Part shown: positions 1 to 64,000 of the stretch, piece by piece | How the letters are laid out: every line of letters starts with the position of its first letter | Position numbering within the stretch: position 1 is the first letter of the stretch | Program-made: the position numbers and the translations under genes | Assembly: GCA_017499595.2 (NCBI GenBank) | Contig: CM039009.1 | Span: 1,364,001 to 1,428,000 of the forward strand | Length of the DNA stretch: 64,000 nucleotides | Reading direction: 5' to 3' | DNA from: Psilocybe cubensis | Lineage: Eukaryota | Notes under the pieces: model-generated | Seen by the model: only the letters and a program-made list of their open reading frames with translations | Told to the model about the DNA's origin: nothing | Databases searched by the model: none

Positions 1-89
1 GCACTGTCACTGCACTGCACTGTGGTGACAGCACTTGGCTAGAGCAATCTAGGCCAGTTGAGACATGTCCGAATTTTCTTTTTTGTACA

Positions 90-140
90 ATATGCTAACA
101 TTCTAAACCTGAACTTACGAGTCCAGGCATTTGGGCATAT
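90..140 (+). mobile_element. Decayed Helitron/Helentron 3' terminus (subterminal repeat plus hairpin)
   Basis: ATATGCTAACATTCTAAA-CCTGAACT-TACG-AGTCCAGG-CATTTGGGCATAT aligns with the terminus after the Rep-helicase ORF (AAATGCTACCACCCTAAA-CCTGGACT-TAAAG-AGTCCAGG-CAGAGGTAAGTAT, 28429-28480). Outer ATATGC...GCATAT inverted pair, followed by T's. Confidence 0.7.
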
Positions 141-764
141 TTAATGGATTTTGTATTTTATTTTTTCTATTTAAACTGAATTTTAGAATGTACAAATATT
201 CTTTAATACTGGAAAATGTCCTAATAATTTGCAGTTTTAGTATCAAATCCATCAGATCCAGACAATGGTTAGCCTGCAATGCTATCAAATCCATAAAAAA
301 TGGAAAATAAAATGCCAAATTTTTGGCCTAAAATCTTTCAGAATCCGGACAAGCCTCTAAGAGAGCTTCTTAGGGCTTATGGCTTTTTATAGCCAAGATA
401 ATATATTTTTGTAAGACTTCTCCTTAAGCACGCAACATCACTTAATATATTTGTATGTGAAACACAATGCACCAACGTGCTACTTTTTTTCTTTGTTTTT
501 AATTGTATTGTTTGCATTGCAAAATAATCAATTTTTAATACTTATTTGTTTTTGCTTGTTTCTGTATTATTTCTGGTCAAAAAGAAAAAAAAAGTAAAAT
601 TATGTATATGTATAATTTATATACTAAAGATTATATTTCAGCATCATAACCAAATTTGTGATCCATATATTTAATATATAATATTTTCCAAACAAATTCT
701 GCGGTTGACTGCAATTTGTGCCACTCTACCAAAAGAGGTCGATTCTATAAAAAATAAATATTTA

Positions 765-1602
765 TTAATAGGACATATAAAAGTATAATAAATTTCGTAC
801 CATTGTTTCCCGTTCAAACTGGTTCATACAAATATGGATAGTGGTCATGTGCTTGTAAATATCCTCGGAATCCTTGATATTGAAAAACTCCAAAAATTTC
901 TTCCAGTCTGTTTTGTCGATGAAACGGGATACAAGTGCAACATATACCACATACTTGCTGCTTAGAATTGGTTCTAGCAAGTAATATGCTGCCACAAAAC
1001 TAATAGAGCTAACAGAAACAACAAATACGTCGTTTGTTGGCCAGTAAATGTCGTTGGTAATTGGTTCAATACAATAACCTTCAATCAGCTCTGAATTAGC
1101 ATCCTAAAATAGCAAAAATAAATATAAAAATATTAGTATATAGTGTAAAATGACTTACTAAAGCATATATAGCATATTCTTTATAACCAAATTCTACAAA
1201 TTCCTGGACAATTGTGCCGTATCCAGGAAATCTATCAGATCCATAAGGAAATACAGAAAATATTGCTTCTTTAGCATGACATGTAATACATACGCTAAAA
1301 TTGCGTAAAGTATAATGCCATGGGTCAATAAGACATTTATGCTGATATCGCCTCCATTTGATCTGGTTGTTCCAGACACCTAAAGTGTCAAGCTCAGTCC
1401 AACGTTGGTTGATTGGAACATATTTCATAATGAAGGCAGTTTCGATTTCGGCATTGATGTCTTTTAATAGATAGCCAAAAGATTCTAAATGAATTAGATT
1501 TAAGTATAATATGTTTAGATATAAATAATATAATTGCTTACTTGATATTATATCAAATGGCGGAAGAAGTTCCGAATATTGATTCAAATTGAGAAAGTCC
1601 AT
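765..1602 (-). CDS. Hypothetical spliced protein in AT-rich DNA, possibly decayed
   Basis: ORFs 1096-1602 and 765-995 can be joined through a GTAAGT...CTAAT...TTAG intron (~1159-1105), giving ...YAIYAL/DANSELIEGYCIEP... No family recognised. Confidence 0.35.
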
Positions 1603-1723
1603 AATGACAAGAAGGACTAATAAACGACAAACACGATTTGAATGTGATGCAATAAAACTTTGTTATTGCAATTTACGCTTTAAATAGGACAAGCTCAAGA
1701 GTAGATTACTAATATAATATAAC

Positions 1724-1796
1724 AAAATGGCGCCATTTTCTCACTGTTTAATAAAATGGTGTCATTTTTTCACCATTTAATAAAATGACTAATTTT
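1724..1796. repeat. Three ~29-bp tandem units, each with a palindromic core
   Basis: AAAATGGCGCCATTTT (perfect palindrome, 1724-1739), AAAATGGTGTCATTTT, AAAATGACTAATTTT. Confidence 0.7.
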
Positions 1797-1980
1797 CAAT
1801 GCATTTGTTGCTATACAATTAGTGCAATTAGTAATATGCCGATGTCATTTGAATACTTCTATTAATATATCACTATAGTATTGATACTATTATCAAATCT
1901 ATCATCATCAATATCACTGTTGCTATGTTACTAATACTGTTTTAGTTTTCTTTAATTGCTTCCATTACTATAGTCCTGTA

Positions 1981-2097
1981 CTATCAACGCCACTGCCATT
2001 GCATTAATACAATATACTGTGTTATCAACGCCACTATCATTGTATTAATACAATATGTGCTATCAACGCCACTGTCATTGTATTAATACAATATATT
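1981..2097. repeat. Minisatellite, 3 copies of ~39 bp
   Basis: TATCAACGCCACTRYCATTGYATTAATACAATAT repeated three times. Confidence 0.85.
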
Positions 2098-2466
2098 GCT
2101 TTAGGTTACATCACACTATTGCCAAATTAGTATACATTATGCAGGGTTACGGAAATTAAAATGCTAGACACCGGCTAGATAGGTATGTTGGCCGCTAGAC
2201 CACAAAAAAACAATTTAAATGCAGTTAGATTCTAAATGATGATGAAACAACTTTTGTATACTTGTTTCAAAAACATGCTAATTCCGTAGAAGTTGGACCG
2301 TATATTTGATAGATTTGATAAAAATCAATCATATAAATAGAACGTACATATAATAGAATTGACTGCTAACATTAGTTATATATATATATATACTTGTTCT
2401 ATTCCATTTGAGTTAGTGCATAACCAATATCAAGAGAAACTTACTAATTTAGTATTATACATTTTT

Positions 2467-2625
2467 ATACGTAAAGCCAGTGCTATATTGAATGAGTAAG
2501 AAATACACGTAAGGACACGTAAGTCTGTGCTGTATTGAATGAATAGTAAGTACACGTAAAGCTAGGGCTGTATCAAATGATTAATAAATATACGTAAAGC
2601 TGGAACTGTATTGAATGAGTAATAT
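2467..2625. repeat. Degenerate minisatellite, ~4 copies of ~37-40 bp
   Basis: Recurring ACGTAAAGCY.G.GCTRTATTGAATGA.TA units. Confidence 0.7.
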
Positions 2626-2934
2626 ATATGTATTCAATTAGATAAAGCAAAATTTGAGAGCTTGTTTTACGACAAGGACTTTCACTGCAGGGGTGGGGTG
2701 GGCTGACAGGTCTAGTTCGATCTGAAGAATATTGATCTAATAATAGTTAAAACTAAGTTACATATGAGAATAATAGAAATTCGAATAGAAATCGTTAAGA
2801 TTTAGGGTAGAGGGTTACGGGCATCAGGGTATAGGGCATAGCAGCTGTATCCTGTATAAATATACCCTTTTAGCAGCCTAATCATTACCGATATCTTCTG
2901 CTACTCGTTTCTATCATACAATACGTACTACAGT

Positions 2935-3246
2935 ATGAACACTTCTTCATCCATTCCAAATGCAAATGAAACTCATCAGGACGCTGGATCCTTTCCTGTT
3001 AGTTAAACATCTATTTTATGAATTATCTATACTAACAATTTTTGTAGATCGGTGTAAAAATTTTTTATATTGACGGTCAAGGCAGATGTATCTATGGGAT
3101 TGTTAAATGTCACCAAGCCATGCACGTAAGTTTATAACATTACTTGTCATTTACTATACCTGATTGGGGCTCCAGTGTACACTTCTTCTGCACATAAAAC
3201 CTCTCGACTCAGATGGAAAAGAACAGAACATGACATGGATTGTACC
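2935..3246 (+). CDS. Small multi-exon hypothetical protein; last exon not resolved
   Basis: ATG at 2935 MNTSSSIPNANETHQDAGSFP / intron GTTAGT..CTAAC..TAG / IGVKIFYIDGQGRCIYGIVKCHQAMH / GTAAGT..CAG / CTLLLHIKPLDSDGKEQNMTWIVP / GTAAGT. TATAAA at ~2855. Not in the ORF track. Confidence 0.5.
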
Positions 3247-3894
3247 GTAAGTAAAATATATTTATATTTAAACATCTTTTGTTAAATTAATATTCTGTTT
3301 AAATAAAGTTCCTATGCAGTCATTTGTGTATAGTCTGTATATACTCGTTATATATCCAGTACCAGAGGTTCATATGTATCCATGATGAAAGAAAATGTTA
3401 ATCAAATATCAACGAGTATACAATATTAGAACACGAATCTGATGAATAGGGTACGCGTTGGCGAGTCAGTATGCTCACGTGACAGGTTTATTACATAGTC
3501 AGATAAAGGTCGGCTATTCGATCTCCTTTGTCCGATTAGATTACTAAATACTGATAAGTCACTGATGTAGCCACAAAATATAAATGCATGTATGTTTCTA
3601 CTGTAGAGCACCAGTGAACAAACAATACTTTACCTGTATATCGATTACTCATGCACCGATACCCCTATGCTCTGTACCAGAACCATGCTACAGTCACTTT
3701 GCATTATACTGGTATTGACTTATGTCGGAAATATGAACCTTGGTTAAACCTTCATTCGATTACCAACAGCAATGATAACTACCCGCAATGGACCCAACCG
3801 ACCTGCGTGAAATATGGTACCACTTTATTATTAATAATTCCATGACCTGACCGATATTCATCGCAATCTAATATCTAATTACATATATCATACC

Positions 3895-5530
3895 CTATAT
3901 CCGATTATAATAACCATGTTTTTGTGAAATAGTCGTAGCCCAACTCCATTTATTTTTGTTGATATCAGGTTGTATCTCACATTCTCTCCGCTTCCCGGGG
4001 TCGGACCGCCATATACGGACCCTTCCAGCTTCCGCACAGACAGCCAATGAATCGCTGGACCAGTCCACTCCACACGAGCTAGACGAACCCCCCCTCAACC
4101 TCACAGCGTGGATGGGTCCGACATCTAATCGAGTGTCGCGTGCAACACTGAAAATGAAAGCATCCCCGTTGTGAGGCCCTCCTCCGTATGCCAACCATCG
4201 ACCACACGGTGAGAGTGACGATTTCACATAAAATGATGGACTCCCCCAGAGACTGTCGCATGGGTTTTGGCTACTGTAGACGTTTAGATCCAACACACAA
4301 TACACATATATCCTTGCATCGGTGCCAAGTCCGAATATAGTACCGTCCGATTCCTTGACCCCCGATACCAGCGACACAATACCCCTAGACTGGCGATGGT
4401 TGTAGACGGTCGGGTCCAAACTAGAGCACGAGAGGTAGGTATTAGTCGATCTGAGATCCCATAATCGAAGAAAACTACCAAAAGACAATGAGACACACTT
4501 TTCTATCGTCTGATAAAACACTCACCCATTCGCGGAACAACTACTTATTACATTATAAGTGGCAGTGTCTTGCAACACGAGCCCCGTAATGGTGGGTTCC
4601 GGAGAAGATCCTACAACCTGATGGGCATGAACGATAGTAGCGACAGACCTAAGACCAGTCGACCCCGAAGATAAACGAACTGATGGATTCATCCGTAAAT
4701 CCCAAAGGGATATAGCACCATCTCTACCTCCGGTGTACACAAGCGACTCGCTCATAGGATGCCACATGACACATTTAACCGGCTCGATATGTCCGTGTAA
4801 CCAATGCGTTATAACTCGATCTTCGACGTTTACGACAAATGCACCGGGATGATCGTCTCCCACGTACCTTGAATGAGTAGACGTACCAACCAATAACGAT
4901 GTATCATCCCTCTTCCATTTCAAATCGCTTATGTAGGACCGATGACGTATAACTTGCCGTCCCCTAGGTTCTACGCGAGGGAAGGAATACGAAAAATAAA
5001 AACCGACATAGAAGTGCTGTGACCAGAGAGAATTAAACGCACCACGTTCCCATAAACACCTCCGTCGTGCGTCAACGACCTTGATGGATCCCTGGCAAGT
5101 GCCTATCGCAAGAAAGGACTTGCCACTAGCTTTAGATTCTACAAACAAGTTCGAATTATACGCTTTGATGAGCGTTGTACTATACATACCATTTGAATAC
5201 GAACAAACGGATTGTCTATCACGCAAGCCGCACTGGTAATCAACACAGTTGAGTGTATCAAATATATTTGAAGATATGAACGAATTTAAAAAAGGAATCA
5301 TAGAGGCTGATACATAAATAAAATAAAAATTAGCAGAATGTTAAATGTTCATTCAATAGAAATACTACACCTCTACAACTGATTCCATTTATAACAGGAT
5401 GCAGAAGACGTTGGAACTGACCAATGCGGTGAAAGGTCGACGCGCTGTATCCTTTATCGGTATCGACAGGGATACCTTTTCTACACATATCAGGGTCTGA
5501 CATGATTAGATGAACGATAAATTGAACCAC
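3895..5530 (-). CDS. cdt2: WD40-repeat protein, divergent Cdt2/DTL (denticleless)-like; multi-exon, 5' end uncertain
   Basis: GHIEPVKCVMWHP..VYTGGRDGAISLWDLR, IVHAH, ISSCSANG, RLWDLR, SRGIVSL, SFYVKSSLSPCGRWLA match the DTL/Cdt2 blade order. Confidence 0.7.
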
Positions 5531-5951
5531 GAACCTTTATAACTGAAATGGTTCGAGAAAATAGCATCATATAGGGTCGACAAGAACGACACACAGAAAT
5601 TGTTCATCCAATTACCCGGAGAAGAAGGATCATCCAGGATCAGTCATTAGTCATGATGATTATGCTTAACAGGTTCGATGACAGATATATGACAGTCAGC
5701 ACGACCGATAATTCACGAGATAAGATGTAACCCTGTGATTATTTCCACTACAAGTAAAACGATCGACAACGAATCCTTCGAGTCATAAACACACATTGCT
5801 AAATATGTACATCTTCACTGTTTATGGAAATCGCGAGTTGATAACTCACGACAGTGACTTGCTACCGAACAGGGCAAGCTCTCTTGCGTCTCTTACAAAT
5901 ACGTTACACGTTCTGCTACCCATGGAATACATGGCTCCTGATTCTACGCCA

Positions 5952-6172
5952 TCCAATTTTAAAAATTGTATAGAAAAGCGGATGCTTACAGAAGGTTTGG
6001 TGGGAGAAGTAAATGTACCTCCTTTATGGGATGCGGCGGTCTCCATATGTGTTTTCTTCCTTTTCAAACGCGAAAGTCAGTACAATAGACACAGGACAAG
6101 ATGAGCATATAGTACCGATGCCATTGTTCTTTCTAAACCCATCCTTTTTTTATGTTCATAGGATTCAAAAAA

Positions 6173-6212
<40 letters not shown>

Positions 6213-6340
6213 GATTTATGTCTTCAACCAGATGGCAAGGCACCAAGTACTCTTGACCACCTGGACCAATAATCAACCTATAACCTCTCGGCACTGGCGA
6301 AATTAAGATGACACTAGTAGTAGGAGTTTTTTGAGGAGGT
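5952..6340 (-). repeat. Inverted partial duplicate of 20261-20627 (gene fragment)
   Basis: Reverse complement of 20261-20627 with few substitutions and an expanded poly-A at ~6167-6211. Confidence 0.9.
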
Positions 6341-7456
6341 ATACTCGATCAGCATTGACTTTTTAAAGACGATGATACTCGTTTCCATTCCATGGAAGCA
6401 TTTAGGCATTAGAAATTTTTCATGGCTCTTAGAGTAAGCCTTTAATAAGGTAGGCGGTACTATAAAGCCTCTTGTATCTAGAGGGCTAGACGATTTCGAA
6501 GTTTTCAGTCAATCCGTAATTTGTAAAGCTCGAACTTACTAAGCAATTTCTATTAGCTTTGAAGGGAATGGATACGTTTCAAACGTAATCAAGTTATTGG
6601 TGTTCCTTTGATCTTTTGCGAAAGTTTCTTCGATTGCGGTGAACATTGTTTAGCTGTCACAAGTGGAAACGAGCGGTGTTGCTTTCAAGTTGGTTGGCGT
6701 TAAAGTACTCTGTTTTATATTAGTCCGTCATTTACAATAGATTCTGTTGTCATTCGCATAGAATATTTGCGTCGTGTTTCATATGACTAATTAGTTCTCA
6801 ATAATGTAATGTGTATATGTTGTGAGGATTAGACTCCTTCTAATTACAGAGTTCTAAATGTTGCTGTGGTTATCCTGTGGACGAACATAGAAATACCATT
6901 AACAATCGGGTAAAGTCGTAGAGTGGATAGATATTGCATAAGTGTTGAATATTAATCTAACATGACACCAATCAAAGAGTTCTCCGAGACTGTTCAGTGT
7001 ACTAATCCGTGTATACATAATATATGTTCGTAAATGAAGCTATCTATGTCCGGCTATAAGTTTTGATAAGTGGGTCAAATGGTATGTAAAAGTCCCCTCG
7101 TTCCATAGCAATGGTTTACTGATTTACATTTTATAGTCGTAGGATGGCATGACTACAGAAAAATAGCTAGACATTCCGTGAATTACTCAAGTCACGAGGA
7201 GCCTCGAAAATCACCCACTTACATCAGCAGACATGTTCGGTTTGATGCGTTCCCAGGACCTATGGCCTTGCTGTAAAGCAAAGGCTACCCACTCTTAATT
7301 AAGGATGTTATGACTAGAACTTTGAAATAATTCAATTTGAGTTAAACGCTTTATCTTTCGGTCAAGTCCCTTTTTACTCTACTCACTTCAATTGTTAAAT
7401 TGCATTATAAAGTGTCGATCAATGCCTTCACTTGTATGGCCTTTGGAATGAAAGGA

Positions 7457-9608
7457 ACGCTATTGTCGGATCCCTTGGCGTGGAACTAAGGAAACGAACC
7501 ACCATCGGTGCCGAACTCGCGGTGAAGGTGCTATTACGGTGTTCGAGAACCGCAAGCTCTAAATCTCGAATTCGCTTGTCAGAACTCAGGTGCGTAATCA
7601 CCATCACAAATTCATACTGCCTCCGAGCTATCGGTTTCCCAGTATGGAGACCTTGTTAAGTCGTTTCTACCTTTGAAATCTGTGGAATAAATTGCAAAAT
7701 CCCAGCTTCTAGGAATATAAAGACTCCCTAGAGCACCATTGCATTGCTAAATCGTTGAAACGGACGCATTTCTGACTTGCCAGAGTTTTATGAAGCTGAA
7801 TTTCGTCGTTTACAGCTCGACGAGTTGACTTGACACCGCCCCGGTGGATAATTTAAGTTGGAGTCTCATTCACATTATTGTATATAGATGCAAAAAAATG
7901 TATGTTATTCAAGCTAGTATATAGACAATACATTGTCTAACACTGACGGCAGTTGGTTTAACACAGAATTACTCACTCTCGGTGAAGCGTCGACTTGACT
8001 ACATGTTCAGATCTCCAGACGTTTGCGTCAATGATATCAGGACCATACATAATTTGGTCAAAAAATGGTTTAACCTGACTACGTAGGACCCTATACGCGT
8101 AGATTTGGTTATTTTGGCCCGTCAAAACTGTTGTAGAGGAGAAAAACACTCAAAATATGCCAATGTCCTGCTAATTCACGGCGCTGAAGAAGGCAATGGA
8201 GGAACGCCAATGGATAGCTCCGAGGCAGTATGGGTCTGTGATGGTGATCACGCACCGGAGTTTTGACAGCAAATGTGAAATTTAGAGCTTGCGGTTCTCG
8301 TACACGCTATGCGTGTTTATGAAGCTCCCGTGTCGACATGCATCTTAATTATTCTATGATAGCCCAGAATTTGCTTTTCCTTGACGAGCCCACATCTGGT
8401 CTTGACTCTCAGAGTGCCTGGAACATTGTTGCCTTCTTGCGAAGCTTGGCCGAACAAAGCCAGGCTATCCTATGCACGTAGGTAAGCAGCTATTATCAAT
8501 TATTTATATACTGATCTGTCTTATTCATTAGGATTCATCAAGTGAGCTTCTGCGGTGATGTACCTCTTTGCCATCTTAATGATTTTTTTTTTTGTCAAAA
8601 AACCTTTCGCTGAATTGTTCCATGTACGTCGTTTGACACAATTTTATTGTACCTTGACTGACCAAAATTTACCAGGTCTTCGATCGCTTCCTTTTGTTGA
8701 GGAGAAGGGTGGCTAAACAGTCTACTTCGGTGACCTTGGACACAATGCTGAAACTTTGCTGCACTACTTCGACTCCAACGGTGCTCGCCCATGTCTTCCT
8801 GAAGAAAATCCGTGCGTTATTTTTAACCGTTACACTGATGCCTTATCCTGATCTATCTCCGTCTAATTTCTAGTGCCGAATATATGTTGGACGTTATTGG
8901 TGCCGGAGCGACTGCCTTCAGCAGCATCAACTGGCACGAAGTTTGGAAACGCTCCCCGAGGCAGTCAGGACTGAGCAGGAAATCCAGGAGATCCATACAA
9001 TTGGACGAAGTCAACCTGCTGTTGAAACTGATCTCAGGATTGAATACCCCACCCCATGGCGCAACCAGGTCATCGAACTTGTCATTTAAACAAGGAGCTG
9101 CTGACCATTACCGCATCGCCAAGCTCATCCTCAATGTTGCTGGTGGCTTCTTCATTGGTCTGTCTTTCTCAAGAACCAGGACAGTATACAAAACGTTCAG
9201 AATTGTATATGTGTAAGTCTTGTTCGTTTTAGGATTTGATCTTCGATCTCATAACCTCCTTTTACTAGACTGTTTACATGCTTCTCGTCTTGAAGTTGGT
9301 TTCAATTACTTTGTTGAGTTCACGAAACTGACCAATATTTCTACAGTCAACCGTTGGTGAACATGTTGCAAGTTCCCTTCGTCGCTACCCGTACTATCTA
9401 CGAGGTCAGGAAGCACCCAAGCGGAATGTACAGCTGGACCGCCCACATCATTGCCCAAATTCTGGCTGAACTGCCATGGAACATCCTGGGATCCTGCCTT
9501 TACTTCCTTGTTTGGTGCTGGACCTCCCGCTTCCTATCTGGTCGCGCTGGTTATTTGTACTTGTCTGTTGGAGTTGTGTTCCCTCTTTACTACACCACCA
9601 TCGCCCTA
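7457..9608 (+). pseudogene. PDR/ABCG-type ABC transporter fragment (second NBD plus part of second TMD), frameshifted
   Basis: NAIVGSLGVELRKRTTIGAELAVK / [36 protein letters not shown] / IHQ / ENPAEYMLDVIGAGATA / RTIYEVRKHPSGMYSW...AELPWN...YYTT. Frameshifts and no N-terminal half. Confidence 0.9.
7537..8307. mobile_element. MITE (~770 bp) with ~95-bp imperfect TIRs and TA flanks, Tc1/mariner-like
   Basis: 7539-7632 is the approximate reverse complement of 8213-8305 (GAGAACCGCAAGCTCTAAAT...CATACTGCCTC.GAGCTATC). TA at 7535-7536 and 8308-8309. Confidence 0.75.
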
Positions 9609-10121
9609 GTACGCAATGCCTACGGTCTGCATTTTTTCAGGCATGGCAATACATCGGACTCGGAGATATAAATAAACGCAGAATGACGTTAGGACACTGC
9701 TCATCCAGGCACTCCTTACATGTTGCGTCGTCATAGGTGTTAACATTCGTCAAAGGCATGCTCGCCTGCATCGCATCACCCTCGCCAAGTCCCGCGACCG
9801 ACGTTTGCCATAGCAATGCTCGCCTGAATTGCATCACCCTCTCCAACCTGAGGTGACCTGCAATTCATTTCGCTGAGATTCGGCAAAGGCTCACACGCCA
9901 GAACATGTCCGTTCTCCATGCCACTACTCGCCGCAAATACGGAGAAGTCTTTCAGGGTTTCTAGGCATGGGCCCAACATTGTGGCGGAGAACGGCGAAAT
10001 AAGAATTGGCGATCCTGATAATGGACCTTTTAACCTGGAGGATACAGATCCAGAAACACTGATAGAATGTTCGTAATCCATCCCTTAATATAAGTGATAT
10101 TTTTACTTACCTTGTTCCAAG

Positions 10122-10534
10122 TGTGACGCTAGTGACAACTGTGGCTCGGAGAGTAATAGCAGTTCCGTAGCGGCACACGGAAAAGGTTTCGAAAGGAAGC
10201 TTAGAGGTCGAATAGACAGGTTAAAGTACTCTGTATTCGATGCTTTTCTGTAGCTACTACATAGCTGTATTTATACTGTAAAGGATAAGGTGTCCAAAAG
10301 AAGTAGACGAAGAAAAAGATAAAAGAGGGTTAATTGGGAAACACATGAAGGTGGAGTATAAGTCAGTTTCAAGGGGAATAGAATGAAGGATTAGGAACAT
10401 AGAATGAAGAAAATGAGCTAACGGGGTGCGTGTATCGGGTGGACGGAGCGAAGGTGAAGTCCACAGAAACGAAAATTAAAGATAAGATAAAAAAGAGGAT
10501 TATCGGGGTGTGGGAAACAGACCGGAACGTCACA
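10122..10534. mobile_element. Solo LTR (413 bp)
   Basis: Ends TGTGACG...CGTCACA (7-bp perfect inverted) with perfect 5-bp TSD CCAAG at 10117-10121 and 10535-10539. Confidence 0.85.
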
Positions 10535-10538
10535 CCAA

Positions 10539-10832
10539 GTCAAACGGGTCCATTGGCTACGTGCCAGAGCACAGTTCCACAGATGGCGAGAAGAGGCTAT
10601 GCTTCTTGGGTACGAAATGGACTGAACGATGAGATATTTCCTACGAAAGGAGAAATAGTGGATGAACAGTGCAGTAGCGGCAATGGCTGGTGATGCCTCT
10701 GCTAATGACGTGGTACAAAAGGGGCGAGCAGCCTATGCCAATCGCCAAGCAGCCATGTGGGGTGACTTGGCGAGGCGAACAGATTACCTATTTCGTATTA
10801 CCAAGCCTGGCTATAAAAAGGGGTTAATCTAA
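10539..10832 (+). pseudogene. C-terminal remnant of KDZ (Kyakuja/CxC2-associated) transposase
   Basis: RVHWLRARAQFHRWREEAMLLGYEMD*TMRYF...*W...GRAAYANRQAAMWGDLA, the characteristic KDZ C-terminal helix motif, with two in-frame stops. Confidence 0.7.
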
Positions 10833-10908
10833 AAATAGATATGGTTCAGCGTAAAAAAAATTGAATCATGAATCTTGAAAAAGTCCAACACATCTGCGGT
10901 GACCGTCC

Positions 10909-13410
10909 ATGACGTTTTCTTCAATCGATCCTTTCGATCTACATGGTTTTGCATCTGAATCGGCAAAGCAGTACCGCGAACACATACAAGAGCTCGTCTA
11001 CTATGGGGAATCACGATTAAAACGAGCGGTGGACGAGATTTTAAAAAAACCGATGGAAGATCAAGCTCCATTCCAAAAATGCCTACGAAAAGAACTGGTT
11101 AGTAACTCAATTAATGGGATACCTTTTACTAATGGTTTTACAGCATTACTTTTTGACTTACGTGGGCTTGATCACATCAATGGGACAAGTTGTTGATGTA
11201 CCATTTACGCTGCGTTCGTTGGCATTTTCTTTAGGGAGAATTGCTCCAGAGGATCTACCCATGCAATTCAACGTCGAGTTCGTGCAAGCGCTTAACATAA
11301 CACGCGATGAAGACCGTGGGGAAGTAGTAGCGAGCTACAAAAGACCGTGGTGGGAAGAATTCAGGCCAAGTTGGCGATCTGTCATAGACGATGGTTCAAT
11401 CGGCGAGTGTTTATCACACCACAGGAAACTAATAGGAATAGAAAATAAACATCGTTTTATTGAGTCTCTTGGTAGCGATATCACTCCATCCTCGTTTGCC
11501 ATGACACCAGGAGAGCGAATGCTCTTTGAACCACTTCAGAACGCTCGGCGAACAATTATGGTAATGACTGAAGCTCAAACGAGCCATCAGAGTGTCATTT
11601 TCAGAAAGGCAGAGGAATACTGGAATCTGCATGACGCTTCGAAGGCCGAAGGGATGAATAGGGACCATTGGAAAATGGGCATTACCGAGATGGGTAACAA
11701 TATTACGGAGATTGGAGGTGTTGACTATGTTGATAGGTGCGTGTTTCTGCAGAGGAATAGCGTTCCAGCGGCGTTGATACCGAAACACCTAAGAATAGGA
11801 TATCAACACCGGCATTTCAACGTGCGACGTCATGCAATGACCCGCCTTTGGTTCGGGATTCAAAACACCGTTCGAAAGACTGGAAACCGTCAGAATTGGA
11901 TGATGATTACAGTCTCTCCCCGCTTCCGTCCCCTGCACTGCTGTACCGCTCAGAATCAATCCAAACCGATCAAGGCACCGTGCCTGTAGAAACTGTACCG
12001 CCCCATTCTGGTCCTGATATCTCGTGTGGTTCGCCAGAAGAAATGGGCGATCTTTCTATGCAAGCGTCACTATCACCAGGTTTTGCTAGCGCACGGTCCC
12101 GCGATGAAATGGCAGAGTTGTACGAGGATATAAAGCCCCATATCCAAGAACCTATCCAAAGTTACTCGCCCGAATTCCACCCACCCATCCGTATTCCTTT
12201 GGCAGATGAATTAGGAGATCTTTTCAGGGACATCCCTTCAACTCCAGGCCGATCATTTGATATGGAGATACTGGGGATACAGTCTCCTAATGTGCTCGCG
12301 ACATTATACGAGGAAATAACACCCCAATTCGGCATAGATCGCCAATCCTCGCCGGAAATCAAAACACTTCGCCTGAACCCTTCGGCAGATGATTTAGGAG
12401 AACTTTTCAATGATATTTTACCGCCCTCAGGCCTCTCTATCGATCCTGATATTACTGCAACGCGACCTTCTGATGTACGTTCAACGCGGGACGAGGATGT
12501 AACGCTCCAAATTAACGTAGATCGCCAATCCTCGCCGGAAATCTGCGCACTTCGCCTTAATCCTTCACCAGATGATTTAGTAGATCTTTTCAGGGACATT
12601 CTACCACCTGCAGGCCTGTACCCCAATCTTGATATTAATGGAACGCGGCCTTCTAATGTGCCTGCAACATTGTACAAGGAAATCACACCCCAAGTCGACG
12701 TAATTCGCCAATCCTCACCGGAAATCTATGCGCCTCACCTTAATCCTTCACCAGATGAGTTAGGAAATCTTTTCAGGGGTATTCTTCCACCTTCAGGTCC
12801 ATTTTCAAATGTCGAGTATACTGGAACTCAGTCTCCGCAAGAGTGTACAACAATGCGCGAGGATTCGACGCCTAAATGCTACCCATCTCGCCACATTGCT
12901 TCGACGGATGAATTAAGCGAACTCTTTATGGACATCCTACCTAATCCAGAGCCTTTGAAGAGGTCAGAGGCCCAGACCCCCAATAAACGTTCAGGGTTTA
13001 CAGAAGATACACCACCCACGTATCATCCAAACTGTTATATTTCATCACCGGACGAATTAGGAGAGCTTTTCAGGGACTTAAAACCTGCCTCAGAGCTGTC
13101 GGAGAGCCCTAGTGCCTACGTTGCACAGTCCCCAAATGACATTGCAGCACTTTGGCAAAATACTAACCAACCCAATAACCATTCACCTCGCCATAATGCT
13201 TCGCCAAATGAGCTGGGGGCGTTGTTTCAAGGTATTACACGGCTCGCTCAAACGACGGATAATAGTGCTAACACAGCACTGCAAGGTACCTCAAACGTCA
13301 TGTCTCGTCCACCAGCCTCGAGCAATATTCATGAAGATCAAAGTCTTTCATTGGGCAGTAGTAACCATCTGAATGGGCTCCCTTCCAAGAGGCAAAGACG
13401 TCAAAAATAA
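10909..13410 (+). CDS. Multi-exon hypothetical protein with C-terminal D-E-L-G-x-L-F-x-D-I repeats
   Basis: ORFs 10909, 11114 and 11848 can be joined by GT-AG introns. About 8 repeats of a DELGDLFRDI-like motif spaced ~50-60 aa apart. Confidence 0.6.
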
Positions 13411-14136
13411 GCCCTAACCAAACTATCTCTTGCCCTCTGTAACATTAGACAGAATAGAATAGAAGTATTAGAGTACAGAGTATTTAATTTTTTTTTTTTT
13501 GTGCTCGCTGCATTTCGCCCCATTATGGGCGTACTAGCTTACACCGGGGCGAAAAACCTGGGTCCGCTGAATACGAAAACCAGACGCTCAGTTCCCCGGG
13601 TCCGCTGAGCTGTAGCCTGTGCACACCAGATACACATACTCCGGACCCGCTGAGGTGTGACCATACACACATCTATTCGACGGATCGACATGCACCACTG
13701 ACCACAGTACGGCCTTTCCTTGTGTCTTACCATACAGCACACTGTTACACTGGAAAAGACTAACACACTCGATGGAATTGTAAATTTCTGTGTATCAGAG
13801 GGATGTTGTAGAGTATACGTACAAGCAACAGAAACTCGAGATGATGGTAGAAAGAGAGAGAGAAGGAATACTATTCTGAACAAGTAAAGGATAAACAGAA
13901 GACAGGCTGAATTTATAAAGCAAAGAACCAAAATCAGAAGCTAAGTAAGTTACATAGCCTACGTAAATTACCGATAATACAAGAGATATTGTCAAGCGAA
14001 ACATGGTTGATTCAAGAAAATGTAGGACCGGTGAGAAATACAAGACGTGTAATCTGGGTAAGAGAAAGAGAGGCACCAAGTTCGCCTGACCCTGCTCGGT
14101 TCGCATATGCTCGGAAAGTCGAAAAGTGGTCTTACC

Positions 14137-15017
14137 CTAGAAATAGTGAAGGAAATGAGCTTGTAATAACTCGATTTCCATTTCTGTCATCTTGGTCTGG
14201 GAAAAATTGGCGAATCTGTGCAAAAAGCCGTGTATATAGTCGGGGGTCCATCGAGAAACAGCGTAAATCATTTCTTGCTTTGTAATCCCAAAGGCATGAA
14301 AGTCCTGCAAAAGGTGTATCATGGAAGGGGAACAGGAGTCGAGAAAGGATGCAATTGCATCATTTTCATTCGAGTCATAACGCGACGGTGGGCGGGATAC
14401 GGTATTGGCTGACGATGAGGCTGGAAGTCTCACTGTTAACTCTGGTTGGGATGATGAAATTACCATACATACCATTGACGTTCTCCTCTAATCGTGAATC
14501 TGAGGAACTCGCCGATGTGGAAACCAACGGAACTATTTCAGGAAGGGTAAGTTTACTACGGGCTGGTCCGGGCATCTTCAATGAATTGGGGGTTGGGTAC
14601 ACCTTTAGTTGGTAAAAAAAGGATGAAGGGCCGTTATTTACTCACCCCTTTACGCTTCCGTACATTATAGCGCGCCATCTCAAGTCTCTCAATTATGTAT
14701 TGCTCCACAAGATCAAGTCTTTCACTTTGATCATTTTGCAGTGAGTGGTTAAAAATATCGGGGTATGCTTTTAATACCTGTAGGAAAAAAAAAAAAAAAA
14801 AAACTGTAGTAAGTAAAGGTCCATGCAAATTAAACACATAGTCCGTGCCCACCGTTTGACGAAACAATTTCCGTTGTTCAACTTGAAGAGAAGGTGGCAA
14901 ATCCAATGTTAAGCAATCCTGCCCAATTTTAATGATGTCGTTCTGTGAAGCAATGAGGATAATGTGCATGAATAGTATTGGAAATACTAACGACGATGTC
15001 CGAGACTGCTTGGTCAT
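14137..15017 (-). CDS. Multi-exon hypothetical protein (agaricomycete-type C-terminal helical domain)
   Basis: Exons in ORFs 14634-15017, 14375-14602 and 14137-14475. C-terminus FLDSCSPSMIHLLQDFHAFG...AVSRW. Start uncertain. Confidence 0.5.
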
Positions 15018-17567
15018 TATTCAAGCATACTGAGTTAAGCATGGCTTTTAGCTGACGCTCGCCCTATGTCATGCACTGTTAGTGTGTTGTACATAGTGGT
15101 GAATAGTACTGTTGTACTTGGCCTGTCTCTGTCTTGCTCTGAATTGTTTGCATTTCTGGAAGATATGGGAGGGCTTATTGTCTGTTGGGGAATGATAGAG
15201 GGGCAAGGGAAAGTTCAAGTTCAACTTTACGATCCCTCTTGTATCCGCCAATTTGACTGTGACGCTGTTCAATCGCTGTTCGGATCCGATATATCTGATC
15301 ATTCTGATGTGTGTTACTTTTTTTTAAACTCACCTGTCTGTCACCGTGCAGTGCGGCGCATTCAATGAATTTATTTTTAGTTTCCGTGGGCAGAGGGAAT
15401 TGCCATCGCCGGAAAGGCTCGGGTACAAAGGAGAGATCGACATTTACAGTTGGTCTGTTGGAGACTGTGTTTGATAGTAGGTTGGGATTGCATTGGGTGA
15501 TGAATGTACCTTTTGGTATTGAGGTATGTGTTGGGTGAGTATTTTTGATATTTTGTTTAAAATTACAACTTTAAAGATCTTTCAGGGAAATTAATACACA
15601 CATTCAATTGGACAAGCGCAACCAGCTGCGATTACACGCAACCATTTCAAACTGGAAGCCATAATCTGACACTGACTGATGTATGTTTATTCATGATGAA
15701 GGGGAGACACTGGGTAAATTCTGTATGACGTATACTTTTGTTGCCACGTATGTAAATCGGGCATGGGTCAATGACAACATCTACCTTATTGTAGGAACCG
15801 CTAAATTCCTGCGAGCGGAACAACGACTTAGCAGTTGTATGAATCACCCAGAATGCAAGACTCACAAAACGACGAAGTCCAGCACCTTGGCGCCCAAACC
15901 CTGCCAAACATGTGAGAACACGCCGCGCGCTTGTCAGTCAAATCACACCCATCCCCTGTCTGGCGTTTCCATCCCAATGTTTTATCGTCCATTTTCATTC
16001 TCAATACCTTTCCACAATTTCATCTTCCTCCACTATCTACCTATCACACTCGTCCTTGTATCTATCACACAAGAGTTACTCAACTTACAACCAACCGGGT
16101 AGCAGTGTTTTGTTTGTTCATGAAGCCGGTAGATAAAAATTCGTAAATAGAACTAGTATATAAGTAGTCGGGCAGTCTGTGAAAGCGGTAGTGGAAATTT
16201 ACCCTCGAAAATTTGGTTTCTCTCCGCTCCTTGTACGTTCTCAAAGCTTAGCTGGCTATCGAAGAAAATCTAGCAACGCTACCTAACTCTTGTAACCCTA
16301 CTTGTAAGGTGAGCCGTTGCTACGCACGGCAGATACGAGTCCTTGTGATCAATTCCGTTGGAATTTATCAGACATGTCGTTTAGGAGGGGCAGCATCCAG
16401 TATATTATAAGATTGTAATAGCTCCATCTAACTTGAAGACAAAGACTGGACTGAAAAGAATGAAATCACTAATGTTTAAGTTGTCCTATTGTAGATTTCC
16501 GAAGCATATTTCTCAAAAAAGTCAAAAACAAAACGAGATGTTAATATACAAAACATGTATTTGATTCGTTTTTATTTCGCGTATATCAATGGCCTCCAGC
16601 AGTGTAATCAACTAACTATTCATGGATTCTAGCCTCTTACAGGGAAGGATAAGCGGCATCCCAATCTAAAGAGAAAGCAATAGTCAATGCAGAAGCCTCT
16701 CAAATTCCAATGACGAACGACTGGAAATAGGATAAGAACTTGGCAAACGTCGATTCTGTCGACGTGCCTTCAGTTAAGAAGAAAAATGGAAATGGAAAGG
16801 AAACCACCACCACTAATGCTAAGAGTAACAAAAAGGCACTTACATCAGACGATCTGGCTGCAAAAGAGACCGAGAAACTGCAGGTACAAGGGAAGCGGAC
16901 CGAAAGTAAAATTCTCATAGTTAGTAGTGAATTTTTGTAGATTCAACAGAAAGGTTGTATTATGGTGAATTTACATGTTTTACACTCATCGTTTGAAGAG
17001 TCTAATACTCTATCCTATCGTCGTCATCGTCTTCCTGTGCTCGTCTGGGAAAAGGAAGAAGATTATTTGAGAAATAAGGAAAGTGGATGACAGGATTGGG
17101 GTTTGGAAACCACCTGGCGAACCAGATCATCATTGGTGTATGTTGAAGGTGTGGTGTGAGGGTGGGGTTCGCGGAAATTTGAATGCATGAATTTGACAAG
17201 ACTGAGATTGTTTGTGGATAGTGTTGCTGTGATATTCTCATCTTTCATCTTGCCATCGGTGGGTTCTTCGCCGTGGCGAGCTTCCAGATTTGACGAAACG
17301 TCCTCTTCGCCAAAAACCTCAGCCACATTTGACTCTGCATGCGAGGTCCCTTCTTGATCTGATGTTCTCAAGTTGGTGGCGACGTCAGTCTGGTCTTTGG
17401 CGAGTTCAGTGTCTTTGGGCGAGATGTGATGGCAAGCGGGATTACATTGTCCAAAGTCAATGTCAATTAGTACTTAGTACATAGTAGACATCCTAGTGTA
17501 GAAAGGTGAGGAACGCTCACCCGTGCGTCTTAGCACATCGATTGCTTGTTGCACGATAATAGATAGA

Positions 17568-20103
17568 TTACAAACAAAAGTCAATGTCAATGGGTTGATC
17601 CGAAGTACCTCCATACCACTGGTGTTGGCTGGCTTCTAACTTTTCCCGCGAATGAACAGGAATGTAGGGCATCTTATCAGCATCAATCTCCGCCGAGGAA
17701 TCCGAATCCTTATCACCAAATTTCTCGCCCTGTTCGTCCTGTCCGCCCTTCTCGCCTTCTTCGCCGTTCTCGTTCTCTTCGCCGTTCTCGTTCTCTTCCC
17801 CGTTCTCGTTCTCTTCCCCGTTCTCGTTCTCTTCGCCGTTCTCGCCCTCTTCGCCGTTCTCGTTCTCTTCGCCGTTCTCGCCCTCTTCGCCGTTCTCTCC
17901 CTCTTCGCCGTTCTCGTTCTCTTCGCCGTTCTCGCCCTCTTCGCCGTTCTCGCTCTCTTCACCGTTCTCGCCAATCCCGGTTTCATCACCAACCTTGCCC
18001 GAAGACTTAGAGAAAAGTCCTTTGCTGTCAAGAATTTTGGTTTGAGAGTCAGTTTGAATTCCTTGGTCCTTTGTACTCCCGCGGCGAAATGGGCAGGGAC
18101 CTTCTTCCCCTCTGTGGTAGGTATCATCGTGCATGTTCTCCATCGTTATTTCAACACCGACTAATTTATGAAGGACATCACTATGATAGGAATGCAGGAC
18201 TTCGAATTTGTTTGAGAGCATGTCTATAGCAGCCATGGAAAACGCCATTTTCGCTGCAATATAGTCGAAGCCATGGTCGTGATTAGCCAATTGCTTGTCG
18301 ATTCGCTTCATGACTTTGTTCATCTTAGTGATATTCTTCTCTAATCGGGCCAGGCGATCTTCATTAGGGTAAGCTTCATTATCTGCATCTGCTTTGTTGT
18401 CTTCCCAATTGCGAATATATGTCGGCCGTGTAGGTAGTGGGCCTGCTGGAGCACGAGCTTCACTTCGCGCCATATCTTCTGCCACCCATGCTTCCCAATT
18501 CCTGGCAAATTCTTCTACAAAGATGTAAGCATACAATTTGCATAATACTGGATGAATTCTTACCAATGTCTTTAGCCGCTCTCGCAGATTTCTCGGGAGG
18601 AAGTGAGCTAGACGATGCTTTGGGTGGTGCGGTGTACCTTGGTATGGCTTCCCATGATTTGAGTACGTTCTCTGTTTTGATCTTAGCCTCAGTGTAGACA
18701 AACTGATAATGTACCTTACCCATAGGATGTTTGTCTTGGTTGGTTTGGGAAGAATTGAGGTCTGCGGTCTGCTCGGATATAGGTTGCTTTCCATTGCTGT
18801 GCTTTGGATCTCTCAGCGCCGGCGAGTGATGTTGAGGGTCGTGATGGCCACAATTTTCATCTGGTTCAGGTGAGCCGGTTTCGCGTTTAGGCCTTTTTTG
18901 GCGATGCAATGGTTTTCCATGTTTTCTAGCTTCTTCAACAGGACCTGTGATATCTTCGTTCGCCTCAGGCAGCCTCCTCACAATAGTATCCCCTCGATTG
19001 TCACAGCGAACCCGATGCGAACCACAATAAAAGCAAGAGTACCCTTTATATGTGACACGGCAATTAATATTGCGATCTGCGCACTGAGCGCAGGGTTGGA
19101 GATGGACATAGTTGGTTGGAACAGGAGGTGTGCGATCCTGCTTTGTTTCAGAGCGGCCTTGCACCTTTATGTTCGTTTTAACGTTGGAATGTGGGGCGGG
19201 TTCTGGAGTAAGTTTGCGACCAAAGTTTTCAGTAGACGTTGGACCCTTTGCTACTGCTGCCATGGCTCGTGTGATTCGTTTTCCAGATGAAGTGTCCGAC
19301 GAGGGTGCAGGTGCTATAACACGAGTGTCTGGCGGATTGATATTAGAGGGAATATCTGATGGAACATATCCATCTTCGTTATTGTTGTCGCTTGAGTTTT
19401 CAATAGATACAAGTGTTTTTGGTGGTGGAAGTTCGGGGCTGGCTTGCCTGGCCTGTTGCACTCGACGTTTCTTAAGTGGAGGTGACGGTTCTCTAATGAG
19501 TGCGGAATGGTTTGCACTGTCGTTGACGATTGTCTCTGCGACTGTCTTGGTTTTCTCAGCGCTACTAGACCGCGAGCGCTTATTGGCGACTTGGTGTCGA
19601 GACTTTCTTGTCGTGCGTCTTGGACCCTCAGAGTCTTGGCGAATTCGGCTGCCCTCGCCATCCACATTTTGGCGAACGTGCACTTCTGAATGCTGGTCAT
19701 CCTTGCCTTCTAATGTGGGCTTCTGTACTGGTTCATCGTGCGGATCATCGATCTCACGTTGCAGATTTTGGCAGTATTCGAGAAACTCGTGGCTGCGATG
19801 CTCTCTCTTGCGGAAAGCGTGTCCATAAGCACTCAGAAAGGCGAAAAGGAAGTTATACTGGGGCTTTTCTTTTTCCTCCTTGAAGCGACCGCAGGTTGTG
19901 GCAACCGCTTTCTAAATTGTTGTCTCGGTGTATGGTCAACATGTAAAAAGAATATAACTCACTGCTGTTTCCAAGTGCGAATCCATAACTTTAGCAACAT
20001 CACCATCGACAAGGCTCTTCCGAATTTTTTGATCAAGTATCTTTATCGCCTCCTGGAACGTTGATAGATTATGGATAGATTGGAGCTCAGTGGATTCAGA
20101 CAT
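17568..20103 (-). CDS. Multi-exon protein with Zn(II)2Cys6-like cysteine cluster, coiled coil and acidic GEENEN repeat
   Basis: CAQCADRNINC-x8-CFYCGSHRVRC at ~19000-19090. Overlapping ORFs 18460-19683 and 17568-18794 can be linked by introns. Probable ATG at 20103 (MSESTELQ). Confidence 0.6.
17753..17972 (-). repeat. Coding 9/18-bp tandem repeat (GEENEN/GEEGEN)
   Basis: CTCTTCGCCGTTCTCGTT-type units repeated about 12 times. Confidence 0.9.
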
Positions 20104-20261
20104 TATGGAAGGATTTGGATTTGAGGTTGTATCGTAGCGGAAAGATAGAATTGTAATGTCTGACAAGCTAAAATGATTTTCTCGCGGCTGACGCCGGCAT
20201 GCTCGATCAGCATTGACTCTGCACTGCTCAATCAATTTGTAAGGTCGATTGTCTGGTTGAC

Positions 20262-20830
20262 ATGCCTCCTCAAAAAAACTCTTACTACTAGTGTCATCTT
20301 GATTTCGCCAGTTCCGAGAGGTTATAGGTTGATTAGTGGTCCAGGTGGTCAAGAGTACTTGGTGCCTTGCCATCTGGTTGAAGACATAAATCGTTTTTTT
20401 TTCTTTCTTTTGAATCCTATGAACATAAAAAAGGATGGGTTTAGAAAGGACAATGGCATCGGTACTATATACTCATCTTGTCCTGTGTCTATTGTACTGA
20501 CTTTCGCATTTGAAAAGGAAGAAAACACACATATGGAGACCGCCGCATCCCATAAAGGAGGCACATTTACTTCTCCCACCAAACCTTCTGTAAGCATCCG
20601 CTTTTCTATACAGATTTTAAAATTGGACATATCTGAAAGGCTATTGGCACTCAGGATTTGGCGCAATTAGGGCTACATGCCGATGTCATAGCTCTTCAAG
20701 AATTGCTTGACATTTCGTAACAGGACGCAGCACATAGGCTTTATCTGGCCGAAATAGAAAAGTGCAAAATGGGACATCAGACATTGGTTGCACTCAGACG
20801 CATTCAGGAAGATATTGATAAATGTATAAA
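20262..20830 (+). CDS. Small hypothetical protein (GYRLISGPGGQEYLVP motif), probably spliced; end uncertain
   Basis: ATG CCT CCT CAA at 20262, inside ORF 20173-20670. This is the source of the inverted copy at 5952-6340. Confidence 0.35.
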
Positions 20831-21100
20831 AGGGTTCGAAGATTATTGTAAGAAAGGAAAATGAATACATAATATAGTTTTTTTATAAAAAATATTAAGT
20901 GATGAGGTGGGCGAGCCGGCTGGCGAGCACGAAAATAAAGGCGAACGGTATATTATTATCATTTTCACATATCGTTTTTACGACGTAAAAATTGATGAGC
21001 GCCAGCAGTGAAAGTGAAACATTTGTATCGTCAGGCTTGACGAGGGTAAAAACAAAAGAAGGTAACAATAGATCTAACCAAGTCGTGCCACATTACACAC

Positions 21101-23203
21101 TCACGTCGCTCTCCCCGCCAGTGATAAGTAGTGACTGCGCTAAAATTTAATGGAAAAGAGGGCTTGTTCAGAACCATTCAAAAAAAGGGATATGGACCAC
21201 AACGTACCACCTGCACAATCTGCGACTTTGCAGGTTCGGGTATGTTGTCGATATGTTCCTGAGTCATACCCAACACTATCGATATAGCCTATAATATTCC
21301 CATTCACAACCACAACAGTGTAATTGAAAAGAATAGAGAAAATTGCATGTAAAACGGAACAAGTCATGAGGAAACATAAGACAACCTGTCAGTAAACAAA
21401 CACTCACACGTTGTTGTTCTGGATCCATCTCCACAAATGCCGTTGCTATTTGCGCAAGCTGTTGTTGCTGCTTTATTAACGGAGGTTCGACAAGTGTAAG
21501 TGGGGAGGTACAAGGCGACAACGACGGGTCGTGGCAGATCCTATGTAACTCAAGGAGATATTGGGCATGCGCATGGGGTTTTACGGCAATCGACGATTGC
21601 TCCCGTGTCGTTGGCATCAACTGACTTGAGGAATAATGCAGGCCATGCAATGGGGAGTATGGCGTATACAGTGGGTATTGGCTATCTGAACCTGTTGGTC
21701 CTTGGTCGATTGGAGATTGAGTTAGAGAACTACCAGCCGCAGCGGGTCGTCGCGAGGAAGCGAGCATACGTTCAATCATAATTGGATCAACAAATCGATT
21801 CAGTACGAGGGAATGGCAAAGTGCGTAGGCTAGCTGTGGGTACCTAATGAGCAGCGTTCGAGCTTTTTCAGGATATGTGATCACGAAAGCCTGAAAATGA
21901 AAAAGACAAAGGTTCCAATCAATACAAAACACCGCAAACAATGACGTTAAAACAGAAACTCAAATTCCGTTGCTCACCTTCATCTGAGCCAGGGCCTCGC
22001 GAACTTTACTCTCCGGTAACTCAGCCACGATCCATTTAATGTGGTCAAGTGCTGAAACACCACTCGGGATGGTTATCCCAGGTGGGATATTCGCTAAAAA
22101 TGTATCATTGTCATTCCACTGCCCTTTACCCCCGTCATTTGCATCCAAATGCATTCGGCTACGGTATTCGGATGACCCAGTGTAACCCCTATCCATTATA
22201 CGGCCTCTAACAGTCGTTTTTCCTTCCAGAAGAGGGTCCAAATCGGCCAAATCGACACGCAATGAACGACCTCCGCAGTCCGTATTATTGAGATTACGAA
22301 CAGCCAAAAGAGCAGTCTCGTGATCTTTGACATGAAAAGACAAGTGTCGCGTACGTGTGGTAGATATTGAAGCAGAGACAATGCAGTTTGCAGTTTCGGT
22401 GTTGATATACAAGGACAACGGGATGGGGTCGCGAATTAAAGTTTGATACGCACATAACAGTAAAGTATAACTGATTGCGCGGGTAAAAGGATTTCACATC
22501 AAGGAGATTTCAATGGATATAGGGTATACACATAACCATAACGGTCGCAGTATTCGAGGTAATCGAGCCAAGAACAAGCCGTGATTTGATTTTTGTTATG
22601 ATTAGTGCGTTGTACACACATTGAAATATATTGGGTTTCACGAAGAATGTATCATTCGAAAAAGGATGCGGCACATTGTTGTAATTCGTGGATATGAGGA
22701 GTGAGGTTAATTCTGGGTAAGTTAAGTAATTCGAAATTCGACACTCACGCGTTTGGGTGTATTTGAGACATACAAGACAATCGTGACAACAGAGTTGATA
22801 TAATCGCATCCCATTAAGTAGTGTAGGAATGAATAAAAGAGAAACTTAAAGATCAGACATAATACGTGTTGATAGGCAGGAAGAAGCGAGATAGAAGTAC
22901 CTGCAAATTCACAAAAGCCATAACCTTTTGGTTTTTCTGTGTCTCTGTCGAAGGCGAGCCTGTATAGAAGAGTGTATAGAGTTTAGTTGTAACCTCTCCC
23001 GAACAAGAATACGAAATACGATACCTAAATCCTACAACCTGACCAACAGCCTTGAAAATAATCACAATTTGTTCTTCTGTCATGTTAAAAGGCACATTGC
23101 CAACTTACAGGTCACCAATACGGACAGAGAAATGAGACGAAAAGGATTTGAGCACTCCAATAAAATACGCACCAAACACCACACGACTTTTGCTGTTAGA
23201 CAT
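21101..23203 (-). CDS. RNA15: CstF64/Rna15-like polyadenylation factor (RRM + hinge + C-terminal domain), divergent
   Basis: MSNSKSRVVF/VGNVPFNMTEEQ..FKAVGQVVGFR/LAFDRDTEKPKGYGFCEFA/DHETALLAVRNLN..GGRSLRVDLAD; hinge LAQMK/AFVITYPEKARTLLIRYPQLAYAL; C-terminus IVLGMTQEHIDNIPEPAKSQIVQV/RSHYLSLAGRAT*. Confidence 0.85.
22345..22788. mobile_element. Probable old solo LTR inside an intron of the CstF64-like gene
   Basis: TGTCGCG...CGTGACA ends with imperfect flanks (ACAAG / ACAGA). It accounts for most of an unusually long (~575 bp) intron. Confidence 0.45.
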
Positions 23204-24354
23204 AACAATGTCACTGTACAAACGTTTTACTGGAGCTTAATATATCAAATGCAGAGCAAGTGTCGTCAATCAATTGATTTACCGTAGACGTATCTTGTGA
23301 CCCTGGAATATACCGACGTACCCGATGACTGTAGAATTGTATTTGTAGACGGGAATGTCTATGTATATGGGAACGTCCGCACTCCAAACTCGTCTACCGA
23401 AGGATATCCGAACCTTCGCACGGTGCGTTCATCGCCTTTCACAGATGCCATACAACCCGATATGTTTAGTGCGCCACAGAACAGGATAGCCCATCAAGAA
23501 ACAATAGTAATAATCCATTTGGTTATATACTGTCAGCGCATCGGCGTCAACCATCATTTCTCACCGTTTACTATACATACACAAAGTCCATCAGAATCAT
23601 CATGTAACTTATACTTCAACATGCCGTTGAATAGTCTACGCAAGATCTGCCAACGAACTAGATACTTTGTTCCATCCAATCTCAGATTATGTAAAATCAG
23701 AGTCATCTCGAAATTCGTTCAATTGACCAGACTGTATACAAATCAAAGTTTAGCTAAAGGACTCGGGACTCAGATGACTACTGGCTCCGTGTTAGCTGTC
23801 TTCTCTCGATTTACGAGAAAACGCAAATGCTCGCCAGACCGATCAAACCGTATTCAATGATTCTCGGAGAAAACCAAAGAAAATGATCTACAACGGTCTA
23901 TCATTTACGTAATTTTTGAGTCTGACTTTGAAGCTCTCCCCTCCCCGGGGAGCTCCTCTATGGGCTTGTCCGGAATTCTGTTGATTTTTGGGTATCAAAT
24001 CCGCGAAACCGGACATACCTTCTCAGCAGGTGTACTTCCAAATATGGAAATTTCTCTCCCTGTGGGTGTCAATCAGTCGATCGACACCGACCAAATTATA
24101 GCAAAAAAAAAAAAAAAAGTACGGTAATGGTACTATTTGATGACCGTGTATGATGAATTTCTTGTCTTTTTCTCTCTATTTAGACTCAATTTGAAATGCG
24201 AAAATATTCTTTGATGGTCAAGAATACGAATACTATACTTTTTATTGTTATTTCTTATAGGTTCAACTAGGATAACCAATTGAAATCGAATCATCTCTCA
24301 AGAGTAACCCAAACTAGTACAGAACAACAAAAAGTCTGTTTTGAATGTCCGAAA

Positions 24355-24865
24355 TTACATGGAAAGACTATTAATGCCATTATCAAAATCTAAAATGAAA
24401 GACTGCGAATGCGAGACTGAAGCCATTCCAGGATCAACGTCAAGACCTGGTTGAAAAATCACCAGGTCTTTGGCGACTCTGGTAACGTCTGTATCAACAG
24501 GGCCATTGAAATGCATCTCAGATACGAAAGGTAAGTGGCTCATGTCACTAACGAAACTGACAGATCGGCACAAGCCTTCTTCGTTGGGTGCTCTGGGACG
24601 GTTGAGGTAGGTACCCTCAGAATGAATAACTGACCCAGATTTATGGCAAAACCGTAATAGTTCGGCAACTTTCGTGTTTAAATTTATATAAACATTGGAA
24701 AAAATGTCCATTTTAATCGAAGTACAAGTTGTATTTGTTTGTTTACGGGGTGCTCTAGCTCCGGTGATGTGGCTGTAAAAAATTGGATCTCTGGGTTCGA
24801 AGCTGTCGATAGTGAACCGAGGACGGGCTTTGTGTTTATTTTGGTAGTCTGCGATAACGTGTCGC
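24355..24865 (-). CDS. Partial ORF running out of the assembly gap, unknown function
   Basis: Frame is open from the gap edge (RHVIADYQNKHKARPRFTIDSFEPRDPIFYSH...) through ORF 24355-24711. Confidence 0.4.
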
Positions 24866-24965
24866 NNNNNNNNNNNNNNNNNNNNNNNNNNNNNNNNNNN
24901 NNNNNNNNNNNNNNNNNNNNNNNNNNNNNNNNNNNNNNNNNNNNNNNNNNNNNNNNNNNNNNNNN
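24866..24965. other. Assembly gap (100 N)
   Basis: Run of N. Confidence 1.
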
Positions 24966-27900
24966 GACCCGATCAATACATTATCAAACAAGAGTGTTCA
25001 TGTGGATCGAATCTATAATTCAATGTGAATTTCCAAACTCAGTAGGATCCGAACAACAGACTAACGATTACCCCCGACGAATACTATCTACTGAAACAGG
25101 TGATCCTCATCCAGGTGTAATACAATCACCTTCCCCACAAAATTATACCGATATAAACCAATTTTGGCTCGAGTTCGACTTCTTCCTGGAGCGAATCTTA
25201 CATCAGTACGCATGGCACGAGCACCAAGCAACGTGCTGGAAATACCTTGAACGAGGTCAATCCAAATCAGACAATAATTGCAGAATGGGTATAAATGGGC
25301 AGACCTTGGAAAAGACTACATTAGACGAAATAACAAAAGAGATACTACTCCGCAGACACCATCCAAGATTAGCGCAACACACTGATATAGTATCATTCTT
25401 ATTGCAGTGCAACATGGACATTAAATTCGTAGGGTCAGGAGATGCAGCAAAAGCGTTCTTGTACTATGTTACTGATTATATAACAAAGGCATCTCTACCA
25501 GTTCATGCAGGTATGGCCGCGTTGTCGTATGCTGTAAGTAAAGCGTACAGCAAAATGTCCGCAAATCAATCAGAAATATCAGACAATCAAACAGTGGGTG
25601 CCATCATAACAGCTGTTAATAGTATGATGGGCAGACAGGAAATATCACAACCACAAGTAATGAGCTATCTAGTAGGCGGAGGCGACCACTACACATCTCA
25701 CAAATTTGCTATACTCAAATGGCACAGTATAAGAAGGTTTTGCATGTCTCATCACACTAAATCCAATCAGACGCCCAACAACAGCACATTAGACGACGTA
25801 AGCAATACCAACGAACAAGAAAACGAAGAGTCAGTTGAGTTAAATATGGGTGACAGAGACATAACGGCGTCCAACCAACGACTGGACTATTGTTTAAGAC
25901 CAGCGAACGACAAATTCATAGATTTGTGTTTGTATGACTTTGTAGCATGGGGTATCAAACAACGGTATACCAAAGAAATGTTACACATTGAAACAGCAGT
26001 ACGTCCAGGATCATTCTTAAACGACGAGCACCCTGAGTATTTCACCCATTATATGACAATCAGAAGAAAAAGTTGTATACCAATTATACTAGGCCCTTCT
26101 ATTCCGAATCCATTGAAGTCTGATCAACTAAAAGATGACTGGGCAAGGGACATGTTACTCCTCTTCAAACCGTGGAGGGATATATCAGATTTAAAGACCC
26201 CATCAGAAACATGGACAGACGCATTTCATAACTACGAGATATCAATGAAACTAGAACACACGCGCATCATACAGAACATGCAAGCTTTGACAGAATGTAG
26301 CGAGGCCCGCGACGCACACAGGCAGCGCAGACGTGGAAAAACATCCGAGGATGTAGTGTCCGATGAAGTACAGGATATAATATTAACAGACACGGAAGGT
26401 AATACAGACACCCTCAACCCTAACGATGTATACTCTCCAGATCCCTTCCAATGCATTGAAAACCCCAACGAAGACTTTACAACAAACTTACACGACTCCA
26501 TAGATAACATAGGAGAGGAAACTTCAAGATTTCTAGACATGTGTCTCCCACTGGATACAACGGAAACTGCTGTGGACACGGAATATCAAAAATCAGTTCC
26601 AGTAAACCAACAAACTCTAACATCACATGAAGTGGATGATCTGTTAGCAAGCCATCGCGCCATCATGAAATCAAAAAGAAAACGTGCAATGCTACATGAA
26701 CCCGACACAGACGACATAACTACGCCACCCAAACGATATCGCAATGGGAACTATGCACCTATTGCCAAGCAAGCTATACTCCAGGATTTGTATGATTTAA
26801 GTCATAATTACAATTCAATAACAGACACTGACACCATGAACAACATCGCAGAAGAAATGGGACTTTTAAATAACCCAGAACAGCTAAAGGCGTTCCGAAT
26901 CATCGGTAACCATATCATAACCGACAACAAGGAACAGTTGCTGATTCATATTGCAGGCGTTGGCGGTACAGGTAAATCCCATTTGATAAAATGTCTGATT
27001 ATGTTATTCGAGCGCTTGCATCGCAGGAATGAGTTATTATTAGGAGCACCGACCGGAATAGCGGCAGTGCTGATCGGAGGACAAACACTACACTCACTGA
27101 TAGTATCTCATGCAAATCAGTCACAAGCAAAACCCAATAAACTTAAACTAATTCAAATTTGGAAATACATAAAAACTTTAATAATAGACGAGACCTCAAT
27201 GATAAGCGCAAAATTCCTCAGTGAAATCTCTATCAGAATTAGGCAAGGGAAAGGAGATGACGTCGTTAACAGCAATAAACCATTCGGAGGAATTAATGTA
27301 ATATTTATGGGCGACTGCGCACAACTAAAACCCCCTCTACAAAAGCCATTATATGCAAATGAATTGGTGAAGAACCCGTCTTTTGCAGAAGCTCGGAACG
27401 TGTCAGGACCATCACAACTAAATGGCGCATTTCTATGGAGACAAGTAAAAACAGTGATACAACTAGTCAAAAACGAAAGACACGCAAGAGACATAAAGTA
27501 TGCCCTTTTTCTTGATAGACTAAGATTGGGCCTCTGCAGAAGTAATATTAACAATATTAAAAGTGACAATGAACAGTCAGATTACCATTATATATATAAC
27601 AGACTTATCCAGAAACAGGCTTCTAATCCAAAAACACTAGCATTGTTCAGAGATGCACCTATCATTGTAGGCAACAAGGCCGTACGAGACATCCTGAATG
27701 CCAAGCTAATCAAGTACCATTCAACAAAAGCAAATATATCACCACATATATACTATTCACGAGATGAGAGACACAAAAAAAGGATTACAGGTGAGTTCCA
27801 ACAGATATTATGGAGACTACCTTCAACAAAAACAAACGACGCCCTTGGAAAACTACCTCTTTTCATTGGAATGAAAGTAATGATAACAGAAAACATTGCA

Positions 27901-28395
27901 TTCGATGATAAAATAGTCAATGGCACTGAGGGTATAGTCACAGACATAAAATATGAAGTGGACGAGAAATACCGTCGATACTGCAAAGCTGTGTATGTAC
28001 ACGTCAAAGGTTGTGGAATACAAGTAGACGGGCTAGAAAAAGATGTTGTTCCAATTTTCCCTTCTTCGACTTCAATAGATGTTAAATACCAAAAGCATAT
28101 CAAATTGTTTGACAGCTTTACACGGAAACAAGTCCCACTAATACCAGCGTATGCGTACACAGACTATAAAGGACAAGGTCGCACACTTGATAGGGTAATT
28201 GTTGATTTATTAACGGCAAGAGGTCAAGGTGCATATGTAATGCTCTCCAGAGTAAAATCCATATCTGGATTACTAGTTCTACGATGGTTCCCTGAGAATA
28301 AAATATACAATCGGTTACCTGAAGAACTGCGCAACGAGTTAAACAGACTGGACAACATAGCGAAGTCCGACGTCGAACAATCTAGACCAATCTAG
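24966..28395 (+). CDS. Helitron Rep-helicase (end of Rep domain + PIF1-family SF1B helicase); 5' part lost in the gap
   Basis: HEHQATCWKY, CRMG, NMDIKFVGSG..AKAFLYYVTDYITK (Rep motif-3 tyrosines); GVGGTGKS, APTGIAA..IGGQTLHS, IIDETSM, PFGGINVIFMGDCAQLKP, GMKVMITEN..IVNGTEG, QVPLIPAYAYTDYKGQGRTL, YVMLSRV. No stops over more than 1100 codons. Confidence 0.95.
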
Positions 28396-28480
28396 ACCGA
28401 ACGAGACCACCTATTTCCTTTTATAGAAAAATGCTACCACCCTAAACCTGGACTTAAAGAGTCCAGGCAGAGGTAAGTAT
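24966..28480 (+). mobile_element. Helitron-like element (Helitron2/Helentron-type 3' end)
   Basis: Rep-helicase ORF followed by a perfect 8-bp hairpin CCTGGACT-TAAAG-AGTCCAGG (28447-28467). No CTRR after the hairpin. Confidence 0.8.
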
Positions 28481-28564
28481 CTTTCATCGATGTAGCAATT
28501 AGTTTTAACAATTGTTCCAATCCAGGATTATTATAAGTTCATCGGCGGATATGAGAGCTCTCAT

Positions 28565-29378
28565 TCAAGCCACCCTATTCATTATTTGCGTGACCTTGTC
28601 CCTGACCCCTCCCTCCCATTCATCCCAGCACAGGCTCAACGCTACTGTATCTCTCCCAAGATTCTCCTTCATCGGATCACCCTCTCTGGGTAAGACGCCA
28701 CTTCCAGGTATTCCCAAAGGTAGCACGCTTTGCCACCTCATCACACACTCCACGGTGAAACCCATTCGCTCCGCGTCTCGAATGCTCGCCTCATTCGCCG
28801 TACTTGTGTGCCAAACAACGCGACGGAGGCCCAGTGCATTTGGGTATGATGGGGTAGGTGTGTTAAGTAGGAAGTTGAGACTGAGTCCGACGGCGTTTGA
28901 CATGACATGCGTACGCTGGAAGGGAGGTAAAATAATCACATGTAGTTCTACCTCTGGTGCTCGATTTGGTACAGTGTCTTTGTTCACTCTGAACCCCATG
29001 AGGCCTGCTAATGCACCTGCGCTGCAATCATAATTCGATAACTGAGAGTGTCCAGTTTTATCGAATATCACCAACAAGAGCAATTGTGGGTTTTGACGGA
29101 ATCGATTCTCGACCAGATTTGTGAGAAAGTCGTCGATGTCTTTGTATGGTCCAAATAATAATGGGTGATCAAATAAATGAGGGGCGAGTAGTAGTTGATC
29201 ATATACAACTTGCCCATGCAATGAGGGCTTCGAGTTAACACAATGGTTCAGCATGTCGTCTCTAATAAAACGCCACGAAGCAACATACTATAAATGGAGT
29301 CAATCGAACTCTATCGTTCTCAAGTGATGCGGGTACTGGAAAGCAGAAATTTATGTCGTATGGCTCAGAGATATCCAT
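28565..29378 (-). CDS. GNAT acetyltransferase (RimJ/RimL, Acetyltransf_3-like), copy 1
   Basis: MDISEPYDINFCFPVPASLENDRVRLTPFI / intron / ...ILPPFQRTHVMSNAVGL...LGLRRVVW...NEASIRDAERMGF. Confidence 0.88.
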
Positions 29379-29593
29379 TGTGCTCGTCAGAGGAGTCCAA
29401 GAGGAGACCAGTGGAGGAGAGGTTTAAATATACATAACCATGAGGTATTTGCACTTTATAATTGCTAATACTGTCGGACGTCATTACCTTTGATGCAACC
29501 TTTTTCATAGTTAACGAAGAATAACCAAATTTAGGCATATTGTAGCGGCAGTAAAATTTTGAAAGCAGTCCCATATGAAAACACGGTAACCCT

Positions 29594-30393
29594 TCATTCA
29601 ACTCGGTTCATGACCTTCTGAACATGCTCTTTGACTCCAGCTTCCCAGTTATCCCAACACAAACTCAAAACAACCGTATCCCTCCCCTGATGGTCCCTTT
29701 TTGGGTCTGTCTCTCTGACTTTCAGTCCATTCCCCTCCCTGTCTATAGGAAGCACACGATCCCATCTCAAGATACCCTCCACCGTGAACCCCATACGCTC
29801 TGCTGCACGGATACTGGCCTTGTTGGCGGAATTTGCCTTCCAGACGACGCGACGGAGCCCTAGAACCTCTGGATAGGTGGTCGATGGAGGATTGAGTGTG
29901 AAATTTAAGAGGAGACCAATGGCGTTTGACGTGACGTGCGTCCTCTGGAATTGAGGTAGGATCATCACAAATCCAATTTCGGTGGCGAGGTTTGGTGCGG
30001 AGGTGTTCAAGAAACCTATGACGCCTGCTAGAGCGCCTGGTGCATTTTTTGAGCCATTTAACGTCTGGGAGGGCTTTGTCTTGTCGAATATTGCGAAGAG
30101 GACGTCTTCTGGATCTTTGCGGATCCTATTCTCTACTAGGTTCGTCAAGAACTCGTCTATGCTGCTATAAGGTCCGAAAGGTAGGTATCTAAATATTTCT
30201 GGGTGCGCTGATAGTTTCTCAAATAGGGACTCTGCGTGAAGCCTAGGCTTATGTATTCCGGTTTATGTGTATGAGTAACTCGATTTAAATGAAGACTCAC
30301 AATAAATGGTGTCAACCGGACTCTGTCGTTCTCAAGGACTTCAGGAATCGGCAAACAAAAGTTGATGTCGTAGGATTTTGTCACTGTGTCCAT
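29594..30393 (-). CDS. GNAT acetyltransferase, copy 2
   Basis: LENDRVRLTPFI / ...EIGFVMILPQFQRTHVTSNAIGLLL..LGLRRVVWKANSANKASIRAAERMGF. Confidence 0.9.
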
Positions 30394-30584
30394 CCTACAA
30401 GCTAGACGGCGAGTACAGTATATGATATGTTGTCAACAGTACTCCAGCAAGCTGCGAGAGGCCGTTGATATTTATCACATCTTCGATAATGAGTCACCAT
30501 TCTCGGCATTATGGAAAGTCGCGTTTGGCTACTGGCTGTGTGGGGTAAAGATGTCACGCTGGGAAAAAGTACGCTTTCTTTGAT

Positions 30585-31390
30585 TCACGCGACTCGGTTC
30601 ATTATGCCTTGTACCGTTTCCTTCTGACCCCCTTCCCAATCGTCCCAACACAGACTTAAAAGTGCTGTATCCCGACTGTTGCAATCCGCCCGTGGATCGC
30701 CGTTCCTTATACCCCCTCTATTTCCAGGCCTGCCAGGCGGTAGCACGCGATTCCACCTTATGATTCCCTCAAATTTAAATCCCATACGCTCAGCGGTACG
30801 TACACTTGGCTTGTTGAAAGGGTCAGCACACCAGCACACCCGACGCAATCCAAGTGAATCCGGGCATTCTGCGCTTGGGAGGTTTAAGCAATATTGAAGT
30901 AGCAAGCCAACGGCATTGGAGGTGACGTGTGTGCGCTGATATGGGGGCAGAATCATGATCCCTCCGATTTCGATGGCGAGGTCAGGAGCTGAGGTATTGG
31001 TCAGAGCTATCAGGCCTGCCATTTCACTGGAAGTTTCGAGACCTGTGGACTTGGATGGCCTGGTTTTATCGTATATGACGAACATGCAGTTATTGCGATC
31101 TCCGCACATTGTGGTTTGCATGAAATCGTTGAAGCTTTGGAAGTCGGAGAAGGGTCCGTATGGGAGGTAATGAAACACATCGGGGTATAATACGAGTTCG
31201 TCGAAAGCTAACTTTGCATGCCTAGAAAGCTTGCGTTTGCATAACATAAAATGGTTTTCTATCAGACTCATCTGGTCAATAAAAAGGTATATACACTCAC
31301 GATGAATGGCGTCAACCGTAACCTGTCATTCTCCAGTGTCTCCGGAACTGGGAAACAAAAGTTAACACCGCATTTTGCATCTGCTTCCAT
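30585..31390 (-). CDS. GNAT acetyltransferase, copy 3
   Basis: MEADAKCGVNFCFPVPETLENDRLRLTPFI / ...EIGGIMILPPYQRTHVTSNAVGLLL..NKPSVRTAERMGF. Confidence 0.9.
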
Positions 31391-31880
31391 CTTTCTGCCT
31401 TCAGTGAAGGTATAAAATTATCAGCTTTATATCCACTTATAACCATCGATTGAGGACATTTATTCCAAGGCTCGGCAATCTTTTGCAGCGATATGACTCA
31501 CATCTCGGCAAGGAAAAAGGGAGATCCTCGAAATTGCGTGATCAGGGAGATTACTGAAAGAGATATATCGACAGATATTGGAGTACGATATTTTTTGAGT
31601 ATAGACTGGTGCTTTGGGTCGCGACTTGAAAGATATAACAGAGTGAGCGGCGGGACTGCATCATTCACCATCACTTCCACTTTGGGAAGAAATTATTCCC
31701 TTTTTGGCAGTTAAAACGCAATTAAACTCGACTATGACTGGCCAAATAGAACATAGAACGGACCACTTATGGCCTGAAACGGAATATGTGGATATATCTC
31801 ACCTTCGATGAGTTATCACTTTTGGCAACGGAAATCGCGTCCAGCTGTGTGGGGTAAATAAAACACAAACACTTTATGAT

Positions 31881-32683
31881 TCACGCGACTCGGTTCATAA
31901 TGCTTTGCACGACCTCCTTCTGACCTCCCTCCCAGTCATCCCAACACAAGCTCAAAATTGCTGTATCCCGCCCCTCGCACGCTGCACGTGGATCCCCTGT
32001 CCTGACAGCCTCTCCATTTCCAGGCTTACCAGGGGGCAGCACTCGATGCCACCTCATAATCCCCTCGAATGTAAACCCCATACGTTCAGCAGTACGCACG
32101 CTCGGCTTGTTCAGAGAGTTGGCGCACCAAAAAACCCGACGTAGTCCAAGTGCATTGGGCTTCTCGGTGCTTGGGAGGTTTAGACAGTACTGGAGGAGCA
32201 GTCCAACAGCGTTAGAGGTGACGTGAGTGCGTTGGAATGGAGGTAAAATCATGATTGCTCCAATTTCGATGGCGAGGTCGGGAGCCGAGGTGTTGATTAG
32301 GCCCATTAGACCTGCTATTGTTCCCTGAGAAGGCTCGTGGCTCGAAGGTTCTGAAGAGCGAGTTTTGTCGTAAATCACGAACATGCAGTTGTTAGAATCT
32401 TGACACATTCTGGTCTGCATAAAATCGTCAAAGCCTTTGAAATCGGGGAAGGGTCCGAATGGGAGATAACGAAACAGTTCGGGGTATAACACGAGTTCTT
32501 CAAAAACCATCTTCGCATGCTTAGAAGCCTGGCGTTGAGCAAGACGTTCAATAGTTAGAATTCAGATTATTGAAGAACTAATAGTGTACTCACTATGAAC
32601 GGAGTCAACAATATCCTGTTGTTTTCCAATGTCTCCGGGATCGGGAAACAAAAGTTGATTTCGCTTTCTGGGGTTGCTACCAT
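31881..32683 (-). CDS. GNAT acetyltransferase, copy 4
   Basis: MVATPESEINFCFPIPETLENNRILLTPFI / ...ILPPFQRTHVTSNAVGLLL..NKPSVRTAERMGF. Confidence 0.9.
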
Positions 32684-33443
32684 CTTGTTGATGTGATTAA
32701 GATTAAGATGAGAGGCCGTCGATCGAGGTCACTTTATTTCAAGCTCAGCAAGGTTTTGTAGCGATCTGGTAGCGATATGACTCACACCTCGGCAAAGGGC
32801 AATTCTTGGAATCATGCGTGATGAGGGTGATTCTCGAAAGTTATGGCGCATAAATTCGCACCAATATTTTTTGAAAACAGACGGGGCACGATATCCCCAT
32901 AGATGTACATCTCAATTAGCCTATCAGTGGCCCACAGCGGCGGGATTGAAATCATTCACCATCATTTCCACGTTAGGACAAAATTTTCCCTTTTTAGCAT
33001 ATCCAATTGAACCTGACGGACAGACTGCAAGAAAAATGAAATCCTGAAACCGAATACAACTACCGAAAGCTACTATTTTCTCGCTAAGGATCTGCACGTT
33101 TCGCACAACCTCGAACGGTCGAACCCGATGTTCCATGCCATCAATTATATCTGGATGACGTCAGTCATACTCAAAGCAGGCTATTTTTGGTACCACACTG
33201 ACAAGTAACAGCGCCACCGTAATGAAGTCAAGGAGCTTGAATTAATCCTCGAAGACAGTGTAATTGGTGCTCTACGTCATAATGTACTCAATTTTTCCGT
33301 GCTTGTTATCATCTTGTGCCGACGTCATGGTAGGCCCAAGGCATATAAAGTCTTCGTATTGTTGCTTGCATTCTTCATTATCATAGCTAAAAGCACCAAC
33401 ACAACACACATCGAAACATCTGAAATCACCACACAAAACTAAA

Positions 33444-33770
33444 ATGGTACGTCAATACATTTCACAACACTAGGAGTTGTACGGGTGGCTCATGGCAAAA
33501 CTTCTTACAGGGTTCCATCTTTTCAGCAATTGGTCGCGGGATTAATGCAATTATCTCTGCTATTGCCAATGTGTTCATGACTATAGTTAGCGCAATCACT
33601 ACAGTAAGTTTTCTAACAAACAGATTAGAATAACACAGCTCAACCTATCTCTACAGGTCATCGTCACCATCTTCAATGTGATTGCAGATATCCTATGCTG
33701 CAGATGCTTTGGGTCGCGTAGATCGACGCGTCGCACGGGGAGGGCCAGGACCTCTAGAAGGACATTCTAG
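33444..33770 (+). CDS. 69-aa microprotein with amphipathic helix, Cys cluster and basic tail
   Basis: Exons 33444-33446 (ATG only), 33511-33603 and 33657-33770 with canonical GT-AG introns: MGSIFSAIGRGINAIISAIANVFMTIVSAITTVIVTIFNVIADILCCRCFGSRRSTRRTGRARTSRRTF*. TATAAA at ~33344. Confidence 0.85.
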
Positions 33771-34469
33771 TTCTTAATAGCCCACTGCTCTCTCAATCAT
33801 ATCACACACACGATTTAATACGCTGTATACCCCGCTTACGACAATATCCCGCCGTCCCCTAAAGTTCTATGATAGTAGTTCAATTGTACTGATATAATAT
33901 TTTCCCCAACTATACTTGACTTTTATGTGTGATTGTATCCTCCGTAGTTTGTGTCTACCTGAGCTTCCGTATATTGAGTCAGGAACCTCTTCAAACATTC
34001 AACTTAGGGCGCCAAACTGTCTCCTTTGATGCGACCAAGTCCCTTAATCGCAGTTGTTAGGATCAATTGGATCATGCAAATAGAGATTAGATTGTGATTG
34101 ACATCTATCTCATCGACAAGAGCCATCAAAACGATCGGGTACTTAAATAAAGCTCAATCGACGACGCCCACCATGTCCTCCTCCTCTTCCTCAGGTATAC
34201 CGCCATCGTACTGAGGTTCAGACTCTTAAAGTGTGCGTATAACCCTGGTGTTGCTTCCATTTGCGACGATCTCACCTGATTGTGCCTGATCCTCAGAATC
34301 CATTTCTTGCCGGAGGAACTCTACTTCCATCCCGGAGCAGCCATCCCAGTCCATCCACTTTTTCTCTTGGGGACAGAAACAGCACCACTGCCAGCGCTGC
34401 CTTGATCTCTTAATCGATCGATCATCGCCTGACGTGCATTATTCTGATATTTTGCGCTAGTTCTTTGAC

Positions 34470-35921
34470 TTGGCTGCACGCGACTCGGTCCGCGATATCA
34501 CACTTCTAATGTCTATTCTATCACACCCGTCGGAAGACACTCCTCCACCAACTCCCACCAGACCACCCTCATCTCATGGGCCGTCAGGGAAGCTTCCAAT
34601 CGAGCTACTTTCCGAAATATTTCTGTTGTGCGTTGAAGAGCGCATGGACGAATGGAACACGATCCGTATCCCCCTATTACTCTCCAAGATATGCTCGCGA
34701 TGGCGATCTGCAGCCATCAGTAACCCAATTCTGTGGTCGCGCCTGTCGATACAGCTATCGGGAGCTGCATCCAAAAGTATGACGGCCATTGTCGACACCT
34801 GGCTCACAAGGTCCGGGAAATGTCCCTTGACAATATATGTCTTTTGGGAGGAGCCGCCATTCTCAGACAATCACATCGTGTTGGAGAAGCTCATGGCCCA
34901 TTCGGAGAGATGGAAGACGATGTTCTTCTATCTGCCATACCGCGCCTTCAAGTCGTTCTCCAGTGTGCGCAACCGCCTACCCATGCTCACCGAGCTGAGC
35001 CTTGGAACAGACGACGATGTCGTATTACCTTCCCCCAGCGTGTTCAACCCCAGCCACTTCGACATGTTCGAAATTGCACCCCGCTTACGTTCCTTAGAAT
35101 GCGTCAATTTCTCACCAACCATTCTCAACTTCCCATGGTCACAGCTCGAGGATATCCCTCTACTGTCGGGAAACATCACGGACTGCCTCGACATCCTGGG
35201 TCGGGGGAAAAGGCTCTCGAAACTGAGCGTTATATTCGTGCAGGGCGGGCCTCTCACGTCGCCTGCGCAGTTCCCGCACGTGTCGCACCAACACCTGACG
35301 TGTTTCACGATCATGACGCCGCCGTGGAATGAGGTTATTGACCTCAGCGCTTTATTCCCCCGCCTGACACTCCCGCAACTGGAGACACTCACAATATGCA
35401 ACCTGAACTCGACGTTCGGCGACAAGTTTACGCAGTTCCTCTCAAGGCTGCACACGCTCAAGACGCTACACCTGCGGAAGACCGCGCTGCCGGACGACCA
35501 GCTCGTGGAGGGGTTGAAGCACCTGTCGTCGCTGACGAGCTTGATCGTCCTATCGTCGTCACCGACGCATCATGATTACCCTGCGGAGAATGAACCCACG
35601 GTGACGCGGTACCTCCTAGAGGCGCTCACGCGCAACTTTTTCTCGGAGAATACGATGGATGGGATGCTGCTCCCGCGTCTCCGCCGGCTAGAGCTGACTG
35701 TCGGCTCATCTGCGGCGAGGGAGACCGAGGCGTTTATCGATATGGTCCAGTCCCGTCTAAGGGACGATGAGGAAGAGGGTTTGGCGAGGCTGGAGCATGT
35801 GCGTGTGCGGCCGTGTGTGGATCTCGGTGACGAGTTCCTTGTCAGGCTTATTGAGCTGAGAGATTTCGGTCTGGATGTAGAGGTGGAGAGTATGGGTAAT
35901 GTATCAGCGAATGTGTGTTGA
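34470..35921 (+). CDS. F-box / LRR-like protein (agaricomycete expanded type); possible upstream exon from 34173
   Basis: KLPIELLSEIFLLC...PLLLSKICSRWRSAAISNPILWSRL...WLTRSGKCPL, followed by LPxLxxL repeats. Confidence 0.9.
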   Translation: MAARDSVRDITLLMSILSHPSEDTPPPTPTRPPSSHGPSGKLPIELLSEIFLLCVEERMDEWNTIRIPLLLSKICSRWRSAAISNPILWSRLSIQLSGAASKSMTAIVDTWLTRSGKCPLTIYVFWEEPPFSDNHIVLEKLMAHSERWKTMFFYLPYRAFKSFSSVRNRLPMLTELSLGTDDDVVLPSPSVFNPSHFDMFEIAPRLRSLECVNFSPTILNFPWSQLEDIPLLSGNITDCLDILGRGKRLSKLSVIFVQGGPLTSPAQFPHVSHQHLTCFTIMTPPWNEVIDLSALFPRLTLPQLETLTICNLNSTFGDKFTQFLSRLHTLKTLHLRKTALPDDQLVEGLKHLSSLTSLIVLSSSPTHHDYPAENEPTVTRYLLEALTRNFFSENTMDGMLLPRLRRLELTVGSSAARETEAFIDMVQSRLRDDEEEGLARLEHVRVRPCVDLGDEFLVRLIELRDFGLDVEVESMGNVSANVC

Positions 35922-36941
35922 GGTGCGAAGAGCGGGGTGGTGGGGAGCGAGCGAGAGCTGATGTGGGGTTGTGTGGGTTGTTTTGTGTGTGTGGATGGGA
36001 TGAGATGGGGGGCCGGATCGCATCCGATCAGATGTCTTTGCGATATGGGATTTATGTATGACACATCGTGGACAGAAATACGAGGGTGTGCCAGTGGAGG
36101 GGGTGCTTCGACATAGGGGCCGGGGGAGATATCTTATCAGTTCTTGCGTTGTTTCGACCTTTTGCCTCCGAGTCGACTCATGGCTCATGGGCTCGATGCT
36201 TCGCTCGGATAATCTTGGAATTACACGTCAAAGACAAACGACTTTTCATCATGCCAGAAGCCACCCATTTTCGAAGATCGGAAAATATAGACAATGGAAT
36301 CAGTACAGTATGCACGCATCCTTTTTCGACAAATTCACCGCAGATAAAAATGATTTTTTATTAAAAAAAGGTACTATTTTTGTTGCCCGAGCGACATCTC
36401 TTTGCTCTTGATCAGTATTTACTTCCTGCAGCAATCACCACTCATCGTCTTTCGTTTGATACATCTTAAAGTATGCTCATATGTCTCCAGGGGACGTAAT
36501 TCTATAATGAATCACTCATACGAATATGCCAGATATTTCAAATGTTTTTTGATGCATTTTGAAGGTATGTTTGTTATGTACGTAGTAGCTACAATGCAGG
36601 AATGCGGGGTAATGATGATGGCGGTGATAGTGTTACAATTATAATAATACAATGGGAGCGTTCGGGAGTGCGCTATTGCAGTAATAAACTGCGCATCAAA
36701 GTACAAAGTGATAAAGCTAAGATTAAGCAGGGTGATGCGATGGTTTAAAAATAGAACGTTCTTCTATCTCTTGGATAGTGTCGTGAGATGCGTCGAGTCG
36801 TTAATTGGGAATGAGATGGGTATAATGGTAGCCGGGTATACATCGTTTGCCAGGGAAACGAAGAGTATGGGGGATAGTGAAATGCAATGCGTCGAAAGCT
36901 GGTGGCGTCGAAGCCACGGTGGTGTTGTGGTAGTGTGTAGC

Positions 36942-37559
36942 TCACTTCAGCATAAGGTCCCATCTCCCTGGCACTTTGCTCGACTTAATACCATAGAACG
37001 TCGTATGCTTCCCAAGGAAGTCAACGCGTTTGAACCCCTTGCTCATCTCCATCTCAAACATCTCAGGGTCGACGATCCTCCTGCATCGTTCGTGATACGC
37101 CGCGGTGACGGCGGCCTTCCCAGCAGGGGAAAGAGTGGCGAGCTCGGCGGTCAGGACGGGTTTGCGTAGAGCAGTGTATATTCCGTCGAACACGTCGCGC
37201 ACGGTGACATATGACCTGTGGCTGCTCGTCGGGTAGATGGTGAGCATCCATGGAAGTCGATCACACACGACGACCAAGGATGGCGCGGAAGGGTGGGTGG
37301 CAGGCTGGTCCCAGATGTGAGCGGGAACGGAGTGCGCCATGTACACGGGGTGCTGGGTGATGTCGCAGTTGAACATTCCGTTCTTGGGCTCGAGGAAGGG
37401 GTTGACGGCGGACGTCCCTGGGAGCGGTGTGCAGTGGTAGGGAGAGTTGAACCCAAGGGGTGGGGGAGTGCATGGTTCCTCCTCAGAGGGAAGGGATGAT
37501 GAGGACGACGCGGGTGAGGGCGTGTCGTCGAAGCGGACGTGCTTCTGTTGCTTGGACAT
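36942..37559 (-). CDS. DUF6699-like protein
   Basis: QPATHP..LVVVCDRLPW...YVTVRDVFDGIY..LR...GFKRVDFLGKHTTFYGI. Confidence 0.75.
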   Translation of the reverse strand: MSKQQKHVRFDDTPSPASSSSSLPSEEEPCTPPPLGFNSPYHCTPLPGTSAVNPFLEPKNGMFNCDITQHPVYMAHSVPAHIWDQPATHPSAPSLVVVCDRLPWMLTIYPTSSHRSYVTVRDVFDGIYTALRKPVLTAELATLSPAGKAAVTAAYHERCRRIVDPEMFEMEMSKGFKRVDFLGKHTTFYGIKSSKVPGRWDLMLK

Positions 37560-39465
37560 TGTGTGTTTGTGAGCGCGGAACTGGTAGTTGGTGTTGGTGG
37601 TTGTGGACGCGATGATTGTGGGCGACGGAATTAAAAACGTGTTGTGGTCAGGCTAGATATACCTGGACTTGAAGCGGAATAAGCATCGCATCCAGAGGTA
37701 TATAAATGAAATGATCATAAGTAGACCCTGGGAGACGGCGGGGAGAATCATTTGGACTCTGTACTCGTATTGAGTCACTGATGCAATCTTCAGAAAACAA
37801 CATAAGAATAAGTCGGGCTGTCACAGCCCCCGCTGCCGCAGTATCGCGCACTCGTAACTCAGCGTCAATGTGAGTCATAGCCCTGCGCCGCGGCTACGTG
37901 ATAGATTAAGAAAGAAGGGTCACCTGGCTGCTTTTAGGCGCGCGTTCACGTGCGTACTCACTGCCACGTCGCCCCTTAACACTGCCCGTCCTCTTTTTTA
38001 CCCAGGCACGTTATCATGGACGAAGCTTGTAAAGTCCCAGATGCGCATTCGCACCATTTTCGCAACATGAGAAGATGCAAACTCGAAAAAACTGTAGAAT
38101 GGATAAATTTTCGAGTCTGCATATTGGACTGGAAAAAGATCAGATAACGGCTCGGCAGATCTCTGAAAAGACTTCAAAAGAGTCATATCATGATGGTGTC
38201 CACTGGATTCAAGGGTTGTCCCACTAGCTAACGTGACTCTGTCTTATCCCTCTTCCCTTCTCATGGTTTCGCCGCCGACAGCGGAGGAGAAAAAAAACAC
38301 GAAGACAAGAGAAAGACGCACTTTCGCCGCTTCTCACCACCGAGCGTATATCATATGCATTGGGCGGAAGCGGGTGGATCTTTGCCAGGATGATGACTTC
38401 GTGTCGGCTCGCAGTTAACGTCTTCCCGTTTGAATGTTTATGACGCACTATGCAATTTTCAATGGATTATCGACCTCGACGATGCCAGTAAAGTTTCCCT
38501 CTCCGTGTAAGTGACGCATACAATCGGCGTCGGCCAAGTACTTGTCCTAGTCGCAGGGAATTAAGCTTTAGGTACTTCGTAACCACAGTCCATCAAGGGA
38601 TTCCGAAGCATTGCGTAGTCAAGCTATGATTCCATTCTGAGCACAGAGCACCTACTCTCATGTATATGTCTAGTGACACATCGAACCATTTCAGATAACC
38701 TCACATATCGAACCATTACGGCTCTCACTCTTTTTGAATAGAGAAGGAGCTGCGGGGAGTTGATTTGACTTCCAGTCAATCATCAATGATAAGTGCACAG
38801 TGCAAAGTGCGTCCCGACCTCAAGTGAAATATGAAGGAGCTCCTATGGCCCCCCTTCGGGGCGCTCGTTACTGTGACGATGTACGTCAACCTCACAGGGT
38901 GGAGCTGTCCAACGTCGATCGCATTCAGTCAAGCGATAAGGTCCTTTCACACGAATGCTGTCCGTTTACCCCGCTCAACGCGGCGTAGAATTAGCGCTAA
39001 GCGCCCGCGCCTATCTTCTAGGCGCCTCGAAGAGCATTTAGGGGTTCGGCCGGCCAGACGTGATTAATGGACCGGGCGAGGCAATGCGCAGCCACATTTG
39101 GGGAGCAAAACGTTCAACGTGGTCAAGACGTGGTTGTGTATTCGTCTGACGCGCCTGATTGCCATAGATAGACGCATACTGCTGTACTTGGAATGGAATT
39201 GAAGGTCACATATAGTTTTCTGCGTACCTCTTTCAAAGTTAGTAAAGACAACGTATGGAAGCTCTATTTGCAGCAACGTGATTACGCGGCTCCATTTTAG
39301 ACTTCGTCCAGAAGTGTCTTCATCAGAGAAATTTTCTAGCAGGAATCGCAGACATCGCTTGTTGGGACAGCCATGCATACTCGTTTATAGATTCAGAGTC
39401 ATCGACCCCAAATCAGTACGTGTACAGAATCTTGCATGTAGCCCACTAGAAAAATCTAGATAATT

Positions 39466-40924
39466 CTATGCAGTCTTCTCTTTCCATCTAGGCCAACATT
39501 TAGACGCATTTAAAGGACAAAGCTGTGAAGCAAAAAAAACTCACAGATCCATAAAGAACTGCCATAGAACAGAGAACATCAAGCCCTGCAAACCGTTTGC
39601 CAAAATGCGCGTCTTCAAGCCTCGTCCGAACAATCCCTTCAGACCGTCTGTCGCAACCACTGCCCGGGCAGCGGCTGTATAGCCGATTCGGGTCTCGTTT
39701 ACTTGGCGGTATGTCTTAACGACTCGGAGGGAGTTGGATACAGTGTCGGAGGCGACGGAGGCCACAAATCCGATAAAGGCTCGGCGGAGCAGTTTCTGGA
39801 AAACGGTGTGTGCAATTGGAAGGTTGGCCGAGAGGTAGTTGTATGTGCCGAACCACTGAATGTAGTAGATAAAACCGTTTAGAATTCCTTGACGCGCTCG
39901 AAAATATTCAAGTACGAACGGGATAATGCCCCACAAATGTGGCAGCGGCAGTGGCGAAGGCGCCGTACCACAAACTTCCAATGCCGTATCTTTTAACCTA
40001 CAGCAGAAAATGAAGATGAAATGAAATCGACGTCCACGATCAGATAAACGCGCAAGACATACGCGGACTTTAAGAATAGTAATGCCAGGTTTTCCCTGTG
40101 TCTGCAATGTGGTCTTGATAGTATCAATAGGTGTTAAAATCATTCTAAATGCGGCTGCAGCCAAGGATGCGAAAACAGATTTGAAGAGCTCTGGCAGAGT
40201 TTTCATGTATGGGTTTGAGTTGAGGAGCGCAAGAATACCAGCGTTGGCAGCGGTGTCTCCGAAGCGAGACACTGGGCCTTGAACGAGGGCGGCTGTGAGT
40301 CCCTGATAATACCGAGACCAACCTCCATCGGCGTAGAGCGTGTGGATAGCTTGCGTGGTAGTCGTCCCGTATCGATATTGATAGTTCATTACAGTGCGTA
40401 GAGGCTGAATGGATTGCGAACCCATAAATAAACACCTTTCGTGTATTCGAAACGCAAGTCGCCTACCATCAACGTCAAAACCTGGAGAACCATGGCTAAC
40501 ACCCATTATGGGTAAGCGATGACGCTAGCTGCTTCTTGAGGCGACGTACCTGCGGCGCCACTAAGACCACCTCCAAGGGCACTCTTCAGCGCACCCGCGA
40601 GGTCAAACTGTCAAGATAACGAACATTTGACCATTATAGTCATTACCGAGAGGCAGAAAAGGATTGGATGCGCACGTCTTTGTCTCCCGAATCAATGAAT
40701 CCCTTGATGAGCAACCCCAAGACAACGAGTCCTCCAACAATGAGTGCCGCGTAGAACGTGTACCATTTCCACCCAAACTCGTCTTCTTTCGAACTTGTAG
40801 TCACTACTTCGTCAGGTTCTATGAATTGCACATGGACATTGGTTGTATCGTCATTCCTGGATGGTAATAGAGGACTCCGTTCGTCGCTGACACCCTGCGA
40901 CGAGTTTCGATGCGTCGCCGACAT
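39466..40924 (-). CDS. Mitochondrial carrier family (SLC25) protein, multi-exon
   Basis: PLRTVMNYQYRYG, PIDTIKTTLQTQG, SLRVVKTYRQ, GLKGLFGRGLKTRILANGLQG; last exon WKEKTA* ends at 39466. Confidence 0.9.
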
Positions 40925-41298
40925 GGTGGTGGTGGTCAGGTTCTGAGGATGAGAAGACCCGGAAGGTCAGCCGGCTGAAGCTTTGAAAGCCATGAACGTT
41001 TGATCTGCTATTAATAAGACCCCAGTGCGAAAGAGAAACCACAAAACGCCATTACCAATCGTTATCACGCTAAATTCCCACGACCAACTTCCAAATAAGT
41101 TCAAAGCAGTCACGTGCGCTGTCTGGCGGGGCGAGCGGACCGCGATAACACTTATTTTTCGAATCGATCCATCGCTCATTCACTTCCACCAACGTCTATT
41201 CATGCAGACGTGCATCTGATCGTTGACTAGCTTTCTCTTTACCCAACACATCTAAAAGTTAAACGACCTCCCACTCATTTCACCGACCGCGCTTATCC

Positions 41299-43361
41299 AT
41301 GGCCGCGGAACCGCCCACTACCTCCTTCTCCTCTTCGGGTGAAGATGTCATCAGTCAGGTTATAGAAGTCACACCCGATACCTCTGCAGACGTTCTTTCA
41401 CTTGAAGAATTTGATATATTCTATGAAATCAGACGAACGGCGGAGGAAATCGTGCGGGGAGACTACAAACGCGTAAGCACCGCTTTGCATCGCGCTGGCT
41501 AACTAATGAACTGTGATCTCGTTCACGAGCGCAGATTGCTCTTCAATTCCCAGATGAACTCTTACACGACTCTGTGCCCATATTCCGACGATTGAATAAA
41601 ACCATAGCAGAACTTGAAGCGGAAGGCGCCACAAGCACGATTCGAGAACTATACGTTTTAGCTGATACATCCTACGGAAGGTATGGATTAAGCGTCTACC
41701 TGTCGGCTATCGCAATCTTAATGTTAACTATTAGCTGTTGCGTGGATGAAGTGGCGGCACAGCATGCCAATGCCGATCTAATAGTGCATTATGGGCACGC
41801 TTGTATGACTCAGTGAGCGCGCATCTTCAATTATCAGCTGTAGATTTAGTAACGGAGAACACACAGGACGTCCCGGCTCCCTGCTATCTACGTGTTTGGG
41901 CAAAAGCAGATTGACGTCGAAAGATGTGTTGCAGAGCTTATGAGGGTCTTCAATCGTGACGAGTCTGAGAGGGAGAATACAACGGAGAAGAGGGCTGTTT
42001 TGCTGAAACACGATGTGACATTTGCACATAAAGCTGGTCTGTTCTCTTTCTGGCATCTAACCATTCCTCTTCTAAATACTGTGTCCCTAGATGAGATTGT
42101 TCAATGCCTTCGTCAGGCTTTGTCTCAGAGCGTTCCCCCCATCCCTCTTCTTTATCACAAAATCCCCGAAATGACTTATCCCTCTTCGGCTACCTCTGCG
42201 GCCAATCCCTCCTCTCATCCAGTAAACGATCACGATCCAGAGACAGATTTTCAATTAGAACACACGATAATATTTTATGTTGGCGGGGAAAGCCTGGGGC
42301 TGAGCAACCTTCTCATGACCAATTCTTCCTGTAATGTAAATCATCTCCCCCTCTCTTCGGCGACGTAGTTTATCTGAACATCTCTATCAAGGTGTATACT
42401 TATAACCCCACAACCCAGACGGCTTTGCATGAATCGGCCACAGGACGAACAAATAAAATGCTCATGCGGCGCTACGTAGCAGTGCAGAAAGCACGAGACG
42501 CCGACGTCTTTGGCATCCTAGTAGGAACTCTAGGCGTCGGTAGGCTTTTTTACGTTCATATTCCCGACCTTAAGTCGTAATTAATCCTTTGACAGCCTCG
42601 TATCTCCCCCTCATCTCCCATATACGGCGCCTGCTGGCTCGCAAGCAGAAAAAGAGCTACACTATCAGCGTAGGGAAGCTGAATCCTGCCAAACTCGCCA
42701 ACTTCCTCGAGGTAGAATGTTTCGTTCTAATAGCATGTCCAGAAAACAGTCTTATTCAAGATAAAGTCGGTACAACATCTTCCATTATTACCTCTGTGCC
42801 CACCTGTACTTATCTGATGGATAGGAATTTTTACGTCCTATAATCACTCCGTATGAGCTTGAGGTTGCGATGCAGGCGGAACAAAGCTGGACAGGTCGAT
42901 ATGTTCTCGATTTCGAGAAGCTCCTTGCCGATGCGAAGGCTACCGCGCCTGGGGAGGGTGCAGACGACGGGACATCAAAACACGAAGATGAAGGCACAGA
43001 CAGCGATCCCGATCAACCTGTTTTCTCCCTAGTGACAGGGACATATCGTCACGCGAAGAGATACGGAGGTCAGTAGTTATATCCCAGATATACTTATCAT
43101 CGTTACTAATGGGGTCTCGTAGGGAAGCATGATGTAGAAGCGGAACAGAGTCTAGTGGAAAACACCTCTGCCATGGTCATCCGCAATAAAGACGATCAGG
43201 TCGCGATGATCGACAGCGCTGCTGGTCAATTCCTCCAGCAGCGGACGTATCAGGGCCTGGAAGTGCGTATGGGAGAGGACGCGCCAAGTGTTTTGGAGCA
43301 GGGACGCAGTGGAATTGCCAGAGGTTATCAGGACGATAAGTCGCATAAAGAGTTTGAGTAA
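41299..43361 (+). CDS. DPH2: Diphthamide biosynthesis protein 2, multi-exon
   Basis: [86 protein letters not shown]. Confidence 0.95.
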
Positions 43362-43551
43362 GTTTCAAATCAAAGGTTGATTTAGAAAGTTTACTTTGTA
43401 ATCTTGAAGTCAATTGGAGAAAATCAGGCAAGTAAAAAACTTGAATAGAAAAAAGGTTTTTATTACCTTAATTTTTTTTTTTTGACTATTGATAAAGACT
43501 GATTTTCACTCCAATGCTTTTTCAAAAATTGAATATATTTTTTGTACTATA

Positions 43552-44150
43552 AATCATAATTGTTGGCATAATTGTGGCATAATTGGGCATAATTGTCCTG
43601 ACAGGACGGGGGAATCAAAACCAAAGGTGTCAAGCTAAGGTCGACGGAAAGAAGAAGTGGGGGTAAGCGAAAGGAAGAATGGGGAGCAGGAGGAAGGACG
43701 AAGAAAAGGAGAGGGGAAGGTACGGAAAAAAGAAGAGAATGGGGAGTGAGGACAGGAGAAAGAAGGGGGTGTGAAGCGGAGGAGAAGGTGGTGGGAGGAG
43801 AAGGTGGTAGGAGGAGGTGAAGCGAAGAAAAGGGAAGGGCGGGTAGAAGAATAAGGTGGGAACGGAGAGAAGAGGAGAAGGGGGGATATGGGGATGGGGA
43901 ATAATAAATAAAGAAATAAAAATAAAAATAAAAAATGGAAGAAGAACGAAGAATAAATAAATAAAAAAGTCGAAAAAGGAACAAAGATGGTGAAAAAATA
44001 AATTAAATACAAGGACCAGAGAAATCCGAAAAGGGTGAAAGGGATGGGAAACAAGAGTAATAATAAAAAGAAACTAACCAAGAAATTGAAATGGGTATAA
44101 AATGAAGATGAAGGAAAAATAAATTAAATAAACAGAAAAGAAAAGACGAA
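43552..44150. repeat. Short GCATAATTG tandem repeat followed by a ~500-bp purine-rich low-complexity tract
   Basis: (G)CATAATTG x4 at ~43553-43595, then nearly pure A/G sequence. Confidence 0.75.
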
Positions 44151-44316
44151 CTCGAAACGTAACCGGGGTATATGGGTGCAAAATCGAAAGCTAGATGTTG
44201 AGGCTGCTGACGAAGTATGCAAGAAAAGGGAAATTGGAGATGGCAAACTGTTCAAAATAAAACAATGAGAAATGTGCAAAGGGTAAATTAGAGAAAAAAA
44301 ATACCTGCAGTGCACA

Positions 44317-47038
44317 TCAGAGCGCCTCAAGCTCGAAGGACGATTCGGCGCCGTCGCTTGGGCTGGCAACCCTATCAATGTTGGAGTCAGAGGTAGGGTC
44401 CCAAGCAGGCGGTTGCTCGTCCTCGTCTCCGTAGAAGGAGAGAGAGTCGGAGGATGCGTTGGCATTCTCCTGACTGAGCTCCTTGCAGTCGAAAACGACA
44501 GATAGCGACCCTGTCGTGTTGTTCTCGGGCGTCGTCACTCCCGTCAGCTCAGAGAGATCGTCGTAGCACGAGCTGAACTCCTCCATCGACTCCTCGCTCC
44601 GCAGGTAGTCCGCAACGTGAGAGTCGCTGGGGCAGACCACGTCCGAGTCGCCGGAATCACTGGGCGAGGCGGGTGAGAAGTCGTCAAGGCTATGTTGAAT
44701 GTCGATAGCCAAAGACGGCTGCGAAGCGCAACCAAAGTCCCGGTAGAAAAGGCCGTAAAAGTCGTCGTCGCCGACTACGGCCTCGCGAAACGCCTTGAGA
44801 CCCGCCTGCCTAGACTCTTCCCATCGTTCGTATTCCTGGAGCAGGACCTCGTCTTGCTCGACTGAGGGTGAGCTGTCAGCCTCGGTTTTGGTCGACTCAG
44901 ACGGCGAGTCCCCGGTGTCGACGGCCTCCGCGAATATCTCATAGGCGGGAATCCGGCTCTTCTTCACGATGCGCAGAGGTGCGACGGAGTCTTGAGAGGA
45001 TTCGCCGGGTCCTGAAGCCGGCGTGAGCCCCGAAGTGTCTGAAGACGTTGTGGACGCGTCTTGGGTTGCCGAGGTGGATGGGGTGACCTCTGGGACTGGT
45101 GCTTGCCTGAGGCTCCGGTCTCTAAACCAGACCACAGACTGTGGGCGAATATACGTTGAGTCGAAAGAGGACTCCTGTAATTGCCCCAAAAGAGATTCCA
45201 CGCTCACGTCCGAGTAGGCTTCAGCTGCTGTGAGGATAGCATAAGCCGCCGCCTGCTGGGTGTCGATGATGAACTGGTCTGCGGTAGATTCTTCCTCAGG
45301 CCTAATCGGATATTTGCGGACGTCGGGGAACTGGAATTCGTTTATGTCATAGCTGTGTTGGTTGGAATGAATGCGAGGGTTGGTTCCAGAGTTGCTGAGA
45401 GATCCAGAGATTGAGCCCTGGGTGGAAATGGCTCCCTGACAATGCACGTTTCCCGAGAACTTGCCACCAGAAGGATTAATGTCAGCCTCCCACAATGGAG
45501 CAGCCCCGGTGGAATTGTCTCCTCCTTGGGCGCCAAACAGGGCGCCAACGAGTTCAGGAGAACTGGGAACGGAAGTCTGAGCAGTATCGTCTGAGCCTGA
45601 TCCATAGTATGCTCCAGCGCTCGAAGTAGAACTTTCGCTGGCAGGGGATTGAGGGATTTGTAAATCCTCAGAAGAGCGGGTGGGGACTTCTTCAATGATT
45701 TCGTGGCGCGCAACGGAGAACTTTGGGCCTGGAGGTGTATGACGAGGGATATCGGGGAACTGCGCGATGATATCGAAAAGGGACTCTCGCTGCCTGGCCC
45801 GCTTTTCTTTAACCCTGCGACTCTTCTTCTCGGGAAGCTGAGTAAAGGATACCTCTGCAAATGATGATAGAAAATGTGAATCAGTTCAAGAACATACATG
45901 CATGCAGAATGAAAGCATACCATATTCAGGCTCGCGTCTATTGTCCTTGAACATAGTCTTGTAATGTTCTGGCCAAATGCCAGGCGAACTGACGTCCATG
46001 GCATCCACATCTTTTACACTGAACAAGAACGGTTTGTGTGCGAGATCATCGACGGCGGTAGTCTCATGGCTACTCTCGCTTTGATCGTGAAGTGTACCGA
46101 AAGCTTCCGCAGGAGAACCTGGAATTGCTGTGACGACCTGATCGATACTGTCTCCAAGCGTAGGTCCCTCGAGATATTCGACCTTAGCAGTAGATGGAAC
46201 ATGAGCGTCGTAATGTTCGATTTTGGCGCTTAAACCTTCAGAGATATGGCCGTGATAATATTCGATTTTGGCGGTGGACGCAATATGACCGTCGAAGAAT
46301 TCGACCTGAGCGCTTGAAGGTTCAATGACTGGGCCTTGGTAATATTCGACTTTAGCCGAAGACGGGGTATGGTTGTCGAAGTACTCGATCTTGGCACTGG
46401 AAGGTTCGATAATAGGGCCATGGTAATATTCGACTTTCGCAGTGCATGCGACAACCTTCAACGTTCCAGGTGTAATGATGACTGGCTTGACGACATCTAG
46501 GGACGACTTCGTTAGAAGGTGAAGAATAAAACAGCAAAAATGACATACTCATAGTCCTATCCTGAACATTCTTCAAGGTGGTATCGAGGATTCTGGATTT
46601 GACAGGGTCGACGGCCGACATACGGGAGCTGGGACGACGGGTGGGTTGGTCATATCTTGCATCGTTGGATTGTTTTTCAAAAAATTTGGAATGAATCCTC
46701 TTTTCAGACATCTTCATGGCCTGATTAATCGCGTTCAAATCGATATCGACAAATTCGTTGGTGCTGGAGGCGCGGAGCCCGTTACCGGACTCGACATCTT
46801 GGTTGACACTTCGGACTAGAGGAACAATAATCAGAATATGCGGATAAAACATGTCATAAAATGAATTCATACCTGTGCTGAGTTCTTTTTCATGCTTGGT
46901 CGAGTCCGGGAGACCGGCTTCGATGTCGCATGCTTTGGAATCAGCTTTCCTCCCGAAGGCGAACAAGCAGATGAAAGATGCCCAGACAGCACCAAAGAAG
47001 GTGGCGACGGTAGAAAAGAAAGTGCGAATGTTGGCCAT
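44317..47038 (-). CDS. Multi-exon Ser/acid-rich hypothetical protein with N-terminal hydrophobic segment and AK(V/I)EY repeats
   Basis: ORFs 46352-47038, 45886-46461 and 44317-45495 can be linked by introns. FFGAVWASFICLFAFG segment near the N-terminus. Confidence 0.7.
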
Positions 47039-48420
47039 TGTAAATGGAGATGATAATTATACCGGGTGGTACGTAGAATAGAGAGTTCAACAAGTGCTGG
47101 TAGAACACGAGATAAAGGGCTAGAGAAGTACTCTTGCTGAAGACTATGGGCCATCTCTGCCCAAGTTAAATACCTTCACAGCGCAGTAAGGCTGACCAGT
47201 ATGAATGAAAATGTTGACCAGTGTCAACCACCTATAGCGATCCGGACGCGAGCAGGCGTCATTTTAATCCAGTTCAGCCTTGATATTGTATTGGATGCAG
47301 AAAGAGGCGCACAAAGCATATAGATTCCAGTCCAAAGCCATATTTCAATCGCGACTTCAATAAAATATCGCAACATTTTAGCGGAGACTTGAAGAAAAAG
47401 GCTACATCTCAATTCTGAAGCAGTCAGCCCAGTAGTCGTCAGGACATTTCGAAGGTGAGGTAAGCCTTGCCTCCATTTCGTTGCAGACCTAACATCCAGG
47501 ACATAAAAGCAAACACTTGACAGAAAACGAGCTATGGTAGATAGTAAAGCCAAAATTGCTTGGGTGCCATCGCAAAGGTGGCTCTGAGGATTGAGCCCCG
47601 GAATGTTTGACATTTTAGTACGCCTGCCAGTGAGCACGAAGGACACATTACCCCTAGTACCGAAGTAAAGACGCTGTAAGGCAAATTAGATGCGATACAT
47701 GAGAGCCACAGATAATGCAGTCAAAAGCATAAAAGAAAGTACCATCTTCCCGTAGGGCTAAACAAACTGAACCGGTAATGGCCGAAACACCAATCCGTGA
47801 CGCGACGCGTCAAGTTGTTTACTGTCACGTGATACTCTGATCGATCTATTTTAAGGATTGCAGAGGCATTCGGTTAGCTTTGGGTTCGCTAGAACACTAG
47901 AATTGCGTTTTGAATGCGTTAGTTTATTTTTTCAACATGTATCTCGTTGAGCTTTCTGTCTGCGCTCATATCTCTTGAAGTTATCTAGAGTTCATTGAAT
48001 CCACAAGTGCTCTTCACTTGAACTCTAACCCTCCGACTTACTACTACTAGTAAACGTAACCCTGTGATGGCGCTGTGAATGGGTAACCGTTGACGTACTC
48101 CGTCGAGAAGCTGTGCATTGACTCATTGTATTGCGCAGCAGCTGTTTGACTACCATCCTTTCATTTTTAAACCGCATTCTCTACCTCCACATCTTCCACC
48201 CTCACTGAGGTCAAGAACAGAGTCAGGGTATCACATAACTATGGAGAGTTTGAGCGAAGGCTCCGTGGCTAGGACTGAGTGAGTACCCTACCACATTAAC
48301 TCTAATAAGCCATCACTGTCCCCTAATTAATCAGAGGACGCTGCTAACTTCTCGAAATTTAGTGCGCGAGAGACACATAGTGACTCTGTTCCTATTCTCA
48401 TCAATATTCAAGGAGGTCAT

Positions 48421-49701
48421 ATGAATGACCATGATGAAGACGTTGCTCAGCATCCAATAAATGCATTGTACAACGATGAGATTATATACGATCCCCAAAG
48501 CACCAATTATCTAAGGAACCTCCACGCTTTTCTTATCGTCCAGGTTATTCTTCATGACCTCTTGCTTCAATTTGCATACGATAAAGGAACTAGAGTACCG
48601 TACAGGCATCTCTACCGTGCGGTTTATGTGGTCTCCGCCATCAACAGAGGTATCCTGTGGAACGTAGTATTATTCTCGGCGGGTTTTTCGATGTCAACAA
48701 CAATTATTATGACACTCCAAGGCCTATCGTTATCAGAGAATTGGCGCATCAGCCTCGGCGGCAAAACCACGTTACACAGTATTAGGGCACTGGCGTCCTT
48801 TACAGGAGCACAATTTTTCATTTTCTTGCTAATATCTGTCTTACTCCATTTTACCGTTGGCGGGAACAGCCTGATTCACGAATTCCTACCGCTCTGGGGC
48901 CCTTCACAATTCGTTCGTAGTCTTTCTCCAATCGAGGCTCTGTACTTCTTCATAAATTGGTCCGAGCTAGTAAAAAATATATTTGCACTTCCGACCACTC
49001 GTCCTCGACTATACCTGTGGTTATGCTACCTCCCTTTCCTACTTCTTTTCACCAGCATAATCCTTTCCATTGCTCATATCCAACTTACTTTCCCACTTCA
49101 CTGGTTCACTTACTTGCCATATCACAGTCTTCCGGCAGCGAATTCATTGCCTTTCTTTCTCCTAGCATATACATCAGGTGTAGTTTTTGCACACGTTGGA
49201 AGGCACATCGTATTATCCCCAGTTTTGGCTTATACCATTATCCTCATTTCTCTTTTATTGGGCTATTTCTCTTTGGGCTACTCCAACATCCTCTTGACAT
49301 CCTTCCCATATGCTCTTAATGTCAGCAATCCCTTCATTGTCTCCAGTTTCTTTCCGGACGAGAAATTTGACATACATACAGCTTTCTATGTTGTCTCCAA
49401 CACATTTACTTTTCTAGCACTCCCGGTATGCGTCATGAGCATATTTATGCAGTCCAAATGGGCGAGAAACAACTGGGGATACTGGACCACGAGCATATAT
49501 TTCACGACATATATTCGTTTGCTGCCGGTGCTACTGTCGGTATATTCCCTCAGGAATTTACCAAATCTCCTACTGAGTGCAATGGTGGGCATTGGTATGT
49601 TGTTTGGTGGTACATTTATTGCAACGGTGTCACTGCTCGTATTATGGAATCGATTCAGGAGGCCCCATGGTCCGATATTCTTGCCAGGAGATTCCGCATA
49701 G
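48421..49701 (+). CDS. Polytopic membrane protein of unknown function
   Basis: 426-aa intronless ORF with about 8-9 hydrophobic segments. Confidence 0.75.
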   Translation: MNDHDEDVAQHPINALYNDEIIYDPQSTNYLRNLHAFLIVQVILHDLLLQFAYDKGTRVPYRHLYRAVYVVSAINRGILWNVVLFSAGFSMSTTIIMTLQGLSLSENWRISLGGKTTLHSIRALASFTGAQFFIFLLISVLLHFTVGGNSLIHEFLPLWGPSQFVRSLSPIEALYFFINWSELVKNIFALPTTRPRLYLWLCYLPFLLLFTSIILSIAHIQLTFPLHWFTYLPYHSLPAANSLPFFLLAYTSGVVFAHVGRHIVLSPVLAYTIILISLLLGYFSLGYSNILLTSFPYALNVSNPFIVSSFFPDEKFDIHTAFYVVSNTFTFLALPVCVMSIFMQSKWARNNWGYWTTSIYFTTYIRLLPVLLSVYSLRNLPNLLLSAMVGIGMLFGGTFIATVSLLVLWNRFRRPHGPIFLPGDSA

Positions 49702-50170
49702 AATATTTTGTATGGTACGAAAAAATCAATGAGAAGGTTACCGGACTCGGCATATGGCTAGGTGGACTATAGGAAGAAGTGAAATGACGGAGTATATATA
49801 TCATTTCAGGCTGACAGTCCGCCGGAGTCCCGGGAGGCCATATTTTAATTGGTGGTATTGCTGGTATTGATTCAAGAAAATAATTGCTTGATGATTATAT
49901 CAACATAGATACGCTCATAAAAATACGATGAGATACATAGATAACATCTTGTGTTATGGCAAGCCTTCAAGTTAACCAGTGCACCAGCATCTGCCTAGTT
50001 GCTCTCCTCTCTAGCCTTGCTTGAACACGACACAGCCACCGTAAAATGAATGCCTATCGTGTATAACCATATCGGGTAGTAAGTTACTGGATTTGAATAG
50101 GGGTGGATTTGGCCGAAAGCAATGAAACAATATTACCAGGCATCGAAATCTTTCTTCATAACCACGCCCA

Positions 50171-51417
50171 ATGCAAAAAGGGCACAACGCTTTTACCACA
50201 CTTATAAGTTCCTCCAAAGAATCTCTAAAAAGTACATTCGAACGACGGCCCCTTCACCCGCTTCCTCCGAAACCTCCTTGCCTCTCTTCCAACACTGTCA
50301 ACATGCAACACGACCCGAGATTGAAACGAACCACGACGTCACTTTATCATAGACGGAGTTCCCCTATTAAAGTGGACAAAATAAGAGAGGAAAGGCCTGC
50401 GAACTCGCATCCTTTAGTACCAATCCCCAACGGTGCAGCAGTCAAAGCACCTGTCACTGTACCGACTGCACCTCCTAATCGCGAGGTGGAAAATATCCAA
50501 CATAGCGAGTATCAAATTGGTATTCTATAGCATTAGTATATACGCTAATCGTGTCTTTAGAGACTGACAGCTCGCCAATAATCGCAAACTCGCCCTTGAT
50601 GCAAGGTGCGCATACTCAGGACCCCCGTCTGCGAGGGCGCCTTTGTGAACCCGCACCCGCTAGCGCTCCGTCCAATTCTACAAAGATTTTGGTCACGCAC
50701 AGTCAGAGCACCATCCTGGACGGACCCTCATCTATAATCGGCCTCCTTGATCCTATCCAGCAACGTATTTCTTGTGATTATCAAAAAATGTATGAGATAC
50801 ACCAACGCAACTTCGTGGACTACCAGCAAGACAACGAACGGCGACATGTCGAGGCTGGGAGAAGATACGATGATCTTCAGGAGAAGCTCGTGGACGTCGA
50901 AAAGCTTAGATCGGAAGAGAAAGGGCGCTGGGAGGCCGAAAAGAAGGAGCTTACGAAACGATTAGATCATTGCAAAGCATCGTACACCGGACAACTTGAA
51001 GAGAAGAAGACCCGCATCGTACAATTGGAAAATGATAAAGGAGTCCTTGCGCAGCAGCTCAAGCAGTCCTTTATCGACAGAAATTCCATTGTGGCTAAGC
51101 TTGAAGAGGAGAAACGTGACTGGGAAGTGGAGCGCAAGATCTTAATGGAGAATTTGGAAACTTGCAAACAGGATGCGATGGCGAGTGCGGAGATGTTTGA
51201 ACAAGAACGCGCTAACCATGCCGAAACGCTGCGCAAGTTCGATAAAGAGACGCAACAACTGAGGCATGAAAAGACGATCTTGACGTCACGCTTGAAGGAC
51301 GAACGGATCGCCAGAGAAGGGATGATCACCGCGATGAGACTCAGTGGACGTGACGAACGAGAGGCCGCGAAGTTTATTGAAGAAGAGAGGGAACGCAAGA
51401 GGTTGCGTCTCGGTTGA
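50171..51417 (+). CDS. Coiled-coil hypothetical protein, two or more exons
   Basis: ORFs 50171-50530 and 50551-51417; E/K/R-rich heptad C-terminus. Confidence 0.65.
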
Positions 51418-51981
51418 TATAGGTCGACCAGTTTAATACCCTTAGTTTCGTTCTGGATCCATTTGTATTCCCCAAACTGTGTAGTTTATTATTTGTAGCA
51501 ATTGACGCTTTGAGCAAACCTCGTCGTATCGAGCAGCAATGGGTTTTGGTATCCCAAGTAAGGGCACAAAAGCTTGAGCAAGACATTACGCGAGCTCACA
51601 ACGCCGGCATTAAAAATTTAAGGTTTTGCATTGCAGTCAGAAAAGAAAACGCCTTGTTCGCTCCTTGAATTTTCCTGACGAGCAATCAATGAGCATTACT
51701 ATCTTCCTTTGCGGATATTCATGGCTGGTTGGTTGAAAAAAGGTTCCAGAACAGTTTGGAGTTTCCACATGGCCTTGGATGGAGACGAGCTTTCACAGGA
51801 AAAATGTGAAAAGGAGAGAAAGGCAAGAGACGTGTTGGGCGTCCATCGTGCGATTTGTCAGATAGATTAGTCAGCCTAAGCCGAAACAAATTTTGGCGGC
51901 GTTGAGGAACTAGTGACGCGCATTCCCGGGATCTCCTATTCCTTCTCCACCCACCACCAACTCCAGCATTAAAAAGCCACA

Positions 51982-54614
51982 ATGGCTCCCATTTCTACTC
52001 CAGATGCCGCCTCTCCATCCATTATTGAGCGCGTTCAAGATTTTGTCGGCGAGCACAAGAAAACCATTGCCATTGCAGCGGCAGCAGTCGCCGTGGCTGG
52101 AGTTGGTGTAGCTTACTATGCGTCCACTTCCAAACCTGCCGCCGGTGGGGGTGCTGGTGATGCAGTCAAGTCAAAGGAGAAGAAGAAGAAGACTGGAAGT
52201 AAAGGCGCTAAAAAGGGCTCCAAGAAGACTAATGACGCCGACGGGCCTATTCTAGAGGAGAGAAAACCTAAGTCTGCAAAAGTCGAGGATGAAAAGAGTG
52301 GTGCGTTCATGTTTTGTTCCCTTTCGCGCGTTACTTTGGCGTGTTTCTTAATCTCCTTGTCTATTTTAACGCCAACCACGAGGCTAACTGTTTCCCAAAT
52401 TTCCTAGACACATACTATGACAAACTGAGCGCAGAGGAGATTGCCTCCTTGCCCGAACAGGTTTGTGCATACCTTTACATTCATTTGATCCGTTATAAAC
52501 GAACGCACGCCCAATTCATTCATGATTAATCCTTTTCCCAACCTTTTGCCAACCATACTGACTTCGGTTTGCAGGAACGATCTTCTATCGCCACCTCACT
52601 AAAAGCTCGGGGTAATGCTGCCTATCAAGCGCGCAATTTCAACGACGCAGCCGAATTCTACACGCGCGCTATCCAAATCTCCCCCACCCCAGAACCTGTC
52701 TTTTACAGTAACCGTGCTGCCTGTAAGTTCAACTGAGGTTTGCCTTTTCTGAAGCGAACACTGTGGTAACGTACACTTCCTTCAGGCTATGTCAACATGT
52801 CACCTCCAAAACACGAACTCGTCGTTGAAGATTGCGATTCTGCTCTCAAACTTGACCCTAAATACATCAAAGCTCTCAATAGACGTGCTATGGCACTGGA
52901 GGGACTAGGAAGACTAGAGGAGTCCTTGAGAGGTAAGTCTTACCTTCGGTTTGTTTGAGTCCCATTTTATGACTTGATGATGCTCTAGACTTTACATCTG
53001 CCACCATCCTCGACAGATTCCAGAACCAGACCACAGCCAATGCCGTTGAGAGGGTATTGAAGGTACTAGCTACTGAAAAGGCTGCGGCCATCATGAAGGT
53101 GCAACATTTTTTTTTGTTTGGCTTTGTTCATGTACTCATTCAGTGAGTCTGCCTGACAGGAACGGGAACCAAGACTGCCATCCTACACATTCATTTCAGC
53201 ATACTTCGCTGCATTCCGACCACGTATGTGCACGTCGTCTCATCGTAGATTTCGAAGGCTTATCGCTTCCCTTTCCAGGCGCCCTACCTACATTGCCCGA
53301 AAACCCAACAACGGGAGACCAAACTCTGCTGCTAGGAATGCAGGCTCTGGAAGCAGCTGATTACGTCCACGCTGTTACGCTCATCAATGAGTCCATCGAG
53401 CAAGGCATTTCATGGGACAAGGGACGCGCTGAGGCCCTTAACCTGCGTGGTACATTCAAGTAAGGAGCTCAACCAATTGAACGCGTTAATTTGCTAATAA
53501 CGCAACTTTCCCTTTCATTTTCTTTCTTGTTAATCACCCTATCAGATTCCTGATGGGCGAAATACCCGGAGCGAAGGCCGACTTGGAAGAGTCCGTCAAA
53601 CTCGAGCCCACCTTTACCCAGAGCTTGGTGAAGATTGCCAGCGTGCATATGGAGCAGGGTGACCCCAAAGCCGCTTTTGAGGCATTCGAACAGGCGGAGA
53701 AGGCTAACAGCAGTGATCCTGATGTGTGGTATCACCGTGGACAAGGTACGCCATTATGAACACACGACAAATTGTAACTAAAAGTTCCCTTTGTTCTTTT
53801 ATGATAGTCCTATTCATTATGAACGAGTTCCAGCAAGCTGCTGATAACTACACCAAATCTACAGAATTGGACGAAAACTTCGTGTTCAGCCATATCCAAC
53901 TAGCTGTTGCTCAATACAAAATGGGCGAGCTGGCTAAGAGTATGGCCACTTTCAGGAAGACTTTGAGGTTGTTCCCTACCAGGAGCGAGCCTAGCAATTA
54001 TTAGTGAGTTAACTAGCCGTATCGCCTATTATCATTACTAATTTTGTCGTCTCCCTTTAGTGGCGAACTTTTGTTGGATCAACAACGATTTGAAGAAGCA
54101 GTGGAGAAATTCGATAGGGCTATCGAGCTCGAGAAGAACAAGTACGCTTGATTTTTACAAATGTGTTTGTGACAACTTTTCTAACGTCTGGTCGCCTCAG
54201 AACTCCATCTAACGTTCTTCCACTTGTCAACAAGGGCCTTGCCCTCTACCAATGGAAACAGGACATTGGCGCTGCAGAGCGATGCTGCAATGAGGCTCTG
54301 CGGATCGACACAGAGTGTGAGGCCGCTGTTGCGACACTCGCGCAACTGAGCTTGCAACAAAGCAAAATCCCCGAAGCCGTCAAGATGTTCGAGCGCCAAG
54401 CCGAACTTGCAAGGAGCGAGCCAGAGCTGGTCAGCGCGTTGACGTATCAATATGTGAGTACTTCTGTGTTCTGGTAATATTTTTCTATCGTGGCTGATTG
54501 TCCCCGTGCTTTTCCCTATAGGCTACATCTGCGCAAGTCGAATTCTTGAAGACCTATCCGGATATGGCTGCCCAGTTGAATGCAATCGCTCAGGGCATGA
54601 TGGGCCCACAGTAA
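51982..54614 (+). CDS. TOM70: Mitochondrial import receptor Tom70, multi-exon
   Basis: N-terminal anchor [15 protein letters not shown] plus basic linker; TPR motifs [51 protein letters not shown]; stop at 54614. Confidence 0.95.
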
Positions 54615-55926
54615 TCGATTTTGGGTGTTTTGAAAGGATTATTTACGCTTCATTAATGATTGACCTGGGGCAATCTTTTCCTTTTTTTTCACTAGACTTT
54701 GAGCGTGTTTTGCTTTCATATCTGTTTTCTTTTTTTATGTAGGTTCACTTCTCACTTTATTGACATCTACCCCACCTCCGCCACTTATTAATGTCCCACC
54801 TATGCTTTATGGTATGCGTTATTTAAATATACAAAGTTAGGTGATGCTTGTAAAGCAGTGACACGCACTGCACGAGGTGATCAAATCGTTGGAATCTTGA
54901 AACACCAAAGAGGTCAGGATTCAAAGAGAGATTGTTGCAAGTTGCGACTAGCTGTTTCGGTGTTGCACAAGTATTCAATATAAAAGATGATTATCTCTGC
55001 ATACATGTGCTTACAGCTATTTTCATATCGATAGGCCCAACATCAAAATATATTCATACAGTCGGCCTTGAATTTTTGCGTAACCGAGTTACATAAGGAA
55101 TGCTCCGATGTTGAGTTTATGTCAAACTATGGTACGATCTGGCAGCAAAGCGTCGACATGCCTTTCAGTTTGAGAAGGGAATGGCTTTAGGCGTGCTGAT
55201 AATGTGGTGGTATCGACATTCGTTCTCATAGCTCAACTTTTTGTAAATACTCATTGACGATTTTGCGAGTTTCCGTGATTTTGCCGTCTTCAAATTTTAT
55301 GTTCCGCTTAATAAAATTCGTTGTCCGTGTATGTGTAAATTTAGGGAATAGGTCTATCGATATGAAAATAGCTATAATGATGTTGAAGTTTCCTCGAACT
55401 CGAAGGAGCCCCCCGAAATTCAAGCTTCCGAATCCATGGCGCACGAACCATCGGAGTTCCAGACTCCAGTCGCAGTTATCATCCATGTTTGATCAGCGAG
55501 GGGCTGCTGAAGTACCTCAAAGTATATAATAAAAATAAAATACAAAATATTCTGGGATGCTTTTGCTGTGGGACAGCACTACAGAATCGCCTACAGATAT
55601 TTGAGCTACATCTGTAAATTTACCCAAGAAAAGGGATAGGAAGCAAGTCGCTCGAACAGCGAGAATGCACGTTCGGCACTGAATCCGAATCGGAGATTTG
55701 AATCGTTTTGACTGCCGAACAGTTCCCACGGACCTTAATATTTTTTGGTGAATCTGATCCATTCACAATCACTCTCTTGAAAGGTCAATTTTACACCTCA
55801 TTTCAAACCAAACCCCTGCTTCGTATTCAGAGGATGATAGGGGACGCGCAGCATACAGGCCAAGATGATAGTAGTTCCCGCAGTACGTATCGGCCATAGG
55901 GACATGTCCTCTACTTTTACCTCGTA

Positions 55927-57255
55927 TTGATCTACATAGGTTCAACCCCAGACATCACATTTCTAATTCCAATAGATTCTTTGCCGCCTGTTCTGCCTTC
56001 CGAAATGGTGAACAATATAGAACATACCAAGAAGCGGAAAGCGTCCTCTTCTCCGCCTCTGTCTCCTGGGTCGTCCCGCGCTCACAAATCAAAGAAGCAG
56101 AGGATCTCTGGCTCTGAACCATGTCTGTCGGGGAAGCAGCAGAATGACAATACAGGATCTAAAACGGGGGACTTTGGCACATCAAGGAATGCAAAAGAGC
56201 AGAAATCAGGGTCCAAAAAATCGAATAAAAAGGCTTCAGATGATGGGCCTTTCCTTTTTATAACGGGCACAGTGGATACGATCATTTATACGCCCCCAAA
56301 GCGAAAGTGCTTGAGAGTAAACGAGCCGCTAGAAAGCCCGGCGGTGAATACTTTGCAACCCCCGAAATCGTCTACTTCAACCTTAGATGATCTCAAAGAC
56401 ATATCCACGCACAAACTAGGGATGGCCATAAATACAAACACATTGGAACCAAATATTCTTTATGGAAATGACTCGGTACAGATACTAGGCATACAGTCGG
56501 AAGGGCCTCCTCTTCGCCATACTATTATCCCAAAAACTCAAGATATACAAGGTCGTGAGGAGCCCGAGCATATCGTTGTAGTTCCCGAAGCCCCATCTGG
56601 GCCTGACTCACAAAATCTTCCCGAGAATACTACGGACAAACAGGACTCGCTTGATGCATCGCTGCAAACATCGACACCACAGCGCAGCTGTAATGAACAG
56701 TCACGATTAAGATCAAGCTCTATCCAGGCTGAAACTCCTCTCGTTAAAGAAGCAAATGTCCACGAATCTCTTGCCGACGTTGAAAACACGAGTAGTGATG
56801 AAAACGGAAGCAAAAACATGCCTTTTGAATCGGAGAGAACTGAACACGAAGCTTTGGTCGGTGCAACAATGGAGAAAGTAATAGAAAAAGGTGCAGATGA
56901 ACTGATGGCTGTATTCCTTTCTGCGATGGAAGATTCAAAGAATATTAGAGTCGAGATGGTAGAAAAAGGCACACAAACTCTAAACCACGAGACGATAATC
57001 AGTCCGACCAATGGCTCAAATTCGAATCCCATAATCCGACACACAACAGCCTCTGATTCGACTGTCTACGCTCTCGAAAAAGAGCTTTCTATGCTCAAGG
57101 ATAAGGTGGTTGTGAAGGAGCGAAATGAAATTTGGATGCTCAATCGAGTGAAGACTCTGCAAGACGCGTTGGAGCGGGTGAGAGAAGAGATGAGGGTGTT
57201 GGAGGAAGAAAGGGAGGTTTTGCGAAACTTCAAGAAGGCAGATACACTGGCATAA
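55927..57255 (+). CDS. Low-complexity hypothetical protein with C-terminal coiled coil; upstream exons likely
   Basis: 442-aa ORF, NLS-like KKRK, C-terminal heptads. Confidence 0.6.
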   Translation: MIYIGSTPDITFLIPIDSLPPVLPSEMVNNIEHTKKRKASSSPPLSPGSSRAHKSKKQRISGSEPCLSGKQQNDNTGSKTGDFGTSRNAKEQKSGSKKSNKKASDDGPFLFITGTVDTIIYTPPKRKCLRVNEPLESPAVNTLQPPKSSTSTLDDLKDISTHKLGMAINTNTLEPNILYGNDSVQILGIQSEGPPLRHTIIPKTQDIQGREEPEHIVVVPEAPSGPDSQNLPENTTDKQDSLDASLQTSTPQRSCNEQSRLRSSSIQAETPLVKEANVHESLADVENTSSDENGSKNMPFESERTEHEALVGATMEKVIEKGADELMAVFLSAMEDSKNIRVEMVEKGTQTLNHETIISPTNGSNSNPIIRHTTASDSTVYALEKELSMLKDKVVVKERNEIWMLNRVKTLQDALERVREEMRVLEEEREVLRNFKKADTLA

Positions 57256-57699
57256 GTCAATCATGATGTGGAATATAGCGTGTTCTAGTTCTCATAGAAC
57301 ACACCCTGTATGTACGATCGTTATTGCCATCGGAGCTCCGGTTCGATTCTGAGTCGTAATGGATACTGATGTGTGCTCATTGTTCATTACAGCACTTGTG
57401 TGCAACGACGTGTGAACGCACTAGTTTTATCGCTTTCGTGCTGGTTTTTTCAGAATTCAAAATCCCGTTCTCACAAGATATAAAAAAGTCATTGTTCTGT
57501 CTGTGTGCACCTAGTGGGAAATCACGAATGATCAGCTATCGCGAAACGATGATTCTTCCTGCTCATTGTCCATTGTACATCTAGAGAGATAAAGGTGTAT
57601 CGGAAGGAATATGGCTGCCAACGATTGATCGATAACAAAGAAGATCACACTAAAACCGCGGTGTAATTCGTTTAAATAGTAGCTGGTCTACCAACCTCG

Positions 57700-58400
57700 A
57701 TGTCCCAGGACTTCACTCCCAATCATATATCCGAACTTACGTCAAGTATGAGTCAAATTTTGCAACTCGACTTAGAGCCCTGCGAGAATAATTCCAAACC
57801 GCGTACAATTTTCATCAATTGCGAAGGAAAGTCTCGGGTACAAGTTCGGGAAGAGGCAGAGGAGAAGATGGCAGAACATTGGGGGGTCCCAATGGAGAGA
57901 TTTACGCGCATGCTGCCTGTTCCTGTGTTGGAATTCAAAATCAAAACTTCTGAAGAAGCGGGTGGTGGGGAGGCCCTCAACTTTCTCATACTGCAAAGTA
58001 AACACTAACTCCTTTGGCATACAGAAGGACTTGATGCGAATGCGATTATGGAGGCATTTATTTTTCCGGATTCCTGGAAGAGCGGACGCCGAATGGTCAA
58101 AGTCATTAAACCCACTTTTCCAGCCGGCGAGAAGGAGGTTGACTCGACTCACGACCACGCGTCAGGCAACGAGGAAGGTGGGTTTTTGGGTATACCATAT
58201 ATTTTCCAGTGTAACACGTGTGTCAGTAGCCGCAGTCAACGACACAAAAGGGAAGCAGAGAGCAAGCTCAGGCACTGCTTTACCAGACGGTGAAGGGGCA
58301 ATGTGTTATCTGCAACTAGATACAATTGTACTGATATCAGTGTGTAGGCGATATGTCAGAAGAGGAAAGGATGCTCGAGGGCGCTTTGGCTTTATTGTCT
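57700..58400 (+). CDS. Small multi-exon hypothetical protein
   Basis: ORF 57700-58008 with a GTAAAC..CTAAC..CAG intron leading into ORF 58048-58293. End uncertain. Confidence 0.4.
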
Positions 58401-58849
58401 TTGGGAAAGTAGGCACTTGAACTTCGTTTCTCTTAATCAACTTGCCGAGCAAATGATGTTCCGAATTTGTTTGTTGATTCTCCCGTCTCCTACGGCCTCT
58501 GCGCCCATTAAATTAATAACTGGAACCATGTACACAGATGTGTCTGTACATGCTCTCGGACTTCATTTTAAATGAGAGGAACTCGACCGCAGTCCTAAAA
58601 TAATATCGGCATAAAGTACGGAGGAGATGTCCGGAAGCACACCAAGATAAAATAATGCAGAAATGACTCGACAGACTTGAACAGCCATAGATGAAGACCC
58701 TAACTGCCAGAAAGAGGTACTCAAGGAAGCTAGAGAAGCTGGAAGACAACGTGCCCAGCATCAAGAGAATATCGGAGGAAATATAACTGTCACTGAGTTT
58801 CAATCGATAACAATTGGTTGAGGAACTAGGGTATATTGACTCTTGCACA

Positions 58850-60226
58850 GTTTCCGACGCTGCAGAGAATACAGGAACACTTGCAAGCTTAGACCCCGAA
58901 CAGGTACTATCACATCCATTACCATCCTAGGGCACAGTTTTAACGAGGTCGCTATGTGTGTTTAGATTACAGGTGTATCCGACCCATCTAGGAGTCGTCT
59001 TACAGGGTCAAATTTACTAATGGACCGCCAACTACCTGAAAAGGATACTTCGAGCCTGGAACAACTGTCTGTACAATCAGATCTTGCCTACAATGATGCT
59101 ATACGGGACGCTTTCGATGCTCCCGCTGCGCCCACTGCTCCAGTAGTTCTCACGCGCAGTGAAAAGTTACAGATGGCGGTTAAGCAAACTTACGAGCGGA
59201 AACATGATTTAACGCGCAACGCAAAACAAGTTGAAGAGGGCTGGGTGAAAGCGAACGAGGTGAGGGAGAAAGCGGATGCGGATGCGGAAAGCCTGAGGGA
59301 TAAAGCTGAAGCAGCCAAAGCTGAAATCTGGGCCACAATAAGGCGGATGGAGGCCGTGCTCAAGAGGATAGAGGCAGACAGAGCCGCAGACAGGGCTAAA
59401 GCAGAGGAAGACAGGGTTAAAGCAGAGGCAGACAGGGCTAAAGCAGAGGAAGACAGGGCTAAAGCAGAGGCAGTCAGGGCTAAAGCAGAAGCAGACAGAG
59501 CCGCAGAAAGGGCCAAAATCAAGAGCCTGGAGGCAAAATTTGCGACGCTCGATTCCGAAGTTAAGATGCTCAAGTCGAAAGTTGAGGTGCTGGAGTTTGA
59601 AAAGGCAAATGTTGAAGCCAGGCTGCGAGCCCACACCCAGGATATCGATTTGGTATTTGGGATGGCAAAAGAAGTTGCACAATATGTGGCTAGTCAAGTA
59701 CATTGATCTGAATGACTATCTTTATTGCTGCTGATCATACCTATCTTGCCTGCTCAAAGGATTCACTCTGGATGAACCGCATTCGCCGCCGGGCGATTGT
59801 CATCAACTCACAAGAGGTCCTGGCAAGAATTCTTCTTCCAGGTTCTCCACCTGATAATAAGAATCCTCCACCAGACTCTAAGACATGGAGAAATATGCTC
59901 GAGTTGGAAGTTAGCAAGTCAGACACCCAAGGAAGAGTTAAACATGTTGAAAAACTCTTATCAAAGTTTCACAGGGTAAACTCTCCTTCACAAAGACCTT
60001 GATTAACACCCTCATGACAGATGACCTTGCTATGCAATGGATATCCGAAGACTTTGGGGAGTTTAGGGATCTTGGAAACGATGCCGCACATCCCAAATAC
60101 AGCAAAAAGGTCTGGCAGGAAGTCATTGATCACATGAGCATTGAAAACCAGATCGATGAAGAGGAAAAGAGGAGCCTGGGGGTCCTTGTGAATGTAACCT
60201 CGTACTTCAAGAATGAATACCTCTAA
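58850..60226 (+). CDS. Coiled-coil protein with AEADRAK heptads, paralogue A; start upstream and unresolved
   Basis: ORFs 59020, 59712 and 59999. EARLRAHT.DID, RIRRRAIV, NDAAHP motifs are shared with paralogue B. Confidence 0.65.
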
Positions 60227-60949
60227 CAATCTTGTTGATTTTTCTTCTTTCCCTTTTCTATTTGCATTCTTATCTTAATGATGTAGTCTCATTTGTACCC
60301 GCTAGCGTGTCACATGTAAAATATTGCAATCGGAGGAAGGACTAGTTCATAGTCTTCCTCATCTGCGAATATTATCCTTTTGTTTGCCGCTACGCACCGC
60401 CCGAAGCCATGAGAGGGTCACTCTAATCGCTAAGGCTGAACATCCATACCTGCTCCCCCGTGAAAGGGAGACTGCAACCCATAGCCTGGGTTACAGGTCA
60501 TTGACAGTAATAGGACTGAGGCCATTGTAAATGGTGGTAGAACCTAGAGTTCACAACCGTAGCGGTAGGACCGACTGCAGAAGTCCACGAACTTGAACGA
60601 AGCACCGAGGCTTCACACCGCCTTACAAATAGTTATTATAACACAGATCAAACCCCAGTAAAAGTTCGAGGTCACTGTTTAACTCATCGATATTCAATTG
60701 TGAATGCTGGATTAATGAAATTTTGCTTTGCCAAGGCTGGAGTACCTGGAAGAAAACCAACGGCAACTCGTGCGTGACAAGGCCTCCTTTTCGTTACCAG
60801 CTGTGACGCCGATGCAGTGTTACCTCTCGCCTAAAGGCCTCACTGGTTTGAAGTGAGTCACTTCAAACCTTCAAACTTTTTTAGTTCCGAAACTGGAGTG
60901 CAAGAAAAAGACTCTTGACTGACATCATCCCTGCAAATCTAACGCGTAC

Positions 60950-62620
60950 TATGAGCAACTTGGTACCATCCGACGCTAGCGCTGAAGACTCCAAGTCTCA
61001 GTCCGAGTCGAGTCATCCCATAGGCGAGCTTATATATCATATAGCACTTGCCGTTATACTAACGAAGATACCTTGTAGTTTTAAACAAAAACCAGCGAAA
61101 GAACCAAAGGAGGAGAGAGACTTCGAAAGCTGCTAAGGCCAGTGGGCAGTCCAACGGTACGCATGTTGATCTATCTTTAGGGACCCGAGACTATTAACTC
61201 TTTCACAGCATCTGACGCTACAGAGGACACAAAAACGCTCACAGGAGTAGAACAGGTATGATTGCGTCTACCGGCATTTCAGTGCGGTGTTGACTATAGA
61301 TACGTATTTTAGACTACAGGTGTATCCACCTTACCAATGGGCCGCCAACCAATTGAGACGGCTAGCCCGAACCAGTTGTTGAAGACGTCTACTCCGGCCC
61401 ACCGTGACGCTGCGAAGCAGAAAGTTGTTGAAGTAGCCACTGCTCAGGAGGCCGCAACCGCCCTTCCTGCCCAGATGGCGCTACACTCCCTGCCTCAAGC
61501 CAGCATCAATGAATTACGCAATGCAGCAGCACAGATTAACATGCGACAAGGACAGGAACAAAAGAGACTAGACAAAGAGTTGAAACAACTGAAAGCGGTA
61601 TTTGAAGCCGAGATACAGATGCTCAAGGTTAAAGCAGAGGCAGACAGGGCAAAAGCAGAAGCAGACAGGGCAAAAGCAGAAGCAGACAGGGCAAAAGCAG
61701 AAGCAGACAGGGCAAAAGTAGAAGCAGACAGGGCAAAAGCAGAAGCAGACAGGGCAAAAGCAGAAGCAGACAGGGCAAAAGCAGAAGCAGACAGGGCAAA
61801 AGCAGAAGCAGACAGGGCCGAATCCTGGGCTGAGATAAAGACGCTGAATGCTGAAGCAGAAGCAGACAGTGCCGAAATCAGGGCCGAAATAAAGATGCTG
61901 AAGGCTAAAGTAGAAGTAAACAGTGCCGGGATCAAGACGCTCGAGTCAAGAGTTGCGACGTTGGAGTCTGACATGAAAAACATTGAAGCCAGGCTGCGAG
62001 CCCACACCCGCGACATCGACTCGGCGTTTGCGATGTCAAAAGATGTCCTTCAATATGTGGCTACTCATGTATGTTAACCTGATACTTCCTTTACCGCTGC
62101 TGATCATGCTTACCTTACTCTTTCCCCAAAGGATTCGTTTTGGAAAAACCGAATTCGCCGCCGCGCCATCGTCGTACATGCACAGGAGGTCCTGGCACAA
62201 GCTCTCCTTTCAGATTCTTCATCCGACGATAAGAAACCTCCACCGGGGTCACTGTGGAAGAAGATACTTGACTCAAAAGTCAGCGAGACGGACACCAAGG
62301 GAAGAGTAGAACTTGTAAAAGAACTCTTATCGACCTTTGCAAATACGACAGACACCGCCGCTGTGACGAAGACCTTGATCGACAATCTGACGGCAAATGA
62401 CCTAGCTATGAAATGGATCTCTGACGATTTTGGTGAGCTCAGAAACCTTGGAAACGAGTCTGATGCCCCGCATCCCCAGTACAACAAAATGGCCTGGCAG
62501 GAAGTTCTCGACGACATGAACACTGAAAAACAGATCAGTGATGATGAAAAGATAAGTTTACGGCTCCTTGTGGAAGCAATGACTCACATCGAGAATGAAT
62601 ACCCCGCGCAGTCGCGTTGA
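60950..62620 (+). CDS. Coiled-coil protein with AEADRAK heptads, paralogue B
   Basis: ORFs 60915, 61337, 61983 and 62363. Same intron positions and C-terminal domain as paralogue A. Confidence 0.7.
61631..61817 (+). repeat. Coding 21-bp tandem repeat, ~9 copies
   Basis: AAAGCAGAAGCAGACAGGGCA units encoding KAEADRA. Confidence 0.9.
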
Positions 62621-64000
62621 TTTTCTTTTCTCTTTCTTTCTTTGCTTGCTTTTGAAAAGATTTTCACCATTCCAATCTCGCTCGACTACGCTTTCTTCGC
62701 TATACTCCGACTTGCTTTCCTGCTCTGTGACATCGTATCTACATGCTCTAAGCCTGTTGTGCTCGATTTCTGTTTTTGTTTCTAGTACCAATGAAGACAT
62801 CAGTTATCTTCACCTGTCAACACTGTGATAATACAACGTGGCTCAAAGCTGCACTGTTTAACTCACCAGATGTGGAAGTAGCATTGATGTCCCTTCATTG
62901 TTCTGATACGTGAATGAGTTCTAAAATCATATCAGAGAAATAGCGAGAGAGTCTAGAATCTAGTTATCGCCTTGTTTTGGCAAACAGTTGACTCTTGGAT
63001 TGAATTCCAAAGTAGTATGTATGCGTCAAGATTCGAGTCAAACAGTGGGGGTGTACAATGTAAATGTGAATTTTATCAGCGTGGATCCCAGGCTCCAGAA
63101 GACAATGAACAGAGTAGGCGCCGCTGAGAAAAAATGGGAACGTTCCAGAATCCAGTCTCGCTGCTTCCCAAAGTTTTCAAGGTTCGACCAACTGTTGAAA
63201 TGACGGTGGCTGATGGAGTTGGCCGTGATGTTTACGCATAACCATCCTCAAGTTGCCTCGCTTTTCGCGTGAGGTGTCCAGAAAGTGTGAGTGCCAGTAC
63301 TGTGTTCGATGAAGCAGTGGGCGCCGAAATAAATTGAATAGGGAGGAAATGAGAACACCCGACAACAGAACGAGACACTGTACGTATCGGCCTCAGCGTT
63401 TGCTTCTGAACCGACGAGGCTTCATAATGTTTCATCCCGAAAGTGGAATTAAGATTTGAAGCGATGTATAAGAGGTTGAATGACTCGCTAATGGCAGAGA
63501 TATCAAGACGCCGTTCTCTTGTCCTATTCCAGACGACTTGAGACATCAATTGAAACAACCCGCTTGGGCCAAGGTGCCAGACGGTAGTCGGGCTTATGAG
63601 CGTACTATGTACACTTTATCTCCAAAAGAATCACCGAGACCGAAGTCATTGGTATGAGTCCCACCCATACCATTATGTGCACGTCATAATCGGTTTCTTA
63701 AGCATAGCGGCGTGAATCGGAAGGACAGTTTGGCATACATCTGCATACATGCGCCTCGAATTGTTGTGCTGAGAAGCCGAAGAAGACCGGAGAAACGAGC
63801 CATGGCCAGCTAAGATAAGAAGGCCCCAAGAAGGCTCCAAAGCTGCAAAAGAAAGCCTCGGGGTTACAGCGTCTGTCGAGTCGGGGACACAGTCGGACAG
63901 CCATGGGATATCTTGGCTCATTGAGGTTGCCAGCGATGCCCTCGATGAAGTGACCAAGGTAAAATATGAGGATATCGAGGCCCTTTCCGAACCTCGGAAA

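Follow-up and report, generated by a model that had tools for sequence, protein, structure and literature searches.

The window, as the whole stretch analyzed is called here, comprises 64,000 nt of Psilocybe cubensis DNA (GCA_017499595.2, CM039009.1, positions 1,364,001 to 1,428,000, forward strand). Near its start, full-length homologues of two housekeeping genes lie between two similar transposon ends and share this region with a Helitron-type Rep-helicase, which raises the question of whether they all belong to one mobile element and how far that element extends. The reading we prefer, to which we assign a probability of roughly 70%, is a recently active Helitron2 in reverse orientation, similar to FoHeli4/5, whose copied unit runs from position 28469 leftwards through the Rep-helicase and an assembly gap at least as far as a Cdt2-like gene. 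Such a unit would probably measure at least 27 kb, and at least 31 kb if position 130 is reached. Support is direct for the right end, the multi-copy cargo block, and the intact duplicated host genes, and the link between cargo and transposase is indirect, owing to the gap. The features of the region are collected in Table 1.

Table 1. Features of the element, its cargo, and its surroundings (positions in the window)
Feature	Coordinates	Strand	Evidence or remarks
Terminus of a related Helitron, with its body left of the window	39..129	-	73% over 92 bp to 28382-28469; TGCCTGGAC at minus-strand start; hairpin z -2.5
AT-rich sequence, 32% GC, containing unassigned ORFs and tandem repeats (29 and 38 bp)	130..3890		Outside the read-compared stretch; two ORFs scanned against Pfam, neither matching
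Candidate asymmetric inverted repeat, resembling subterminal sequence of the 129 terminus	182..200	+	15/19 matches, 10 exact
Cdt2-like WD40 gene (full-length, open model encoding 473 aa with two WDxR motifs; 3 GT-AG introns)	3895..5503	-	38-41% to two agaric WD40 proteins
Inverted copy of 20262-20627	5952..6342		89% with gaps, 96% in blocks; truncates companion gene; no high-copy TIR
Truncated companion-family gene (family adjoins related Rep-helicases; GRF zinc-finger-like in relatives)	6317..6651	-	Homologues at related loci
ABC (PDR-type) transporter C-terminal remnant, interrupted by stops and frame shifts	8341..9668	+	ABC2_membrane E 2e-9
Higher-copy repeat piece (10122-10534), then stop-broken KDZ-like C-terminal scrap	10122..10830	+	Depth, loose ends, two in-frame stops
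Orphan gene with three exons; open 749-aa model containing 61-aa internal repeats	11053..13410	+	Gene model
Fragment similar to an ORF that lies downstream of another Rep-helicase, a relative of this one	14140..14487	-	Match at L003 alone among 78 loci (34% over 76 aa, E 9e-8)
Orphan ORFs of 414 and 483 codons; acidic 18-bp repeat, cysteine cluster	17571..19911	-	ORF list
CstF64/Rna15-like gene, open full-length model of 373 aa, 6 GT-AG introns	21093..23203	-	63% to separate host parent P0005
100-N assembly gap, at least ~2.9 kb missing	24866..24965		Contig overhang in X3 and X8
Helitron2-type Rep-helicase, C-terminal 1142 aa, frame open	24966..28395	+	PIF1 E 5e-23; 43-53% to relatives with Helitron_like_N and DUF6570
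Element's own terminus, TGCCT plus 8-pair hairpin, ending at 28469	28382..28469	-	Junctions in X8, X12, X13; hairpin z -3.8
Host GNAT gene in the flank, first in an array of four copies, outside the element	28565..29287	-	Element end ~96 nt past its stop codon

Termini of the element

The stretches at 39 to 129 and 28382 to 28469 align in identical orientation with a local score of 58 (highest score among 30 Markov shuffles, 32), and the minus strand of each carries TGCCTGGAC plus a hairpin of eight pairs. The sequence-only reading had placed this shared terminus at 90-140 and 28429-28480, in the same orientation; the similarity is real, and the second end lies at 28469, not 28480. It had also taken the first terminus as decayed and the second as intact, but the first retains its hairpin and is as much a diverged relative as a decayed copy.

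Two independent junctions place the end of the element at 28469 to the base. In run X8, a contig (record 16) passes from 1526 nt of other DNA into the flank at exactly 28469, and in X12 and X13, 12 and 13 reads, respectively, connect the 28469 end with position 27151 of another copy, so that independent insertions share one precise end. The one-base overlap at the latter junction agrees with the proposed geometry of the end. The 27151 junction is evidence for mobility of the end and not for cargo travelling along with it.

The two termini had been proposed to bracket the region as Helentron-type 3′ ends. Both are instead the TGCCT hairpin end, which is labelled 5′ in the literature on FoHeli3-5 (PMC5148889), and one element cannot have the same type of end, equally oriented, on both sides. 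Because the homologous stretch lies left of each hairpin, the first terminus is part of an element beyond the left edge of the window, and the two do not form a bracket. Nor is the terminus that of a canonical Helitron1 (5′ TC; 3′ hairpin with CTRR ~11 nt on), since its hairpin lies 2 nt from the end with no CTRR after it.

According to PMC5148889, the far end of HLE2-reverse elements such as FoHeli3-5 is CTCCTGT, with an asymmetric inverted repeat of 13 to 16 bp lying 20 to 40 nt inside. A search of positions 130 to 24865 for inverted repeats and for ACAGGAG returned no CTCCTGT end whose repeat matches the 28469 end; the far end may be hidden in the gap, be situated beyond the window, or have another sequence. 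The candidate repeat at 182-200 matches the 129 end and not the 28469 end. Of 92 background windows, none attained its level with k = 19, but 12 did so with k = 16 and 5 with k = 13. If genuine, this repeat would hint that a far end may lie at 129/130, in a head-to-tail joint.

The Rep-helicase and the assembly gap

Rep and a PIF1-type helicase occupy one ORF, which aligns at 52% over 1141 aa with a full-length relative bearing Helitron_like_N, and the alignment includes what we take to be the two-tyrosine motif. DUF6570 occurs in most close relatives, and in the present copy its position coincides with the gap, as does that of the HUH motif together with the rest of the N-terminal half. The ORF stops about 10 residues past the helicase match and has no Pfam endonuclease domain, which sets it apart from Helentrons, and with a Rep-helicase as terminal gene and no recombinase match in Pfam, the element has no Starship captain. 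Eight distant helicase matches in viral contigs (26 to 29%) are background only. The ORF (plus strand, ending at 28395) reads toward the hairpin end, where TGCCT starts the minus strand at 28469.

Contigs of 6367 nt from X3 and X8 extend 2922 nt beyond 24966 into the gap. Relatives of the Rep-helicase align from residue 813 to 832, and the missing ~2.9 kb or more suffices for its N-terminal 810 to 830 aa. Contigs left of the gap end at 24624, and none of the contigs and reads listed crosses it; as the sequence-only reading had cautioned, the gap leaves the linkage of cargo and Rep-helicase unproven. An ORF enters the gap from the left side, and the adjoining ORFs (23288-23857 and 24358-24864) matched none of the related loci searched and no Pfam family. 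This Rep-helicase was not found among P. cubensis annotations (best match, 53%; exact look-up negative, as for all seven window ORFs looked up in the protein collection, 0/7), so transposase and cargo cannot be placed together at other loci.

Beside related Rep-helicases, the TGCCT-hairpin motif was found at 0 of 34 loci in a strict scan (600 nt, strict hairpin) and at 2 of 37 close loci in a looser one. It lies downstream and reversed at L009 and upstream in sense at L012, the same two arrangements of motif and transposase that are seen between FoHeli3 and FoHeli4/5 in PMC5148889. A search for the far end of L012 found none. The companion gene family has matches at 14 of the 37 closest Rep-helicase loci (9 non-redundant) and at 0 of 49 others, and one relative matched the Pfam GRF zinc finger with an E of 0.025, short of the cut-off. 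Its member in the window lies 18 kb left of the gap.

Cargo genes

The Cdt2-like and CstF64-like genes, which the sequence-only reading had placed between the termini, are both full length, spliced, and open. The CstF64-like gene is found at six annotated P. cubensis loci, 98 to 99% identical, and an identical annotated protein named cdt2 is found at three loci on three contigs of one annotated P. cubensis assembly. At 3/3 of these Cdt2 loci the accession numbers rise by 5 from the Cdt2-like to the CstF64-like gene (KAH9475314 and KAH9475319, KAH9476962 and KAH9476967, and KAH9479875 and KAH9479880). With accession order read as gene order, the two would thus recur jointly at three loci, and the window's own locus may be one of them.

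In the tree, the CstF64-like copy is sister to a P. cubensis parent with support of 100/100, on a branch of 0.92 against 0 changes per column; on this sequence evidence, the predicted gene is a duplicate of a separate host gene. A P. cubensis parent of Cdt2 was not retrieved, the search among long proteins giving two weak matches only. The CstF64 copy retains 57 of 67 conserved columns versus 49 of 113 variable ones (p 2e-8), and under random change to equal divergence its two long exons remained free of stops in 19 and 3 of 200 trials. Selection probably maintained both host-gene copies until the latest burst, and they may serve the element.

Other sequence in the region

The region also contains the ABC transporter fragment and orphan genes noticed earlier, the former an ABC-2 remnant, and ordinary host genes do begin directly after the second terminus, with the tandem GNAT array. 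Depth rises to ~270 at 10122-10534, compared with ~50 nearby, with loose ends at 10122 and 10534. The 95-codon scrap at 10.5 to 10.8 kb is presumably KDZ-like, judged by its resemblance to KDZ C-termini; no KDZ family match was found in Pfam among the ORFs scanned, a set without this scrap. The right copy of the 390-bp inverted repeat has a depth under two-fold. The 749-aa orphan had no meaningful Pfam match, and its exon 2 no usable match in the ESM Atlas. The whole window gave 0 matches in Rfam. CpG ratios do not separate the element from its flank.

Depth and divergence

Four runs were compared (X3, X8, X12, and X13), with positions 1 to 9399 left out of the read comparison; X3 may be the source of the window, and X12 and X13 come from one study. 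The median depth of cargo and Helitron relative to the flank was 4.6 and 3.8 in X3, 2.1 and 2.0 in X8, 1.9 and 2.0 in X12, and 1.3 and 1.9 in X13, where flank depth is that of one edge bin of 657 nt and contig depth does not equal copy number. Cargo and transposase thus both exceed the flank in 4/4 runs. X8 differs from the window at 27 of 11,989 nt left of the gap (0.2%) and, within the Helitron, at 4 of 3445 (p 0.28 for the difference), whereas its flank differs at 23 of 931 nt (2.5%; p 4e-15). Together with the co-occurrence of the multi-copy cargo at three loci, a depth as raised and a divergence as low as in the Rep-helicase favor the earlier suggestion of a giant cargo-carrying rolling-circle element.

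Alternative explanations

The region could be made of two adjoining young repeats, which we consider possible but unlikely: an ordinary Helitron (6.5 to 8 kb) whose far end falls inside the gap, plus a multi-copy block of 20 kb that spread otherwise (by segmental duplication, or by an element such as the relative ending at 129), the two perhaps joined only by scaffolding. In its favor, no record crosses the gap and no far end was found, but the 6367-nt contigs leave only a few hundred nucleotides past the transposase start, and an ORF enters the gap on its left side. The block on that side is a mosaic that includes higher-copy repeat pieces, yet it also contains the Helitron companion gene. 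While the cargo depth of X13 (1.3-fold) falls below its Helitron depth (1.9-fold), depths on either side of the gap are close in three of the four runs, and divergence in X8 is indistinguishable. The inverted repeat at 182-200, which fits the 129 end rather than the 28469 end, speaks for separate repeats; on the other hand, a long near-identical repeat would be expected to break the assembly by itself.

It is very improbable that most of the cargo belongs to a KDZ-like cut-and-paste element at 5952-20627, bounded by terminal inverted repeats of 390 bp and inserted into or beside a Helitron. The inverted arms of this candidate lie 14 kb apart, are 89 to 96% identical, and enclose the presumed KDZ-like scrap, but they enclose no transposase ORF, and a repeat arm belongs to a coding region and truncates the companion gene. 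The Cdt2-like and CstF64-like genes lie outside the arms and yet recur together. Arm depth under two-fold means that there is no family of such ends, no target-site duplication is visible by eye at the outer ends, and the candidate is largely refuted. A nested KDZ/Helitron composite as the mobile unit, which the sequence-only reading had also considered, is likewise disfavored by the short, stop-broken KDZ-like piece and the only ~two-fold depth of the 390-bp repeat. That the cargo represents the host's own single-copy genes in a repeat-rich neighborhood is hardly credible: both genes are intact and spliced and no separate Cdt2 parent was retrieved, but there are six and three near-identical loci on several contigs, and the window copy of CstF64 sits on a long branch from a separate parent. 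A single-copy native CstF64 is refuted by the six loci and that parent, and single-copy syntenic cargo, the finding that would have undone the earlier suggestion, is not what the multi-copy genes display.

Proposed mechanism

For the reverse Helitron2 that we prefer, the known Helitron mechanism would have the Rep-helicase nick the TGCCT end and peel off the minus strand. A missed stop signal would let copying run on into the DNA beyond, so that the element would grow on the side upstream of the transposase gene. Repeated rounds at different sites could have added the copy of the CstF64 parent, transposon scraps, the ABC fragment, the former companion gene, and the Cdt2 gene, and variable stopping would give shorter copies that retain the TGCCT end. 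The six loci of the CstF64-like gene, near the transposase, versus three of the Cdt2-like gene, farther off, count in favor of this reading.

More speculatively, and with little expectation on our part that it will hold, the element might be an autonomous Helitron2 of at least 31 kb that has domesticated host genes, with a divergent Cdt2 receptor entering the host CUL4-DDB1 ligase and a divergent CstF64 retuning the choice of transcript 3′ ends. In fission yeast, CUL4-DDB1-Cdt2 brings about the destruction of Spd1, an inhibitor of dNTP synthesis, and of Epe1, a boundary factor. If this were true, such Helitrons would play in mushrooms the part of Starships, carrying whole functional genes faithfully and, like viruses, hijacking a ubiquitin ligase.

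Comparison with known systems

The TGCCT hairpin end is the one described for FoHeli3/4/5, HLE2-reverse elements of Fusarium oxysporum (PMC5148889, PMC11417382), and as in FoHeli4/5 the transposase reads toward it. Further likenesses to the published descriptions of FoHeli3-5 are self-insertion, DUF6570 (here in relatives of the Rep-helicase), and possibly the lack of a target duplication, none having been seen here. For FoHeli3-5 these papers report 9 to 11 kb and little evidence of capture, whereas the present element would span at least 27 kb with whole host genes. It would also be a test case for which end of a reverse Helitron2 starts replication. Searches of the open-licence literature, PMC13535494 included, turned up no account of this element or of other fungal Helitrons of giant size that carry entire host genes; the supplementary length tables of PMC5148889 and PMC11417382, outside this scope, could list longer fungal elements.

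HELPO1 of Pleurotus ostreatus represents agaric Helitrons with extra intact genes and family-specific companion genes, as here, but measures 1.5 to 13.7 kb, has canonical ends, and in the authors' account shows no host-gene capture (PMC4289320), whereas here the CstF64 copy goes back to a host parent. Large maize Helitrons of up to 39 kb are similar in size, mosaic cargo, and the end-bypass model invoked for them, yet their cargo consists of gene fragments and not, as here, of two full-length genes with signs of selection (PMC6431247). The same review calls full-length gene capture exceptionally rare and gives fungal Helitrons up to 14 kb, so that ~27 to 31 kb would be roughly twice the reported size.

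Starships, as outlined in PMC11162782, likewise mobilize cargo and move intact genes around the fungal genome, which is what we propose here; they rely on a tyrosine recombinase, basidiomycetes largely lack them, and the present element is not one of them. Helitrons are described there as seldom exceeding 10 kb or being faithful to their cargo. If our preferred reading is true, an element of 27 to 31 kb with recent, near-identical, intact copies on several contigs extends the limits of both size and full-length capture, the cargo copied being a cell-cycle ubiquitin-ligase receptor and an mRNA 3′-processing factor. The new part lies in whole duplicates traced to housekeeping parents, linkage at multiple loci, and signs of selection, and such elements would offer a route of gene amplification to basidiomycetes, which are mostly without Starships.

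Right end and orientation of the termini

Contigs and reads from four of the 14 listed sequencing runs (X3, X8, X12 and X13) were aligned to 9400-29399 and fix the right end of the element exactly at 28469. In X8, a contig of 3734 nt presents 1526 nt of other DNA followed by the GNAT flank from 28469, and since this contig accounts for the whole depth of its bin, there is no second flank contig there. The X3 flank contig carries 7 unaligned letters ahead of 28469. The 1526-nt overhang is a candidate empty site, with another insertion at the same base being possible.

An opposite-strand junction joins 27151/27152 to 28469/28468 in X12 (12 reads) and X13 (13 reads), with a one-base overlap consistent with a TGCCT end inside the transposase gene of another copy. 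It has the form of a self-insertion of the element's end, in opposite orientation, into that gene; self-insertion has been put forward as a route for ORF reversal (PMC5148889).

The sequence-only reading had described one terminus, present twice in the same orientation and bracketing an island of about 28 kb (90-28480) with two 3' ends. The likeness holds: the two termini are 73% identical over 92 bp (alignment score of 58, against at most 32 in 30 shuffles), the shared sequence lies to the left of each hairpin and ends at the same base in both, and the minus strand of each opens with TGCCTGGAC and folds into a hairpin of 8 pairs set 2 nt in from the end. The bracket is lost: the two are like ends that both face left, a pair that does not enclose one element, and the 129 end is that of an element lying outside the window. 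Elements FoHeli3-5 have TGCCT and a hairpin at the start and CTCCTGT at the end, with the ORF reversed in FoHeli4/5 (Chellapan et al., PMC5148889), and this type was named HLE2-reverse by Li et al. (PMC11417382). The choice of the end at which replication would start follows the literature label of FoHeli3-5. Among the 37 closest related loci (soil metagenomes), the terminal motif is present in two, lying reversed and downstream of the transposase in L009, the same arrangement as in the window, and upstream in sense orientation in L012.

Coordinates of features in the window
Position	Strand	Feature	Remark
39-129; 28382-28469		Like termini	
182-200		Inverted match to the 129 end	15/19, 52 nt from it
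200-355; 1190-1260; 23961-24030		Related short motifs	Both orientations
3895-5503	-	Cdt2-like WD40 gene	
5952-6342; 20262-20627		390-bp inverted repeat	
6317-6651		Companion gene	
7539-7632; 8213-8305		94-bp inverted repeat	Arms 86% identical with 580 nt between them, immediately ahead of ABC remnant; MITE-like
10122-10534; 16343-16496; 17471-17561; 23995-24026		Short pieces of higher-copy repeats	23995-24026 is a high-copy repeat edge; read links to 10486 and 16426
10798-12252		Deletion variant	16 reads X12, 18 reads X13; 11 letters from ~11090 kept between ends
21093-23203	-	CstF64-like gene	
22325-22900		CstF64-like intron	576 nt, against 65-119 nt for other introns; no Rfam match
24358-24865	-	Apparently spliced ORF entering gap	Directed away from transposase; searches gave no match; may be a companion gene
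24866-24965		Gap	Sole gap in window
24966-28395		Transposase frame	Open, 1142 codons, with PIF1
28565-32686		Four tandem GNAT acetyltransferase genes	DNA 62-80% alike
55011-55377		50-bp inverted repeat	Arms 78% complementary with 267 nt between them; may be a small MITE
59352-62624		Gene whose 21-bp repeats encode coiled coil	Two tandem copies ~2.4 kb apart

Transposase, gap and link to the cargo

The best relatives of the transposase share 43-53% identity with it, and many of them have about 1900-1950 aa with Helitron_like_N and DUF6570; the window's frame aligns from residue 813-832 of the full-length ones. Contigs of 6367 nt (X3 and X8) reach 2922 nt past 24966, so that about 2.9 kb or more is hidden in the gap, a length that suffices for the missing transposase half. 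No endonuclease follows the helicase in the transposase ORF, so that the earlier Helentron-type label does not strictly apply.

Median depths of the cargo (21 bins) and of the Helitron part with the transposase (4 bins), relative to the single flank bin, are 4.6 and 3.8 in X3, 2.1 and 2.0 in X8, 1.9 and 2.0 in X12, and 1.3 and 1.9 in X13, a poor fit; contig depth does not measure copy number, a single edge bin stands for the flank, the window may itself derive from X3, and X12 and X13 come from one study. In the eight listed X8 contigs, differences from the window number 27 over 11989 nt to the left of the gap, 4 over 3445 nt of Helitron and 23 over 931 nt of flank. No listed contig or read of these four runs crosses the gap, and contigs break at 24624, in keeping with the caution voiced beforehand about the gap; the connection of cargo to Rep-helicase is indirect. 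We favor, at a probability of roughly 0.7, a young reverse Helitron2 of 27-31 kb with two intact host-gene duplicates; separate repeats lying side by side are an unlikely explanation.

Of the 37 closest loci, 14 have a relative of the companion gene next to the transposase; 9 of these are non-redundant, and most come from a few related samples. None of 49 other loci has one. These counts lack an unbiased background because all loci were chosen by transposase. Members of this small family have cysteines patterned like a GRF zinc finger and lie on either side of agaric-type Helitron transposases (L001, L003-L006, L012-L014, L021-L024, L027 and L043).

A search of 130-24865 for the far end found no CTCCTGT terminus whose repeat would match the 28469 end. 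Of 92 background windows, none reaches a match as good as that at 182-200 at k=19, but 5 do so at k=13 and 12 at k=16. That this match marks a head-to-tail joint at 129/130 is doubtful, at well short of even odds; such a joint would place the far end near the left boundary of the sequence-only reading, for another reason. The minimum length, to Cdt2, is about 27.4 kb (24575 - 100 + 2922); an element reaching 130 would have about 31.2 kb.

Cargo genes and other contents of the block

Annotated Psilocybe cubensis proteins are 100% identical to the products of two window genes. The Cdt2-like gene gives an open model of 473 aa that has 3 introns and contains two WDxR motifs, and an identical annotated product occurs on three contigs (KAH9475314, KAH9476962 and KAH9479875). 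The CstF64-like gene (open model of 373 aa, 6 GT-AG introns) falls in a cluster of 5 sequences under 6 GenBank accessions on contigs of at least five kinds; the sequences are 98-99% identical, and one is a short model of 160 aa. Recurrence of the cargo genes together, proposed earlier as a check, is borne out by KAH9475319, KAH9476967 and KAH9479880, each five accessions above a Cdt2-like one. With accession order taken as gene order, a 19-kb block would be repeated at these 3 loci, one of them maybe the window itself; the remaining 3 CstF64 loci are without a Cdt2 partner among those listed.

The CstF64-like gene shares 63% identity with a separate host gene, KAH9474802, and in a tree of 23 proteins, built without 38 of the 57 matches and without the 160-aa model, the copies are the sister of that host gene (support 100/100, branch 0.92). 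Judged against 49 native homologues, copy and parent agree in 57 of the 67 conserved columns and in 49 of the 113 variable ones (p 2e-8), and random change to 61% identity left the two long exons stop-free in 19 of 200 and 3 of 200 trials (indels uncounted). This bias and this rarity argue that selection acted on the copy through a large part of its divergence. Spd1, Epe1 and Cdt1 are targets of Cdt2 in fission yeast (PMC11763709); any role in supplying nucleotides or in escaping silencing is put forward as a hypothesis only.

What remains of the ABC gene is a broken C-terminal part, and a scrap that we take to be KDZ-like has two stops. The 390-bp inverted repeat is taken for an internal inverted duplication rather than for transposon ends, because its depth is under two-fold, it lies within coding sequence and it cuts short the companion gene. 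The related short motifs may come from one other transposon family. The deletion variant suggests two-step template switching in one copy.

Classification and comparison with known Helitrons

In function the element behaves as one that mobilises cargo, and it is best filed as a putative Helitron2 of the reverse kind. The giant cargo-carrying rolling-circle element proposed earlier survives in part: the cargo is multi-copy and appears to move as a block, and the bracketing by two 3' ends is dropped. No report of this element was found in the main texts of open-licence papers. Lengths above 10 kb are described as rare for Helitrons (PMC11162782), and no host-gene capture was found in Pleurotus (PMC4289320). 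A further account gives 14 kb as the fungal Helitron maximum and whole-gene capture as exceptionally rare (PMC6431247), whereas the element here would span 27-31 kb and carry whole host-gene duplicates.
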